DNA from: Amphiscolops sp. MND2022
Taxonomy: Eukaryota
Direction of reading: 5' to 3'
Assembly (NCBI GenBank): GCA_964187785.1
Contig: OZ076409.1
Location: 74,588,001-74,652,000, forward strand
Length of the DNA stretch: 64,000 nucleotides
A program made the position numbers and the translations under genes. Positions 1 to 64,000 of this stretch are shown here, in pieces. Positions within the stretch are counted from its first letter, which is position 1. Every line of letters begins with the position of its first letter. The notes under the pieces are model-generated. The model was not told where the DNA came from. It saw only the letters and a list, made by a program, of their open reading frames with translations, and did no database searches.

Positions 1-578
1 AAATAGCGTTTTTCCGGAGCGGGGGGGTTTCAATTTTCTAACGGTCCAGCTTATCTTTGCCATTTTTTCGAAAATGCACTCGCCTAAAGGCCTCCCCTGG
101 CCGGTTTTATTCCCAACAAAACCATTTGGCCCTAAATACGGAGTTTCAGCGTTCCAGCATTCCCGGGCGAAAAGTTGTGGGACTTAGAAAAGTTCAAAAA
201 TTTTCAAAAAAATTTTTTTCCGTTATTTGGGCCCTCAAAGTGGGGGAAAAGACCCCCCAACCAGTAAAGCAAGTGAATGCATGTGGAAAGCCCTTGTTTA
301 GACGAGAAAAATGCCGTTAAGAACGTCTTTTTATCTTAACTTGACATTGACTTTTATCGTTTTGAAGGTGACCGTTAGATACGGAAAATTGATGTTTTGA
401 GTATTTATCCCATCTGAAAGCCATTGAGATACAACATGTTTTGCTCAAAACGTATTTCATTGCAGTTTCGCTGTCCATTATCACCCTTTGGTGTCTTTTC
501 ACGTAATTTTCGTTTCTATAATAACAATTTTTTTGTGTATTTATTCATTTTTTTCTCATCAAATAACTTGAAACAGTT

Positions 579-622
579 GAGTACATTCCATCTCCCTTCC
601 CGGGGGAGATGAGAATGTACTC
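579..622 (+). other. Representative internal hairpin of the ~1.28-kb units (GAGTACATT-CCATCTCCC-loop-GGGAGATG-AG-AATGTACTC)
   Basis: Inverted repeat ~260-300 nt upstream of each unit end; variable loop; compensatory GGGTACATT/AATGTACCC variant in units 5 and 22. Confidence 0.8.
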
Positions 623-815
623 TGCTAAAGGTCAGGAACTACGGTCTATATCTTCCACAACACAAAAGGGATTGCAAATGGTTTCAGTTTGTCGCAGAAA
701 ACTTCTTTTTGCCCTCTGTGACTCGACAAAATGAACGTTTCTTACTTACTTTGAAACTCATCATACCACAACTCATCTCTAACGTCAGCGCCCCCCTACT
801 TGCATCAACGCCCAC

Positions 816-888
816 CGTCCGTGGGCATGCCGAGGCATGCCCTTCGACGACGTATACCAAGATATACCTGGAGCGCGGTAGCCGCTAG
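816..888 (+). terminator. Representative 3' terminus: subterminal palindrome (823-842), TTCGACGACGTAT, variable tail, CTAG; putative rolling-circle termination signal, present in 36 of 39 unit ends
   Basis: CGTC-CGT-GGGCATGCC-GA-GGCATGCCC-TTC-GACG. Hairpin plus CTRR is the known Helitron 3' signature. Confidence 0.75.
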
Positions 889-3074
889 GTGGAGGTTATT
901 TTATAATAATTAAAGTGTTTTTTTCCGGAGTTTGTGGCTTTGGAAAAAACAAAAGGCGAGAAATTGGGCACTCCGGGCTGAACCGTATACACTCAAAATT
1001 CGCCCAATATTTATACGATCTCGAAACCCAGCCGTACGATTTGGCTGAAAATTTGCATGCGGCTAAAAAATCAGATTCTAAGAACTATTTCCTGCTGACA
1101 TTTTTTTGAAATTTTTGTGTACGTTTCCCCCCCGCCCCCTAAAGGGGTCAATTTTCCCCAATTTTGCACTTATGAGCCAAATTCTCAAAACTGGTGGATC
1201 TGAGCGTATTCCCGGCGGGGACAACTTTTAACGCGCGCTCCTCAGTAGACCTTTTTGACTTTTAACTTTGGTGGTACGTTCACCCCCCGAGGAGGAAATG
1301 GCGTTTTTGTGACTTCCGGTCGAGGCTTTTTTCACCCAAAAAATAGAATTAAGCCAATTTTGAGCAGGAAGGAGTGGATTTAAAGTGCCTGTACCCTGCT
1401 AAAAATTTGTTGGGCTTGTAGCGATATATCTCATACCAAGTCTGGTTTTCACCCCCAAACCCCCCTTGGGACCAAAATTCACCCAAACTTTTTTTTTCTC
1501 TGTTTGTAGTTTTTTTTGCAAAATGTCGTCATTTCCATGGGTAAGGAGTTGAATTAGGGGCTCCTAATAGGGTACCAATGTTCAAGTACACTTGCAGTGC
1601 AACTGAGTGACCCTTTTGGGGCCTCTCCTGTGTTCGGCGAGGACCGGAAGTGGTGTAAACCCCCCTTTTTTGACGTTTGTTGACCTTGAGACTCGCGCTT
1701 AGATGACGTTTATGTCGCGCAAATCCTACAAACCAGTATTAGGATGACATGCTAGCCTACTAGAGAGCACTAAGGGAAACTGTACTATACCGGAAGTAAC
1801 CCCCCGTGACCGGAAGTTGTCATTTTTGACCGGAAATGGTCCAAAACATAGCGTAAAAGCAGTTTTCATTGCTTTTAAAGTCAACTTATTACCTTTTCAG
1901 TCTGCGCGAGCTTGTCTTCAGATTCGTTTTTGTTGTCCGTGCACACTACAACAAATATACATCTGTAGAACTTTTGCTATAATATCGTCGGAGAGAGAAA
2001 TAACGGGTTTTCGGAATTTTTTTCAAAAATGTTTGTCTATATCTATCATTTTTACCCAACGTTATTCAACAGTAGAACCACAGGGGTTAGTATCTGCCAA
2101 AATATATGCCTAACAAAACCACTCGTCCCATTGGTTGCAGTTTGAGCGTTCTAGCTTTGCCTGGTCACAAGTTGAGGGACTTCAAAAAGTTTCAAATTTT
2201 TTTGGAAATTTTTTTTTAAACGTCACGTCTCCCAAAGTTAAGAATTTTCCACACAACTAGGATTGCAAGAGAATGCACATGGTAAGACCTATAAATCGAG
2301 AGAAAAATTCCGTTCAGAACGTCTCTTTATCGTTACGTGACGTTAAAAGATGTTGCTTTGAATGTGAATTTGATAATGCGTCGAGAAGTAAAAGAGTGTG
2401 AATGGATCCTATGTCTCGACAAATACTCATCGCAATACATACGATGAACCCCAATTACCCTCACTTTCAGTTGGCTAGTACATCAGCGTCTTCCAAGGAC
2501 CGTTTACCTATTTAAAAATTGTCAAATTCATTATTAATATCAGTTAGCAAGAAATATTTGAGTACATTGTCATCTCTCCCCATCGGGTGAGATGAGAATG
2601 TTCTTGCTAAAAGTCAAGTACTACGGCCCATTTTTGTTTTATTGCGACGTTTTCTGTGCCTTAGCACAAGGATACTTTTATGTCATCTCACTTTTGTTAT
2701 ACAATCTGACTTGTTGTTATAAAATTCTCGTCATTACTTTACCTAAACTTACTACCATGCATCTTTAACGTCAAAGCCAAATTCATTTAGACGCCCACCA
2801 TTCCGTAGGTATGCCGAGGTATGCCTTTCGAAGAAGTATGGCAAAACACAAACGGGCAAATGAAAAGGGCTGAAATTCAGAAACAGTCACAAACAATTTT
2901 GACTATTTGACCGATGGTAGGTTTTTATATGGAACTTACACATCACTGACATTTCAAAACATTCCAGCTGACGCCCACTTACAAACATCAACGCCCACGG
3001 TCCGTGGGCATGCCGAGGCATGCCCTTCGACGACGTATGGCAAATACCTTTTACGACGTCCCAACTTTCCCTAG
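889..3074 (+). mobile_element. Unit 2: long composite non-autonomous unit (2186 bp) with a duplicated 3' end
   Basis: GTGGAGG head, ACCGGAAGT-rich middle, 1.28-kb-type second half, degenerate palindrome at ~2804-2840 and an intact one at 3006-3025. Confidence 0.75.
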
Positions 3075-5875
3075 GTGGTCGGGTATTTTTTTTACTCGTA
3101 GATGGCGTTTGCGAGGCTTTGGGGAGGGCCCCGTGCCGAGCCTGTACCGAAATTTACCACATACCAGAAGTGTCCGATTTAATCGAGATCTCAAAAACTA
3201 ACCGTTAGAATTCTCTGAAATTTTGCATGTGGCCCCTAATCAATGAGTAATGAAAAAGTGTAGGAGTGACGGTTGCTGAAAAACTTGTCTTTGTTGCACT
3301 TTTTGCGCAATTTTTGTCGCATTGTTGCGTTTTTTATGTCATTTTCGACTTTTCAAGCAAAAAACTCATAGATACTTTGTTCCTAGCGTATCAAGTGTGG
3401 AGCACGAAAAGTTGCAGCATCTTCCATTACGTATGCTGAGAAAATTTGGTTGCCCTCGGATTACCCCCCACAGAGATAGAGGGGTGCATCCGGGTATTTT
3501 TGACCCCTAAATTTGGAAAATTGCTAATTTTCGTAATAAATTCGTAGATTTAGCGCGTGCACACCCTGCTGACGATTTGTTAGGCATTTTGAGATAGATC
3601 CGATGACATGCGTTGAGTTCACCCCCATCACCCCCTTGACCGGAAATGAACGTTTTTGTGCACTTTCAGACCGGAAGTCTCCATTCTCACAGTAAGGAGG
3701 CATTGTACGAGCAACTAGCAGGGCATCAAAATTGAAGAACAATGTGGGGTGACCCTAGTTACCACGTGTTGCCCAGTCATGGGTACCGCCATGACCGGAA
3801 ATGGGGTCAAAACCCCCCTATTGGTAGTTTTTTAATCAGTTTGACTAGTGTTTGGTCCACATACAAGTCGGGTAATGCAATTGAACCAGTGTAAGCATAA
3901 ACTGCACGTTGACTGCGTAGACGTAACTGACACTGTCAGATACCGGAAGTAACCCCATGTGACCGGAAGTGGTCAATTTTGACCGGAAATGGTCCAAAAA
4001 GTAGCGTAAAAGCAGTTTTTCACTACTTTTTAAGGACAAATTTTTAGTTTTTTTCAATCTGAATGCCCCCTTTATACTCCCAAAGCTAACATCGTTGCCT
4101 GTTTTGCTAAAGATTTGGCAATTGATTACCTTTATCAACCCCGATAGCCTTCCAAGTTGACCTTGGGTCAATCTTGAAGGCTATCTATACTTAAAACGAA
4201 AAATCGAGATAAGTGGTTTTCTCCATTACGTTGATAGTTTTTCCTTGATGTCAAATTGTTAAGCAAAGACTTTTAGGCAAATTAATGATCTGAATCTTGT
4301 TCAGAGGTCTCACCCTGAGGAAGATTATTTGAGATTGAAGTAAACTGAGAATGAGGTTAGTATTTGTCAACATCAGAGAATCTTATCAACGCCCACCGTC
4401 TGTGGGCATGCCGAGGCATGCCCTTCGACGACGTATGCCAAATAGCGCCACAGGGCGCCCACACTTTCGCTAGGTGGTCGGGTATTTTTTTTACTCGTAT
4501 ATGACGTTTGCGAGGCTTTGGGGAGGGCCCCGTGCCGAGCCTGTACCGAAATTGGCCACATGTAGAAATCTGGCACTAAAATGCGAGATCTCAAAAAGTA
4601 GCCGTTAGAATTCTCTGAAATTTTGCATGTGGCTCAGAATTAATGAGTAATGAAAAAGTGTAGGAGTAAAAGTTGCTGAAAAAATGGTCCTTGTTGCACT
4701 TTTTGCGCAATTTTTGTCTGATTGTTGCGTTTTTTATGTCATTTTCGACTTTTCAAGCAAGAAACTCATGGATGCTTTGTTCCTAGCGCATCAAGTGTGG
4801 GGCACGAAAAGTTGCAGCATCTCCAATTGCGTATGCTGAGAAAAATTGGTTGCCGTCGGGTTACCCCCCACAGAGGTAGAGGGGTACTTCCGGTTATTTT
4901 TGACCCCCTAAATTAGGTAAACTGCTAATTTTTGTAATGAAGCCGTAGATTTAGCGTGTCCGCACCCTGCTGAAGTTTTGTTAGGCATTTTGAGAGAGAC
5001 CCAATGACATGTGTTCAGTTCACCCCCCATCACCCCCTTGACCGGAAATGAACGTTTTTGTGCACTTTCAGACCGGATGTCTCCATTTTCACCGGTAAGG
5101 AGGCCTTGTACGACCAACTAGCAGGATATCAAAATTGAAGTATAACCTAGGGTCAACTTAATGACCACGTGTTGTCCAGTCATGGGTTTCACTATGACCG
5201 GAAATGGGCTCAAAACCCCACTTTTAGTAGTTTTTTATCAATTTGAATAGTGTTTGGTCCACATTCAGGTGGCGTAAGTCACTTGCACCAGTGTGAGTAT
5301 TAACTGCATGTTCCCTGCGTAGACGTAACTGACACTGTCAGATACCGGAAGTAACCCCCTATGACCGGAAGTTGTCAATTTTGACCGGAAATGGTCCAAA
5401 AAGTAGCGTCGAAGCAGTTTTTCACTACTTTTTAGGGACAATTTTTTACTTTTTTTCAATCTGAATGCCTCCTTTATACTACCAAAGCTAACATCGTTGC
5501 CTGTTTTGCTAAAGATTTGGCTATTGATTACCTTTATCAACCCCGATAGCCTTCCAAGTTGACCTTGGGTCAATCTTGAAGGCTATCTATACTTAAAACG
5601 AAAAATCGAGATAAGTTGTTTTCTCCATTACGTTGATAATTTTTCCTTGATGTCAAATTGTTAAGCAAAGACTTTTAAGCAAATAAATGATCTGAATCTT
5701 GTTCAGAGGTCTCACCCTGAGGAAGATTATTTGAGATTGAAGTAAACTGAGAATGAGGTCAGTATTTGTCAACATCAGAGAATCTTATCAACGCCCACCG
5801 TCTGTGGGCATGCCGAGGCATGCCCTTCGACGACGTATGCCAAATAGCGCCACAGGGCGCCCACACTTTTGCTAG
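3075..5875 (+). mobile_element. Units 3-4: two ~1.4-kb family units (also units 15: 18454-19862, 28: 35233-36623)
   Basis: Head GTGGTCGGGTATTTT, about 6 ACCGGAAGT/ACCGGAAAT motifs each, GATAGCC hairpin. Confidence 0.85.
4143..4185 (+). other. Representative internal hairpin of the ~1.4-kb units (GATAGCCTTCCAAGTTGACC-TTG-GGTCAATCTTGAAGGCTATC)
   Basis: Inverted repeat seen in units 3, 4, 15, 28, 37 and 40 at the equivalent position. Confidence 0.8.
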
Positions 5876-8444
5876 GTGGCCACGACCATGGTTTCTTGCG
5901 TATCTTGTCGAATCTTTTGTCGTTGCCGGCCGGGGAGGGACCCGTTTGCCGGCGTGTGTAGTGTGGGGCCCCCATACCCAAAAAGTGGTATTTTTTTCAG
6001 AGATCTCAAAATCGGCCCGTCAGAATTGCCTGAAATTTGGCATGAGGCTCCCAATTGGGGAAAAAATAAGAAGTGTAGGAGGCGACTTGTTCGGGTAAAT
6101 ATTGTATGTTGACTTTTGGCCAAAATAGTGTTCCCCCCCAACATGGGCAAAATCACATGAGGTGTAAAAATATGATCACAACTTTTGAACCTTTGGATTT
6201 AGGGGTACGGTCGTGGACCACATTAAGCAAGAGCTTTGGTGAGCGGGTAGGATAGATGGGTTTCGATCCCAGTACCTTCAACCACTTTTGAGAAATTAAC
6301 GTTTCAAACAAACATCCGGGAGGTATATGTAGCCCCTGAAGGCAGGTTTTTCGCCATTTTCAATGTGAAGGAGTGGGTTTAGCGCCACGTGTGTGGGGTG
6401 CTTTTTTGTTGCCCGTGTGCGGAGCGTTGTATAGAGGTGCTGGTTGTTGAAATTGGAAAAGTTGGTAAAAAGTTATACCTATACCCCCCCCCTACTGTCT
6501 CTGCCATTCAATTTTTTTTTCAACTTCAGGCCTCCCAAAGGTGAGAAACTTCCACACAACTAGTATTGCAAGTGAATGCATGTGGAAAGTACTCGGATAG
6601 ACAAGAAAAATGAGCTATAGAACGACTCTTTAGCTTAACTTGACGTTGACTTATGACATTTTGAGTGTGAGCATGCTATGTGAGAGAAAAATTCAAAATT
6701 GAAAATCGAAGCTAAGTCTCATCCAAAACTCATCGAAATACATTCAATCCATCCCAAAGCGGATTAATTCCAGATATATAGTGCAGCAACACTATTCAAG
6801 ACCATTTGACACAATTTTACTAGTTTTGACATTGTATTATTCATCCGAGAGCACAAAACAGTTGGGTACATTCCATCTCCCTTTCGGGGGAGATGAGAAT
6901 GTACCCGCTAAATGACACGCACCATGGCCTAATTTTTACCTTTATGCGACGTTTTCTAGGCTTTCGCGCAAGCCCACTAATATTTACACTGGTTTCTTTC
7001 TCTTTCACTCCAAACTTTCCGTCCGTACTAACCACCTTACACACCACCAGCTCAACGACACATCTGTAACGTCAACGCCACATAATTGCATCAACGCCCA
7101 CCGTCCGTGGGCATGCCGAGGCATGCCCTTCGACGACGTATGCCCGTTGTCACAACAGGGCGCCCCCATTCCCGCTAGGTGGCCTGAAATTTTTTTTTTC
7201 AGCAAAATCTTTGCCATTGGGGGAGGGGCCCCGGATGGCCAGTAGTACGGCATAGCTCCCTACGGAATCCAGGCGGAAAAAACGTGATTTCGGAAACTAG
7301 CCGTCAGAATTTGCTCAAAATTTGCATACGGCTTCCTATGACAATCCTAAGAACTAATCCCTACTGGCATTTTGCCCGAAAAACGCAAAAAGTTGGTCAA
7401 AATCTTAGTTTTTTGGTCAAAAAATGGCGTTTTTTCGAAAAATTTTTTTTTCAGAGACAATTACTCGGAACTGGTTCACCTAGCGCAAAAACGCCTAGCT
7501 GATTTATTGTTGGGCACTTCATGAGGAGTGCGTATACAAATTTTCGTCCAAATCGGATAAAAGTTGATTGAGAAATAACTGAAAATTTGAGGCATTTTTT
7601 TGGAAATTTTTGAAATCCCAGTCTATCTCTGCCGTTTTTTGCCCAGATTTTTTTCCAGACACTCTCCTAAAGACCTCCCCTGGCCGGTTTACCTCCCAGC
7701 AAAACCATTTGGCCCTAAATACGGAGTTTCAGCATTCCAGCAAACCCCGGGTAAAAGATAAATGACTTAGAATTTTTTCGAAAAATTTTCAAAAAATTTT
7801 TTTTTCAACTTTAGGCCTCCCAAAGTCAAGAAACGTCCACACAACTAGTATTGCAAGTGGATGCATGTGGAAAGTGCTCGAATAGACGAGAAAAATGAGC
7901 TATTATAAACCTCTGTAGGTCAACCTGACGTTGACTTATGACAATTTTAGTGTGAGCTTGCTAAGTGACAAAAAATTTCAAAAATTGAAAATCGAAGCAT
8001 AGTCTCATCCAAACTCCTCGGAATACGTTCAATCCAAGCCAGAGCGGATTAAATCCAGCTATATAGTGCAGCAACACCATTCAAGTTGTTTTTGACTCCT
8101 TTTAATAAGTTTTAATAAGTTTTGACACTGTCTTATTCATCCGAAAGTTCGAAACAGTCAAGTACATTCCATCTCCCTTTAGGGAGATGGTAATGTACTC
8201 ACCAAAAACCAAGTAATATTGCCCTTTTTATACCTGGAAAGGCCCTAGAAATGCAGTAGCGTGAGCTCCAGGTCGTTTGCAGTAGCCTTCACGTGTGTTG
8301 TGACTTTGCTATAAAACTAACTATGTTACTAAAAGTGAAAAAAATTTCTCTTCAAAAAACTATTATATTTACACGTTTTGTTGTCAAATACAATTACTAA
8401 ACAAATAGCGCCCCCTTGTCTACTGTTCAACCGTGCACGTCTAG

Positions 8445-9726
8445 GTGGCCGTGTCTTTTCGACGTGCTTTTGCATTGAGGAGTGGGTAGGGCCCCGCGAC
8501 GACCTAGAAGAATTGGATGCTCACCGAAACGTGCAGAATTCTACGAGATCTCATAGTTTGAGCCATACGATTTTTCTGAAATTTGGCATGTGGCCTGGAA
8601 TTGGTGAGTAGGTAAAACGTGTAGGAGGTGATTTTTCCCAAATTCCACTGTGAGACGAGATATGGGCAAATAACGGTCCCAAAAATGGCAAAAATGCACT
8701 TTTTTCAACTTTGTCAGCCCATATCTCTTTTCCAGGTGCCCGTAGCGTTCCGCACGTGGACATCAATATTGCTCAGCGCTGTCGGAGGAGTGCGTGGACA
8801 AATTTTGGTTTAAATCGGACTTAAACTTGACGAGAAATTAACGGTTTTTTGGGCGTTTCCGGGGTAAATTTTTTAACGGTCCAGCTTATCTTTGCCATTT
8901 TTTCGAAACTGTACATGCCTAAAGGCCTCCCCCTGGCCGAATTTACTCCCAGCAAACCCATTTGGCCCTAAATACGGAGTTTCAGCGTTCCAGCATTCCG
9001 GGGCGGAAAGTTGTGGGACTTGGAAAAATTTCAAAATTTTTTCAAAAAATTTTTTTCCCGTTTTCCGGGCCCCCAATGAAGGGGAACGACCCCCCAACCA
9101 GTATTTTGAGTGAATTCATGTGGAACGCCCATGTTTGGCGGTGAAAAATGCCGTTTAGAACATCTTTTTATCTTAACTTGACATTGACTTATGACGTTTT
9201 GAATGTGATGTTAGGATATATGAAGCATGTTAAAAGTTGAAGTTTTGAGTCTTTATCTCATCGGAAAACCATTGAGATACAAGCATTTTTGCTAAAAACG
9301 ATTTTCATTGTAGGTTAGCAGAGTATTAGTACACTTTGATGTCATTTGAGTATTTTTTTCTTCTATATAATAACTGTTTTTATGTATTTATTCCAATTTA
9401 TCTCATCTTTTAACATCAAGCAGTTGAGTACATTTCATCTCCCTTTCGGGGGAGATGAGAATGTACTCGCTAAAAACTTAATGCTATGGCGCCAATGTTT
9501 GGATGGGAAGTTTTCTATGCTTTGAAAAAAGTTATTTTTAATTACTTGATTTTTTAAAACAATAATTAACATGAAGTACATTACTTGCTCCTACTACTAC
9601 CACCATACATCTCTAACGTCAACGCCCCCTGCTTGCATCAACGCCCCATCGTCCGTGGGCATGCCGAGGCATGCCCTTCGACGACGTATGCCAAATGCCC
9701 AGTGCCACGCAGTCTTTCCCCGCTAG
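8445..9726 (+). mobile_element. Unit 7 (1282 bp); apparently identical copy at 13343-14624, close relative at 26247-27527
   Basis: The ORF track repeats exactly at offset 4898; identity starts and stops at the CTAG|GTG junctions. Confidence 0.88.
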
Positions 9727-12271
9727 GTGGCCGTGTCTTTTCGACGTGCTTTTGCATTGAGGAGTGGGTAGGGCCCCGCGACGACCTAGAAGAATTGGAT
9801 GCTCACCGAAACGTGCAGAATTCTACGAGATCTCATAGTTTGAGCCATACGATTTTGCTGAAATTTGGCATGTGGCCTGGAATTGGTGAGTAGGTAAAAC
9901 GTGTAGGAGGTGATTTTTCCCAAATTCCACTGTGAGACGAGATATGGGCAAATAACGGTCCCAAAAATGGTAAAAATGCACTTTTTTCAACTTTGTCAGC
10001 CCATATCTCGTTCCCAGGTGCCCGGAGCGGGACGCGTTAAGCTGATTATAAACTCTAGGGTGTTGAGGCTGTACGGGGAAGTCAGGCCCGTTCCGATCGG
10101 ACTTGTAGTCTTGGAGAAATAACGGTATTTTTGGGGAACCTTTTCTAACGGTCCAGCTTATCTTTGCCATTTTTTCGAAAATGTACTCGCCTAAAGGCCT
10201 CCCCCTGGCCGAATTTACTCCCAGCAAAACCATTTGGCCCTAAATACGGAGTTTCAGCGTTCCAGCATTCCCGGGCGAAAAGTTGTGGGACTTAGAAAAA
10301 TTTCAAAAATTTTCAAAAAATTTTTTTCCGTTTTCCGCCCTCCCCCCCGAGGGGAAAAGACCCCCCAACCAGTAATTTGAGTGAATGCATGTCAAAAGCC
10401 CTTGTTTTGACGAGAAAAATACCGTTTAGAACATCTTTTTATCTTGACTCAACGTTGACTTATGACGTTTTGAATGTGATGTAAGGATGTAGGAGGCATG
10501 TGATAAGTTGATGTTTTGAGACTTTATCTCATATGAAAGCGGTTGAGATGCAAGCTGTCCTGCTCAAAACGTCTTTCGTTATAATTTTCCAGTGCACCAA
10601 TACCCTTTGGTGTCATATAAACATACTTTTTGTCGATATATTAACAATTTTAATGTATTTATTCCAATTTTTATTATCTTATAACTCAAAACAGTTGAGT
10701 ACATTTCATCTCCCTTTCGGGGGAGATGAGAATGTACTCGCTAAAGACCTAGCGCCATGACCAAAAGTTTGAAACCCACGTTTTTTATCTTCTTACAGAC
10801 TTGTTTTTGTATTTTTTCGGAATTTTTTAAAAATTAATATACTTGAAATACATTACTTGACTTTACTACTACAATCCACCTCCAACGTCAACGCCCCCTT
10901 GCTTGCATCAACGCCCACCGTCCGTGGGCATGCCGAGGCATGCCCTTCGACGACGTATGCCAAATGCCCAGTGCCACGCAGTCATTATCGCTAGGTGGCC
11001 GGAAATTTTTTTTTTCATCAAAATCTTTGCCATTGGGGGAGGGGCCCCGGATGGCCAGTAGTTCGGCTTGGCTACCTGCAAAATCAGGTACAAAAAAACA
11101 CGATCTCAAAATTGGCCCGTCAGAATTCGCTCATTTTTTGCATGCGGCCCTAGAATCAATATATAAGAACAAAGTCCTGCTGACGTTTTGCCCAAAAAAC
11201 ATTTTTTGTTGACCAAAAATAACATTTTTCATGCCAAAATGACCGTTTTTTCACATTTTTCAACTTTGAGAGCTCATATCTCGTTCCCAAGTGCCCGGAG
11301 CGGTTCGCACGTGAACTGCAATATTGCTCAGCGTTGTTAGCAGAGTGCGTGGACAAATTTTGGTCCAAATCGGACTTAAACTCGGGGAGATATAAGCGGA
11401 TTTTTGGGGGTTTCCGGGGTAAATTTTTTAACGGTCCAGCTTATCTTTGCCATTTTTTGGAAAATGTACTCGCCTAAAGGCCTCCCCCTGGCCGAATTTA
11501 CTCCCAGCAAAACCATTTGGCCCTAAATACGGAGTTTCAGCGTTCTAGCATTTCCGGGCGAAAAGTTGTGGGACTTAGAAAAAATTCAAAATTTTTCAAA
11601 AAATTTTTTTTCGTTTTCCGGCCCCCCAATGAAGGGGAACGACCCCCAACTAGGATTTTGGGTGAATCCATGCAAAAAGGTCTTGTTTAGTGGAGAAAAA
11701 TGCCGTTTAGAGCGACTTTTTATCTTAACTTGACGTTGACTTATGTCGTTTTGAATTTGATATTAGTATGTGTTGAGCATGTGAAAAGTTGAATATTTCA
11801 GTTGTTCTTTCGTGTTAGCCATTGAGATACAAGCTGTAGTGATCAAATTGTGATTTTTTGCAGTTTCGTGGTGCTTTTGGTGTATTTTGATTCATTTGAT
11901 AAAAAAGTTGTTCTTTATATATTGACAATTTAGGTGTATTGATTCAAATGAACATGAAACAGTTGAGTACATTTCATCTCCCTCTTGGGGGAGATGAGAA
12001 TGTACTCGCTAAAGTCCTAGTACTATGGCCCATTTTTGTTTTTATCAGACGCAGATACTGCCAACGGATACATTTTGTTGGTGCAACTTTCCTGTGCACA
12101 ATGTCTTTAGAAGCTAGAAAACTCTATGTCTCTAGCTTACTTCTCCTACAAATTCGTCACCAACGTCAACGCCACACACTCTCACTAACGCCCACCGTCT
12201 GTGGGCATGCCGAGGCATGCCCTTCGACGACGTATGCCAAATAGCGCCACCGGGCGCCCAATTTTGTCTAG

Positions 12272-13342
12272 GTGGAATTGGGTTATGACAAACTCATTTT
12301 TCGAGGTTGGGGTAGGGCCCACAACCGAGCCCTAATTTCATTTGCTACTGTACCGAAACCCCCCCTGAAAAATCACGATCTTTTAAATGAGCCCTACGAT
12401 TTCGATGAAACTTTGCATGAGGCAAGAAAAAAAAATTCTAAGAATTTTTTCTTGCTGACACTTTTTCGAAAAAACGGTCCTTAATGGTTTTTTTGGCACT
12501 TTTTTGTTGAAATTTAGTGCATTTTGTGCATTATTCGTGAGTAACGTGAATAAAAATGAATGTGCTCAGAATTGGACCATATTATATGTGAATACTCAGC
12601 ACAGTTATGCGATTTCATTTTCATGTCGCGGCACGTCGCTCCGACTCTCGAGAGTTAGTTATGACAGGATGAAAAAATACAAATGAGTGCCAAAAAAACG
12701 AGGTAGGAAATTTTTTTTAAAATTATGTTTTCGAACAAAAATGTGAATAATTTTTTTTCACATGACAAAAAAAAGTACGAAAAAAAGTACGAAAACAAGT
12801 ACGAGAAAAAGTACGAAAAAAATAGGATAATTTTTTTTTGAAAAAAAAACAATTTTTTGGAATATTTTTTTCACCGTACAGGACCTAATTAGTACCGTAG
12901 AATTCATTTTATGCATTGCCCAGTTGCTCTTCTATTGTTTTGTAGCGCTGACAACTTATTTGAGGTTTGTGTAGCAAAGTATGTTCAGCAAAGTTTAAAG
13001 GGAGGAACCATATAGTTTATTTTAAGTCAACTCTATTATATTTCACACTGCTGTTAACCAAAATTAACTCTTGCGGTCGTCTCATGGTCCCGGAGTGGTC
13101 CATGAGACAGACGCAATGGCAAAACACAAAGGTCCAAGTGATGATTAGTCGTAGTGTCACATGTGATCCTGCATGTGACGGCTGTATATAGGTTGGAGCT
13201 GTTTTTCTTTTTCGAAACTTTCGCATTGGCAATATGTCTTTTAATGTCTTAGTTGCGATGTTATTACCTTCATCGAGTACGTTCTCCTAACACTCTTAAC
13301 CCAACTCGCTAGACTAATGGCAGTGGACGGACACGAGTCTAG
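12272..13342 (+). mobile_element. Unit 10: array-type head (~250 bp) fused to ~800 bp not found elsewhere in the window, ending in GAGTCTAG
   Basis: GTGG head with the GGGTAGGGCCC and GATCT..CGATTT motifs, then unique sequence with its own hairpins; precise CTAG|GTG junction. Confidence 0.7.
12767..12822 (+). repeat. Short tandem repeat (AAAAAAGTACGA-like x4)
   Basis: Four AAGTACGA cores at ~12-nt period. Confidence 0.8.
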
Positions 13343-16300
13343 GTGGCCGTGTCTTTTCGACGTGCTTTTGCATTGAGGAGTGGGTAGGGCCCCGCGACGA
13401 CCTAGAAGAATTGGATGCTCACCGAAACGTGCAGAATTCTACGAGATCTCATAGTTTGAGCCATACGATTTTTCTGAAATTTGGCATGTGGCCTGGAATT
13501 GGTGAGTAGGTAAAACGTGTAGGAGGTGATTTTTCCCAAATTCCACTGTGAGACGAGATATGGGCAAATAACGGTCCCAAAAATGGCAAAAATGCACTTT
13601 TTTCAACTTTGTCAGCCCATATCTCTTTTCCAGGTGCCCGTAGCGTTCCGCACGTGGACATCAATATTGCTCAGCGCTGTCGGAGGAGTGCGTGGACAAA
13701 TTTTGGTTTAAATCGGACTTAAACTTGACGAGAAATTAACGGTTTTTTGGGCGTTTCCGGGGTAAATTTTTTAACGGTCCAGCTTATCTTTGCCATTTTT
13801 TCGAAACTGTACATGCCTAAAGGCCTCCCCCTGGCCGAATTTACTCCCAGCAAACCCATTTGGCCCTAAATACGGAGTTTCAGCGTTCCAGCATTCCGGG
13901 GCGGAAAGTTGTGGGACTTGGAAAAATTTCAAAATTTTTTCAAAAAATTTTTTTCCCGTTTTCCGGGCCCCCAATGAAGGGGAACGACCCCCCAACCAGT
14001 ATTTTGAGTGAATTCATGTGGAACGCCCATGTTTGGCGGTGAAAAATGCCGTTTAGAACATCTTTTTATCTTAACTTGACATTGACTTATGACGTTTTGA
14101 ATGTGATGTTAGGATATATGAAGCATGTTAAAAGTTGAAGTTTTGAGTCTTTATCTCATCGGAAAACCATTGAGATACAAGCATTTTTGCTAAAAACGAT
14201 TTTCATTGTAGGTTAGCAGAGTATTAGTACACTTTGATGTCATTTGAGTATTTTTTTCTTCTATATAATAACTGTTTTTATGTATTTATTCCAATTTATC
14301 TCATCTTTTAACATCAAGCAGTTGAGTACATTTCATCTCCCTTTCGGGGGAGATGAGAATGTACTCGCTAAAAACTTAATGCTATGGCGCCAATGTTTGG
14401 ATGGGAAGTTTTCTATGCTTTGAAAAAAGTTATTTTTAATTACTTGATTTTTTAAAACAATAATTAACATGAAGTACATTACTTGCTCCTACTACTACCA
14501 CCATACATCTCTAACGTCAACGCCCCCTGCTTGCATCAACGCCCCATCGTCCGTGGGCATGCCGAGGCATGCCCTTCGACGACGTATGCCAAATGCCCAG
14601 TGCCACGCAGTCTTTCCCCGCTAGGTGGCCGGAAATTTTTTTTTCATCAAAATCTTTGCCATTGGGGGAGGGGCCCCGGATGGCCAGTAGTACGGGATAG
14701 CTCCCTACAGAATCCAGGCGGAAAAAACGTGATTTCGGAAACTAGCCGTCAGAATTTGCTCAAAATTTGCATACGGCTTCCTATAACAATCCTAAGAACT
14801 AATCCCTACTGGCATTTTGCCCGAAAAACGCAAAAAGTTGGTCAAAATCTCAGTTTTTTGGTCAAAAAATAGCGTTTTTTCGAAAAAAAAATTTTTCAGA
14901 GACAATTACTCGTAACTGGTTCACCCAGCGCAAAAACGCCTAGCTGATTTATTGTTAGGCACTTCATGAGGAGTGCGTATACAAATTTTCGTCCAAATCG
15001 GATAAAAGTGGATTGAGAAATAACTGAAAATTTGAGGCAATTTTTTGGAATTTTTTGAAATCCCAGTCTATCTCTGCCGTTTTTTGCCCAGATTTTTTTC
15101 CAGGACCTCTCCTAAAGGCCTCCCCTGGCCGGTTTACCTCCCAGAAAAACCATTTGGCCCTAAATACGGAGTTTCAGCGTTCTAGCATTCCCGGGCGAAA
15201 AGATGTGGGACTTAGAAAAAATTCAAAATTTTTCAAAAAATTTTTTTTGCGTTTTCCGGCCCCCCAATGAAGGGGAACGACCCCCCAACTAGGATTTTTG
15301 GTCAATCCATGTGAAAAGGCCTTGTTTAGTGGAGCAAATTGCCGTTTAGAGCGACTTTTTATCTTAACTTGACGTTGACCTCTGTCGTTTTGAATTTGAA
15401 ATTAGTATGTGTTGAGCATGTGAAAAGTTGATGATTTCAGTTGTTCTCTCGTGTTCAAGCCATTGAGATACAAGCGGTAGTGATCAAAATGTGATTTATC
15501 GCAATTTGGTTGTGCTTTTGGTGTATTTTGATTCTTTTGAATAAAAAGTTGTTCTTTATATATTTGGTGTATTGATTCAAATGAACAAGAAACAGTTGAG
15601 TACATTTCATCTCCCCCCTTGTGGGGGAGATGAGTATGTACCCGCTAAATGACACGCACAATGGCCCAATTTTACTTTTATGCGACGTTTACTAGGCTTT
15701 TGCGCAAGCCCACTAATACTTAGACTGGTTTCCTTTTCTTTTACTCCAAAATTTTCCGTACTAACCACCTTACGCACCACCAGCTCATCGTAACATCTGT
15801 AACGCCAACGCCACATACTCTCACTAACGCCCACCGTCCGTGGGCATGCCGAGGCATGCCCTTCGACGACGTATGCCAAATAGCGCCACAGGGCGCCCAA
15901 TTTTGTCTAGGTGGCCGCGTCTTTTGTCGAACTTTGACCATGGAGGCGCGGGTAGGGTCCTGCGCCGACTTAGTGCCTTTACTATGATACAAAAATAGGT
16001 ACCTGAGTAAACGATCTCGAAGATGAGCCGTCAGAAATTCCTGAAAATTTGCATGTGGCCCCCAATTGGCGAGCATATGAAAAGTGTAGGAGGTCATTTT
16101 TCCCAATTTCCACTGTGAGACGAGATAAACGCGAAAAATGAGGTAAAAAATGGACCCATTTTTGATAAATTTTGCAATATCTCGTTCCAGAGGCATCGGA
16201 GGTACCGTATACCTGACGTAGAAAATGCTCGGCATGTGAAGGGGGTTACGTGGACAAATTTTCGTCCAAATCGGATAAAAATTGACAGAGTAATAACAAA

Positions 16301-19300
16301 TTTTTTTGTGCATTTTGGCGACTTTTTCAGAAAACCCAGTTTATCTCTGCCGTTTTTTGCCCAGATTTTTTTCTAGAACCTCTCCTAAAGGCCTCCCCTG
16401 GCCGGTTTACCTCCCAAAAAAACCATTTGGCCCTAAATACGAGGTTTCAGCGTTCCAGCATTATCGGGCGAAATTTTATATGACTTAGAAAATTTTCAAA
16501 AATTTTCAAATTTTTTCTAAAAAAGTTCAGGCCGCCCAAAGTGAAGAAACTTCCACACAACTAGTATTGCAAGTGAATGCATGTGGAAAGCCCTGCACTT
16601 GACAAGAAAAATGCCGTTTAGAACGTCTTTTTATCTTAACTTGATGTTGACTTATGATCTTTTGAGTAGCGTATAACACGTGATCACAGTAGTGAAAACC
16701 CTAATTTTCAATAATTTTCAAACAATAACGCATGAAAAGAACCTGGAAAAGGTTCCGATGGGTCAGTTGGGATGTCTGAAGCATGTGTACATTCCCGTAG
16801 TGTATAGCGGAGCTATTTGGGACTTATAAGAAATTGTGATAAATTTTATACAAGTCTTTGTTTCTCTTAGAATCTTATGCCGTTGAGTACATTCCATCTC
16901 CCTCTCAGGGGAGATGTGAATGTACGTTTGCCAAATGCCTTGTAACGTTCACAATTTTGATGGATTCAAATAGTTCAACAAGTGTGATTTGCGTTTGCCG
17001 AACCACTGCGACAAAATATCCTAAATCTATAGCGAGATTGTATGGTTTTTGTCTTTAGTGTTTCGACTTGTGTAGCCGACTTCCACATCCAAATATCAAC
17101 GCCCGCCGTCCGTAGGCATGCCGAGGCATGCCTTTCGACGACCTATGCCAAATACCCAATGCCACGCTGTCGTTATCGCTAGGTGGCCGCGTCTTTTAGA
17201 TGGACTTTTAGCCCTGAGGCGCGGGTAGGGTCCTGCGCCGACCTGGTGAAAATATACTCCTGGCAAATGGCCCGAATCGGAGACGATCTCAAAACTGGCC
17301 CGTACGATTTTCCTGAAAATTTGCATGTGGCCCCCAATTGGCGAGCAATGAAAAAGTGTAGGAGGTCATTTTCTCCTGGTTTCATTGTGAGACGAGATAT
17401 ATGAAAAAAACGGACCCCAAAATGACGAAATTTTCACTTTTTGACCAAAAATGTGACATTATCTCCTCAGACAGGGCTCGGAGCACAATTTTTCAGGACC
17501 CAAACCTGCAGCAGACTGTTAGAGCAGTGCACACAGTAAGTTTGAAGGAAATCGGATAATCACATGTTGAGAAATTGACGATTTTCCGACAAATTTTTTT
17601 GCATTTGCAGTCTATCTCTGCCGTTTTTTGCCCAAAATTTTTTCGAGACCCTCTCCTAAAGACCTCCCCTGGCCGGTTTACCTCCCAAAAAAACCATTTG
17701 GCCCTAAATACGAAGTTTCAGCGTTCTAGCATTCCCCAGTGAAAAGTTATGGGACTTAGAACTTTTTCAAAAATTTTCAAAATTTTTCTAAAAAAGTTCA
17801 GGCCGCCCAAAGTGAAGAAACTTCCACACAACTAGTATTGCAAGTGAATGCATGTGGAAAGCCCTGCACTTGACGAGAAAAATGCCGTTTAGAACGTCTT
17901 TTTATCTTAACTTGATGTTGACTTATGATCTTTTGAGTAGCGTATAACACGTGATCACAGTAGTGAAAATCCTAATTTTCAAAAATTTTCAAACAATAAC
18001 GCAGGAAAAGAACCTGGAAAAGGTTCCGATGGGTCAGTTGGGATGTCTGAAGCATGTGTACATTCCCGTAGTGTATAGCGGATGTATTTGGGACTTATTA
18101 GAAATTGTGATATATTTTATACAAGTCTTTGTTTCTCTTAGAATCTTATGCAGTTGAGTACATTCCATCTCCCTCTCAGGGGAGATGTGAATGTACGTTT
18201 GCCAAATGCCTTGTAAAGCTCACAATTTTGATGGATTCAAATAACTAAACAAGTGTGATTTGCGTTTGCCGAACCACTGCGACAAAATATCCTAAATCTA
18301 TAGCGAGATTGAATGGTTTTTGTCTTTAGTGTTTCTTCTTGTATAGCCGACTTCCACATCCAATTATCAACGCCCGCCGTCCGTAGGCATGCCGAGGCAT
18401 GCCTTTCGACGACGTATGCCAAATACCATATGCCACGCTGTCATTATCGCTAGGTGGCCGGGTATTTTTTTTTACTCGTATATGACGTTTGCGAGGCTTT
18501 GGGGAGGGCCCCGTGCCGAGCCTGTTATCCGAAATTCACCACTACCAGATCTGGTATAAATAATCGAGATCTCAAAAACTATCCATAAGAATTCTCTGAA
18601 ATTTTGCATGTGGCTCCTAATCAATGAGTAATGAAAAAGTGTAGGAGTGACTGTCGCTGAAAAAATTGTCTTTGTTGCACTTTTTGCGCAATTTTTGTCG
18701 CATTGTTGCGTTTTTTATGTCATTTTCCACTTTGGAGGCAAAAAACTCATAGATGCTTTGTTCCTAGCGTACCAAGTGTGGGGCACGAAAAGTTGCAGCA
18801 TCTTCAATTACGTATGCTGAGAAAATTCGATTGCCCTCGGCTTACCCCCCACAGAGATAGAGGGGTGCTTCCGGTTATTTTTGACCGCTAAATTTCGGAA
18901 ATTGGTAATTTTCGTAACGAAGCTGTAGGTTTAGCGTGTCCACCCCCTTCTGAAGTATTGTTAGGCATTTTGAGATGGATCCGATGACATGCGTTCAGTT
19001 CACCCCCATCACCCCCTGGACCGGAAATAAACTTTTTTGTGACCTTTCAGACCGGAAGTTTCAATTTTCAACGGTAAGGAGTCCTTGTACGAGCAACTAG
19101 CAGGGCATCAAAATTGAAGTACAATGTGGGGTGAGCCTAGTTACCACGTGTTGCCCAGTCATGGGTACCGCCATGACCGGAAATGGGGTCAAAACCCCCC
19201 AATTGGTCGTTTTTTTATCAGTTGGACTAGTGTTTGGTCCACATACAAGTCGGCTAATGCAATTTAACCAGTGTGAGCATAAACTACACGTTCACGTGCG

Positions 19301-22300
19301 TAGCCGTAAATGACACTGACAGATACCGGAAGTAACCGGAAGTAACCCGCTGTGACCGGAAGTTGTCAATTTTGACCGGAAATGGTCCAAAAAGTAGCGT
19401 AAAAGCAGTTTTTCATTAGTTTTAGAGGTATTTCTTTTCAATTTTTCTACGCTGATTGCTTTTTTCTACTCACAAAGCTAAGATCGTGGCTTGTTTGGCT
19501 AAAGTTCTGAAGAATGATCACCTTTATCACCCCCGATAGCCTTTCAAGTTGACCTTGGGTCAATCTTGAAGGCTATCTGTTCTGAAAACGAAAAATAGGA
19601 AAATTTTGTTTTTCTTATTTTCCTTGATAATTTCCCTTAATTAATTTTGTTAAGCAAATCCTTTTGTTCAACTGAATGATCTGAAAATTGTTCAGAGGTG
19701 TCACCCTGGCAAGGTTTATTTGACGTTGAAGTAAACTGAGAATGAGGGTAGTATTAGACAACATCACACACACTTACCAACGCCCACCGTCTGTGGGCAT
19801 GCCGAGGCATGCCCTTCGACGACGTATGCCAAATAGCGCCACAGGGCGTCCCTATTTGCTAGGTGCCGGGATTTCTATTCGTTCAAGGAAGTTGCGCGTG
19901 TGGGTAGGGCCCCTGGCGCGCTCTTGTGTTTTGGGTTCTCCTACTCCTAATTCACACCCCAGATTTCTCGGATCTCGTAAACTATCCATACGATTTGGCT
20001 GAAATTTGGCACACAGCTCCGTTGGAACATTGTAAGAACAAATCCCTACTGACGTTTTGCCCGCTAAACATTTTTTGTTGGTCAAAAATGCGATTTTCCG
20101 ACAAAATTTTTGACTTTTTTTTCTTTTTCAACTCATATCTCGCCACAGGGCCACGCTAGCGCTTTGCAACCTATGATCCTTTTTTGTAGGGCATTGCATG
20201 TAGAACACGTATGCCAAATTTGGTGGCGATCGGACTTAAACTCGAGGAGATATAACGATTTTTTAGGTGCATTTTTTGACATTTTTTGCATTTGTCGATT
20301 TATCTTTGCCGTTTTTTGCCCAGATTTTTTTTGAGACACTCTCCTAAAGACCTCCCCTGGCCGGTTTACCTCCCAGCAAAACCATTTGGCCCTAAATACG
20401 AAGTTTCAGCGTTCTAGCATTCCCGGGCGAAAAGTTGTGGGACTTAGAAAAATTTTTTGGAAACGCAAAATGTGTAAAGTCAACTTCAGGCCTCCCAAAG
20501 TCAAGGAACTTCCACACAACTAGGATTGCAAGTGGATGCATGTGGAAAGTATTGGGTTAGACGAGAAAAATGAGCTATAGAACGACTCTGTAGCTTAACC
20601 TGACGTTGACTTTTGATGTTTTGAGTGTGTGCTTGCTAAGGGGTCCGAAATTGAAAATTTTTAAAGAAAATTAATATCGTTAAAAATTCATCGGAATGCC
20701 TGCAATATACAGTAGAGCGTGTTCAATTGTAGCTGACTAATGCATCAACGCTGTTCAAGGTCTTTTAACTCAGTTTAAAAATTTTTTACTTTGTATTATC
20801 CATCCGAGAGATCGAAACAGTTGAGTACATTCCATCTCCCTCCCGGGGGAGATGAGAATGTACTCGCTAAAGTCCAGATACCACAGCCCATATTTGTTTC
20901 TCTGCAAAGCCATCTATGCTACTGCACATAACTACTAATCTTAAGACTGAATTTTGCCTTCACTTTGACTTGACATATGCTGAAGGTTTGATCCTTTCAC
21001 ACATCATCATTACCTGAACAAAACAACCCTAACATCAACGCTCCACACTCATATCAACGCCCACCGTCCGTGGGCATGCCGAGGCATGCCCTTCGACGAC
21101 GTATAGCAAACAAACGCGGTAGCCGCTAGGTGCCGGGATTTCTATTCGTTCGAGTATGTGGCGCGTGTGGGTAGGGCCCCTGGCGCGCTCTTGTGTTTGG
21201 GGGTTTCCTACTTCTAAATCACGTTCAGATTTCCGGGATCTCGTAAACTATCCATACGATTTGGCTGAAATTTGGCACACGTACCCCCCTCGGCACGGTG
21301 AAGATGATTTCCTACTGACGTTTTTCCCGCTAAACATTTTTTGTTGACCAAAATAACGGTTTTTGGTGGAAAATTTTTGATTTTTTTTAAATTTTATCTT
21401 ATATCTCGCCACGGGTCCACGCTAGCGCTTCCAAACCTTGCTGACGAAACCTCGCAAACTGTCTCAGGAATGCTGTGTGAAATTTTCAGCTCAATCGGAT
21501 TTAAACTCGGGGAGATATAGCGTTTTTCCGGAGCGGGGGGGTTTCATTTTTCTAACGGTCCAGCTTATCTTTGCCATTTTTTCGAAAATGCACTCGCCTA
21601 AAGGCCTCCCCTGGCCGGTTTTACTCCCAAAAAAACCATTTGGCCCTAAATACGGAGTTTCAGCGTTCTAGCATTCCGGGGCGAAAAGTTGTGGTACTTA
21701 GTAAATTTCAAAAATTTTCAAAAATTTTTTTTTCGTTATTTGGGCCCCCAAAGTGGGGGAAAAGACCCCCCAACCAGTAATTTGAGTGAATTCATGTGGA
21801 AAGGCCATGTTTAGCGGCGAAAAATGCTTTTTAGATCGTCTTTTTATTTTAACCTGTTGTTGACTTATGTTGTTTTGAAGGTGATGTTTGGATGTGTGAA
21901 GCATGTGAAAAGGTAATTTTTTGTGTCTTTATCTCTTCTAAAAGCCATTGAGATGCAATCTGTTTTGCTCAAAACGTAATTCAATGCAATTTGGCAGTCA
22001 ATGAACACAATTTGGTGTCTTTTGTTATATTTTTCTGTTGATATAATAAAAGATTTTGTGTCTTTATTAATTTTTTTTAAATAAAATAACTTGAAACAGT
22101 TGAGTACATTCCATCCCCCCCTTCCGGGGGAGATGGAAATGTACTCGCTAAAAGCCGCGAACAAGAGCCCATACCTTCCTGCGCTACGCAGTATAAAGAT
22201 TGCATGTTGGTTCCGACTTTTTGGTAGTGTTATATCTTGGTAATTTGACTGAATATGGAGAAAAATCAGCAAGTGCTCTTTTATAGCAAATTGCTGACAA

Positions 22301-25300
22301 CGACAATTTTTTTATATCAACGCCCCCATATTTATCAACGCCCCCCGTCCGTGGGCATGCCGAGGCATGCCCTTCGACGACGTATACCAAGATATACTCC
22401 CAAGCGCGGTAGCCGCTAGGTGCCGGGATTTCTATTCGATAAAGTATGTGGCGCGCCTTGGGTAGGGTCCCTTGCGCGCTCTTGGGTATGGTGTTCACCA
22501 GCTAGGAAACAGGGGTCGATTTTTCGGGATCTCCTAAACTAGCCACACGATTTGGCTGAAATTTGGCACACGTACTCCCCTCGGCACGGTGAAGATGATT
22601 TCCTACTGACGTTTTTCCCGCAAAATTTTTTTTGTTGTCCAAAATAACGGTTTTTGGGGTAAAATTTTGAATTTTTTTAAATTTTATCTTATATCTCGCC
22701 ACCGGTTTACGCTAGCGCTTCAAAACCCTGCTAAAGAAAGCTTGCAAACTGTCTCAGGAATGCGGTGTGAAATTTTCAGCTCAATCGATCTTAAACTCGG
22801 GGAGATATAGCGTTTTTCCGGAGCGGGGGGGTTTCATTTTTCTAACGGTCCAGCTTATCTTTGCCATTTTTTCGAAAATGCACTCGCCTAAAGGCCTCCC
22901 CTGGCCGGTTTTATTCCCAGCAAAACCATTTGGCCCTAAATACGGAGTTTCAGCGTTCCAGCATTCCCGGGCGAAAAGTTGTGGGACTTAGAAAAGTTCA
23001 AAAATTTTCAAAAAATTTTTTTTCCGTTTTCCGCCCTCCCCCCCGAGGGGAAAAGACCCCCCAACCAGTAATTTGAGTGAATTCATGTGGAAAGGCCATG
23101 TTTAGAGGAGAAAAATACCGTTTAGATCGTCTTTTTATCTTTATTCAACATTGACTTATGACGTTTTGAAGGTGATGTTTGGAGGTGTGAAGCACGTGAA
23201 AACTAAACGTTATGAGTATTCATCTGATCTGAAAGCCATTGAGATGCAACCTGTTTTGCTCAAAACGTAATTCATATCAGTTTGGTAGTCAATCAACACC
23301 CTTTGTTGTCATTTGACATCTTTTTTTGTTGATATAAGAAAAAATTTCGTGTATTTATTCATTTTTTTCTCATCAAATAACTTGAAACAGTTGAGTACAT
23401 TCCATCCCCCCTTCACGGGGGAGATGAGAATGTACTCGCAGAAAGCCCCGAACTACGGCCCTTACCTTCCTGAGCTACGCAGTATAAAGATTGCATATTG
23501 GTTCCGTCATTTTGATAGAGTTATATCTTGGTAATCTGTCTGGGTATGCAGAAAACCATCACGTGCTTTTTTATACCAAGTTGCTCACAACGACATTTAT
23601 TTTATATCAACGCCCCCATATTTATCAACGCCCCCCGTCCGTGGGCATGCCGAGGCATGCCCTTCGACGACGTATACCAAGATATGTTCGAGCGCGTTAG
23701 CCTAGGTGCCGGTGTTTTTTTACACAATGGGGGAAGTTGCGCGTGTGGGGAGGGTCCCTGACGCGCTCCCGGGATTTCGGATTTTTTAACCTTTACGTAC
23801 CCATCAAAAAATTTGGGATCTCGAAAACTAGCCGTACGATTTGGCTGAAATTTGGCACACGTACCCCCCTCGGCACGGTGAAGATGATTCCCTACTGACG
23901 TTTTGCTCGCTAAACATTTTTTGTTGACCAAAATAACGGTTTTTGGGGTAAAATTTTCAACTTTTTTTAAATTTCATCTTATATCTCGCCACGGGTACAC
24001 GCTAGCGCTTCCAAACCTTGCTGACGAAAGTTTGCAAACTGTCTCAGGAATGCTGTGAGAAAATGTCAGCTCAATCGGACTCAAACTCGAGGAGATATAG
24101 CGTTTTTCCGGAGCGGGGGGGTTTCATTTTTCTAACGGTCCAGCTTATCTTTGCCATTTTTTCGAAAATGCACTCGCCTAAAGGCCTCCCCTGGCCGGTT
24201 TTATTCCCAGCAAAACCATTTGGCCCTAAATACGGAGTTTCAGCGTTCCAGCATTCTCGGGCGAAAAGTTGTGGGACTTAGAAAATTTCAAAAATTTTCA
24301 AAAAATTTTTTTTCGTTATTTGGGCCCCCAAAGTGGGGGAAAAGACCCCCCAACCAGTAAATCAAGTGAATGCATGTGGAAAGGCCATGTTTAGAGGAGA
24401 AAAATGCCGTTTAGAACGTCTTTTTATCTTGGCTCAACGTTGACTTATGACGTTTTGAAGGTGATGTTTGGAGGTGTAAAGCAAGTGAATAGTAAACGTT
24501 ATGAGTATTTATCTGATCTGAAAGCCATTGAGATGCAATATGATTGCTCAAAACGTAATTCATTGCAGTTTGGCAATCAATCAACACCCTTTGTTGTCGT
24601 TTGACATACTTTTTTGTTGTTATAATAAAAAATTTTGTGTATTTATTCATTTTTTTCTCATCAAATAACTTGGAACAGTTGAGTACATTCCATCCCCCCC
24701 TTCCGGGGGAGATGAGAATGTACTCGCAAAAAGCACCGAACTACGGCCCTTACCTTCCCGAGCTACGCAGTATAAGGATTACATATTGGTTCCGACATTT
24801 TCATAGAGTTATATCTTGGTAATCTGTCTGGATATGCCGAAAAATCAGCACGTGCCTTTTAATACCAAGTTGCTCACAACGACAATTATTTTATATCAAC
24901 GCCCCCCGTCCGTGGGCATGCCGAGGCATGCCCTTCGACGACCCGCACCAAAATATGCGTTAGCGCGGTAGCTGCTAGGTGGCCGTGTCTTTTCGACGTG
25001 CTTTTGCATTGAGGAGTGGGTAGGGCCCCGCGACGACCTAGAAGAATTGGATGCTCACCGAAACGTGCAGAATTCTACGAGATCTCATAGTTTGAGCCAT
25101 ACGATTTTTCTGAAATTTGGCATGTGGCCTGGAATTGGTGAGTAGGTAAAACGTGTAGAAGGTAATTTTTCCCAAATTCCACTGTGAGACGAGATATGGG
25201 CAAATAACGGTCCCAAAAATGGCAAAAATGCACTTTTTTCAACTTTGTCAGCCCATATCTCGTTCCCAGGTGCCCGGAGCGGGACGCGTTAAGCTGATTA

Positions 25301-28300
25301 TAAACTCTAGGGTGTTGAGGCTGTACGGGGAAGTCAGGCCCGTTCCGATCGGACTTGTAGTCTTGGAGAAATAACGGTATTTTTGGGGAACCTTTTCTAA
25401 CGGTCCAGCTTATCTTTGCCATTTTTTCGAAAATGTACTCGCCTAAAGGCCTCCCCCTGGCCGAATTTACTCCCAGCAAAACCATTTGGCCCTAAATACG
25501 GAGTTTCAGCGTTCCAGCATTCCCGGGCGAAAAGTTGTGGGACTTAGAAAATTTCAAAAATTTTCAAAAAATTTTTTTTTGTTATTTGGGCCCCCAAAGT
25601 GGGGGAAAGGACCCCCCAACCATTAATTTGAGTGAATGCATGTGGAAAGCCCTTGTTTTGACGAGAAAAATACCGTTTAGAACATCTTTTTATCTTGACT
25701 CAACGTTGACTTATGACGTTTTGAATGTGATGTAAGGATGTAGGAGGCATGTGATAAGTTGATGTTTTGAGTCTTTATCTCATATGAAAGCGGTTGAGAT
25801 GCAAGCTGTCCTGCTCAAAACGTCTTTCGTTGTGATTTTCCAGTGCACCAATACCCTTTGATGTCATATAAACATACTTTTTGTCGATATATTAACAATT
25901 TTAATGTATTTATTCCAATTTTTATTATCTTATAACTCAAAACAGTTGAGTACATTTCATCTCCCTTTCGGGGGAGATGAGAATGTACTCGCTAAAGACC
26001 TAGCGCCATGACCAAAAGTTTGAAACCCACGTTTTTTTATCTTCTTACAGACTTGTTTTTGTATTTTTTCGGAATTTTTTAAAAATTAATATACTTGAAA
26101 TACATTACTTGACTTTACTACTACAACCCACCTCCAACGACAACGCCCCCCTGCTTGCATCAACGCCCACCGTCCGTGGGCATGCCGAGGCATGCCCTTC
26201 GACGACGTATGCCAAATGCCCAGTGCCACGCAGTCATTATCGCTAGGTGGCCGTGTCTTTTCGACGTGCTTTTGCATTGAGGAGTGGGTAGGGCCCCGCG
26301 ACGACCTAGAAGAATTGGATGCTCACCGAAACGTGCAGAATTCTACGAGATCTCATAGTTTGAGCCATACGATTTTTCTGAAATTTGGCATGTGGCCTGG
26401 AATTGGTGAGTAGGTAAAACGTGTAGGAGGTGATTTTTCCCAAATTCCACTGTGAGAGGAGATATGGGCAAATAACGGACCCAAAAATGGCAAAAGTGCA
26501 CATTTTTCAACTTTGTCAGCCAATATCTCTTTTCCAGGTGCCCGTAGCGTTCCGCACGTGGACATCAATATTGCTCAGCGCTGTTGGAGGAGTGCGTGGA
26601 CAAATTTTGGTTGAAATCGGACTTGAACTTGACGAGAAATTAACGGTTTTTTGGGCGTTTCCGTGGTAAATTTTTTAACGGTCCAGCTTATCTTTGCCAT
26701 TTTTTCGAAAATGTACATGCCTAAAGGCCTCCCCCTGGCCGAATTTACTCCCAGCAAACCCATTTGGCCCTAAATACGGAGTTTCAGCGTTCCAGCATTC
26801 CGGGGCAGAAAGTTGTGGGACTTGGAAAAATTTCAAAATTTTTTCAAAAATTTTTTTCCCGTTTTCCGGGCCCCCAATGAAGGGGAACGACCCTCCAACC
26901 AGTATTTTGAGTGAATTCATGTGGAACGCCCATGTTTGGAGGAGAAAAATGCCGTTTAGCACATCTTTTTATCTTAACTTGACATTGACTTATGACGTTT
27001 TGAATGTGATGTTAGGATATATGAAGCATGTTAAAAGTTGAAGTTTTGAGTCTTTATCTCATCGGAAAACCATTGAGATACAAGCAGTTTTGCTAAAAAC
27101 GATTTTCATTGTAGGTTAGCAGAGTATTAGTACACTTTGATGTCATTTGAGTATTTTTTTCTTCTATATAATAACTGTTTTTATGTATTTATTCCAATTT
27201 ATCTCATCTTTTAACATCAAGCAGTTGAGTACATTTCATCTCCCTTTCGGGGGAGATGAGAATGTACTCGCTAAAAACCTAATGCTATGGCGCCAATGTT
27301 TGGATGGGAAGTTTTCTATGCTTTGAAAAAAGTTATTTTTAATTACTTGATTTTTTAAAACAATAATTAACATGAAGTACATTACTTGCTCCTACTACTA
27401 CCACCATACATCTCTAACGTCAACGCCCCCTGCTTGCATCAACGCCCCATCGTCCGTGGGCATGCCGAGGCATGCCCTTCGACGACGTATGCCAAATGCC
27501 CAGTGCCACGCAGTCTTTCCCCGCTAGGTGGCCACGACCATGGTTTCTTGCGTATCTTGTCGAATCCTTTGTCGTTGCCGGCCGGGGAGGGACCCGTTTG
27601 CCGGCGTGTGTAGTGTGGGGCCCCCATACCCAAAAAGTGGTATTTTTTTCAGAGATCTCAAAATCGGCCCGTCAGAATTGCCTGAAATTTGGCATGAGGC
27701 TCCCAATTGGGGAAAAAATAAGAAGTGTAGGAGGCGACTTGTTCGGGTAAATATTGTATGTTGACTTTTGGCCAAAATAGTGTTCCCCCCCCAACATGGG
27801 CAAAATCACATGAGGTGTAAAAATATGATCACAACTTTTGAACCTTTGGATTTAGGGGTACGGTCGTGGACCACATTAAGCAAGAGCTTTAGTGAGCGGG
27901 TAGGATAGATGGGTTTTGATCCCAGTACCTTCAACCACTTTTGAGAAATTAACGTTTCAAACAAACATCCGGGAGGTATCTGTTGCCCCTGAAGGCAGGT
28001 TTTTCGCCATTTTCAATGTGAAGGAGTGGGTTTAGCGTAACGTGTGTGGGGTGCTTTTTTGTTGCCCGTGTGCGGAGCGTTGTATAGAGGTGCTGGTTCT
28101 TGAAATTGGAAAAGCTGCTAAAAAGTTATACCTATACCCCCCTACTGTCTCTGCCATTCAATTTTTTTTTCAACTTCAGGCCTCCCAAAGGTGAGAAACT
28201 TCCACACAACTAGTATTGCAAGTGAAAGCATGTGGAAAGTACTCGGATAGACGAGAAAAATGAGCTATAGAACGACTCTGTAGCTTAACCTGACGTTGAC

Positions 28301-31300
28301 TTATGACATTTTGAGTGTGAGCTTGCTATGTGAGAAAAAAAATTCAAAATTGAAAATCGCAGCTAAGTCTCATCCAAAACTCATCGAAATACGTTCAATC
28401 CATACCAAAGCGGTCAAACTCCAGCTATATAGTGCAGCAACACTATTCAAGACCATTTGACACAATTTTATTAGTTTTGACATTGTATTATTCATCCGAG
28501 AGCACAAAACAGTTGGGTACATTCCATCTCCCTTTCGGGGGAGATGAGAATGTACCCGCTAAATGACACGCACCATGGCCTAATTTTTACCTTCATGCGA
28601 CGTTTTCTAGGCTTTCGCGCAAGCCCACTAATATTTACACTGGTTTCTTTCTCTTTCACTCCAAACTTTTCGTCCGTACTAACCACCTTACACACCACCA
28701 GCTCAACGACACATCTGTAACGTCAACGCCACATACTTGCATCAACGCCCACCGTCCGTGGGCATGCCGAGGCATGCCCTTCGACGACGTATGCCCGTTG
28801 TCACAACAGGGCGCCCCCATTCCCGCTAGGTGGCCGGAAATTTTTTTTTCATCAAAATCTTTGCCATTGGGGGAGGGGCCCCGGATGGCCAGTAGTACGG
28901 GATAGCTTCCTACCAAATCCAGATGGAAAAAACGTGATTTCGGAAACTAGCCGTCAGAATTTGCTCAAATTTTGCATACGGCTTCCTATGACAATCCTAA
29001 GAACTAATCCCTACTGGCATTTTGCCCAAAAAACGCAAAAAGTTGGTCAAAATCTTAGTTTTTTGGTCAAAAAATGGCGTTTTTTCGAAAAAATTTTTTT
29101 TCAGAGACAATTACTCGTAACTGGTTCACCCAGCGCAAAAACGCCTAGCTGATTTATTGTTGGGCACTTCATGAGGAGTGCGTATACAAATTTTCGTCCA
29201 GATCGGAAGAAAAATGACTAAGTATTAGCCGGAATTCGGACGCATTTTTTCGCAAATTTTTGAAAACCTAGTCTATCTCTGCCGTTTTTTGCCCAGATTG
29301 TTTTCCAGGTCCTCTCCTAAAGGCCTCCCCTGGCCGGTTTACTTCCCAGAAAAACCAATTGGCCCTAAATACGGAGTTTCAGCGTTCTAGCATTCCCGGG
29401 CGAAAAGATGTGGGACTTAGAAAAAATTCAAAATTTTTCAAAAAAATTTTTTTTCGTTTTCCGGCCCCCCAATGAAGGGGAACGACCCCCCAACGAGGAT
29501 TTTTGGTGAATTCACGTGGAAAGGCCTTGTTTTGTGGAGCAAATTGCCGTTTAGAGCAACTTTTTATCTTAACTTGACGTTGACCTCTGTCGTTTTGAAT
29601 TTGATATTAGTATGTGTTGAGCATGTGAAAAGTTGATGATTTCAGTTGTTCTCTCGTGTTCAAGCCATTGAGATACAAGCGGTAGTGATCAAAATGTGAT
29701 TTATCGCAATTTGACGGTGCTTTTGGTGTATTTTGATTCTTTTAAATAAAAAGTTGTTCTTTATATATTTGGTGTATTGATTCAAATGAACAAGAAACAG
29801 TTGAGTACATTTCATCTCCCCCCTTGTGGGGGAGATGAGGATGTACCCGCTAAATGACACGCACAATGGCCTAATTTTATTTTTATGCGACATTTTCTAG
29901 GCTTTTGCGCAAGCCCACTAAAATTTAGACTGGTTTCCTTTTCTTTTACTCCAAAATTTTCCGTACTAACCACCTTACGCACCACCAGCTCAACGTAACA
30001 TCTGTAACGTCAACGCCACACACTCTCACTAACGCCCACCGTCCGTGGGCATGCCGAGGCATGCCCTTCGACGACGTATGCCAAATAGCGCCACAGGGCG
30101 CAAACTTGTCCGCTAGGTGCCGGGATTACTATTCGTTCGAGTATGTGGCGCGTGTGGGTAGGGCCCCTGGCGCGCTCTTTTATTTCGGGTACACCTACTC
30201 CAAATTCACGATGTGATTTCGACGATCTCGTAAACTAGCCACACGATTTGGCTGAAATTTGGCACACGTACCCCCCTCGGCACGGTGAAGATGATTCCCT
30301 ACTGACGTTTTGCCCGCTAAACATTTTTTGTTGACCAAAATAACGGTTTTTGGGGGAAAATTTTGAACTTTTTTTAAATTTCGTCTTATATCTCGCCACG
30401 GGTTTACGCTAGCGCTTCAAAACCTTGCTAACGAAAGTTTGCAAACTGTCTCAGGAATGCGGTGTGAAAATTTCAGCCCAATCGGACTTAAACTCGAGGA
30501 GATATAGCGTTTTTCCGGAGCGGGGGGGTTTCATTTTTCTAACGGTCCAGCTTATCTTTGCCATTTTTTCGAAAATGCACTCGCCTAAAGGCCTCCCCTG
30601 GCCGGTTTTATTCCCAGCAAAACCATTTGGCCCTAAATACGGAGTTTCAGCGTTCCAGCATTCCCGGGCGAAAAGTTGTGGGACTTAGAAAATTTCAAAA
30701 ATTTTCAAAAAAATTTTTTCCGTTATTTGGGCCCCCAAAGTGGGGCAAAAGACCCCCCAACCAGTAAAGCAAGTGAATGCATGTGGAAAGCCCTTGTTTA
30801 GACGAGAAAAATGGCGTTTAGAACGTTTTTTTATCGTAACTTGACATTGACTTTTGTCGTTTTGAAGGTGACCGTTAGATACGGAAAATTGATGTTTTGA
30901 GTGTTTATCCCATCTGAAAGTCATTGAGATACAACATGTTTTGCTCAAAACGTGTTTCATTGGAGTTTCGCTGTCCATTAACACCCTTTGGTGTCTTTTG
31001 ACGTAATTTTCGTTTCTATAATAACAATTTCTTTGTGTATTTATTCATTTTTTTCTCATCAAATAACTTGAAACAGTTGAGTACATTCCATCTCCCTTCC
31101 CGGGGGAGATGAGAATGTACTCGCTAAAGGTCAGGAACTACGGTCTATATCTTCCACAACACAAAAGAGATTGCAAATTGTTTCAGTTTGTCGCAGAAAA
31201 CTTCTTTTTGCACTCTGTGACTCGACAAAGTGAACGTTTCTTACTTACTTTGAATCTCACCATACCACAACTCATCTCTAACGTCAACGCCCCCCACACA

Positions 31301-34300
31301 CATCAACGCCCCCCGTCCGTGGGCATGCCGAGGCATGCCCTTCGACGACGTATAGCAAAATATATTCGAACGCGGTAGCCGCTAGGTGCCGGTGTTTTTT
31401 TACACAATGGGGGAAGTTGCGCGGTTGGGGAGGGTCCCTGACGCGCTCCCGGGATTTCGGATTTTTTAACCTTTACGTACCCATCAAAAAGTTTGGGATC
31501 TCGAAAACTAGCCGTACGATTTGGCTGAAATTTGGCACACGTACCCCCCTCGGCACGGTGAAGATGATTCCCTTCTGACGTTTTGCTCGCTAAACATTTT
31601 TTGTTGACCAAAATAACGGTTTTTGGGGTAAAATTTTCAACTTTTTTTAAATTTCATCTTATATCTCGCCACGGGTACACGCTAGCGCTTTCAAACCTTT
31701 CTGACGAAAGTTTGCAAACTGTCTCAGGAATGCTGTGTGAAATTTTCAGCTCAATCGGACTCAAACTCGAGGAGATATAGCGTTTTTCCGGAGCGGGGGG
31801 GTTTCATTTTTCTAACGGTCCAGCTTATCTTTGCCATTTTTTCGAAAATGTACTCGTCTAAAGGCCTCCCCTGGCCGGTTTTATTCCCAGCAAAACCATT
31901 TGGCCCTAAATACGGAGTTTCAGCGTTCCAGCGTTTCCGGGCGAAAAGTTGTGGGACTTAGAAAATTTCAAAAATTTACAAAAAAATTTTTTTTCTTATT
32001 TGGGCCCCCAAAGTGGGGGAAAAGACCCCCCAACCAGTAAAGCAAGTGAATGCATGTGCAAAGCCCTTGTTTGGACGAGAAAAATGCCGTTTAGAACGTC
32101 TTTTTATCTTGGCTCAACGTTGACTTATGACGTTTTGAAGGTGATGTTTGGAGGTGTAAAGCACGTGAATAGTAAACGTTATGAGTATTTATCTGATCTG
32201 AAAGCCATTGAGATGCAATATGGTTTGCTCAAAACGTAATTCATGGCAGTTTGGCAATCAATCAACACCCTTTGTTGTCGTTTGACATACTTTTTTGGTG
32301 TTATAATAAAAAAATTTGTGTATTTATTCATTTTTTTCTCATCAAATAACTTGAAACAGTTGAGTACATTCCATCCCCCTTCACGGGGGAGATGAGAATG
32401 TACTCGCAAAAAGCACCGAACTACAGCCCTTACCTTCCTGAGCTACGCAGTATAAAGATTGCATATTGGTTCCGACATTTTGATAGAGTTATATCTTGGT
32501 AATCTGTCTGGGTATGCAGAAAAACCAGCACGTGCTTTTTTATACCAAGTTGCTTACAACGACAATTATTTTATATCAACGCCCCCATATTTATCAACGC
32601 CCACCGTCCGTGGGCATGCCGAGGCATGCCCTTCGACGACGTATACCAAGATATACATCGAGCGCGTTAGCCTAGGTGCCGGTGTCTTTTTACACAATGG
32701 GGGAAGTTGCGCGGTTGGGGAGGGTCCCTGACGCGCTTCCGTGAGATCAGGTTTTTCAACTAGTGAAATCGACAAAGAAAATTGAGATCTCGTAAACTAG
32801 CCATACGATTTGGCTGAAATTTGGCACACGTACCCCCCTCGGCACGGTGAAGATGATTTCCTACTGACGTTTTTCCCGCTAAACATTTTTTGTTGACCAA
32901 AATAACGGTTTTTGGGGTAAAATTTTCAACTTTTTTTAAATTTCATCTTATATTTCGCCACGGGTGCACGCTAGCGCTTCCAAACTTTGCTGACGAAAGT
33001 TTGCAAACTGTCTCAGGAATGCTGTGTGAAAATTTAAGCTCAATCGGACTTAAACTTGAGGAGATATAGCGTTTTTCCGGAGCGGGGGGGTTTCATTTTT
33101 CTAACGGTCCAGCTTATCTTTGCCATTTTTTCGAAAATGCACTCGCCTAAAGGCCTCCCCTGGCCGGTTTTATTCCCAGCAAAACCATTTGGCCCTAAAT
33201 ACGGAGTTTCAGCGTTCCAGCATTCTCGGGCGAAAAGTTGTGGGACTTAGAAAATTTCAAAAATTTTCAAAAAATTTTTTTTCGTTATTTGGGCCCCCAA
33301 AGTGGGGGAAAAGACCCCCCAACCAGTAAATCAAGTGAATGCATGTGGAAAGGCCATGTTTAGAGGAGAAAAATGCCGTTTAGAACGTCTTTTTATCTTG
33401 GCTCAACGTTGACTTATGACGTTTTGAAGGTGATGTTTGGAGGTGTAAAGCAAGTGAATAGTAAACGTTATGAGTATTTATCTGATCTGAAAGCCATTGA
33501 GATGCAATATGGTTTGCTCAAAACGTAATTCATTGCAGTTTGGCAATCAATCAACACCCTTTGTTGTCGTTTGACATACTTTTTTGTTGTTAAAATAAAA
33601 AATTTTGTGTATTTATTCATTTTTTTCTCATCAAATAACTTGGAACAGTTGAGTACATTCCATCCCCCCTTCCGGGGGAGATGAGAATGTACTCGCAAAA
33701 AGCACCGAACTACGGCCCTTACCTTCCCGAGCTACGCAGTATAAGGATTACATATTGGTTCCGACATTTTCATAGAGTTATATCTTGGTAATCTGTCTGG
33801 ATATGCCGAAAAATCAGCACGTGCCTTTTAATACCAAGTTGCTCACAACGACAATTATTTTATATCAACGCCCCCATATTTATCAACGCCCCCCGTCCGT
33901 GGGCATGCCGAGGCATGCCCTTCGACGACCCGCACCAAAATATGCGTTAGCGCGGTAGCCGCTAGGTGCCGGGATTTCCATTCGATAAGGAATTCTGCGC
34001 GTGTGGGTAGGGCCCCTGGCGCGCTCCTGTGTTTTGGGTTTTCCTACTCTAAATTCACACATCAGTTATCTCGGATCTCGAAAACTAGCCACACGATTTG
34101 GCTGAAATTTGGCACACAGCTCCGTTGGAACATTGTAAGAACAAATCCCTACTGACGTTTTGCCCGCTAAACATTTTTTGTTGGTCAAAAATGCGATTTT
34201 CCGACAAAATTTTTGACTTTTTTTTCTTTTTCAACTCATATCTCGCCACAGGGTCACGCTAGCGCTTTGCAACCTATGATCCTTTTTTGTAGGGCATTGC

Positions 34301-37300
34301 ATGTAGAACACGTATGCCAAATTTGGTGGCGATCGGACTTGAACTCGAGGAGATATAATGATTTTTTAGGTGCATTTTTTGACATTTTTTGCATTTGCTG
34401 ATTTATCTTTGCCGTTTTTTGCCCAGATTTTTTTTGAGACACTCTCCTAAAGACCTCCCCTGGCCGGTTTACCTCCCAGCAAAACCATTTGGCCCTAAAT
34501 ACGAAGTTTCAGCGTTCTAGCATTCCCGGGCGAAAAGTTGTGGGACTTAGAATAATTTTTTGGAAACGCAAAATGTGTAAAGTGAACTTCAGGCCTCCCA
34601 AAGTCAAGGAACTTCCACACAACTAGGATTGCAAGTGGATGCATGTGGAAAGTACTGGGATAGACGAGAAAAATGAGCTATAGAACGACTCTGTAGCTTA
34701 ACCTGACGTTGACTTATGATGTTTTGAGTGTGTGCTTGCTAAGGGGTCCGAAATTGAAAATTTTTAAAGAAAATTAATATCGTTAAAAATTCATCGGAAT
34801 GCCTGCAATATACAGTAGAGCGTGTTCAATTGTAGCTGACTAATGCATCAACGCTGTTCAAGGTCTTTTAACTCAGTTTAAAAATTTTTTACTTTGTATT
34901 ATCCATCCGAGAGATCGAAACAGTTGAGTACATTCCATCTCCCTCCCGGGGGAGATGAGAATGTACTCGCTAAAGAACATGTACTACAGCCAATTTTTGT
35001 TTTTATGCGAGGTCATTCTATGCTATTGCACACGAACACTTTAGTTTTGACAAACATATGTGTTTACATGCTGAATCTTACCTTACCTTTACTTTACGTT
35101 TTTGTACATACTACTACAACAACTCACCCCTAACGTCAACGTCCCATACTTTAAATCAACGCCCACCGTCCGTGGGCATGCCGAGGCATGCCCTTCGACG
35201 ACGTATGCCCTCTCAAAGGCGGTAGCCGCTAGGTGGTCGGGTATTTTTTTTTACTCGTATATGACGTTTGCGAGGCTTTGGGGAGGGCCCCGTGCCGAGC
35301 CTGTTCCGAAATTTACCACATACCAGAAGTGTCCGATTTAATCGAGATCTCAAAAACTAACCGTTAGAATTCTCTGAAATTTTGCATGTGGCCCCTAATC
35401 AATGATTAATGAAAAAGTGTAAGAGTGACGGTTGCTGAAAAACTTGTCTTTGTTGCACTTTTTGCGCAATTTTTGTCGCATTGTTGCGTTTTTTATGTCA
35501 TTTTCGACTTTTCAAGCAAAAAACTCATAGATGCTTTGTTCCTAGCGTATCAAGTGTGGAGCACGAAAAGTTGCAGCATCTTCCATTACGTATGCTGAGA
35601 AAATTTGGTTGCCCTCGGATTACCCCCCACAGAGATAGAGGGGTGCATCCGGGTAATTTTGACCCCTAAATTTGGGAAATTGCTAATTTTCGTAATAAAG
35701 CCGTAGATTTAGCGCGTACACACCCTGCTGAAGATTTGTTAGGCATTTTGAGATAGATCCGATGACATGCGTTGAGTTCACCCCCATCACCCCCTTGACC
35801 GGAAATGAACGTTTTTGTGCACTTTCAGACCGGAAGTCTCCATTTTCACCGGTAAGGAGGCATTGTACGAGCAACTAGCAGGATATCAAAAGTGAAGTAT
35901 AACCTGGGGTCAACTTAATGACCACGTGTTGTCCAGTCATGGGTTTCGCTATGACCGGAAATGGGCTTAAAACCCCCTTTTGGTAGTATTTTTATCAATT
36001 TTCCTTGTGCTTGGTCCACATTCAAGTTGCGTAAGTCAGTTGAACCAGTGAGAGCATAAAATATATATTCACTGCGTAGTCGTAACTGACACTGCCAGAT
36101 ACCGGAAGTAACCCCCTGTGACCGGAAGAGGTCAATTTTGACCGGAAATGGTCCAAAAAGTAGCGTAAATGCAGTTTTCAATGCTTTTTAAGGTCAAGTT
36201 ATTAGTATTTTTCAATTTGAATGCTTTTTTCCACGCAAAAAGCTAACATCGTTGCATGTTTTGCTGAAGATTGGAAAAGTGATCACCATTATCACCCCCG
36301 ATAGCCTTTCAAGTTGACCTTTGGTCAATCTTGAAGGCTATCTGTTCTGAAAACGAAAAATAGTGGAATTTTGTTTCCTCCTTTCTCTTGATATTTTTCC
36401 TTCAAGTCAATTTGTCAAAAAAAGACATTTGTTCAACTGAGTTATCTGAATCCTGTCCAGAGGTGTCACCCGGACGAATACCATTTCAAGCTGAAGTACA
36501 CAAATCAGGGTAGTATTAGACATCACACACTCCTACCAACTCCCACCGTCTGTGGGCATGCCGAGGCATGCCCTTCGACGACGTATGCCAAATAGCGCCA
36601 CAGGGCGCCCACACTTTTGCTAGGTGGCCGCGTCTTTTAGATGGACTTTTAGCCCTGAGGCGCGGGTAGGGTCCTGCGCCGAAACAGAGAAATTATACTA
36701 CTGCACACAGCCCCGTTCCAGACACGATCTCGAAAACTGACCGTTAGAAATTCCTGAAAATTTGCATGTGGCCCCCAATTGGCGAGCAATGAAAAAGTGT
36801 AGAAGGTCGTTTTTCCCAAATTCCACTGTGAGAGGAGATATATGAAAAAAACGGACCCCAAAATGACGAAATTTTCACTTTTTGACCAAAATTGTGACAT
36901 TATCTCCTCAGACAAGGCTCGGAGCAAAATTTGTCAGAACCCAAACCTGCAGCAGACTGTTAGAGCAGTGCACACAGTAAGTTTGAAGGAAATCGGAAAA
37001 TCACATGTGAAGAAATTGACGTTTTTCCGGCGAAATTTTTCGCAAATGCAGTCTATCTTAGCCGTTTTTTGCCCAAAATTTTTCCGAGACCCTCTCCTAA
37101 AGGCCTCCCCTGGCCCAATTTCCTCCCAAAAAAACCATTTGGCCCTAAATACGAGGTTTCAGCGTTCCAGCATTCCCGGGCGAAATTTTATAGGACTTAG
37201 AAATTTTTCAAAAATTTAAAAAATTTTTCTAAAAAAGTTCAGGCCGCCCAAAGTGAAGAAACTTCCACACAACTAGTATAGCAAGTGAATGCATGTGAAA

Positions 37301-40300
37301 AGCCCTGCAACTGACGAGAAAAATGCCGTTTAGAACGTCTTTTTATCTTAAATTGACGTTGACTTATGATCTTTTGAGTATCGTATAACACGTGATCACA
37401 GTAATGAAAATCCTAATTTTCATTTATTTTCGATCCATACCGCATGAAAAGAACCTGGAAATGGTTCCAATAGGTCATTTGGTATGTCTGAAGCCTGTGT
37501 ACATTCCCGTAGTGTATACTGGAGGTGTTTGGGACTTATTAGAAACTGTGATATTATTTATACAAGTCTTTGTTTCTCTTAGAATCTTATGCCGTTGAGT
37601 ACATTCCATCTCCCTCTCAGGGGAGATGTGAATGTACGTTTGCCAAACGCCTTGTAAAGCTCACAATATTGATGGATTCGAAGAGTTGAACAAGTGTGAT
37701 TTGCGTTTGCCGGATCACTGTAGCAAAATTTCATTAATCTTTGAAGAGATTGAATGGTTTTTGTCTTTGGTGTTTCTTCTTGTATAGCCGACTTCCACAT
37801 CCAAATATCAACGCCCACCGTCCGTGGGCATGCCGAGGCATGCCCTTCGACGACGTATGCCAAATACCATATGCCACACAGTCTTTTCCCGCTAGGTGCC
37901 CGGATTTCTATTCATTAAAGTATGTTGCGCGTGTGGGTAGGGCCCCTGGCGCGCTCTTGTGTCCCTGTTCTCATAACTGCAATTTCCGGCAGCATTCTGA
38001 GCGATTTTCTAAACTATCCATACGATTCGGCTGAAATTTGGCATGTGAGTTCCTATGACAGTTCTAAGAAACATTTCCTACTGGCGTTTTGCCCGGAAAA
38101 TTTTTTTTGTTGACTTATAACGGTTTTTTTGGCCAAAAAATGCAATTTTTTCAAAAAATTTTTTTTTCGGAGCCCATATCTTTTTTCAGGGTGCCCGTAG
38201 CGGGACGCGTTAAACTGATTATAAACTCTACGGTTCATGGGCTTTACGGAGAACCTAGGCTCGTTTCGATCGGACAAATAGTCTTGGAGATATAACGGCA
38301 TTTTTTGGGAATTTTTTGGAAATTTTTCTAACGGTCCAGCTTATCTTTGCCATTTTTTCGAAAATGTACTCGCCTAAAGGCCTCCCCTGGCCGGTTTTAA
38401 TCCCAGCAAAACCATTTGGCCCTAAATACGGAGTTTCAGCGTTCCAGCATTCCCGGGCGAAAAGTTGTGGGACTTAGAAAAATTTCAAAATTTTTCAAAA
38501 ATTTTTTTTCCGTTTTCCGCCCTCCCCCCCGAGGGGAAAAGACCCCCCAACCAGTAATTTGAGTGAATTCATGTGGAAAGGCCATGTTTAGAGAAGAAAA
38601 ATGCCGTTTAGATCGTCTTTTTATTTTAACCTGTCGTTGACTTATGTTGTTTTGAAGGTGATGTTTGGATGTGTGAAGCATGTGAAAAGGTAATTTATTT
38701 TGTCTTTAGCTCTTCTAAAAGTCATTGAGATACACGGTGTGTGACTCAGAACGTGTTTAATTCTAATTTAGCAATGCATCAACACTTTTTTGTGTCTTTT
38801 GACTCTGTTTTAAAAAATTTTTTTGACTAAAATCAAAAATTATTTATAAATATTCACATTTTTTTTCTGATCTCATGACTCGAAACAGTTGAGTACATTC
38901 CATCTCCCTTCACGGGGGAGATGAGAATGTACTCTTTAGAGACCAGGTACTACAGTACTTACCTTCCCCGAGCAACGCCCCATAAAAATTGCGTTTTGAT
39001 CCAGATATTTTGACATAATTTTATCTTTGTAATTTGACTGGAAATGAAGAAAATGCCGCACGTGCTCTTTTATATCAAGTATCTTAACAACGCCATCTCT
39101 TTTACGTCAACGCCCCATCCTTGCATCAACGCCCACCGTCCGTGGGCATGCCGAGGCATGCCCTTCGACGACGTATACCAAGATATACTCCCGAGCGCGT
39201 TAGCCTAGGTGCCGGGATTTTCTATTCGACAAGTTTGCGCGCCTTGGGGAGGGTCCCTTTGCGCGCTTTAAGATCCAGGTGTTTCCAACTCCTAAACGGG
39301 CATGTGATTTCGACGATCTCCTAAACTAGCCATACGATTTGGCTGAAATTTGGCACACGTACCCCCCTCGGCACGGTGAAGATGATTCCCTACTGACGTT
39401 TTTTCCGCTAAACATTTTTTGTTGACCAAAATAACGGTTTTTGGGGTAAAATTTTCAACTTTTTTTAAATTTCATCTTATATCTCGCCACGGGTTTACGC
39501 TAGCGCTTCCAAATCTTGCTGACGAAACCTTGCAAACTGTCTCAGGAATGCGGTGTGAAATTTTCAGCTCAATCGGACTCAAACTCGGGGAGATATAGCG
39601 TTTTTCCGGAGCGGGGGGGTTTCATTTTTCTAACGGTCCAGCTTATCTTTGCCATTTTTTCGAAAATGCACTCGCCTAAAGGCCTCCCCTTGCCGGTTTT
39701 ATTCCCAGCAAAACCATTTGGCCCTAAATACGGAGTTTCAGCGTTCCAGCATTCCCGGGCGAAAAGTTGTGGGACTTAGAATTTTTCAAAAATTTTCAAA
39801 AAAATTTTTTTCCGTTATTTGGGCCCCCAAAGTGGGGGAAAAGACCCCCCAACCAGTAAAGCAAGGGAATGCATGTGCAAAGCCCTTGTTTAGAGGAGAA
39901 AAATGCCGTTTAGAACGTCTTTTTATCTTGGCTCAACGTTGACTTATGACGTTTTGAAGGTGGTGTTTGGAGGTGTAAAGCACGTGAATAGTAAACATTA
40001 TGGGTATTTATCTGATCTAAAAGCCATTGAGATGCAATATGGTTTGCTCAAAACGTAATTCATTGCAGTTTGGCAATCAATCAACACCCTTTGTTGTCGT
40101 TTGACATACTTTTTTGTTGTTATAATAAAAAAATTTGTGTATTTGTTCATTTTTTTCTCATCAAATAGCTTGAAACAGTTGAGTACATTCCATCCCCCCC
40201 TTCCGGGGGAGATGAGAATGTACTCGCAAAAAGCACCGGACTACGGCCCTTACCTTCCCGAGCTACGCAGTATAAGGATTACATATTGGTCCCGACATTT

Positions 40301-41479
40301 TCATAGAGTTAAATCTTGGTAATCTGTCTGGATATGCAGAAAAATCAGCACGTGCCTTTCAATACCAAGTTGCTTACAACGACAATTATTTTATATCAAC
40401 GCCCCCATATTTATCAACGCCCCCCGTCTGTGGGCATGCCGAGGCATGCCCTTCGACGACGTATACCAAGATATACATAAGCGCGGTAGCCGCTAGGTGC
40501 CGGGATTTCTATTCGTTCAAGTAAGTTGCGCGTGTGGGTAGGGCCCCTGGCGCGCTCTTGTGTTTCGGGTTCTCCTACTCCTAATTCACACCCCAGATTT
40601 CTCGGATCTCGTAAACTATCCATACGATTTGGCTAAAATTTGGCACACAGCTCCGTTGGAACATTGTAAGAACAAATCCCTACTGACGTTTTGCCCGCTA
40701 AACATTTTTTGTTGGTCAAAAATGCGATTTTCCGACAAAATTTTCGACTTTTTTTTCTTTTTCAACTCATATCTCGCCACCGGGTCACGCTAGCGCTTCG
40801 CGACCTATGATCCTTTTTTGTAGGGCGTTGTCTGTAGAACACGTATGCCAAATTTGGTGGCAATCGGACTTAAACTCAGCGAGTTAGAGCGATTTTTTAG
40901 GTGCATTTTTTGACAATTTTTGCATTTACCGATTTATCTCTGCCGTTTTTTGCCCAGATTTTTTTCTAGACACTCTCCTAAAGGCCTCCCCTGGCCGGTT
41001 TACATCCCAGAAAAACCATTTGGCCCTAAATACGAAGTTTCAGCGTTCTAGCATTCCCGGGCGAAAAGTTGTGGGACTTAGAATAAGTTTTTGGAAACGC
41101 AAAATGTGTAAAGTCAACTTCAGGCCTCTCAAAGTCAAGGAACTTCCACACAACTAGGATTGCAAGTGGATGCATGTGGAAAGTACTGGGATAGACGAGA
41201 AAAATGAGCTATAGAACAACTCTGTAGCTTAACTTGACGTTGACTTATGATGTTTTGAATGTGTGCTTGCTAAGGGGTCCGAAAGTCAAAAAATGAAAAT
41301 TGAGTTATTGCAAAGCAAAAACTCCTTTAAATAGGCTAATTAGTTATCAGTAACGTGAAACACGGTTGTACGGAGCAATTATTATTATAGGCGATACGGT
41401 TCGTTCAAAAAAGATTCCTAAAGTTCTGTTTTTTTTTCGTAGGTTTTTTTGTCTAGGATTTTTTTCTTTGGTTTGTTCC

Positions 41480-41520
41480 TTAGGTTATAGGTGTAGGTTA
41501 TAGGTTAGGCTTTTTTTAGG
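41480..41520 (+). repeat. Degenerate TAGG(TT) microsatellite in the 5' non-coding region of the large element
   Basis: TTAGGTTATAGGTGTAGGTTATAGGTTAGGC...TTAGG. Confidence 0.55.
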
Positions 41521-43046
41521 TCCTTTTTTGCTTTCCTTGTTCACAGCATAGTTTGTTTTTAGTGGCAGAAGAAGACGACGACGACCAAGCATACGACTTT
41601 TTCTTTTATTTTTTGGTTTTCCTTGGGGTTAATGGCTATCCCGAAACCAGTGGCTCCTGCTCGAGGGCTTCTCGGGTGCTGGTTTCGTGTATGGGGCTTT
41701 CCCCCCCAGTAGGTAACCTCTGCCCAAATTTTCAAACGTCCCTCGTAATTCGCATTTTGCCGGTTTTTTTTTTACGGGCGTTTCGTCGAAAAAGATAGAA
41801 TTTTTCTCGGAACCGGCAAAATCGGAAAATCAATCACCAAAAATAAAAGACGTCGAGAAATCAATCAGAGTTATCGGGCGTCCAGTTGCTCCAAAGAAGA
41901 ACTACAGATTAACCTTTCTTCAGTTTCAGGTGCCAGTCAATCAAGCTCAAGATGTCTTTTTTTGTAACTTATTAAATAGTCCATAAAATTATTGAAAATA
42001 GGAAAATTTGTAAAGGTTAGTTTTTTTATTGTTGAATCTAAACTTTAACTTTTGAACATATATGCCAGTGCTTTTATATGCATTAGGCTAAATAAATATA
42101 AAGTAAACCAAAATACAGTTTAACTGTTTTAATTGCCTTCAGTTTTAGTTTACAGATGAAGATACGCTGTAGCGCTCCGTGACGTTGTTTTCTGAATTGA
42201 ATTCGCGGAAACTATTTTATTTGCGCATCGTTCGTACGGCCGTTATTGAGCATAAAATACGCTCATTGAAAAAAATATGTGATCGTCGTCGTTTAATTTT
42301 TAGCAGTAATTGTCATATGTTCCCCCTTATGAAGTCTTAAATTTTATAAATTCTCTGCGGGATCTCTCTTTATATCACCTTAAATCGATCGAAAAAATTT
42401 TTGACAATCGTTTTTTCCCATGAAGCTTTTTGACTATGAAGATGTTCGATGAACCCGTTTTGTTTCTGAGCAAAGTGTTACGTCTTCGTCATCTTCTTCA
42501 AATTTGAGACCTGGTTTCTTCTTCAATTTAGACTAACAATATACTTTTTGGTTGATTTTTTGATCCCGCAGAGAAATCAGTTCCAATGTAAAGGCTATGT
42601 ATATGAATCACTTTGTACCTGATGCACTTGAGAATGAATTCCACGAATAAAAGACTTGAAACCTCTTGTACTGTATGTTTGAAGTATGTTTATTTTATAC
42701 TGAGAGTCAAGTAGAACATTACGTCTCCCGATCAAGTCATAGATTTTCTTCGCTCATTTTGTTCGTTAATTGCAATTTTCCGACTGTAACCACTTCACAC
42801 ATTTGATTTTGCAAAGAAGCATTGAACAACGCTGTTGTTTTAGAAAATGTTGATTCAAAACTGATTTTTTCACGTTTGAAAAATTATACGCTTTGCAAGT
42901 TCTCTGATTTCACCCATCGTCTAAAACTTGATTGATTCGAAATTGGTAATTGTTCCAGTAGCTTTTCAACTATTTATTCGATCTCATTAGCCAATTCGGT
43001 TGTTCCGTATCGAATCCTAGCCCCAATGAGTTTCTGAAATGTCCAA

Positions 43047-43066
43047 TTTTGTTTTATTTTTTTCAG
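43047..43066 (+). promoter_or_regulatory. Splice acceptor (cis- or trans-splice) immediately upstream of the RepHel ATG
   Basis: TTTTGTTTTATTTTTTTCAG followed by GGAT ATG. Confidence 0.6.
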
Positions 43067-43070
43067 GGAT

Positions 43071-43433
43071 ATGCCTCCAAGAAGAAATCGACGTGTTCGC
43101 AACACTTGCACCCGATGCCGCGTGTTTATCCCTCAATCTTCGATTTTGTGTTCCAGTTGTGCAGCTCCCTCCGTCGAAGTAACTCATCAAAACGAAAACA
43201 GCAGTGTTTCTCTTCCTAATGAAGAAACCCCCCGAAACACAGTTCACTCTCCTCCTTGTACCATATGTGGTTTACACGAACAGTCACAAGGTCTACTTTG
43301 TTGTTTCTGCTGTCCTCTTACTTTACCCGCTTGTACAGATGAAGAATGTCAGAAATGCAGAAGAATTACCTCCTACTCTTTGAATTCCATTTCCATGGCA
43401 GAAGTAAAGCAGACCGCATTTGGTTGCCGATGA
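43071..43433 (+). CDS. N-terminal Cys-rich (CxxC, zinc-finger-like) segment of RepHel, ended by a premature TGA
   Basis: CTRC, CSSC, CTIC, CCFC, CQKC motifs. ATG lies 5 nt after a strong splice acceptor (TTTTTTTCAG, AG at 43065-43066). Same frame as the downstream long ORF. Confidence 0.7.
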   Translation: MPPRRNRRVRNTCTRCRVFIPQSSILCSSCAAPSVEVTHQNENSSVSLPNEETPRNTVHSPPCTICGLHEQSQGLLCCFCCPLTLPACTDEECQKCRRITSYSLNSISMAEVKQTAFGCR

Positions 43434-43592
43434 CCGGGAGAAACATCTGATTTTGCAAGACTGTGCAACGAGTGTACTCATTACGCAACACATGGCTATC
43501 AATCCCCATGGCGAATAGTTTGGCCTTGTGTCGTATTAGATTTCCTCCGTGGTAAATATAATGGAGTTGCGGATGGAAAACCATTCCATAAA

Positions 43593-46500
43593 GTGTTGCC
43601 TACTTCTATATTGAAACAATATCAACATCTGTTGCAGTTTACCACCGATGACAAAACTACAGTTTTTGCGGACCTGACACACAAACTCGAGGAATTCAGA
43701 AATTTAAAAGAAGAACTCGAAATTGAAGGACTGCAGAAAGCTCATAACAAGTACTGTTTTCCAGAAGTTCGCTGTCCTTTTGGATGTACTGAATTTGTTG
43801 GGGACACCGGATTAATACCATTGCAGTTCTTTCTTCATATGTTAGACCAAAGCTTTGCATTTAACAAAACAAATTGGAAAAGGCGATTACATTGTGTTCG
43901 ACCTGATTGGTTGTCCCCATACAATCACAATGATGTCTTCAAAGTAAGACCACACATTGTTATCGACGAGAAACAAGGAATTTGTCTTGCCACCTGTAAA
44001 TTTCACAACGGGGGATCGCACCAGTTTTTCGTCCATCCTCCTACAAATCCCTCCGGCAGATTACCCTCGAAAAATGCTGATCGTCTCGGGCCAGCTACAG
44101 TTAGTTACAACTGTTACAAACCAAGCAAGCCGAATTTTTCCACTCACACGTTTTCAATGGGTGTGGCCAAGGGTAGTTTCTCCGGAATTAGTTCGACTAC
44201 AATTGCCTGTAAACGAAGGTGGGATATAGCATTTGGAGAAGACGATGTAGTAAGAGAGTCTCTTTGCTCAAACAAACGACAGGATATAAAACCGCTGTTA
44301 CAAAAACTTGTGCACAAAGGAGAGTTATCACAGAATCTCTTTGATAGCATTACATCAATTGAAGGTTTGCCTGACGATCAAACAATTCTGGAATGTTTGA
44401 AGACTGCTACATCCGTCCCTTTGGAGTTAGCTCTTGCATTAAAGAAAATTCAAGAAGAAGGATTAAATGTAAACTATTTTCCAGTTTTCTCCCATCCTTT
44501 TACAAATTACGGATGTGATCCTCCTGACACAGTTATAAACAAGTCAATGCCGAAACACTTATGGCTTTATACTGTAATGTTTGCTGTGAGTTGCAATTTC
44601 CATTTGTCTCTTTTGAAGTTCATTCCAACAGATACTTCCTTGAAAGATGTTTTCCCTCTAATGCTGATTAATGATGCTAGGCTTGTTGAAAAGAAGAAAC
44701 GAGAACTTGCAGAGTTTCTACAAAGTCGTTCGCAAGATCCCAATTATGACATGGTTGATAGTTTGGAACAATTGTTATCAACTATATCTTTCGTCAAACA
44801 CTTCACTGTAACTGACAGAGAAAGTGTTGAATCAAATTTGAAATCCCTGACCGACGAAAAAATTGTAACATTCATTACCAATGCAAGGAGAAGTGATGAT
44901 GGGTACTTGCCGGATAGAGTGGTAACTACGAATAGCTCAACAACATACCAGCTACGATCAATTGCTGTCACTGAGGGCGGTAACGTGAAAACCATCGTTA
45001 GACATGGAAATGAATACAATTGTTGGTGGATTTACTCTACAGCTCATGAGACTCCAACAAAAATGAAACTTGAAGATCTTGTGGAGATGAATAAATTTCA
45101 TTCAAACTGGTTGTCGTGCCATTACGAAGTCATCGGTTCAGTTGACATGCAGAGAGAAAAATACCAGTACTTGGAATATTTGGGAGGCCAGGGACGATTC
45201 ATTTGTGACGATCATCATGTCCCGCTTACTGTAGCTAGAAAAAACACCCCGACTCTTTGTTCATTTAGTCCCAGCTGTCAGCGAAAACCCGCTTGGAATT
45301 GCCCCTCGGAAAACTGCTTGTCGTCAGTCTGCCGCACGCATTTCAGACAATACCAACTTAGCGACGAACTGTTGTTTGTCAAATGCCCCACTTCAAATTA
45401 TGACGTTGTTCCTTCACAACCTGCTGAATCCTGTGATGATGATGATGTAGTTGTTTCTGATCCCGAATCAGATTACGATGAATTTTGTTTTACAAATTTC
45501 ACAACTGACACTGGTCATGTTGAAAATTTGACAAATTGTTTGGCTACTGATTCTGGTGACATGCCGTCAGTCGTTGACAGTATTGACACATCAATTCCTG
45601 CCCATATTCTGCTAAACACAGATTGTCATGTACTACAAAGGAAGAACTACAGAATTGACTGTTCTAAAACAAGTTCACGATTTTTACAGAACATTGTCGC
45701 AAGTTCACCTGGTAATTCCATCCCTCTCATTTACCCTGATGCAGCGCTCTTCCCTACTCAGTATTATCATGAACAGACAGACAACACTATTACTGGCGCT
45801 GTTCCGGCTCCTCTGTTTTGTGATAAACAGAGCAAACACTTTCTCTTTGCGAGCATTGAGGATCATAAGCGATCAGCTGTTCTGAACCCAAATCTTTTGC
45901 AGTCAACCGATGTTAGAAGTATTCAGACATCCTTCGACACCGTCCTGAATAAGAGTCTCACTTTCTCCGATACACGTTTGGTTCTCAATAGAGGATTCCA
46001 AGAAGTGACTGTGAAGACTTCCAAATCAATTACACCAAGCAATCCAAAAGTTCAATTTGATCAAGCAGATTCTAGAGTACGCGTGAATGAATTGGCCGCA
46101 TTGTTATCTAAAGAACCTGCTACATTTTTTCTGACACTCACCTGCAATCAGAAAAATCACTTTGGGGTAGCACCAATTTTCGAAGCTATCGACAATCGAT
46201 TCAACAGAAATGATAAAGAAGAGTACGAGAGAGCAATTCAAGCTGAGATGGTCGTACTAACAAGAGCTTGGTATAGATCAGCTGAAGCTTTAATGGAATG
46301 GATCGAAAAATCTCCCGACCAACCACTTGGAACTGTCACCAAAATTTGGTATCGCTATGAGTTCCAGTCTACCAAAGGGAACTTACCGCACATTCATTGC
46401 GTCATATGGACAAAAGAAAGCAAAGCAGACTTACAACACAAGGTTTCATGCTCCGGATCATCAGCTTTATTCGAACTGAAAAAAATAGCAGCTGAAACAA

Positions 46501-47120
46501 ATGTTATTAATTGTGATCAAGTTTTCGATTTGTGGACTCAACTGATGACAATTCAAACACACTCCTGTGAAAAGGCAAACTATCGCTGTCACAAAATTGT
46601 CAAAGACGATGGGTCAACAATATGTAGAGTTCCCCGTTACCCGCATTCAAACCAATATTCCTGGAGAAAAATCCCATCGAGCCATTCCGAAGAAGCATTG
46701 CAAGTTCTTCATTACCTTGACTTGGCAACACCCTCGAAGTTTCAAGACGATACCTTTGATGTTTCGGATAGTCTTCAAGGAGGCAAATTCGAATACCCTG
46801 CCTCAAGTGACGAGCACCTTTCCCCTTTTAACCCACTTGTTTTCGTCATTACGATGTCTTCGCAAAACCTTCAATTGTGTGACGAGTACCTGTCTGCCAG
46901 ATATATTGCAAAATATGCAGCAGGAATTGAAGAACGAGCTGATGCACGTGTTGATCCCGTGTCCTTTAATGAAGTTAGACTTCACACTAAAGGAATCAAT
47001 AATTCAAAAATTTCCAGTTGCCGTATCAAAGAAAAAAGTACAGAGAGAAAAACAATCGTTCAGATAATTCCTCTCGTTGAAACAATTTTGGTGGTTACTA
47101 AACTTCAAATATGTTCATAG
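43593..47120 (+). CDS. Helitron-type Rep (HUH-Y2 rolling-circle endonuclease) part of RepHel, with an upstream Cys/His-rich region
   Basis: Motif 1 FFLTLTCN (46125-46148); motif 2 RYEFQSTKGNLPHIHCVIW (46353-46409, compare Helitron E.Q.RG.PH.H...W); motif 3 YIAKY (46902-46916, two catalytic Tyr). Confidence 0.9.
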   Translation: MLPTSILKQYQHLLQFTTDDKTTVFADLTHKLEEFRNLKEELEIEGLQKAHNKYCFPEVRCPFGCTEFVGDTGLIPLQFFLHMLDQSFAFNKTNWKRRLHCVRPDWLSPYNHNDVFKVRPHIVIDEKQGICLATCKFHNGGSHQFFVHPPTNPSGRLPSKNADRLGPATVSYNCYKPSKPNFSTHTFSMGVAKGSFSGISSTTIACKRRWDIAFGEDDVVRESLCSNKRQDIKPLLQKLVHKGELSQNLFDSITSIEGLPDDQTILECLKTATSVPLELALALKKIQEEGLNVNYFPVFSHPFTNYGCDPPDTVINKSMPKHLWLYTVMFAVSCNFHLSLLKFIPTDTSLKDVFPLMLINDARLVEKKKRELAEFLQSRSQDPNYDMVDSLEQLLSTISFVKHFTVTDRESVESNLKSLTDEKIVTFITNARRSDDGYLPDRVVTTNSSTTYQLRSIAVTEGGNVKTIVRHGNEYNCWWIYSTAHETPTKMKLEDLVEMNKFHSNWLSCHYEVIGSVDMQREKYQYLEYLGGQGRFICDDHHVPLTVARKNTPTLCSFSPSCQRKPAWNCPSENCLSSVCRTHFRQYQLSDELLFVKCPTSNYDVVPSQPAESCDDDDVVVSDPESDYDEFCFTNFTTDTGHVENLTNCLATDSGDMPSVVDSIDTSIPAHILLNTDCHVLQRKNYRIDCSKTSSRFLQNIVASSPGNSIPLIYPDAALFPTQYYHEQTDNTITGAVPAPLFCDKQSKHFLFASIEDHKRSAVLNPNLLQSTDVRSIQTSFDTVLNKSLTFSDTRLVLNRGFQEVTVKTSKSITPSNPKVQFDQADSRVRVNELAALLSKEPATFFLTLTCNQKNHFGVAPIFEAIDNRFNRNDKEEYERAIQAEMVVLTRAWYRSAEALMEWIEKSPDQPLGTVTKIWYRYEFQSTKGNLPHIHCVIWTKESKADLQHKVSCSGSSALFELKKIAAETNVINCDQVFDLWTQLMTIQTHSCEKANYRCHKIVKDDGSTICRVPRYPHSNQYSWRKIPSSHSEEALQVLHYLDLATPSKFQDDTFDVSDSLQGGKFEYPASSDEHLSPFNPLVFVITMSSQNLQLCDEYLSARYIAKYAAGIEERADARVDPVSFNEVRLHTKGINNSKISSCRIKEKSTERKTIVQIIPLVETILVVTKLQICS

Positions 47121-50055
47121 TTCTGTTTCGTTTCTTCATTTATCGACTCTTGAAAAGTCAGAACGACCGTCTTTCATCAAACTCAGAAAAAATACAAACC
47201 CAACCCAGCCGTTACCTTTACATGTTACAAAAAGTTTCACTTTACCACTGTCGCGTCAATTCACCCAATCACAGTTGTTGGTTTTAAAAGATTCTATGAC
47301 AAGTGAGCATTCTAACTGCAAAATGACAGTTTTTAGCGGTAGGCCACCAGCGCTTTTGTGTGTTGATAACCCTCAACTGTATTTCACTTGGTTCAACAGA
47401 GTTAATATTCGGCATCCCCAGGATACATTGAATCATGATGTTAACAATTCAAAATGGATAGACCTTTTCGGACGTGCTGTACACTTGAGACGTTGCTATC
47501 TTGATGACTTTTCCACTTATGTCAACAATCTGAGAAGAGAGGGACATATCAACTTGTACCGATTCGATGAAGATACATCGATTTTGTTTCTACAAAACGA
47601 CTGTTTGGGATTGAAAACAATAGACGATTCTCCAGTTCAAGTTGTGACATCAAACATTGTGCCAAATAATCGTCGAAAATTTTTGGTGCACTTTGTTCTA
47701 TCTAACGGGAAGTTTGAGACAGAACCAGATCTATTCAATCATCCTAGCATGCTGGAGGTTTTCATCAACTGCAAGTTACTGCCATCAAAAAGTTCTTATA
47801 CACAACAAGATGCCTGTGATTTAGTAAAATTTTACGTTTTGTCGGAACTCAAATACCTTCCTGGGGCAAGCAGATCGTTCGATCGTCATTTGTTATGTTG
47901 TTACGACTTGATGACCAATCTTGTTCTTTATAACCAGATTCATTCCGAAGCTTTGCCCTCAATTCTTCATTCAGAGATAAGCGAAAACGCTGAAATTGAT
48001 TACATTTTACACATTTACGAAAAACGCGAGCGAAGTGTTCAAGGTTGCCTCTTAAATCCAGCTTTGATGCCATTACAACCACACAAAGATTCTTTCGTCG
48101 CAGCCACCCGCAGAAACCCGTTTGTGTACAATTTTCTGTTTCCTCGAGCTCCCGGACAGTCGGACGAATCAAACACTTTTCAACAACGTGTGTTCAACGA
48201 GTGCATTCAGAAATTGACTAACTTCATTGAAACAAAAGACGGTTTCATAAAACATCAGTTGTTTTTGGGGCGTCCGGGAAGCGGGAAAACACTCATCTGC
48301 ACAATGATATATCTGGAAGCTGTAGCAAAAGGCCTCAATTGTGCAGTAACTTGTCTAAGTGGAGAGCGAGCCCAACAACTCGGTGGCGAACATGTCCACA
48401 AACTATTCAAGTTCAGAGTAAACAAAATACAGAATCCCGAAGTAATGGCTTCCCAAAGTTTGAAAAGTCTTCTCAAGGATGTCACACGGTTCACCGAGCT
48501 GGAACGCCTTGATGTACTATTCATTGATGAAGTGGGCCAGCTGAATTCTGAATTGATGATAGCTATGGAAATTGTTCTACAAACTGTGAGAGACAACAAA
48601 TTGCCAATGGGAGGGATCTTTACCATCCTCACAGGAGACCCGAAGCAGTTGCGCCCTCCACAAGGATCATTGACATGGTTGTCACCGAAAATGCTGACAA
48701 ATTTCGATTTCCATTACTTTAAACACTACGTAAGAGCAAAGCCTGGATTGTTGCGAGAGATACTGACTAAAATGGACGAACTTGAAATCAGCCCAATCGA
48801 AGCATCAAATATTGCAAAAGAAATTGTAGCCAATAGCAATATCAAATCAACTTGGGACAGTTTTGGTGACAACTTTGACATGCGTGTATTCAGCACACGA
48901 GCCGCAGAGAAACAAGCTGTTACACATCATTTTGAAACAATTCTGGCTGACCACAGTTGTGAAAAGGTCGTGTTATCCGCAATTGATGAAGAGAGTTCCA
49001 CCGGTTCGTCGATTTGGCGTCCGGCGGGTGACAGCGAACAAACATTCATCGATTCCACATCCATCACTCCTCGACAACTGCTCTTGTACAAAAAAGCGCT
49101 TCTAAGATTTACAGCTAACCTCCCCAACATTCAGGCTCGACAAGGACAGTTGTGCCTAATTTTGGAATTACCAACCGAAACAACGTCTTCCCTGGAAGTT
49201 TGGATCGCACCACCAGGTTGTCGCACCGTAACAAATTTCGATGAAAATAACCTATCTACATCAGGTTGGCGCAAAGTCTCTATTTCAAAAGTGTTTACAC
49301 CTATAATGACTAACAACAACAAATTCCTAAGGAGATACTCTTTTCCTCTGAAGAATTATGTGGCATCCACTATTCACAAATGCATTGGTGACACGTTCCC
49401 AAAGATTGTTACCAAAGTTTCACTTACGGACAAACATTACAAAATTTGGGAAAAAGAGCAACTTCTTGTGTTGTTGAGTAGAGTCAGTAAGCTCGACGAC
49501 ATAACCTTCGTAGGTGAAGAACACGAAATAGAATTAACTTTAACAGCTGCCATTCAGCAAAAGTCCTGTTGGGGAACTTTCATCAATAACCTTCTAGAAA
49601 AATTGGCCTCTACTCCCTCTGACCTGACGCCGCCAACACTCAACCTCCTTTCTTCAAATGTTGTACCTTGGAACATTGTCTTACCCGAAGACAATGTAGG
49701 CTTTGTGTATCTTCTGATAAGCACGAAGATTTGGAATGTTTATTTCATTGGAGAGGCTCTGGAAATTCGGCGAGAATTGAAACTTATCAACTCTGGAAAT
49801 GGCGCATCCGAAACACGCCCAATCGAACGAAGGCCATGGGCAATCTTAGCATTTGCAACAGGTTTCAACACCGAAGATTCTTCCAGCAACAACACGCAAA
49901 GAAAATCGCTTGTATCGAAGATGAGAACGCAATTTACTTCCCTTGGATTAAACTTCACCACCGTGGATTTGTTTGAAACGTTCAAAGAATCAACGAGAAC
50001 ATATGCTGACGAACGTGATCTAAATTTGAGAGTTATCCAGTGTGGCAGTGTTTAA
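47077..50055 (+). CDS. PIF1-like SF1B helicase part of RepHel with a C-terminal GIY-YIG-like domain
   Basis: Walker A GRPGSGKT (48268-48291), Walker B LFIDEVGQL, PMGGIFTILTGDPKQLRP (motif III), FPLKNYVASTIHKCIGDT (motif V), VLLSRV (motif VI). From ~49699, GFVYLL..YFIGE..INSG..T....RPW resembles SLX1/UPF0213-type GIY-YIG. Confidence 0.9.
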   Translation: MKQFWWLLNFKYVHSSVSFLHLSTLEKSERPSFIKLRKNTNPTQPLPLHVTKSFTLPLSRQFTQSQLLVLKDSMTSEHSNCKMTVFSGRPPALLCVDNPQLYFTWFNRVNIRHPQDTLNHDVNNSKWIDLFGRAVHLRRCYLDDFSTYVNNLRREGHINLYRFDEDTSILFLQNDCLGLKTIDDSPVQVVTSNIVPNNRRKFLVHFVLSNGKFETEPDLFNHPSMLEVFINCKLLPSKSSYTQQDACDLVKFYVLSELKYLPGASRSFDRHLLCCYDLMTNLVLYNQIHSEALPSILHSEISENAEIDYILHIYEKRERSVQGCLLNPALMPLQPHKDSFVAATRRNPFVYNFLFPRAPGQSDESNTFQQRVFNECIQKLTNFIETKDGFIKHQLFLGRPGSGKTLICTMIYLEAVAKGLNCAVTCLSGERAQQLGGEHVHKLFKFRVNKIQNPEVMASQSLKSLLKDVTRFTELERLDVLFIDEVGQLNSELMIAMEIVLQTVRDNKLPMGGIFTILTGDPKQLRPPQGSLTWLSPKMLTNFDFHYFKHYVRAKPGLLREILTKMDELEISPIEASNIAKEIVANSNIKSTWDSFGDNFDMRVFSTRAAEKQAVTHHFETILADHSCEKVVLSAIDEESSTGSSIWRPAGDSEQTFIDSTSITPRQLLLYKKALLRFTANLPNIQARQGQLCLILELPTETTSSLEVWIAPPGCRTVTNFDENNLSTSGWRKVSISKVFTPIMTNNNKFLRRYSFPLKNYVASTIHKCIGDTFPKIVTKVSLTDKHYKIWEKEQLLVLLSRVSKLDDITFVGEEHEIELTLTAAIQQKSCWGTFINNLLEKLASTPSDLTPPTLNLLSSNVVPWNIVLPEDNVGFVYLLISTKIWNVYFIGEALEIRRELKLINSGNGASETRPIERRPWAILAFATGFNTEDSSSNNTQRKSLVSKMRTQFTSLGLNFTTVDLFETFKESTRTYADERDLNLRVIQCGSV

Positions 50056-50124
50056 TTCATTTGGGTTTACAAATATTACACTGTAGAAGTCTCTGAGACT
50101 GGACGATAGATGAAGCATGTGAGG

Positions 50125-50156
50125 TTGCCCCGGCCACGCAGTGAGCCGAGGGCAAG
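50125..50156 (+). other. GC-rich stem-loop ~70 nt after the RepHel stop
   Basis: TTGCCC-CGGC-CAC-GCA-GTG-A-GCCG-A-GGGCAA in an otherwise AT-rich intergenic stretch. Confidence 0.6.
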
Positions 50157-50602
50157 CTTTATTCAAAACTATAGATGAACATCTTTTTTGTTGAAATGTT
50201 CTTTGATTATATTTTGCCTTTGCTCATTTCTTCAACGTTCCTTTGTAAATATATATTGATTAAACTGTCAACCATTGATAATAATACCAGTTGACACTGA
50301 AATTGACACCAGTCATGAAAAAATAATAATTGTCTGACTGGAACAAAAAAAAGACAAAAAAACAAGATGGCAAGATTGATGAAACAGTTCAATTCTTCAA
50401 CTTCGATAATCTTTTCCTTAACATACCTTTAACATCACGTGGAGGGAAATAGAAAAACATTTCTACAGTTAATTAGTTCGAAAAAAAATTAGACAGTATT
50501 TAGACGCAGTACATCGAAAGAAATGAAAATCGGTCGCGAAACATAACGTTATTGTGTTTTTAGATAGCTTTGTCTTCAATCCAGACTGAAACAAGATTCA
50601 AA

Positions 50603-51980
50603 ATGCCCATCATTAATAAAGATTTGTCGGCAGATGAGGCAGCCACCAGAACAATCAGTAAATTAACAACATGTGAACTCGATGAAGTGATGGAATCTAA
50701 TGCAACGGATCGGAAGTACATGATTTGTACATTGCTTTACGCCAAAAAATGTGTGAAATCAGTATCGTATTTTAAACTAACGAATGGACAAAAGCAAAAA
50801 CAGGAGGCTACATTCAACCGTTTTGTCCTTCTGGGAGTGATCGGAAAAGAGAAAGTAATGGCAATATTTACCTACACCCAACTAGAAAGCGCGGAGTTGT
50901 TGCGTTACTGTTCTGCATTACAACCGGGAAATGCGTGCGCCTTAATACGCCCTAAATTCGATAACAAGTATATGGGATCATCATCCACTACCCCAATCAT
51001 ACTAACTTCTGAGCCACTTGTGCCTCTGAACATCAAGAATTACCCTGATGTCAGCTGTCCAAGAATTGTATCATCACCGGATTTTCAACATTTCTACATC
51101 AAAACGAAAGATTTGAAGCTCGATAATATAGATGCCATTGGAAACGTGTGCAATGGGACCTTCTGCGATGGTCAACCGAAGGGCGACTGTCCTTGTTTAG
51201 AGGTCGACAACCGGAAAAGCAGCTGGATCATTACTGCGGATGTGAAATGCAGTGGGTTGTATCACTCATCAAAAATACGATCAAAACGATTGATAACGGT
51301 ATTCGCTCCCAAATGTAAGTCGGCGGACCCTAACAAAAGAGAATTTGATGTCCTTGATTTGGGCGATTGTATTGAAAACTGTGTTGAAGCAGTAAATGCC
51401 AAGAATGGATGGGAAATTTTCGGTTGGGTGAAACCAAACGAATCTGCTCTAGAGTTTACAAACTATGAATGCGACCTACACATTATACATCTTCAACCTA
51501 TCGAAATTACAGATGTAGAGTCAGGTAAACCTACACTTCAAATATTTAATTTTCCAGTTTTTACTTTCTTTTTTCGCTAAAGTTCTAAATAATTTTCGAC
51601 CAAAATATGTCTAGCAGAATCAAAATATACATTTTAACAGAATATAAAACACAATTTTTAATGTTATTAACAATTGTTTTCGCAAAAGACATGAACAATA
51701 ATTTCACCTTGAACTGTTATTTTACAACTTGAGACTAAAACTTAGAGTCTTTATTTTTTCCCATCGTAATTTTTAAGATGATCGATAAGTGACAAATGAT
51801 AAATATACTTTAGATGCATACAAAGCCTTGCAGTATAAGTTGCCCGGAACGTCTGCCCCACAAGTTGAAATGCCCATCATGGCAACTACATCAGGGATAG
51901 CTTCGGTTCCAGCGACAGCTCCAGCAACACCTCCAGCAAACGCTTCCCCAGATGTACAAGCAGCATCGGTTGAACAATGA
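50603..51980 (+). CDS. Second element-borne gene of unknown function; probably two exons (50603-51524 and 51814-51980); Cys cluster; possibly an OB-fold/ssDNA-binding accessory protein
   Basis: Long ORF 50570-51580 with first ATG at 50603. Donor CAG|GTAAAC at 51524/51525, AT-rich intron, acceptor TACTTTAG at 51813 giving in-frame ...TDVES-D-AYKALQYKLP... Motif CNGTFCDGQPKGDCPC. AATAAA at 52214. Function is inference only. Confidence 0.72.
51525..51813 (+). other. Putative GT-AG intron in the second gene
   Basis: GTAAAC donor, AT-rich body with stops, TTTAG acceptor that restores the frame. An alternative AG at 51788-51789 is also in frame. Confidence 0.6.
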
Positions 51981-54900
51981 AAATCACATTATCAAATACG
52001 AAAAATACAGAAGTCAAGAGAAGTGACAATAAGAAAAAAAACATTGATAGACTTAAAAATCTCATAACTTTGTGATTAAATAATGTTATAATGTGATCAT
52101 AAAAAGATTGCAGAAAAAAATTATCTTGGAACCGGTAAAACATTATAAATATCGTACTGTTATGTTCCTTTAGTTCATATTCTTGAAATATTGTTAATTT
52201 CTTATTTCAAAGAAATAAAAATTCACTTTTTCGTTTATGAATAAAGTTTATCGTTCCCACAAGAAACTTGAATAGAGTGTTTATAGAATAAACACGTATG
52301 TTCATAGACTATTCAATATTTTAAATAGAAAAATCTGAACTAGTCAAACTACTAATCTTTTTGACTGAACTTTGCCTTCACTCTGGTATGACATTTGCTA
52401 AACGTTTGGTCCTTACAACATACACATGACTAACGTCAACGCCACATACTGTTACCAACGCCCACCGTCCGTAGGCATGCCGAGGCATGCCTTTCGACGA
52501 CGTATGTCAAATACCTTAAAACCGACGCGCACTCTCCCGCTAGGTGCCGGGATTTCTATTCGATAAAGTATGTGGCGCGCCTTGGGTAGGGTCCCTTGCG
52601 CGCTCTTGGGTATGGTGTTCACCAGCTAGGAAACAGGGGTCGATTTTTCGGGATCTCCTAAACTAGCCACACGATTTGGCTGAAATTTGGCACACGTACT
52701 CCCCTCGGCACGGTGAAGATGATTTCCTACTGACGTTTTTCCCGCAAAATTTTTTTTGTTGTCCAAAATAACGGTTTTTGGGGTAAAATTTTGAATTTTT
52801 TTTTTAAATTTTATCTTATATCTCGCCACCGGTTTACGCTAGCGCTTCAAAACCCTGCTAAAGAAAGCTTGCAAACTGTCTCAGGAATGCTGTGTGAAAA
52901 TTTCAGCTCAATCGGACTTAAACTCAGGGAGATATAGCGTTTTTCCGGAGCGGGGGGGTTTCATTTTTCTAACGGTCCAGCTTATCTTTGCCATTTTTTC
53001 AAAAATGCACTCGCCTAAAGGCCTCCCCTGGCCGGTTTTATTCCCAGCAAAACCATTTGGCCCTAAATACGGAGTTTCAGCGTTCCAGCATTCCCGGGCG
53101 AAAAGTTGTGGGACTTAGAATATTTCAAAAATTTTCAAAAAATTTTTTTTTCCGTTATTTGGGCCCCCAAAGTGGGGGAAAAGACCCCCCAACCAGTAAG
53201 GCAAGTGAATGCATGTGCAAAGCCCTTGTTTAGAGGAGAAAAATGCCGTTTAGAACGTCTTTTTATCTTGGCTCAACGTTGACTTATGACGTTTTGAAGG
53301 TGATGTTTGGAGGTGTAAAGCACGTGAATAGTAAACGTTATGAGTATATATCTGATCTGAAAGCCATTGAGATGCAATATGGTTTGCTCAAAACGTAATT
53401 CATGGCAGTTTGGCAATCAATCAACACCCTTTGTTGTCGTTTGACATACTTTTTTGTTGTTATAATAAAAAATTTTGTGTATTTATTCATTTTTTTCTCA
53501 TCAAATAACTTGAAACAGTTGAGTACATTCCATCCCCCCTTCCGGGGGAGATGAGAATGTACTCGCAAAAAGCACCGAACTACGGCCCTTACCTTCCCGA
53601 GCTACGCAGTATAAGGATTACATATTGGTTCCGACATTTTCATAGAGTTAAATCTTGGTAATCTGTCTGGATATGCAGAAAAACCAGCACGTGCTTTTTT
53701 ATACCAAGTTGCTTACAACGACAATTATTTTATATCAACGCCCCCATATTTATCAACGCCCCCCGTCCGTGGGCATGCCGAGGCATGCCCTTCGACGACG
53801 TATACCAAAATATGTTCGAGCGCGTTAGCCTAGGTGGAGGGGATTATATCACAGCTATAATGGTTTTTTCCGGAGTTTGTGGCTTTGGAAAAAACTAAAA
53901 GCGAAAATTTTGGGACCAGGGGTTAGTACCGAGTTCCGCGCGAAACCTACTTAGGAAAATGGCCAATCCTGAATTCGATCTCAAAACTGAGCCATACGAT
54001 TTGCCTGAAATTTTGCATGCGGCTTCCTCTAGCGATTCTAAGAACTTTTCCCTACTACCATTTTGCCCGGGAATTTTTTTATGTTGACTTATTCACATTT
54101 TAGGTGCCAAAAATTGCGTTTTTTCAAAAAATTTTTTTTCAAGAGCTCATATCTTGCTTCCAGGTGCTCGTAGCGGGTCGCATGTGGACGTTGATATTGC
54201 TCGGCACTTCGTAAGGAGTCCGTATACAAATTTTCGTACAGATCGGATGAAAATTGACTGAGTAATAGCCGCATATTGGACGAATTTTGTCGAAAATTTC
54301 GGTACACCTAGTCTATCTCTGCCGTTTTTTGCCCAGATTTTTCTTGAGACACTCTCCTAAAGACCTCCCCTGGCCGGTTTACCTCCCAGCAAAACCATTT
54401 GGCCCTATATACGAAGTTGCAGCGTTCTAGCATTCCCGGGCGAAAAGTTATGAGACTTAGAAAAAAAATTTTGGAAACGCAAAATGTGTAAAGTCAATTT
54501 CAGGCCTCCCAAAGTCAAGAAACTTCCACACAACTAGGATTGCAAGTGAATGCATGTGGAAAGTGCTCGAATAGGCGAGAAAAATGAGCTATTATACAAC
54601 TCTGTAGCTTAACCTGACGTTGACTTATGACATTTTTAGTGTGAGCTTGCTATGCGAGAAAAATTTTCAAAAATTGAAAATCGAAGCTAAGTCTTATCCA
54701 AAAACGTTCAGTCAACCTCAGAGCTTTTCAATTCCAGTTGTCTAATGCAGCAACACTATTTAGGGTAGTTTGAAACCATTTTTATAAGTTTTGACTCCGT
54801 CTTATCCATTCGAAACAGTTGAGTACATTCCATCTCCCCTTCGTGGGAGATGGCAATGTACTCGCAAAAAGTCAATTACTATTGCCCTTTTTAAACCTGT

Positions 54901-55136
54901 AGTAGCCCTAGAAAAGCAGTAGCGTGAGCTCCAGGCTGTTTGCAGTAACTACTAAAATTGTGACCAGAATTTGCATTCTTTTTGATTTGACATATTCTGA
55001 ACGTTTGGTCCTTACAACATTCACATGACTAACGTCAACGCCACATACTGTCACCAACGCCCACCGTCCGTAGGCATGCCGAGGCATGCCTTTCGACGAC
55101 GTATGCCAGATAACTCTAGCCACGCTGTCATACTCG

Positions 55137-57508
55137 GTGGTCGGGGTTATTTCCCAGCCAATTTTGCCGCGCGGGGAGGGACCCGTTCAGCGGCCCAGGT
55201 CATTATTTTTTTACATTAAAAAAAACGATACCCCGGAAAGCGATTTCGAAACCCACCCGTAGGATCCCTCTGAATTTTTGCATACACCTCCGTATAACAG
55301 TTCTAAGAAAAAGTCAGCAAGGGCGTTTTCAGTTCTAAACGGGGAATGTTGACCAAAAAGCGCAATTTATGTCCAAAAAAATGCAATTTTTCGACTTTTT
55401 TATTTTTGACGGCCAACAGCTCTTTTCCAGATGCCCGCCCAAGTCATAAACCGGAGAAAAGTTTTGTTGGGCACTTCGTGAAGAATCCTTAGGGTGATTT
55501 TCGTTTCAATCCTATTTCCTGACGTTGACTTATGGTTGGGTGAAAAAACGCAACATTTGTTACAAAAAGTGCTTTTGGTACTCAAGGGCCCATAACTCGT
55601 GACATAATCAATTGAGCAAGTTCGTGTATAATTACGATTTTCTTGCCTATTGATAGGAGAACAAACAAGCAAGAACAAAATTTTCTGTGGGAAGACGTCA
55701 AAAAAAGATATCAAAGGTTTTATACTCAATAAAATGGTGTTTTTCGATTATCGTGGAAAAAATGTAAAAGGGTGGCATTTTTCGGCTGTTCAAGGTAGCG
55801 GGTATTTCATTGCAGTTAATAACTCACCTCTAGTAGTCATTTACTTGGATGATTTTCAATGTTGATAAATTGCATGATAAACTTCATTTTTTGCGTCACC
55901 AATATTGACACCCACGATTTCAGTCAATTTTTTCGCGTTCACGTTTTTGAGTGGATATAACTTTTTTCCAGTGCGTTTTACGGTCATCATCCAGGAGCAC
56001 AAAATTGTTGGCCGTCTTAAGCAGAAAATATATGGTAAGTTTAGAGTCATTTGAAACGTTTTTGAAATGTCCAGAGATGCACACATTTACAGTTTTTTTG
56101 CCCACAAAACACTATTTTACGAAACCCAACACTTTTTGCCAAAAAAGTCAAACTTTGTCCACACAACTTAGATTGCAAGTGAATGCATGCGGAGAGTACT
56201 TGAAATGATGGGAAAAATGAGCTATAGAACGCTCATTTACGACAACCTGACGTGGACTTAGGATAATTTGAAAAAGTACGAAAAAAAAGAACAACGGTTC
56301 CAAAACAATCAGTTTGTAGTAAATGGCCAATAACTCCATACACAACCCTCCGCGCAAGCTAGTGTCCAAGTACGTTTTTGTTACCCGTGAACAGTGCAAC
56401 AAATAAGTAAAAGTAAAACTTTATGTAGAGAATCGTCGGAGAAAGAAATAACGGGATTTTTTATCACATTTAAGAGACAAAATTGAAAAATTAGTCTATT
56501 CCTGGCATTTTACCTAAACTTTTTCGACAGTACACATACAGGAGGTAAAATTCGTCCAATATCATGCCTAACAAAACTATTTGATCCATTGGCCGCAATT
56601 TGAGCGTTCCAATTTTCCCCAGTCATAAATTATGGGACTTCGAAAATTTTCAAAAGTTCCATTTTTCAACAAAATTTCAAATTCAGGCCTCCCAAAGGTA
56701 AGAAAGTTCCACACAACTAGGATTGCAAGTGGTTGCATGTGGAAAGTGCTCGAACCGACAAGAAAAATGGGCTTTAGAACGTCTCTCTATCGTAACCTGA
56801 CGTTGACTTATGATGTTTTGAATGTGATACTGCTACGTGCTCGAGAAGTGTAAGTGGAACATATGTCTCGTTGAATACTCATCGGAATACATTCAATGAA
56901 CCCAATCACCCTAAATTGCAGTTTCCTAGTGCAACAACGTCTGTCAAGGACCTTTTTTGATAAGAGTCGAAATTATTATTAAATTCAGTTAGCAAGAAAC
57001 ACTTGAGTACATTCTCATCTCTCCCCATCGGGGGAGATGAGAATGTACTTGCTAAAACGGCTTCTTTGTTTTCATGCGATGGATTCTGTGCCTTGCCACA
57101 CATATAACTTTGTTTTGTGTGACCTTGCGTATATACTTTGACTTGTCATAATAAATTTCTTCTCGTAAATTTACGTAAATCAACAATGCATCTACAATGC
57201 ACCTTCAACGTCAAAGCCAAATAAATATAGCTGGCCACCGTCCGTAGGCAGAGCAAGGCATGCTTTTTGACGACGTATGCCGAAACACAAACGCGAACAA
57301 AACTGCTGAAAATCAGAAACAGTGACCAACAATTTTGACTGTTTGACATATGGTAGGTTTTTATATGGAACTTACTGATATTTCACAACATTTCAGCTGA
57401 CGCCCACCTACCACTATCAACGCGCACCGTCAGTGGGCATGCCGAGGCATGCCCTTCGACGACGTATGGCTAATACCTTCAGCGACGCCCCCGCGCTCCC
57501 CCGTCTAG
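55137..57508 (+). mobile_element. Unit 35: long composite unit (2372 bp) with a unique internal segment and a duplicated 3' end
   Basis: Unique ~55520-56140. The CACACAACT..GATTGCAAGTG block occurs twice (~56160, ~56710). Degenerate palindrome at ~57243-57279. The 3' half is related to unit 2. Confidence 0.72.
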
Positions 57509-58779
57509 GTGGCTGGGAATTTTTTTTCTGCTCAATTCTTTGCCAACTGGGGGAGGGGCCCCTGGTGGCTGTTACCCAAATTACATACCTACCCAAATCG
57601 TCCGCTCCGGATACGATCTCGAAAACCACCCAGTAACTTTTTCTGAAACTTTGCATACAGGCCTAGAATCAAATCCTAAGAACTATTTCCTACTGGCGTT
57701 TTTCCGAATTTTTTCAAAAAGTTGGTCAAAAATGCAACAAAAGTTGCCAATGGACATAAAAAACGCAACTTTTCGACTTTGAGGGCCCATAACTTTTTCC
57801 GGAGTGCCCGGAGCGGTTCGCACGTGGACCACAATATTGCTCAGCATTGTCGAAGCAGTGCGTGGACAAATTTTGGTTCGAATCGGATGAAAATTGACTG
57901 AGAAATAAACGCAAATTTTCGTGCATTTGTTGCAAATACCAGTCTATCTCTGCCATTTTCGCCCAAAATTTTTCCCAGAGCCTTTATAGGGGGCAACCCC
58001 TGCCCAAATTTCTGCCGAGCAAACCCATTTGGCCCTAAATACGGAGTTTCAGCGTTCCAGCATTCTCGGGCAAAAAGTTGTGGGACTTGAAAATTTTTCA
58101 AAAAAACGCAAAAATTGTGAAAAGTAACTTCTGGCCTCCCAAAGTCAAGAAACTTTCACACAACTAGTATTGCAAGTGAATGCATGTGGAAAGCACTCGG
58201 ATAGACGAGAAAAATGAGCTAAAGAACGACTCTGTAGCTTAATCGGACGTTGACTTATGACATTTTGAGTGTGAGCATCCTATAGGATTTTAATGTCAAA
58301 AATGAGATTTTGTAAGTCATGTCTCATCAAAACCTCATCGGAATACGTTCAATCATCCTTATAGCTGTTCAATCACCGTGGCTTAGTAGAGCAACGCCAT
58401 TGAATGTCTTTGGACCCATTTTGAAAATTTTCGTTACCGTCTTATTCGTCCGATATCACGAAACAGTTGAGTACATTCCATCTCCCCCGTTGGGGGAGAT
58501 GAGAATGTTCTCGCCATAGATCTGATACAATGGCCCCAATTGGTTTTTATTTGACCTTTCTCACGATATTGCACACGGATAGCTGTGTTTGGTAAAAGTT
58601 TTCCTTTGCACCATGTCTCCAGTAGCTAAACCACTTCTTTAGCTTACTACATCTACTCAAACATCACTAACGTCAACGCCACATACTCGCTTCAGCGCCC
58701 ACCGTCCGTGGGCATGCCGAGGCATGCCCTTCGACGACGTATGCCAAATAGCGCCACAGGGCGCAAACATTCCCGCTAG

Positions 58780-60168
58780 GTGGTTGGGGCGGTCCCCAGA
58801 ACGCACAAGGAGGCGCGGGGAGGGTCCTGCGCCGACGTAGAATAATTTCATATAATACTAGTATCCTACATGGGTGTTTTAGAGGCGATTTTGGAATCTA
58901 ACCGTAGGATTTGGATAATTTTTTGCATGCGGCCATAACTCGAAATTCTAAGAACTTTTTCCTACCGTCATATTCCCCGCAAATTGTTTTTTGTTGACTT
59001 ATGGCCGAAAAACCGGAAATAACGTCCTTGTTAGACGTTATATCCGAAGTGTCGTCATAACTTTTTTCCAGGGCATGCTAGCGTTCTCGTTCACTTTTAC
59101 ACTTAGTTGCAGCATCTCAAAATACAACTGGTGGAAAATTTTGGTTGCATTCGGATCACCCCCCACCGAGATAGAAGGGTTCCCCCCTCCAGTTTTACCA
59201 CCCAAATTTGCAAAATAGCCAATTTTGAGCATGAAGCCGAGGATTTAGCGTACCCGCACCCTCCTGATGTTTTGTTGTACGTATTGGGGTCAATCTGACG
59301 ACATGTGTGGTTTTCACCCCCAACCCCCCCTTGGACCGGAAATGACACTTTTTTGTGTTTTTTGGCAGAATTTAGCCTTTTTCATTATTAGGCAGTCGTT
59401 TTAGGGACTCCTAGCAGGATATCGAAATTGAAATACAACCTGATCACAACCCAGTGACAATATGTTGGCCACTTGGAGGTATCATCATGACCGGAAGTGG
59501 GGTCAGCCCCCCTTTTTGTGACCGCTTTTTGACCTTGTGCACCAAAATGCCAACATCTTGAGGCCTAATGAGGCATTCAAATCTGTACAAAGATAAAATG
59601 TTAGACAACCGAAGTCCCGGAAGATCTTTAGCATATACCGGAAGTTACCCCCCATGACCGGAAGTTACCCAATGTGACCGGAAATGGTCCAAAAATTAAT
59701 GTAAAGTTGAATTTTTCACTATTTCAAGACCACTTAATTGAAACTTTTCAATCTCAAAACTAGCGTACTGGCTTGTTTTGCTGAATTTATGAAAATTGAT
59801 GAGCTCTATCGCCCCCGATAGCCTTCGAAGTTGACCTTGCGTCAACTTTGGAGGCTATCGATAAAGAAAAATGAACAACAAAGTACATTGTTGCTCTCGT
59901 TTTTTTCCCGTTGTTTTTCCTCAAACATTCTTGAGACATATACATGGCCGTTAGTTGAAATCAATATTTAGCCCATGTTATAGCTGGAGCAGCGAAGCGT
60001 TACACAGACTAGTGTGGTTTTGAAATCACACTATTTAAATTAACAACTGACCGTCTTAGTCAACTCCACACATTCATACCAACGCCCACCGTCTGTGGGC
60101 ATGCCGAGGCATGCCCTTCGACGACGTATGACGAATCCACTCCAACGACACCCGCAGTCCTCAGCTAG
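58780..60168 (+). mobile_element. Unit 37 (1389 bp, divergent 1.4-kb family); near-identical copy from 62732 to the window end
   Basis: Head GTGGTTGGGGCGG; ORF track repeats at offset 3952; different upstream neighbours. Confidence 0.85.
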
Positions 60169-63100
60169 GTGGCCGCGTCGTTTTGATGGACTTTTATCCT
60201 TGAGGCGCGGGTAGGGTCCTGCGCCGAGCTGGTGAAAATATACTACGTCCAAATCGCCCGTTCCGGAAACGATCTCAAAACTGGCCCGTACGATTTTCCT
60301 GAAACTTTGCATGTGGCCCCCAATTGGCGAGCAATGAAAAAGTGTAGGAGGCCATTTTTCCCAAATTCCACTGTGAGAGGAGATATATGAAAAAAACGGA
60401 CCCCAAAATGACGAAATTTTCACTTTTTGACCAAAAATGTGACATTATCTCCTCAGACAAGGCTCGGAGCAAAATTTGTCAGAACCCAAACCTGCAGCAG
60501 ACTGTTAGAGCAGTGCACACAGTAAGTTTGAAGGAAATCGGATAATCACATGTTGAGAAATTGACGATTTTCCGACAATTTTTTTTGCATTTGCAGTCTA
60601 TCTCTGCCGTTTTTTGCCCAAAATTTTTTCGAGACCCTCTCCTAAAGACCTCCCCTGGCCGGTTTACCTCCCAAAAAAACCATTTGGCCCTAAATACGAA
60701 GTTTCAGCGTTTTAGCATTCCCCAGTAAAAAGTTATGGGACTTAGAACTTTTTCAAAAACTTTCAAAATTTTTCTAAAAAAGTTCAGGCCGCCCAAAGTG
60801 AAGAAACTTCCACACAACTAGTATTACAAGTGAATGCATGTGGAAAGCCCTGCACTTGACGAGAAAAATGCCGTTTAGAACGTCTTTTTATCTTAACTTG
60901 ATGTTGACTTATGATCTTTTGAGTAGCGTATAACACGTGATCACAGTAGTGAAGATCCTAATTTTCAATAATTTTCGAACAATAACGCATGAAAAGAACC
61001 TGGAAAAGGTTCCGATGGGTCAGTTGGGATGTCTGAATCAAGTGTACATTCCCGTAGTGTATAGCGGATGTGTTTGGGACTTATTAGAAATTGTGATATA
61101 TTTTATACAAGTCTTTGTTTCTCTTAGAATCTTATGCAGTTGAGTACATTCCATCTCCCTCTCAGGGGAGATGTGAATGTACGTTTGCCAAATGCCTTGT
61201 AAAGCTGACAATTTTGATGGTATAAAATGATTAAACAAGTGTGACTAGCGTTTGCCGAATCACTGCAGCAAAAAATCTTGAAACTTTAGTGAGATTGAAT
61301 GCTTTTTGTCTCTAGTGTTTTTTCTTGTGTAGCCGACTTCCACATCCAAATATCAACGCCCACCGTCCGTGGGCATGCCGAGGCATGCCCTTCGACGACG
61401 TATGCCAAATACCATATGCCACGCAGTCTTTCCCCGCTAGGTGCCCTAATCCATCGATTTGCTCAACACTTCGAGGGCAGGGTAGGGTCCCTTGCCCGAG
61501 CCAAAACGTCGGATACTTACGACAGACAACTTAAGGCGGATGCTAAAGCGAGACCCCGATTTTCTAAACGGCCCATCAGATTTTGCTCAAATTTTGCATA
61601 CGGCTTCCTATAACAATCCTAAGAACTAATCCCTACTGGCATTTTGCCCGGAAAACGCAAAAAGTTGGTCAAAATCTTAATTTTTTGGTCAAAAAATGTC
61701 GTTTTTTCGAAAATTTTTTTTTCAAGAGCTCATATCTCGCTTCCAGGTGCTCGGAGCGGGTCGCATGTGGACGTCGATATTGCTGGGCACTTCGTAAGAA
61801 GTCCGTAGACAAATTTTCGTTCAGATCGGATGAAAATTGACTGAGTTATAACATATTTAGAAACGCATTTTTTCGCAAATTTCTGGAATCCCAGTCTATC
61901 TCTGCCGTTTTTTGCCCAGATTTTTTTCCAGGACCTCTCCTAAAGGCCTCCCCTGGCCGGTTTACCTCCCAGAGAAACCATTTGGCCCTTTTGCCGCAGT
62001 TTCAGCGTTCCAGGATTTCTTGAGTAAAAGATAAATGTCTTAGAATTTTTTCGAAAAATTTTCAAATTTTTTTTTTCATTTTCAGGCCTCCCAAAGTCAA
62101 GAAACGTCCACACAACTAGTATTGCAAGTGGATGCATGTGGAAAGTGCTCGAATAGACGAGAAAAATGAGCTATTATAAACCTCTGTAGCTTAACCTGAC
62201 GTTGACTTATGACAATTTTAGTGTGAGCTTCCTATGTGAGAAAAAATTTCAAAAATTGAAAATCGAAGTTAAGTCTCATCCAAAACTCATCGGAATACGT
62301 TCAATCCATCCCAAAGCGGTTTGTTCCCAGTTGTAGAGTGCAGCAACACCATTCAAGGTCATTTGACCCACTTTAATAGGTTTTGACTTTGTCTTATCCA
62401 TCCGAAAATTCGAAACAGTTAAGTACATTCCATCTCCCCTCCGTGGGAGATGGTAATGTACTCGCAAAAAGCCAAGTACTACCGCCCTATTCTACCCGTA
62501 GTGGTGCTAGAAATGCAGTAGCGTGAGCTCCAGGTTGTTTGCAGTAGTCTCTATGTGTTATAATTATATTTTTCATAGCTAAAAATCTTACTAAACGTGA
62601 TAAAAAAAATTACATCACTCAAAATTTTTTCAAATATTATTATATGTCCCCAATTGACGCACGTCAACTATTTCGCTACAACCACCCTACCACCCGGCCC
62701 CTCGTATCTTTGTTCAACCGTACACGTCTAGGTGGTTGGGGCGGTCCCCAGAACGCACAAGGAGGCGCGGGGAGGGTCCTGCGCCGACGTAGAATAATTT
62801 CATATAATACTAGTATCCTACATGGGTGTTTTAGAAGCGATTTTGGAATCTAACCGTAGGATTTGGATAATTTTTTGCATGCGGCCATAACTCGAAATTC
62901 TAAGAACTTTTTCCTACTGTCATTTTCCCCGCAAATTGTTTTTTGTTGACTTATGGCCGAAAAACCGGAAATAACGTCCTTTTTAGACGTTATATCCGAA
63001 GTGTCGTCATAACTTTTTTCCAGGGCATGCTAGCGTTCTCGTTCACTTTTACACTTAGTTGCAGCATCTCAAAATACAACTGGTGGAAAATTTTGGTTGC

Positions 63101-64000
63101 ATTCGGATCACCCCCCACCGAGATAGAAGGGTTCCCCCCTCCAGTTTTACCCCCCAAATTTGCAAAATAGCCAAATTTGAGCATGAAGCCGAGGATTTAG
63201 CGTACCCGCACTCTCCTGATGTTTTGTTGTACGTATTGAGGTCAATCTGACGACATGTGTGGTTTTCACCCCCAACTCCCCCCTTGGACCGGAAATGACA
63301 CTTTTTTGTGTTTTTTGGCAGAATTTAGCCTTTTTCATTATTAGGCAGTCGTTTTAGGGACTCCTAGCAGGATATCGAAATTGAAATACAACCTGATCAC
63401 AACCCAGTGACAACATGTTGGCCACTTGGAGGTATCATCATGACCGGAAGTGGGGTCAACCCCCCCTTTTTGTGACCGCTTTTTGACCTTGTGCACCAAA
63501 ATGCCAACATCTTGAGGCCTAATGAGGCATTCAAATCTGTACAAAGATAAAATGTTAGACAACCGAAGTCCCGGAAGATCTTTAGCATATACCGGAAGTT
63601 ACCCCCCATGACCGGAAGTTACCCAATGTGACCGGAAATGGTCCAAAAATTAATGTAAAGTTGAATTTTTCACTATTTCAAGACCACTTAATTGAAACTT
63701 TTCAATCTCAAAACTAGCGTACTGGCTTGTTTTGCTGAATTTATGGAAATTGATGAGCTCTATCGCCCCCGATAGCCTTCGAAGTTGACCTTGCGTCAAC
63801 TTTGGAGGCTATCGATAAAGAAAAATGAACAACAAAGTACATTGTTGCTCTCGTTTTTCTCCCGTTGTTTTTCCTCAAACATTCTTGAGACATATACATG
63901 GCCGTTAGTTGATATCAATATTTAGCCCATGTTATAGCTGGAGCAGCGAAGCGTTACACAGACTAGTGTGGTTTTGAAATCACACTATTTGAATTAACGA

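Follow-up and report, generated by a model that had tools for sequence, protein, structure and literature searches.

The window, a stretch of 64,000 nt from Amphiscolops sp. MND2022 (GCA_964187785.1, OZ076409.1 positions 74,588,001-74,652,000, forward strand), consists of 40 co-oriented units (Table 1), which meet at CTAG^GTG in 38 of 39 junctions, as originally predicted, and at CTCG^GTG in the remaining one. CTAGGTG occurs 38 times on the plus strand and twice on the minus strand, and a recurrent tail lies 25-60 nt ahead of each plus-strand site. The last unit ends at 64122, beyond the window. At 80% global identity the units form 17 clusters, in line with the claim of at least eight families. 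The unit type for which varied neighbours had been noted is indeed bordered, in each of its three copies (8445-9726, 13343-14624, and 26247-27527), by a different tail on the upstream side and a different head on the downstream side; the first two copies are 100% identical and the third is 98.6% identical. The lone unit at 12272 keeps the GTG start, the head hairpin, and the CTAG end despite its lone status. No ORF of at least 150 aa was found in the short units of the window, apart from one 199-aa antisense frame spanning a junction, and comparison of the window with Rfam gave no match.

Table 1. Features of the window (positions in the 64,000-nt stretch)
Feature	Position	Strand	Remarks
Array section	1..64000	+	part of ~6.03 Mb co-oriented rolling-circle element array
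Unit starts	<1, 889, 3075, 4474, 5876, 7179, 8445, 9727, 10995, 12272, 13343, 14625, 15911, 17183, 18454, 19863, 21130, 22420, 23706, 24979
Unit starts, continued	26247, 27528, 28830, 30117, 31386, 32676, 33966, 35233, 36624, 37896, 39209, 40497, 52544, 53834, 55137, 57509, 58780, 60169, 61441, 62732
Unit	8445..9726	+	twin of 13343-14624; 0-1 mismatches to copies at C1:73.02, 73.83, 75.71 Mb and C7:16.21 Mb (n=4)
Unit	12272..13342	+	1071 bp; no full-length relative among 145 units; own tail class
Unit	13343..14624	+	twin of 8445-9726, set between two unrelated neighbours
Autonomous-type unit	40497..52543	+	12,047 bp, GTG...CTAG
Head hairpin example, GG(T/G)AGGG(T/G/C)C core	40528..40555	+	about 30-60 nt from 5' end
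RepHel-GIY-YIG gene	43071..50055	+	broken: stop 43431-43433, frameshift near 47080
HUH motif (HIH), Rep domain	46389..46397	+	H1108/H1110 invariant in 42 homologues; position converted by hand
Two-tyrosine motif YIAKY	46902..46916	+	Y1279, K1282, Y1283 invariant in 42 homologues; position converted by hand
Walker A, Pif1-like helicase	48268..48288	+	position converted by hand
C-terminal GIY-YIG-like domain	49699..49924	+	motif residues altered in window lineage; intact-looking in relatives
Second ORF, 325 aa	50603..51580	+	homologues in three other autonomous units
Commonest tail palindrome, GGCATGCC-GA-GGCATGCC	52473..52492	+	~50 nt ahead of terminal CTAG
Variant junction CTCG^GTG	55133..55139	+	break 55136/55137

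Over its first 795 bp, the autonomous-type unit matches the non-autonomous units starting at 19863 and 33966 with 93-95% identity. This unit encodes Helitron_like_N and PIF1 domains (Pfam), and its RepHel is ~91% identical to an intact protein of 2328 aa (P0001) from the same array (L142, C1:74.33 Mb), in which PF14214 and PF05970 score above the cut-off; neither the window protein nor the L142 protein gave a Pfam match to GIY-YIG. The second ORF, for which neither a Pfam match nor a meaningful PDB sequence match was obtained, probably encodes an OB-fold single-strand DNA-binding protein, according to a low-confidence model (pLDDT 47, best Z 7.8). The ten further intact RepHel units are all embedded among array units, and for nine of them the stretch inspected takes in a GTG head that abuts CTNG; the intact copies inside arrays belong to several ~30%-identical lineages. 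A transposase with the same ends as the units is thus present, as had been claimed, but the window copy is broken by its stop and frameshift; other parts of the array hold intact copies, and the array is shared by several transposase lineages rather than served by one of its own.

In quick unrooted trees with only two HLE1 rows (L140 and L141, HLE1 copies of the same genome; Helraiser E 8.6e-193), RepHel split from HLE1 with SH-aLRT values of 99 (Rep; row P0030 cut at the wrong motif) and 100 (helicase; from a later tree, the first one having no HLE1 rows). RepHel was also separate from the HLE2 rows of the same genome in both trees (unrooted, with long-branch nesting possible), and DUF6570 was found in L134-L137 and is absent from L142, L132, P0017, and P0031. 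As judged from these sequences, the mobilisers are predicted Rep(HUH-Y2)-Pif1-GIY-YIG proteins forming a group separate from the sampled HLE1 and HLE2. A search for RepHel-GIY-YIG proteins gave 622 clusters at E<=0.001, some share of which is other Helitrons. None of 117 pattern matches in viral contigs was confirmed, and neither was any of 32 matches in prokaryote genome contigs, where the single-protein query reaches close relatives only; three loci in metagenome contigs, which may be incomplete, carry neither element ends nor arrays.

The array that encloses the window spans ~6.03 Mb (C1:70,454,838-76,487,313), with ~3,300 units by extrapolation, and is unbroken through the 100 kb inspected on either side of the window; smaller arrays are present elsewhere in the genome. 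The first observation is confirmed, and the array is much larger than first reported. The mix of families changes from one region of the array to another. The tail motif is skewed between strands (3431 versus 960). A general role in centromeres was considered and rejected, as this skew and the listed places of the motif, rather than a chromosome-by-chromosome survey, favour one dominant array over one per chromosome. The region is a very large repeat known from the assembly alone, which would suit an assembly artefact; however, the units are heterogeneous, one junction rule governs the solo copies and both array borders alike, and the match to paralogous empty sites is exact, making an artefact extremely improbable.

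That junction rule emerges from the flanks of the elements. Sampled tail motifs are followed by GTG 616 times and by A, T, or C 20 times, and the +2 position is T in all 20 of the latter sites. The host-side 5' flanks of dispersed copies read CTNG in 14 of 16 cases (background, 1.1%), and in one head family CTNG lies directly upstream of 44 of 45 copies. Among the 31 copies of the same head family with inspected upstream sequence, 25 stand behind the tail of another element and 6 behind host DNA, 5 of these being solos. The tail-only solos were picked by pattern, which makes them circular for deciding between entry before a head and entry behind a tail. At the one insertion site tested in a SINE-like repeat, the empty sites read CTAG^ATCTG in 14 of 14 paralogous copies, and target-site duplication is absent both there and at the spacer-free junctions. 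The exceptions are GTCC and TTCA upstream, GA downstream (twice), and a spacer of 13-16 nt between tail and head in two cases (L089 and L127). Every array unit and solo inspected starts with GTG, and the 3' ends are mostly CTAG, with CTGG in some and CTCG or CTTG in a few.

These borders show elements that run GTG...CTNG and that land immediately 3' of CTNG, with (A/G/T)T next in nearly every case and without duplication or loss. By this rule, both new borders and every CTAG^GT junction are therefore targets again, and, since dispersed copies follow host CTNG without duplication, the target equals the elements' own terminus. The proposal that a junction regenerates its target thus holds, although the target has to be corrected to CTNG^(A/G/T)T, and ordinary host sites of this form serve as well; arrays, rather than dispersed and unrelated A^T targets, hold most of the copies.

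Neighbours were compared for 145 array units with 144 adjacencies, pairs of at least 97% identity being taken as near-identical. In 69 of 74 such pairs neither neighbour is in common, and identity runs past the junction by at most 9 nt upstream in 65 of 68 cases and by at most 7 nt downstream in 59 of 65. These results support the predicted movement of single units with breakpoints at the junction; unit order is not fully explained by segmental duplications with breakpoints away from CTAGGTG. In addition, an A-X-B-C arrangement has an A-B-C counterpart, in which A, B, and C are 99.8-99.9% alike, and X is identical to a unit 77 kb away; this pair shows one precise insertion. Repeated doublets are in no excess over shuffles. 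Growth by rolling-circle concatemers or by unequal crossing-over between blocks of several units, the explanation proposed for tandem Helitrons of plants and bats, would account for the one three-unit block duplication and the few same-family runs, and tandem Helitron arrays are reported in the sections consulted of PMC5876387, PMC5148889, and PMC12001565. Concatemers should, however, give identical neighbours, whereas adjacency at >=97% identity is seen just once in 144, twins lack shared neighbours as above, and unrelated tail classes alternate. This route is already largely refuted as the main one and is very unlikely.

Recombination between units is evident from their sequences and adds chimeras: a loose nearest-neighbour screen flagged 45 of 122 units as possible chimeras, the last 40 nt differ in 14 of 76 near-identical pairs, and 12 terminal modules were each found on two to five body families. 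Circles made by RepHel might be taken into arrays chiefly when host homologous recombination joins them to a relative already there, CTNG targeting just seeding the arrays. The swapped modules and chimeric units fit such entry, as does the excess of same-family adjacencies (31, against 12.6 in global and 22.6 in local shuffles). One unit has six identical copies, four of which sit behind a same-subfamily tail, a finding that homologous integration explains equally well. Against this, a common terminal module is expected upstream of twins, whereas the shared stretch is mostly 4-5 nt; in A-X-B-C, the tail of A is non-homologous, and X and B retain their own bases at head position 6; and different families, at the 80% level, meet at 113 of 144 adjacencies. 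We consider homologous entry unlikely as the main route.

It is a little less likely still that the short CTNG^DT is recognised alone, and that arrays dominate through selection against dispersed copies or through funnelling by chromatin or local re-insertion. Purifying selection against dispersed copies could raise the share of arrays, and the existence of young solos at CTNG in host DNA (5 of 45 copies of one family), the regional family composition, and the two spacer cases (L089 and L127) are all consistent with a bare motif. Yet 263 kb of array holds 391 same-strand internal CTNG-DT sites, against 144 junctions, and the units are found at junctions, a distinction that selection should not make; no array unit nested inside another was found among the odd-sized units checked. 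This reading is further opposed by identical copies 2.7 Mb apart and on another chromosome. Because the tetranucleotide alone is insufficient for arrays, genuine element ends must be favoured by the enzyme.

The likeliest recognition signal is the head hairpin, because it is the sole feature shared across tail classes, of which there are at least five, and across transposase lineages. Its motif occurs in 130 of 145 array units; the other 15 fail the pattern, and one family is clearly without it. Among 36 distinct heads, the hairpin is more stable than flank shuffles in 31 (mean z -2.0); outside the core, pairing in a fixed register is weak.

We regard it as probable, from these sequence comparisons, that the elements form a Helitron-like rolling-circle group of autonomous and non-autonomous members, with IS91-like target logic, whose circles or strands are transferred into existing junctions. 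From HUH-Y2 chemistry, RepHel would nick at CTNG^GTG and peel off one strand as far as the terminal CTNG, probably yielding a circle. RepHel would then nick a resident CTNG^GTG junction, probably recognised via the conserved head hairpin, as though it were an origin; the 5' G of the newcomer would be joined to the CTNG-3'OH released by the nick, and its CTNG end to the G of the resident, setting one unit precisely between two older ones. Plain host CTNG^DT sites would be used rarely and seed new arrays, and homologous recombination among units would later produce chimeras, exchange terminal modules, and now and then duplicate a block.

The array transposases carry the hallmark of the Helitron superfamily, an HUH-Y2 Rep fused to a Pif1-like helicase, with HxH, YxxKY, and Walker A invariant. 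For HLE1, as covered in the consulted parts of PMC4778049, PMC5876387, and PMC11417382, the Rep-Pif1 architecture, the 3' hairpin with a CTAG end, and the lack of target duplication are shared, and Helraiser forms precise end-to-end circles. Also HLE1-like are the probable ssDNA-binding gene downstream and the many non-autonomous derivatives; the hairpin and CTRR end correspond to the palindrome and the mostly CTAG ends here, with a few CTCG/CTTG. Unlike HLE1 as so described, the array group starts with GTG and not TC, targets CTNG^DT and not A^T, has a C-terminal GIY-YIG in its transposases, and lies mostly in mixed arrays; the array transposase gave no match to Helraiser. HLE2 (Helitron2/Helentron, FoHeli), in the portions used of PMC11417382 and PMC5148889, shares RepHel, a long ORF, hairpins near the ends, and reported self-insertions, but these are nested or rare in FoHeli, in contrast to megabase end-to-end arrays; the array transposases have no DUF6570 match, the target is not T^T, and no short asymmetric terminal inverted repeats were obvious by eye in the ends inspected.

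The IS91 family (IS91, IS801, IS1294, IS1294b), according to the part of PMC13181058 consulted, uses the tetranucleotide targets CTTG, GTTC, GTCC, CTCG, and CTGG, with T second, and shares Y2 HUH rolling-circle transposition, the lack of duplication, and a target similar to the site of terminal cleavage; of these tetranucleotides, CTTG, CTCG, CTGG, and GTCC are also seen in the array group. IS91 is, however, bacterial and without the fused helicase that the array transposases carry as Pif1, mixed arrays are not described in that part, and no IS91-type Pfam match was found in the window ORFs or array transposases tested. Paramecium Helitrons, a third HLE clade whose proposed target is a telomeric repeat flanking each copy, are similar by description in standing outside HLE1/HLE2, in oriented sequence-targeted insertion, and in clustering; GIY-YIG is absent from the main-text account (PMC13085455, in part), and no telomeric repeats were seen at the junctions inspected. 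Replitron has a Y1 Rep without helicase and short direct terminal repeats (PMC10288648), unlike the Y2-plus-helicase array transposases.

Perfect head-to-tail junctions also occur in adjacent or tandem Helitrons: a maize r1 pair was interpreted as insertion beside a resident element (PMC2267711), bat and plant arrays are known here through the citing papers PMC5876387 and PMC11934779, and Xenopus tandems have 2-7 copies (PMC12001565). In the sections of these sources consulted, self-targeting had been limited to a pair here and there or to runs of one family, regarded as exceptions or concatemers, whereas here stacking is the rule, mixing families and transposase lineages over up to ~6 Mb. R1 and P-element tandems, in the part of 10.1101/158386 consulted, retain a duplicated target between copies.

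The term integron is an analogy only. Integrons use a tyrosine recombinase and their cassettes carry genes, and the telomeric HeT-A/TART/TAHRE arrays are ordered arrays based on reverse transcription. Like these and R1, as far as the sources consulted describe them, the present arrays are ordered, co-oriented, and heterogeneous, and would grow by repeated insertion at a regenerated site; they differ in chemistry and in being scarless, with no duplicated target kept. The window's three long ORFs gave no Pfam match to a tyrosine-recombinase integrase, and the original prediction of an integron-like cassette was not borne out in the functional sense, the units being non-coding, with neither integrase nor cargo found.

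More tentatively, and short of a reading we would favour, the elements may represent a widespread undescribed RepHel-GIY-YIG Helitron clade with the head hairpin plus CTNG^GT as attachment site, whose ~30%-identical lineages share a docking code and form integron-like megabase arrays in many eukaryotes. If so, the enzyme would naturally stack DNA without scars, in one orientation, and with its target regenerated, and the array would preserve past transposition in layers, perhaps serving also for silencing or as a trap. To our knowledge, target choice and joining are the least understood steps of eukaryotic rolling-circle transposition; here target, element end, and circle junction are the same short sequence, with intact transposases and thousands of insertions, and target selection is therefore testable with oligonucleotides. 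The findings tie eukaryotic Helitrons to the IS91 target rule, show how a transposon can give rise to a heterogeneous array of several megabases by a path outside satellite models, indicate a Helitron group that finders based on TC...CTRR would miss, and suggest an integrase that regenerates its own landing site for repeated, oriented stacking of cargo.

Splitting the window at CTAGGTG, which occurs at 38 sites on the forward strand, mostly spaced by 1.07-1.41 kb, and at 2 on the reverse strand, and at one variant junction, CTCG|GTG at 55136, yielded 40 units that fall into 17 clusters at 80% identity. As originally predicted, 38 of the 39 junctions are CTAG|GTG, and the examples given of one unit type with differing neighbours were confirmed. 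The HUH Rep-helicase unit reported in the array was also found, although the transposase copy in the window (RepHel) is interrupted by one stop and one frameshift when compared with P0001, an intact 2328-aa RepHel. An exact coding copy of P0001 lies at C1:74.33 Mb, within this array. Unit lengths in the window and in stretches L021-L040 are tightly clustered (about 1070, 1270-1310, 1390-1410, 1970-2190, and 3070 bp), even across unit families merely 65-80% alike. Some units also contain a second, internal tail motif ~190 nt ahead of the real end, with no CTAG behind it.

Features of units in and around the window (window coordinates; negative values and values above 64,000 lie in flanking DNA)
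Feature	Position	Strand	Remark
Autonomous-type unit, 12 kb	40497-52543	+	Helitron_like_N and PIF1 domains
Units with doubled tail motif	57266, 57455; also -32932, 106034		In some 2.2-2.4-kb units
Array units holding foreign insertions	-72873 to -51385 and 119571 to 133209		L023-L025, L036-L037

The claim of an array proved stronger than the window had shown. The window spans C1:74,588,001-74,652,000, and the array extends through the 100 kb read on either side, giving 145 delimited units over 263 kb in total. All ten interior 3-kb probes between 71.5 and 76.2 Mb of C1 lay in forward-strand units (nine showed junctions and one was confirmed from a wider stretch), whereas none of ten probes outside the limits did so. 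The borders, host ...AATCTAG|GTG at 70,454,838 (5′) and ...CTAG|GTCAAT at 76,487,313 (3′), delimit 6.03 Mb of forward-strand units, taking the array to be continuous between probes, and local density extrapolates to ~3,300 units, with some foreign insertions among them; two units are broken by foreign insertions of 20 and 12 kb. The 5′ host flank (L167) resembles a LINE reverse-transcriptase fragment with a YADD motif, recognised by eye. Across the 1.07-Gb eukaryotic assembly, the commonest tail motif occurs in 4,391 copies, 3,431 on the forward strand, and further arrays were read on C1, C2, C3, C4, C5, C6, C7, C8, C10, and three small contigs. A second large array lies near a contig end at about 102.1-103.9 Mb of C2 (G000), with reverse-strand units at 102.1-102.4 Mb and forward-strand units from 102.8 Mb; in L005, two arrays face each other across a 200-N gap.

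The original prediction had also proposed a neighbour graph of the units. Of the 74 pairs with at least 97% identity, 69 had neither neighbour in common (9 of 11 at 99%). Past the junction, identity ran on for no more than 9 nt in 65 of 68 upstream comparisons and no more than 7 nt in 59 of 65 downstream comparisons, the pairs not being independent. Just upstream of the window, units are ordered A-X-B-C at -15114 to -9967 and A-B-C at -4246 to -388, A, B, and C show 3, 2, and 1 differences, respectively, between the two orders, and an identical copy of X lies 77 kb away. The tail classes of A and X differ, as do X and B at head position 6, so that cutting at the junction was required for this event. 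Another unit occurs in six copies with 0-1 differences across 2.7 Mb and on C7, and repeated ordered doublets showed no excess over shuffles. These results indicate that single units move. Across the 263 kb, there are 391 internal CTNG-DT sites vs 144 junctions, and no odd-sized unit examined there contained a nested array unit; therefore, the short motif is not sufficient.

Were homologous recombination the main route of array growth, the upstream neighbours of twin units (near-identical pairs) would have common terminal modules, but these modules are generally not shared. Same-family adjacencies at 80% identity numbered 31, against 12.6 when units were shuffled globally and 22.6 when they were shuffled locally, and the excess at 90% was not significant against local shuffles. 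In addition, a same-subfamily tail precedes four of six identical copies of one unit, the last 40 nt differ in 14 of 76 twin pairs, and a loose chimera screen flagged 45 of 122 units. Homologous recombination contributes to the array, and homology-assisted insertion perhaps does so too, alongside the movement of single units.

Host DNA before the first head was CTNG in 14 of 16 flanks (CTAG 8, CTTG 2, CTCG 2, CTGG 2, GTCC 1, and TTCA 1; one CTGG lacks proof of being host, and TTCA belongs to a decayed copy), as compared to 1.1% in flanking DNA. After the last tail, T was the second base at 20 of 20 selected sites, among which two pairs share flanks and some are decayed fragments. Another nine cases also had T there, and the two exceptions read GA. 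One solo copy sits inside a SINE-like repeat, of which 14 other copies serve as empty sites (CTAG|ATCTG, with one AACTG and one ATCAG variant), and no bases were gained or lost at its insertion. These results indicate that the CTAG before the head is target-derived that the elements end in the target motif, and that the CTAG^GT junction is itself a target. The tRNA-like SINE whose CTAG^AT site is used is abundant (663 candidates at first look; L073, L148-L162). Tail-to-head gaps of other sequence, 16 nt in L089 and 13 nt in L127, each end in CTGG and are near-miss insertions beside a resident end; at one junction in L127, there is also a 164-bp piece made up of tail alone.

Array membership is the rule for these elements. 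One sampled tail motif was followed by GTG in 616 cases vs A, T, or C in 20, a count that leaves out G without TG behind. For one head family, CTNG immediately precedes 44 of 45 copies; of the 31 read upstream, 25 lie behind another element's tail and 6 behind host DNA (five solos and one array start), and the other 14 fall within array coordinates.

The tails represent at least five classes unrelated to one another. A G-rich core lies about 37-53 nt from the start in 130 of 145 heads, within a hairpin of variable stems that pairs consistently at just two fixed positions, and head folding beats flank shuffles in 31 of 36 distinct heads (mean z -2.0), making the head a candidate docking signal.

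For the transposase, the number of clusters found in a Rep-region search rose from 107 at 1e-30 to 335 at 1e-10 and to 622 at 0.001. The HxH, YxxKY, and helicase motifs are kept in 42 long homologues. A precomputed GIY-YIG domain is present in about half of these, and two bear names from hagfish and Hyalella. Ten further array units, on six chromosomes, hold intact 2369-2603-aa ORFs, ~30% identical to P0001, in three further branches. In quick unrooted trees, the group splits from HLE1 (canonical Helitrons) and HLE2 (Helitron2/Helentron) of the same genome with support of 99 (Rep) and 100 (helicase); the HLE1 rows are close to Helraiser, and the HLE2 rows carry DUF6570. P0001 returned no Helraiser match in the PDB. 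The genome's HLE1 and DUF6570-bearing HLE2 Helitrons (L041-L070, L134-L141) include some with long open frames. The metagenome contig L132, in which element ends are absent, encodes a 2581-aa clade member whose GIY-YIG domain is clear, and short direct repeats lie upstream.

The ORF downstream of RepHel probably encodes an OB-fold ssDNA-binding protein, with feature matches to POT1/CTC1/MEIOB and fold matches to Teb1 and RPA from a poor model (Z below 8). Autonomous units of another lineage (L111-L122, L127-L128) contain an additional ORF of ~220 aa, whose GASN motif may resemble that of SGNH hydrolases, and in L119 another frame, of 292 aa, precedes RepHel.

The elements belong to the Helitron superfamily, and they fail the HLE1 tests and most HLE2 tests. 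Canonical Helitrons start with TC and insert at A|T, and HLE2 inserts at T|T (excerpts of PMC11417382), whereas the elements here start with GTG and target CTNG with T second after the cut. The likeness is to the IS91 family, whose targets (CTTG, GTTC, GTCC, CTCG, and CTGG, T second) are related to the tetranucleotide at the element's own end (excerpts of PMC13181058). Precedents, likewise from excerpts, are a maize Helitron pair (PMC2267711), single-family Helitron tandems (PMC5876387, PMC11934779, PMC12001565), and a separate, telomere-targeting Paramecium Helitron clade (PMC13085455); portions of PMC5148889, PMC10288648, 10.64898/2026.09.17.752431, 10.1101/158386, PMC4778049, and PMC13404089 were also covered. 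Full-text literature searches turned up no account of a GTG...CTAG Helitron group, a CTNG target, or mixed megabase arrays; such families could be present among the unclassified elements of HELIANO, in Repbase/Dfam, or in subscription papers (Xiong 2016; Pritham and Feschotte 2007).

The integron-like reading did not stand, as the array is not an integron. The best reading is that the junction preference is quite probably a property of the enzyme itself and, judged from sequence, the system would follow a target rule of the IS91 type, with an enzyme of the Helitron type carrying it out.

Follow-up and report, generated by a model that had tools for sequence, protein, structure and literature searches.

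Among the 64,000 nucleotides of Amphiscolops sp. MND2022 DNA analysed here (contig OZ076409.1, positions 74,588,001 to 74,652,000; "the window") is a coding region for a Rep-helicase (RepHel) protein of unusual architecture, lying within an array of mostly much shorter units. To which group of rolling-circle transposons does this protein belong, and how did its element come to stand in such an array? The original prediction was of a distinct Helitron lineage whose protein ends in a degenerate GIY-YIG domain that may help to target junctions. The features on which our answer rests are collected in Table 1.

Table 1. Features located in the window (coordinates are those of the window)
Feature	Position	Strand	Remarks
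Head-to-tail array	889..64000	+	38 complete units and partial units at both window ends; junction mapping
Complete autonomous-type element, 12,047 bp	40497..52543	+	GTG start, CTAG end; junction mapping
5' subterminal hairpin	40523..40559	+	GGG(G/T)AGGG core at 40536; arms co-vary; fold z -2.2
RepHel gene	43071..50055	+	split in three in the window copy: 43071-43433, 43434-47087, 47077-50055
CxxC...CxxC cluster 1, predicted zinc site	43347..43475	+	Cys/His in 87-91% of 45 relatives; spans TGA
Premature in-frame TGA	43431..43433	+	intact siblings read through
CxxxC...CxxH cluster 2, predicted zinc site	43773..44006	+	Cys/His in 78-100% of 45 relatives
USP (ubiquitin-specific protease) fold	44493..45143	+	predicted model, Foldseek; VIA Z 12.8, rmsd 3.4, 190 residues
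Cys/His cluster 3, predicted two-zinc finger	45204..45341	+	eight ligands, all positions 98-100% Cys/His in 45 relatives
HUH Y2 Rep domain	45732..46916	+	Pfam PF14214 Helitron_like_N, E 3e-8
Frameshift in T run, Rep-helicase interval	47086..47089	+	real lesion or assembly error
PIF1-like helicase	48268..49482	+	Pfam PF05970, E 5e-9; family signature W-x3-Q-x5-SR at motif VI
SLX1-type GIY-YIG domain	49699..50052	+	active-site signature: four of its five residues replaced
Second gene, 325 aa	50603..51580	+	maybe one further exon; kept beside RepHel in relatives
3' subterminal hairpin	52466..52502	+	GGCATGCC-GA-GGCATGCC core; ~40 bp upstream of element end; fold z -2.7
3' terminus and CTAG|GTG junction to next unit	52540..52546	+	junction mapping

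The element, its termini and its genes

The first 795 bp of the element are 93-95% identical to two of the short units and its last ~170 bp are 87% identical to a third. Every one of the 38 units starts with GTG(G/C), and 37 of them end in CTAG. Target-site duplications are absent, the units abutting at their junctions with zero added bases. Terminal inverted repeats were not found in the 38 units, where the longest inverted match (5-8 nt) equals that of internal controls, nor does any of these units have the 5' TC terminus of HLE1. Of 39 unit starts 37 carry the core of the 5' hairpin, which the + strand of the window has at no other place. When the arms of its 15 distinct versions are exchanged folding weakens from -11.7 (cognate) to -7.4 kcal/mol (swapped), and none of 20,000 permutations was as good; in an ungapped consensus fold, where bulges put the arms out of register, covariation is slight. 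The same hairpin occurs in two relatives (L001 and L020). The 3' hairpin is kept in 35 of the 38 units, with its closing pair switching between G-C and A-T.

The RepHel motifs quoted in the original prediction all lie where it placed them: CPFGC (43773), CKFH (43995), CDDH (45204), Rep motif 1 (46125), HUH (46386-46400), YIAKY (46902), Walker A (48268), TIHKCIG (49369), WEKEQLLVLLSR (49447), GFVYLL (49699) and RPW (49831). Its treatment of 43071-50055 as one ORF had to be abandoned, the frame being broken by the TGA at 43431-43433 and by the frameshift near 47087. Intact siblings are ~2,330 aa in length; one of 2,328 aa is 94% identical to the window copy. The fusion of a Y2 HUH Rep to a PIF1-like helicase is that of the order of Helitron-like elements.

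The ~1000-aa N-terminus was described as Cys/His-rich, which is borne out by three conserved clusters and by a C+H content of 7.8% vs 5.0% in the remaining protein, but the region is not uniform, ~215 aa of it having a USP-like fold. At the Cys-box and His-box positions of the USP catalytic Cys-His-Asp triad no conserved Cys or His was seen by eye in 23 of 46 rows, and we predict from the model that this part is a pseudo-deubiquitinase. Residues 1-340 of the N-terminal model gave no fold match in a limited search. The idea that the N-terminus is a remote DUF6570 was unsupported, the profile-profile match being confined to the 187 Rep-proximal columns; the DUF6570 marker is present in 0 of 18 family proteins.

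The product of the second gene has homologous sequence at six loci (tblastn, E ≤ 2e-5), zero Pfam hits and zero PDB sequence hits. Its Atlas neighbours, a weak lead, are POT1/CTC1/MEIOB, and from these data it is probably an OB-fold single-stranded DNA-binding protein.

The lineage and its GIY-YIG tail

Rep and helicase trees set the family apart from HLE1 and HLE2 at 100/99-100, the references being 7 HLE1 and 10 mostly arthropod HLE2 cores for Rep and only 2 HLE1 for the helicase, with HLE1 assigned by motif and long-branch warnings in both trees. The protein does not nest in the HLE1 clade (6-7 Rep and 2 helicase references) and falls outside the sampled HLE2 (6-10 sequences, mostly arthropod, with subgroups a, c, d and proto-Helentron not knowingly included); Paramecium sequences are absent from the trees. 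The family Rep profile matches Helraiser with an E value of 0.17 only. The predicted distinctness of the lineage is upheld in both trees on these thin references, and our verdict, relative to the same sampling, is that the sequences represent a new deep lineage of Helitrons. It is apparently a widespread, undescribed branch: no description of the clade was found in the literature covered, which excludes Repbase and most subscription journals. Viral contigs yielded no relative, two Rep motif patterns being unmatched there.

Profile and predicted structure agree that the tail has the proposed GIY-YIG fold. The profile matches Slx1 at E 1e-14; the ten best Foldseek hits of the model (pLDDT 89.7) are all SLX1-family chains, with VIA Z scores of 10.0-10.6; and the tail bears the RPW...GF...E signature of the SLX1 lineage. 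At the catalytic positions the window copy has Y-F-E-I-V in place of Y-Y-R-H-E, and the second Tyr, the Arg, the His and the Glu are kept in none of 12 sibling sequences. The predicted replacement of the catalytic Arg, His and Glu is therefore correct for this subfamily but not for the lineage overall. A GIY-YIG tail is present in 148 of the 150 top representatives, and all five residues are intact in 126 of the 142 that are fully covered, a share inflated by a search profile in which six of seven tails were intact; degeneracy as the defining trait of the lineage is thus unsupported. The tail belongs to its standard architecture, with residue loss limited to some subfamilies, including that of the window. 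The conserved Glu of the lineage aligns with E79 of Slx1, and the available text of PMC6902002 reports the E79Q mutant of Slx1 as inactive.

Junctions and the origin of the array

Thirty-five of the array units measure 1,071-1,409 bp, two 2.2-2.4 kb, and one is the 12,047-bp element. All lie on one strand and are joined at CTAG|GTG, with ~19 types in shuffled order. The string CTAGGTG is present in 38 places on the + strand of the window and in two on the - strand, the expectation being 2.9 per strand. Classification yields 19 types by 5' end and 23 by 3' end; since the units are mosaic, recombination too shapes the array. An RNA-gene array can be dismissed, the Rfam and tRNA searches giving 0 hits each, and no telomeric arrays are among the TRF rows.

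The same or similar boundaries are found in distant relatives. L001 ends at CTAG|GTG; L019 and L021 match as far as CTAG, beyond which they differ (TTG and GTG, respectively); L007 and L008 are alike from G|GTAG, preceded by CTG and CTA. This flank evidence comprises five boundaries, set post hoc from the data. As to whether homologues elsewhere also occupy junction-joined arrays, junctions of this kind recur at these five boundaries, but the downstream flank of L019, which starts with TTG, adjoins an apparent host gene, and therefore such elements are not confined to arrays. The A|T target of HLE1 is absent, the flanks being CTAG and GTG, and neither TT nor AT targets were seen at the junctions.

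The explanation that we favour, at a probability of about 0.6, is that this is a broken copy of an autonomous-type Helitron of a deep lineage, which likely inserts at sites like its own joined ends (CTAG|GTG) and so gives rise to mixed, stacked arrays. The observations behind it are the domain order, the fold matches, the ends with their two hairpins, the junction and the shuffling of the array. Following Helraiser biochemistry, Rep would recognise the 5' hairpin and nick before GTG, and the helicase would peel away a single strand, which the second protein likely coats. On the same model cleavage after CTAG would be signalled by the 3' hairpin, and joining of the ends would give a circle whose junction reads CTAG|GTG. 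We infer from the present analysis that a chromosomal CTRG|KTG site may be handled by Rep like the circle junction. Every insertion would leave two junctions of the CTAG|GTG type, so that the array would grow by single units; the short units would be mobilised in trans. By analogy only, the tail of most lineage members would cut a branched or flap intermediate arising from single-strand insertion. That of the window's subfamily would not; it is likely a remnant or serves in binding, and intact subfamilies or host enzymes might do the cutting instead.

Read-through during rolling-circle replication, giving concatemers whose tandem copies later recombined or underwent gene conversion, as in known Helitron arrays, would require no preference for a junction target. 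The mosaic units agree with this, and both head-to-tail junctions and tandem arrays are on record from plants and bats according to the accessible part of PMC5876387. Such a process would, however, place copies side by side or in blocks, whereas near-identical units are scattered: in ten pairs of ≥94% identity, including one that is 100% identical across 1,282 bp, the two members never have both neighbours in common. Units of the same type adjoin each other three times vs 1.7 in shuffled orders (p 0.24), which is the level of chance, and junction-like flanks stand at single boundaries in relatives. We consider read-through an unlikely source of the array. Less probable still is the proposal in the original prediction that the element is targeted by its catalytically dead tail, which would bind hairpin or branched DNA at junctions already in place. 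The eroded tail retains its fold and length, and its 93-100% identity among siblings is comparable to that of the helicase; in Slx1 there are DNA-binding sites outside the active site, as far as the available text of PMC6902002 goes. The residues were lost in 6-10 separate events, and in a set with 88 intact and 24 eroded tails, 18 of the 24 fall within the 32-row clade containing the window element, a clustering that is phylogenetically non-independent and sampling-biased. Against the proposal, tails diverge faster than helicases between subfamilies, the eroded ones slightly more so (49-53% identity to the window copy vs 56-59% to the intact P0006), a pattern that relaxed selection would give. 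Nor is it supported by L001, in which the tail residues are intact and which ends at the same CTAG|GTG before another unit; junction joining therefore does not require a dead tail. The latter is probably not the targeting device, although the eroded domain is possibly a DNA-binding module.

There is also a small chance that the family belongs to a published group as a branch so far overlooked; the candidates are an HLE2 subgroup carrying UCH, the GIY-YIG HLE2 of moss, an "unclassified" HELIANO cluster and a Repbase family. According to HELIANO, a GIY-YIG occurs in HelenSM92, an HLE2 family of moss, subgroups c and d of HLE2 contain UCH, and 19 genomes gave at least four clusters that were left unclassified. 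The lack of DUF6570, of terminal inverted repeats and of a TT or AT target argues against such a placement, and HelenSM92, compared by description only, is described in the accessible text with inverted repeats and TT sites.

Beyond the favoured reading of insertion at joined ends lies a wider one, to which we give somewhat less than an even chance. The family would be an undescribed, widespread major clade of rolling-circle elements having their own end-to-end junction as integration site, many subfamilies sharing self-extending cassette arrays, and the transposase would couple, in one chain, a chromatin-reading pseudo-deubiquitinase, an HUH relaxase-helicase and an SLX1-type resolvase. If this is true, kilobase DNA would be inserted in a sequence-directed manner without a double-strand break.

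Comparison with known systems

The classification of Helitrons has so far comprised two clades and one Paramecium clade. The present lineage would add a diverse clade that has termini of its own, conserves a 5' hairpin and represents a second, independent fusion of a nuclease to RepHel. A defined junction target, together with the natural occurrence of one chassis with either an intact or a dead nuclease, makes target choice and second-strand completion testable, and the array suggests a route to mixed arrays of kilobase units via insertion, not duplication.

With HLE1 and Helraiser the family shares the Y2 HUH Rep-PIF1 helicase fusion, a 3' hairpin with a CTRR end and a downstream gene of the ssDNA-binding type; end-joined circles and tandem arrays are reported for HLE1 in the accessible literature. 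It differs in its 5' end (GTG, TC in HLE1), in lacking the A|T target and in having a conserved 5' hairpin, a C-terminal SLX1 domain and the ~1,000-aa N-terminus with its USP fold. The HLE2/Helentron elements likewise carry a nuclease after the helicase, but this is APE in Helentron, not GIY-YIG; DUF6570, inverted repeats at the ends and the TT target separate them further, as do the trees for the HLE2 sampled. Ubiquitin/SUMO protease domains (UCH, OTU) occur in HLE2, and some members of the present family carry OTU or Ulp1. Proto-Helentron, as described in the text available, resembles the family in its 5' stem-loop and 3' CTAG. HelenSM92 is also a Helitron-like element with a GIY-YIG domain; in the portion of PMC11417382 at hand it is described as a single HLE2 family that has inverted repeats and TT sites and whose domain was captured, whereas the GIY-YIG of the window family is fused in frame across the whole clade.

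The Paramecium clade (PMC13085455, main text and seven supplements) lies outside HLE1 and HLE2; its ORFs are long and its orientation is strict, and its target, though likewise sequence-specific, is telomeric repeats; GIY is unmentioned in those parts of the source. The end of one Paramecium ORF, viewed by eye, has an ordinary motif VI and ~90 residues beyond it, in which the GIY-YIG motif is absent. The structure-selective endonucleases SLX1 and At-HIGLE are the best profile and fold match of the tail, and differ in that the family domain is fused to a transposase and, in the window copy, is without four of the five signature residues. Replitrons and IS91 (PMC10288648, available text) are HUH transposons whose target sites are orientation-specific and whose ends bear hairpins, but they have a different Rep and no helicase.

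Position among Helitrons

RepHel had been proposed to represent a distinct lineage, and it and its relatives probably form a deep Helitron clade. In a Rep tree (20 family, 7 canonical Helitron or HLE1, and 10 Helentron/Helitron2 or HLE2 sequences) the family lies on one side of a branch with support of 100/100, as it does under a mixture model (11, 6 and 6 sequences; 100/99) and in a helicase tree (17, 2 and 8; 100/100); the Rep and helicase trees carry long-branch warnings, and several published subgroups fall outside the sample. The HLE1 references were seven Rep cores picked by motif from eukaryote-like contigs in bacterial bins, the HLE2 references were proteins with DUF6570, and 16 redundant or poorly trimmed rows were taken out of the Rep set. 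None of 18 family proteins contains DUF6570. Family members include a protein of Styela clava, the others deriving from ENA, JGI, NCBI and Logan records. Rep sequences of the canonical Helitron type also turn up among bacterial genome bins, in 15 contigs (L026-L040) that are probably eukaryotic contamination.

The single precedent found for GIY-YIG in a Helitron is the moss HLE2 family HelenSM92 (PMC11417382), which has this domain in common with our family but, as described there, differs in its ends. A third, target-specific Helitron clade has been reported from Paramecium (PMC13085455). No description of a clade with the present fixed architecture and termini was found in the literature searched; members could be present in Repbase and in the unclassified clusters of HELIANO.

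RepHel and its GIY-YIG tail

All motifs listed in the original prediction are present at the positions given for them in RepHel (43071-50055, plus strand), together with Rep (PF14214, E 3e-8) and PIF1 helicase (PF05970, E 5e-9) domains in Pfam; as a single gene it is nonetheless split by an apparent in-frame TGA (43431-43433) and an apparent frameshift near 47087. Of the 13 members of its 90% cluster, 11 are full length (2,321-2,338 aa), which marks the subfamily as young and for the most part intact. Splice-acceptor-like sequence precedes the RepHel ATG (43050-43070) and a donor-like site lies at 51526, close to where the second gene ends; judging from these sites, introns are possible in this region. 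A short Ala/Pro-rich, coding-like stretch follows at 51780-51980.

Approximately 1,020 residues lie upstream of Rep motif 1. Their predicted Cys/His-rich character holds for three clusters conserved among 45 relatives (CxxC...CxxC, CxxxC...CxxH and an eight-ligand cluster), but a USP fold had been overlooked: residues 354-570 of the N-terminal model (662 residues, pLDDT 81.9) match USP deubiquitinases (56 Foldseek matches, E ≤ 0.001; VIA Z 12.8, rmsd 3.4 over 190 residues, 36 chains at Z ≥ 8). No conserved catalytic Cys or His was seen in this domain in an alignment judged by eye. We read the modelled domain as a putative pseudo-deubiquitinase, which might bind ubiquitin or chromatin.

By itself the tail (49699-50052) matches PF01541 weakly (E 0.04), and a profile of 15 tails finds five Slx1-family sequences (E 1e-14 to 4e-11) above bacterial GIY-YIG proteins. 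With the predicted structure (pLDDT 89.7) the top ten Foldseek matches are SLX1-family chains, and VIA gives Z 10.0-10.6 at an rmsd of 2.6 across 103-108 residues, dropping to 6.8 in the following row. Given these fold matches the GIY-YIG assignment stands, and is of SLX1 type. The conserved Glu lines up with E79 of Slx1, mutation of which is described as inactivating (PMC6902002).

The tail had been called degenerate, which is correct for this subfamily (Y-F-E-I-V or a close variant in 12/12 sequences) but not for the lineage. A helicase-plus-tail profile (cut-off E 1e-30) gave 791 representatives; among the best 150 of these the tail is present in 148, the remaining two stopping at or before it, and Y, Y, R, H and E are all kept in 126 of the 142 with all five columns covered, an upper estimate because most of the tails behind the profile were intact. 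A FastTree tree was built from 123 family helicase cores, of which 88 were labelled intact and 24 eroded, with 11 unlabelled; it shows 10 changes of state, and well-supported branches force six or more of them. These sequences are best read as reflecting a nuclease that would be ancestral to the clade and repeatedly lost.

Several protein records have equally sized longest contigs: 1,297,008 (P0007, P0009, P0016, P0085), 335,743 (P0083, P0251) and 503,278 (P0005 and fragments of this copy). As identity between such subfamilies is only 35-65%, the shared lengths point to many autonomous subfamilies, both intact and eroded, residing on the same contigs. Some members (P0029, P0031, P0090, P0095) carry extra domains: Ulp1 past the tail, TPR repeats, or OTU at the N-terminus.

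Units of the array

The plus strand of the window contains 38 copies of CTAGGTG and one variant brings the junctions to 39, delimiting 38 complete units. All start with GTG(G/C), 37 end in CTAG and 35 have a 3' hairpin, while terminal inverted repeats are absent from all of them. At 37/39 unit starts, and nowhere else on this strand, there is a 5' hairpin with the core GGG(G/T)AGGG; its arms co-vary (0/20,000 permutations as stable). The RepHel unit has 795 bp of 5' sequence in common with two short units (93-95% identity), and its 3' end with other units, which makes the short units non-autonomous relatives of it. The unit beginning at 12272 has no BLAST match among the others, so this junction is shared by unrelated families.

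Units and genes mapped in the window and in related loci
Feature	Location	Strand	Remark
RepHel-bearing unit	40497-52543	+	junction mapping
Unit with GTG, 5' hairpin and CTAG, lacking common 3' hairpin	7179-8444		
Same	12272-13342		
Same	61441-62731		
Double-length unit	889-3074		decayed internal 3' hairpin copy near 2808
Double-length unit	55137-57508		decayed internal 3' hairpin copy near 57250
Further downstream gene	L011 10567-14034	-	
Further downstream gene	L019 5704-7005	-	
Further downstream gene	L021, L024, L025		

About 19 unit types are interspersed, like neighbours are not in excess (p 0.24), and none of 10 near-identical pairs has both neighbours in common, a pattern which fits insertion of single units, one by one. 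As mixed head-to-tail Helitron arrays are reported in plants and bats (PMC5876387), the array by itself is not new. The double-length units are perhaps fused or read-through. An internal hairpin, GAGTACATT...AATGTACTC, occurs in 19/38 units (e.g. 40181-40225), and other conserved internal words in 22-27 of 38. The 5' hairpin core (here 40536-40543) is similar to a telomeric G-rich repeat, and POT1 and CTC1 are among the closest Atlas neighbours of the second protein; this may be due to chance.

Relatives and targeting

Relatives were found at 25 metagenome loci, most too short for their ends to show. L001, which has an intact tail and 32% protein identity, ends in CTAG|GTG, and the unit that comes next has the same 5' hairpin. 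L020 (~25% identity) starts GGTG, with this hairpin at position 115 (z -4.1); L019 and L021 have common sequence up to CTAG, then TTG or GTG; and L007 and L008 from G|GTAG, preceded by CTG or CTA. These five boundaries, few in number and chosen after inspection, fit a CTRG|KT target.

In Helraiser circles the two ends of the element are precisely joined, and the transposase can cleave this junction again (PMC5876387). By analogy, Rep may take a chromosomal copy of the junction as its insertion target; each insertion would then create two new targets, and no duplication would be needed for arrays to grow. Cutting the branched intermediate is a step to which an SLX1-type tail would be suited. 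The suggestion that a dead tail helps junction targeting is not supported: joining is found in L001 although its tail is intact, so that Rep and the hairpins are the more likely seat of target choice.

Homologues of the second gene (50603-51580, plus strand; 325 aa) adjoin RepHel in six loci (E ≤ 2e-5); a weak Atlas lead hints at an OB fold for its product. In distant relatives a further gene lies downstream of RepHel (E about 1e-11) which is absent from the element in the window.
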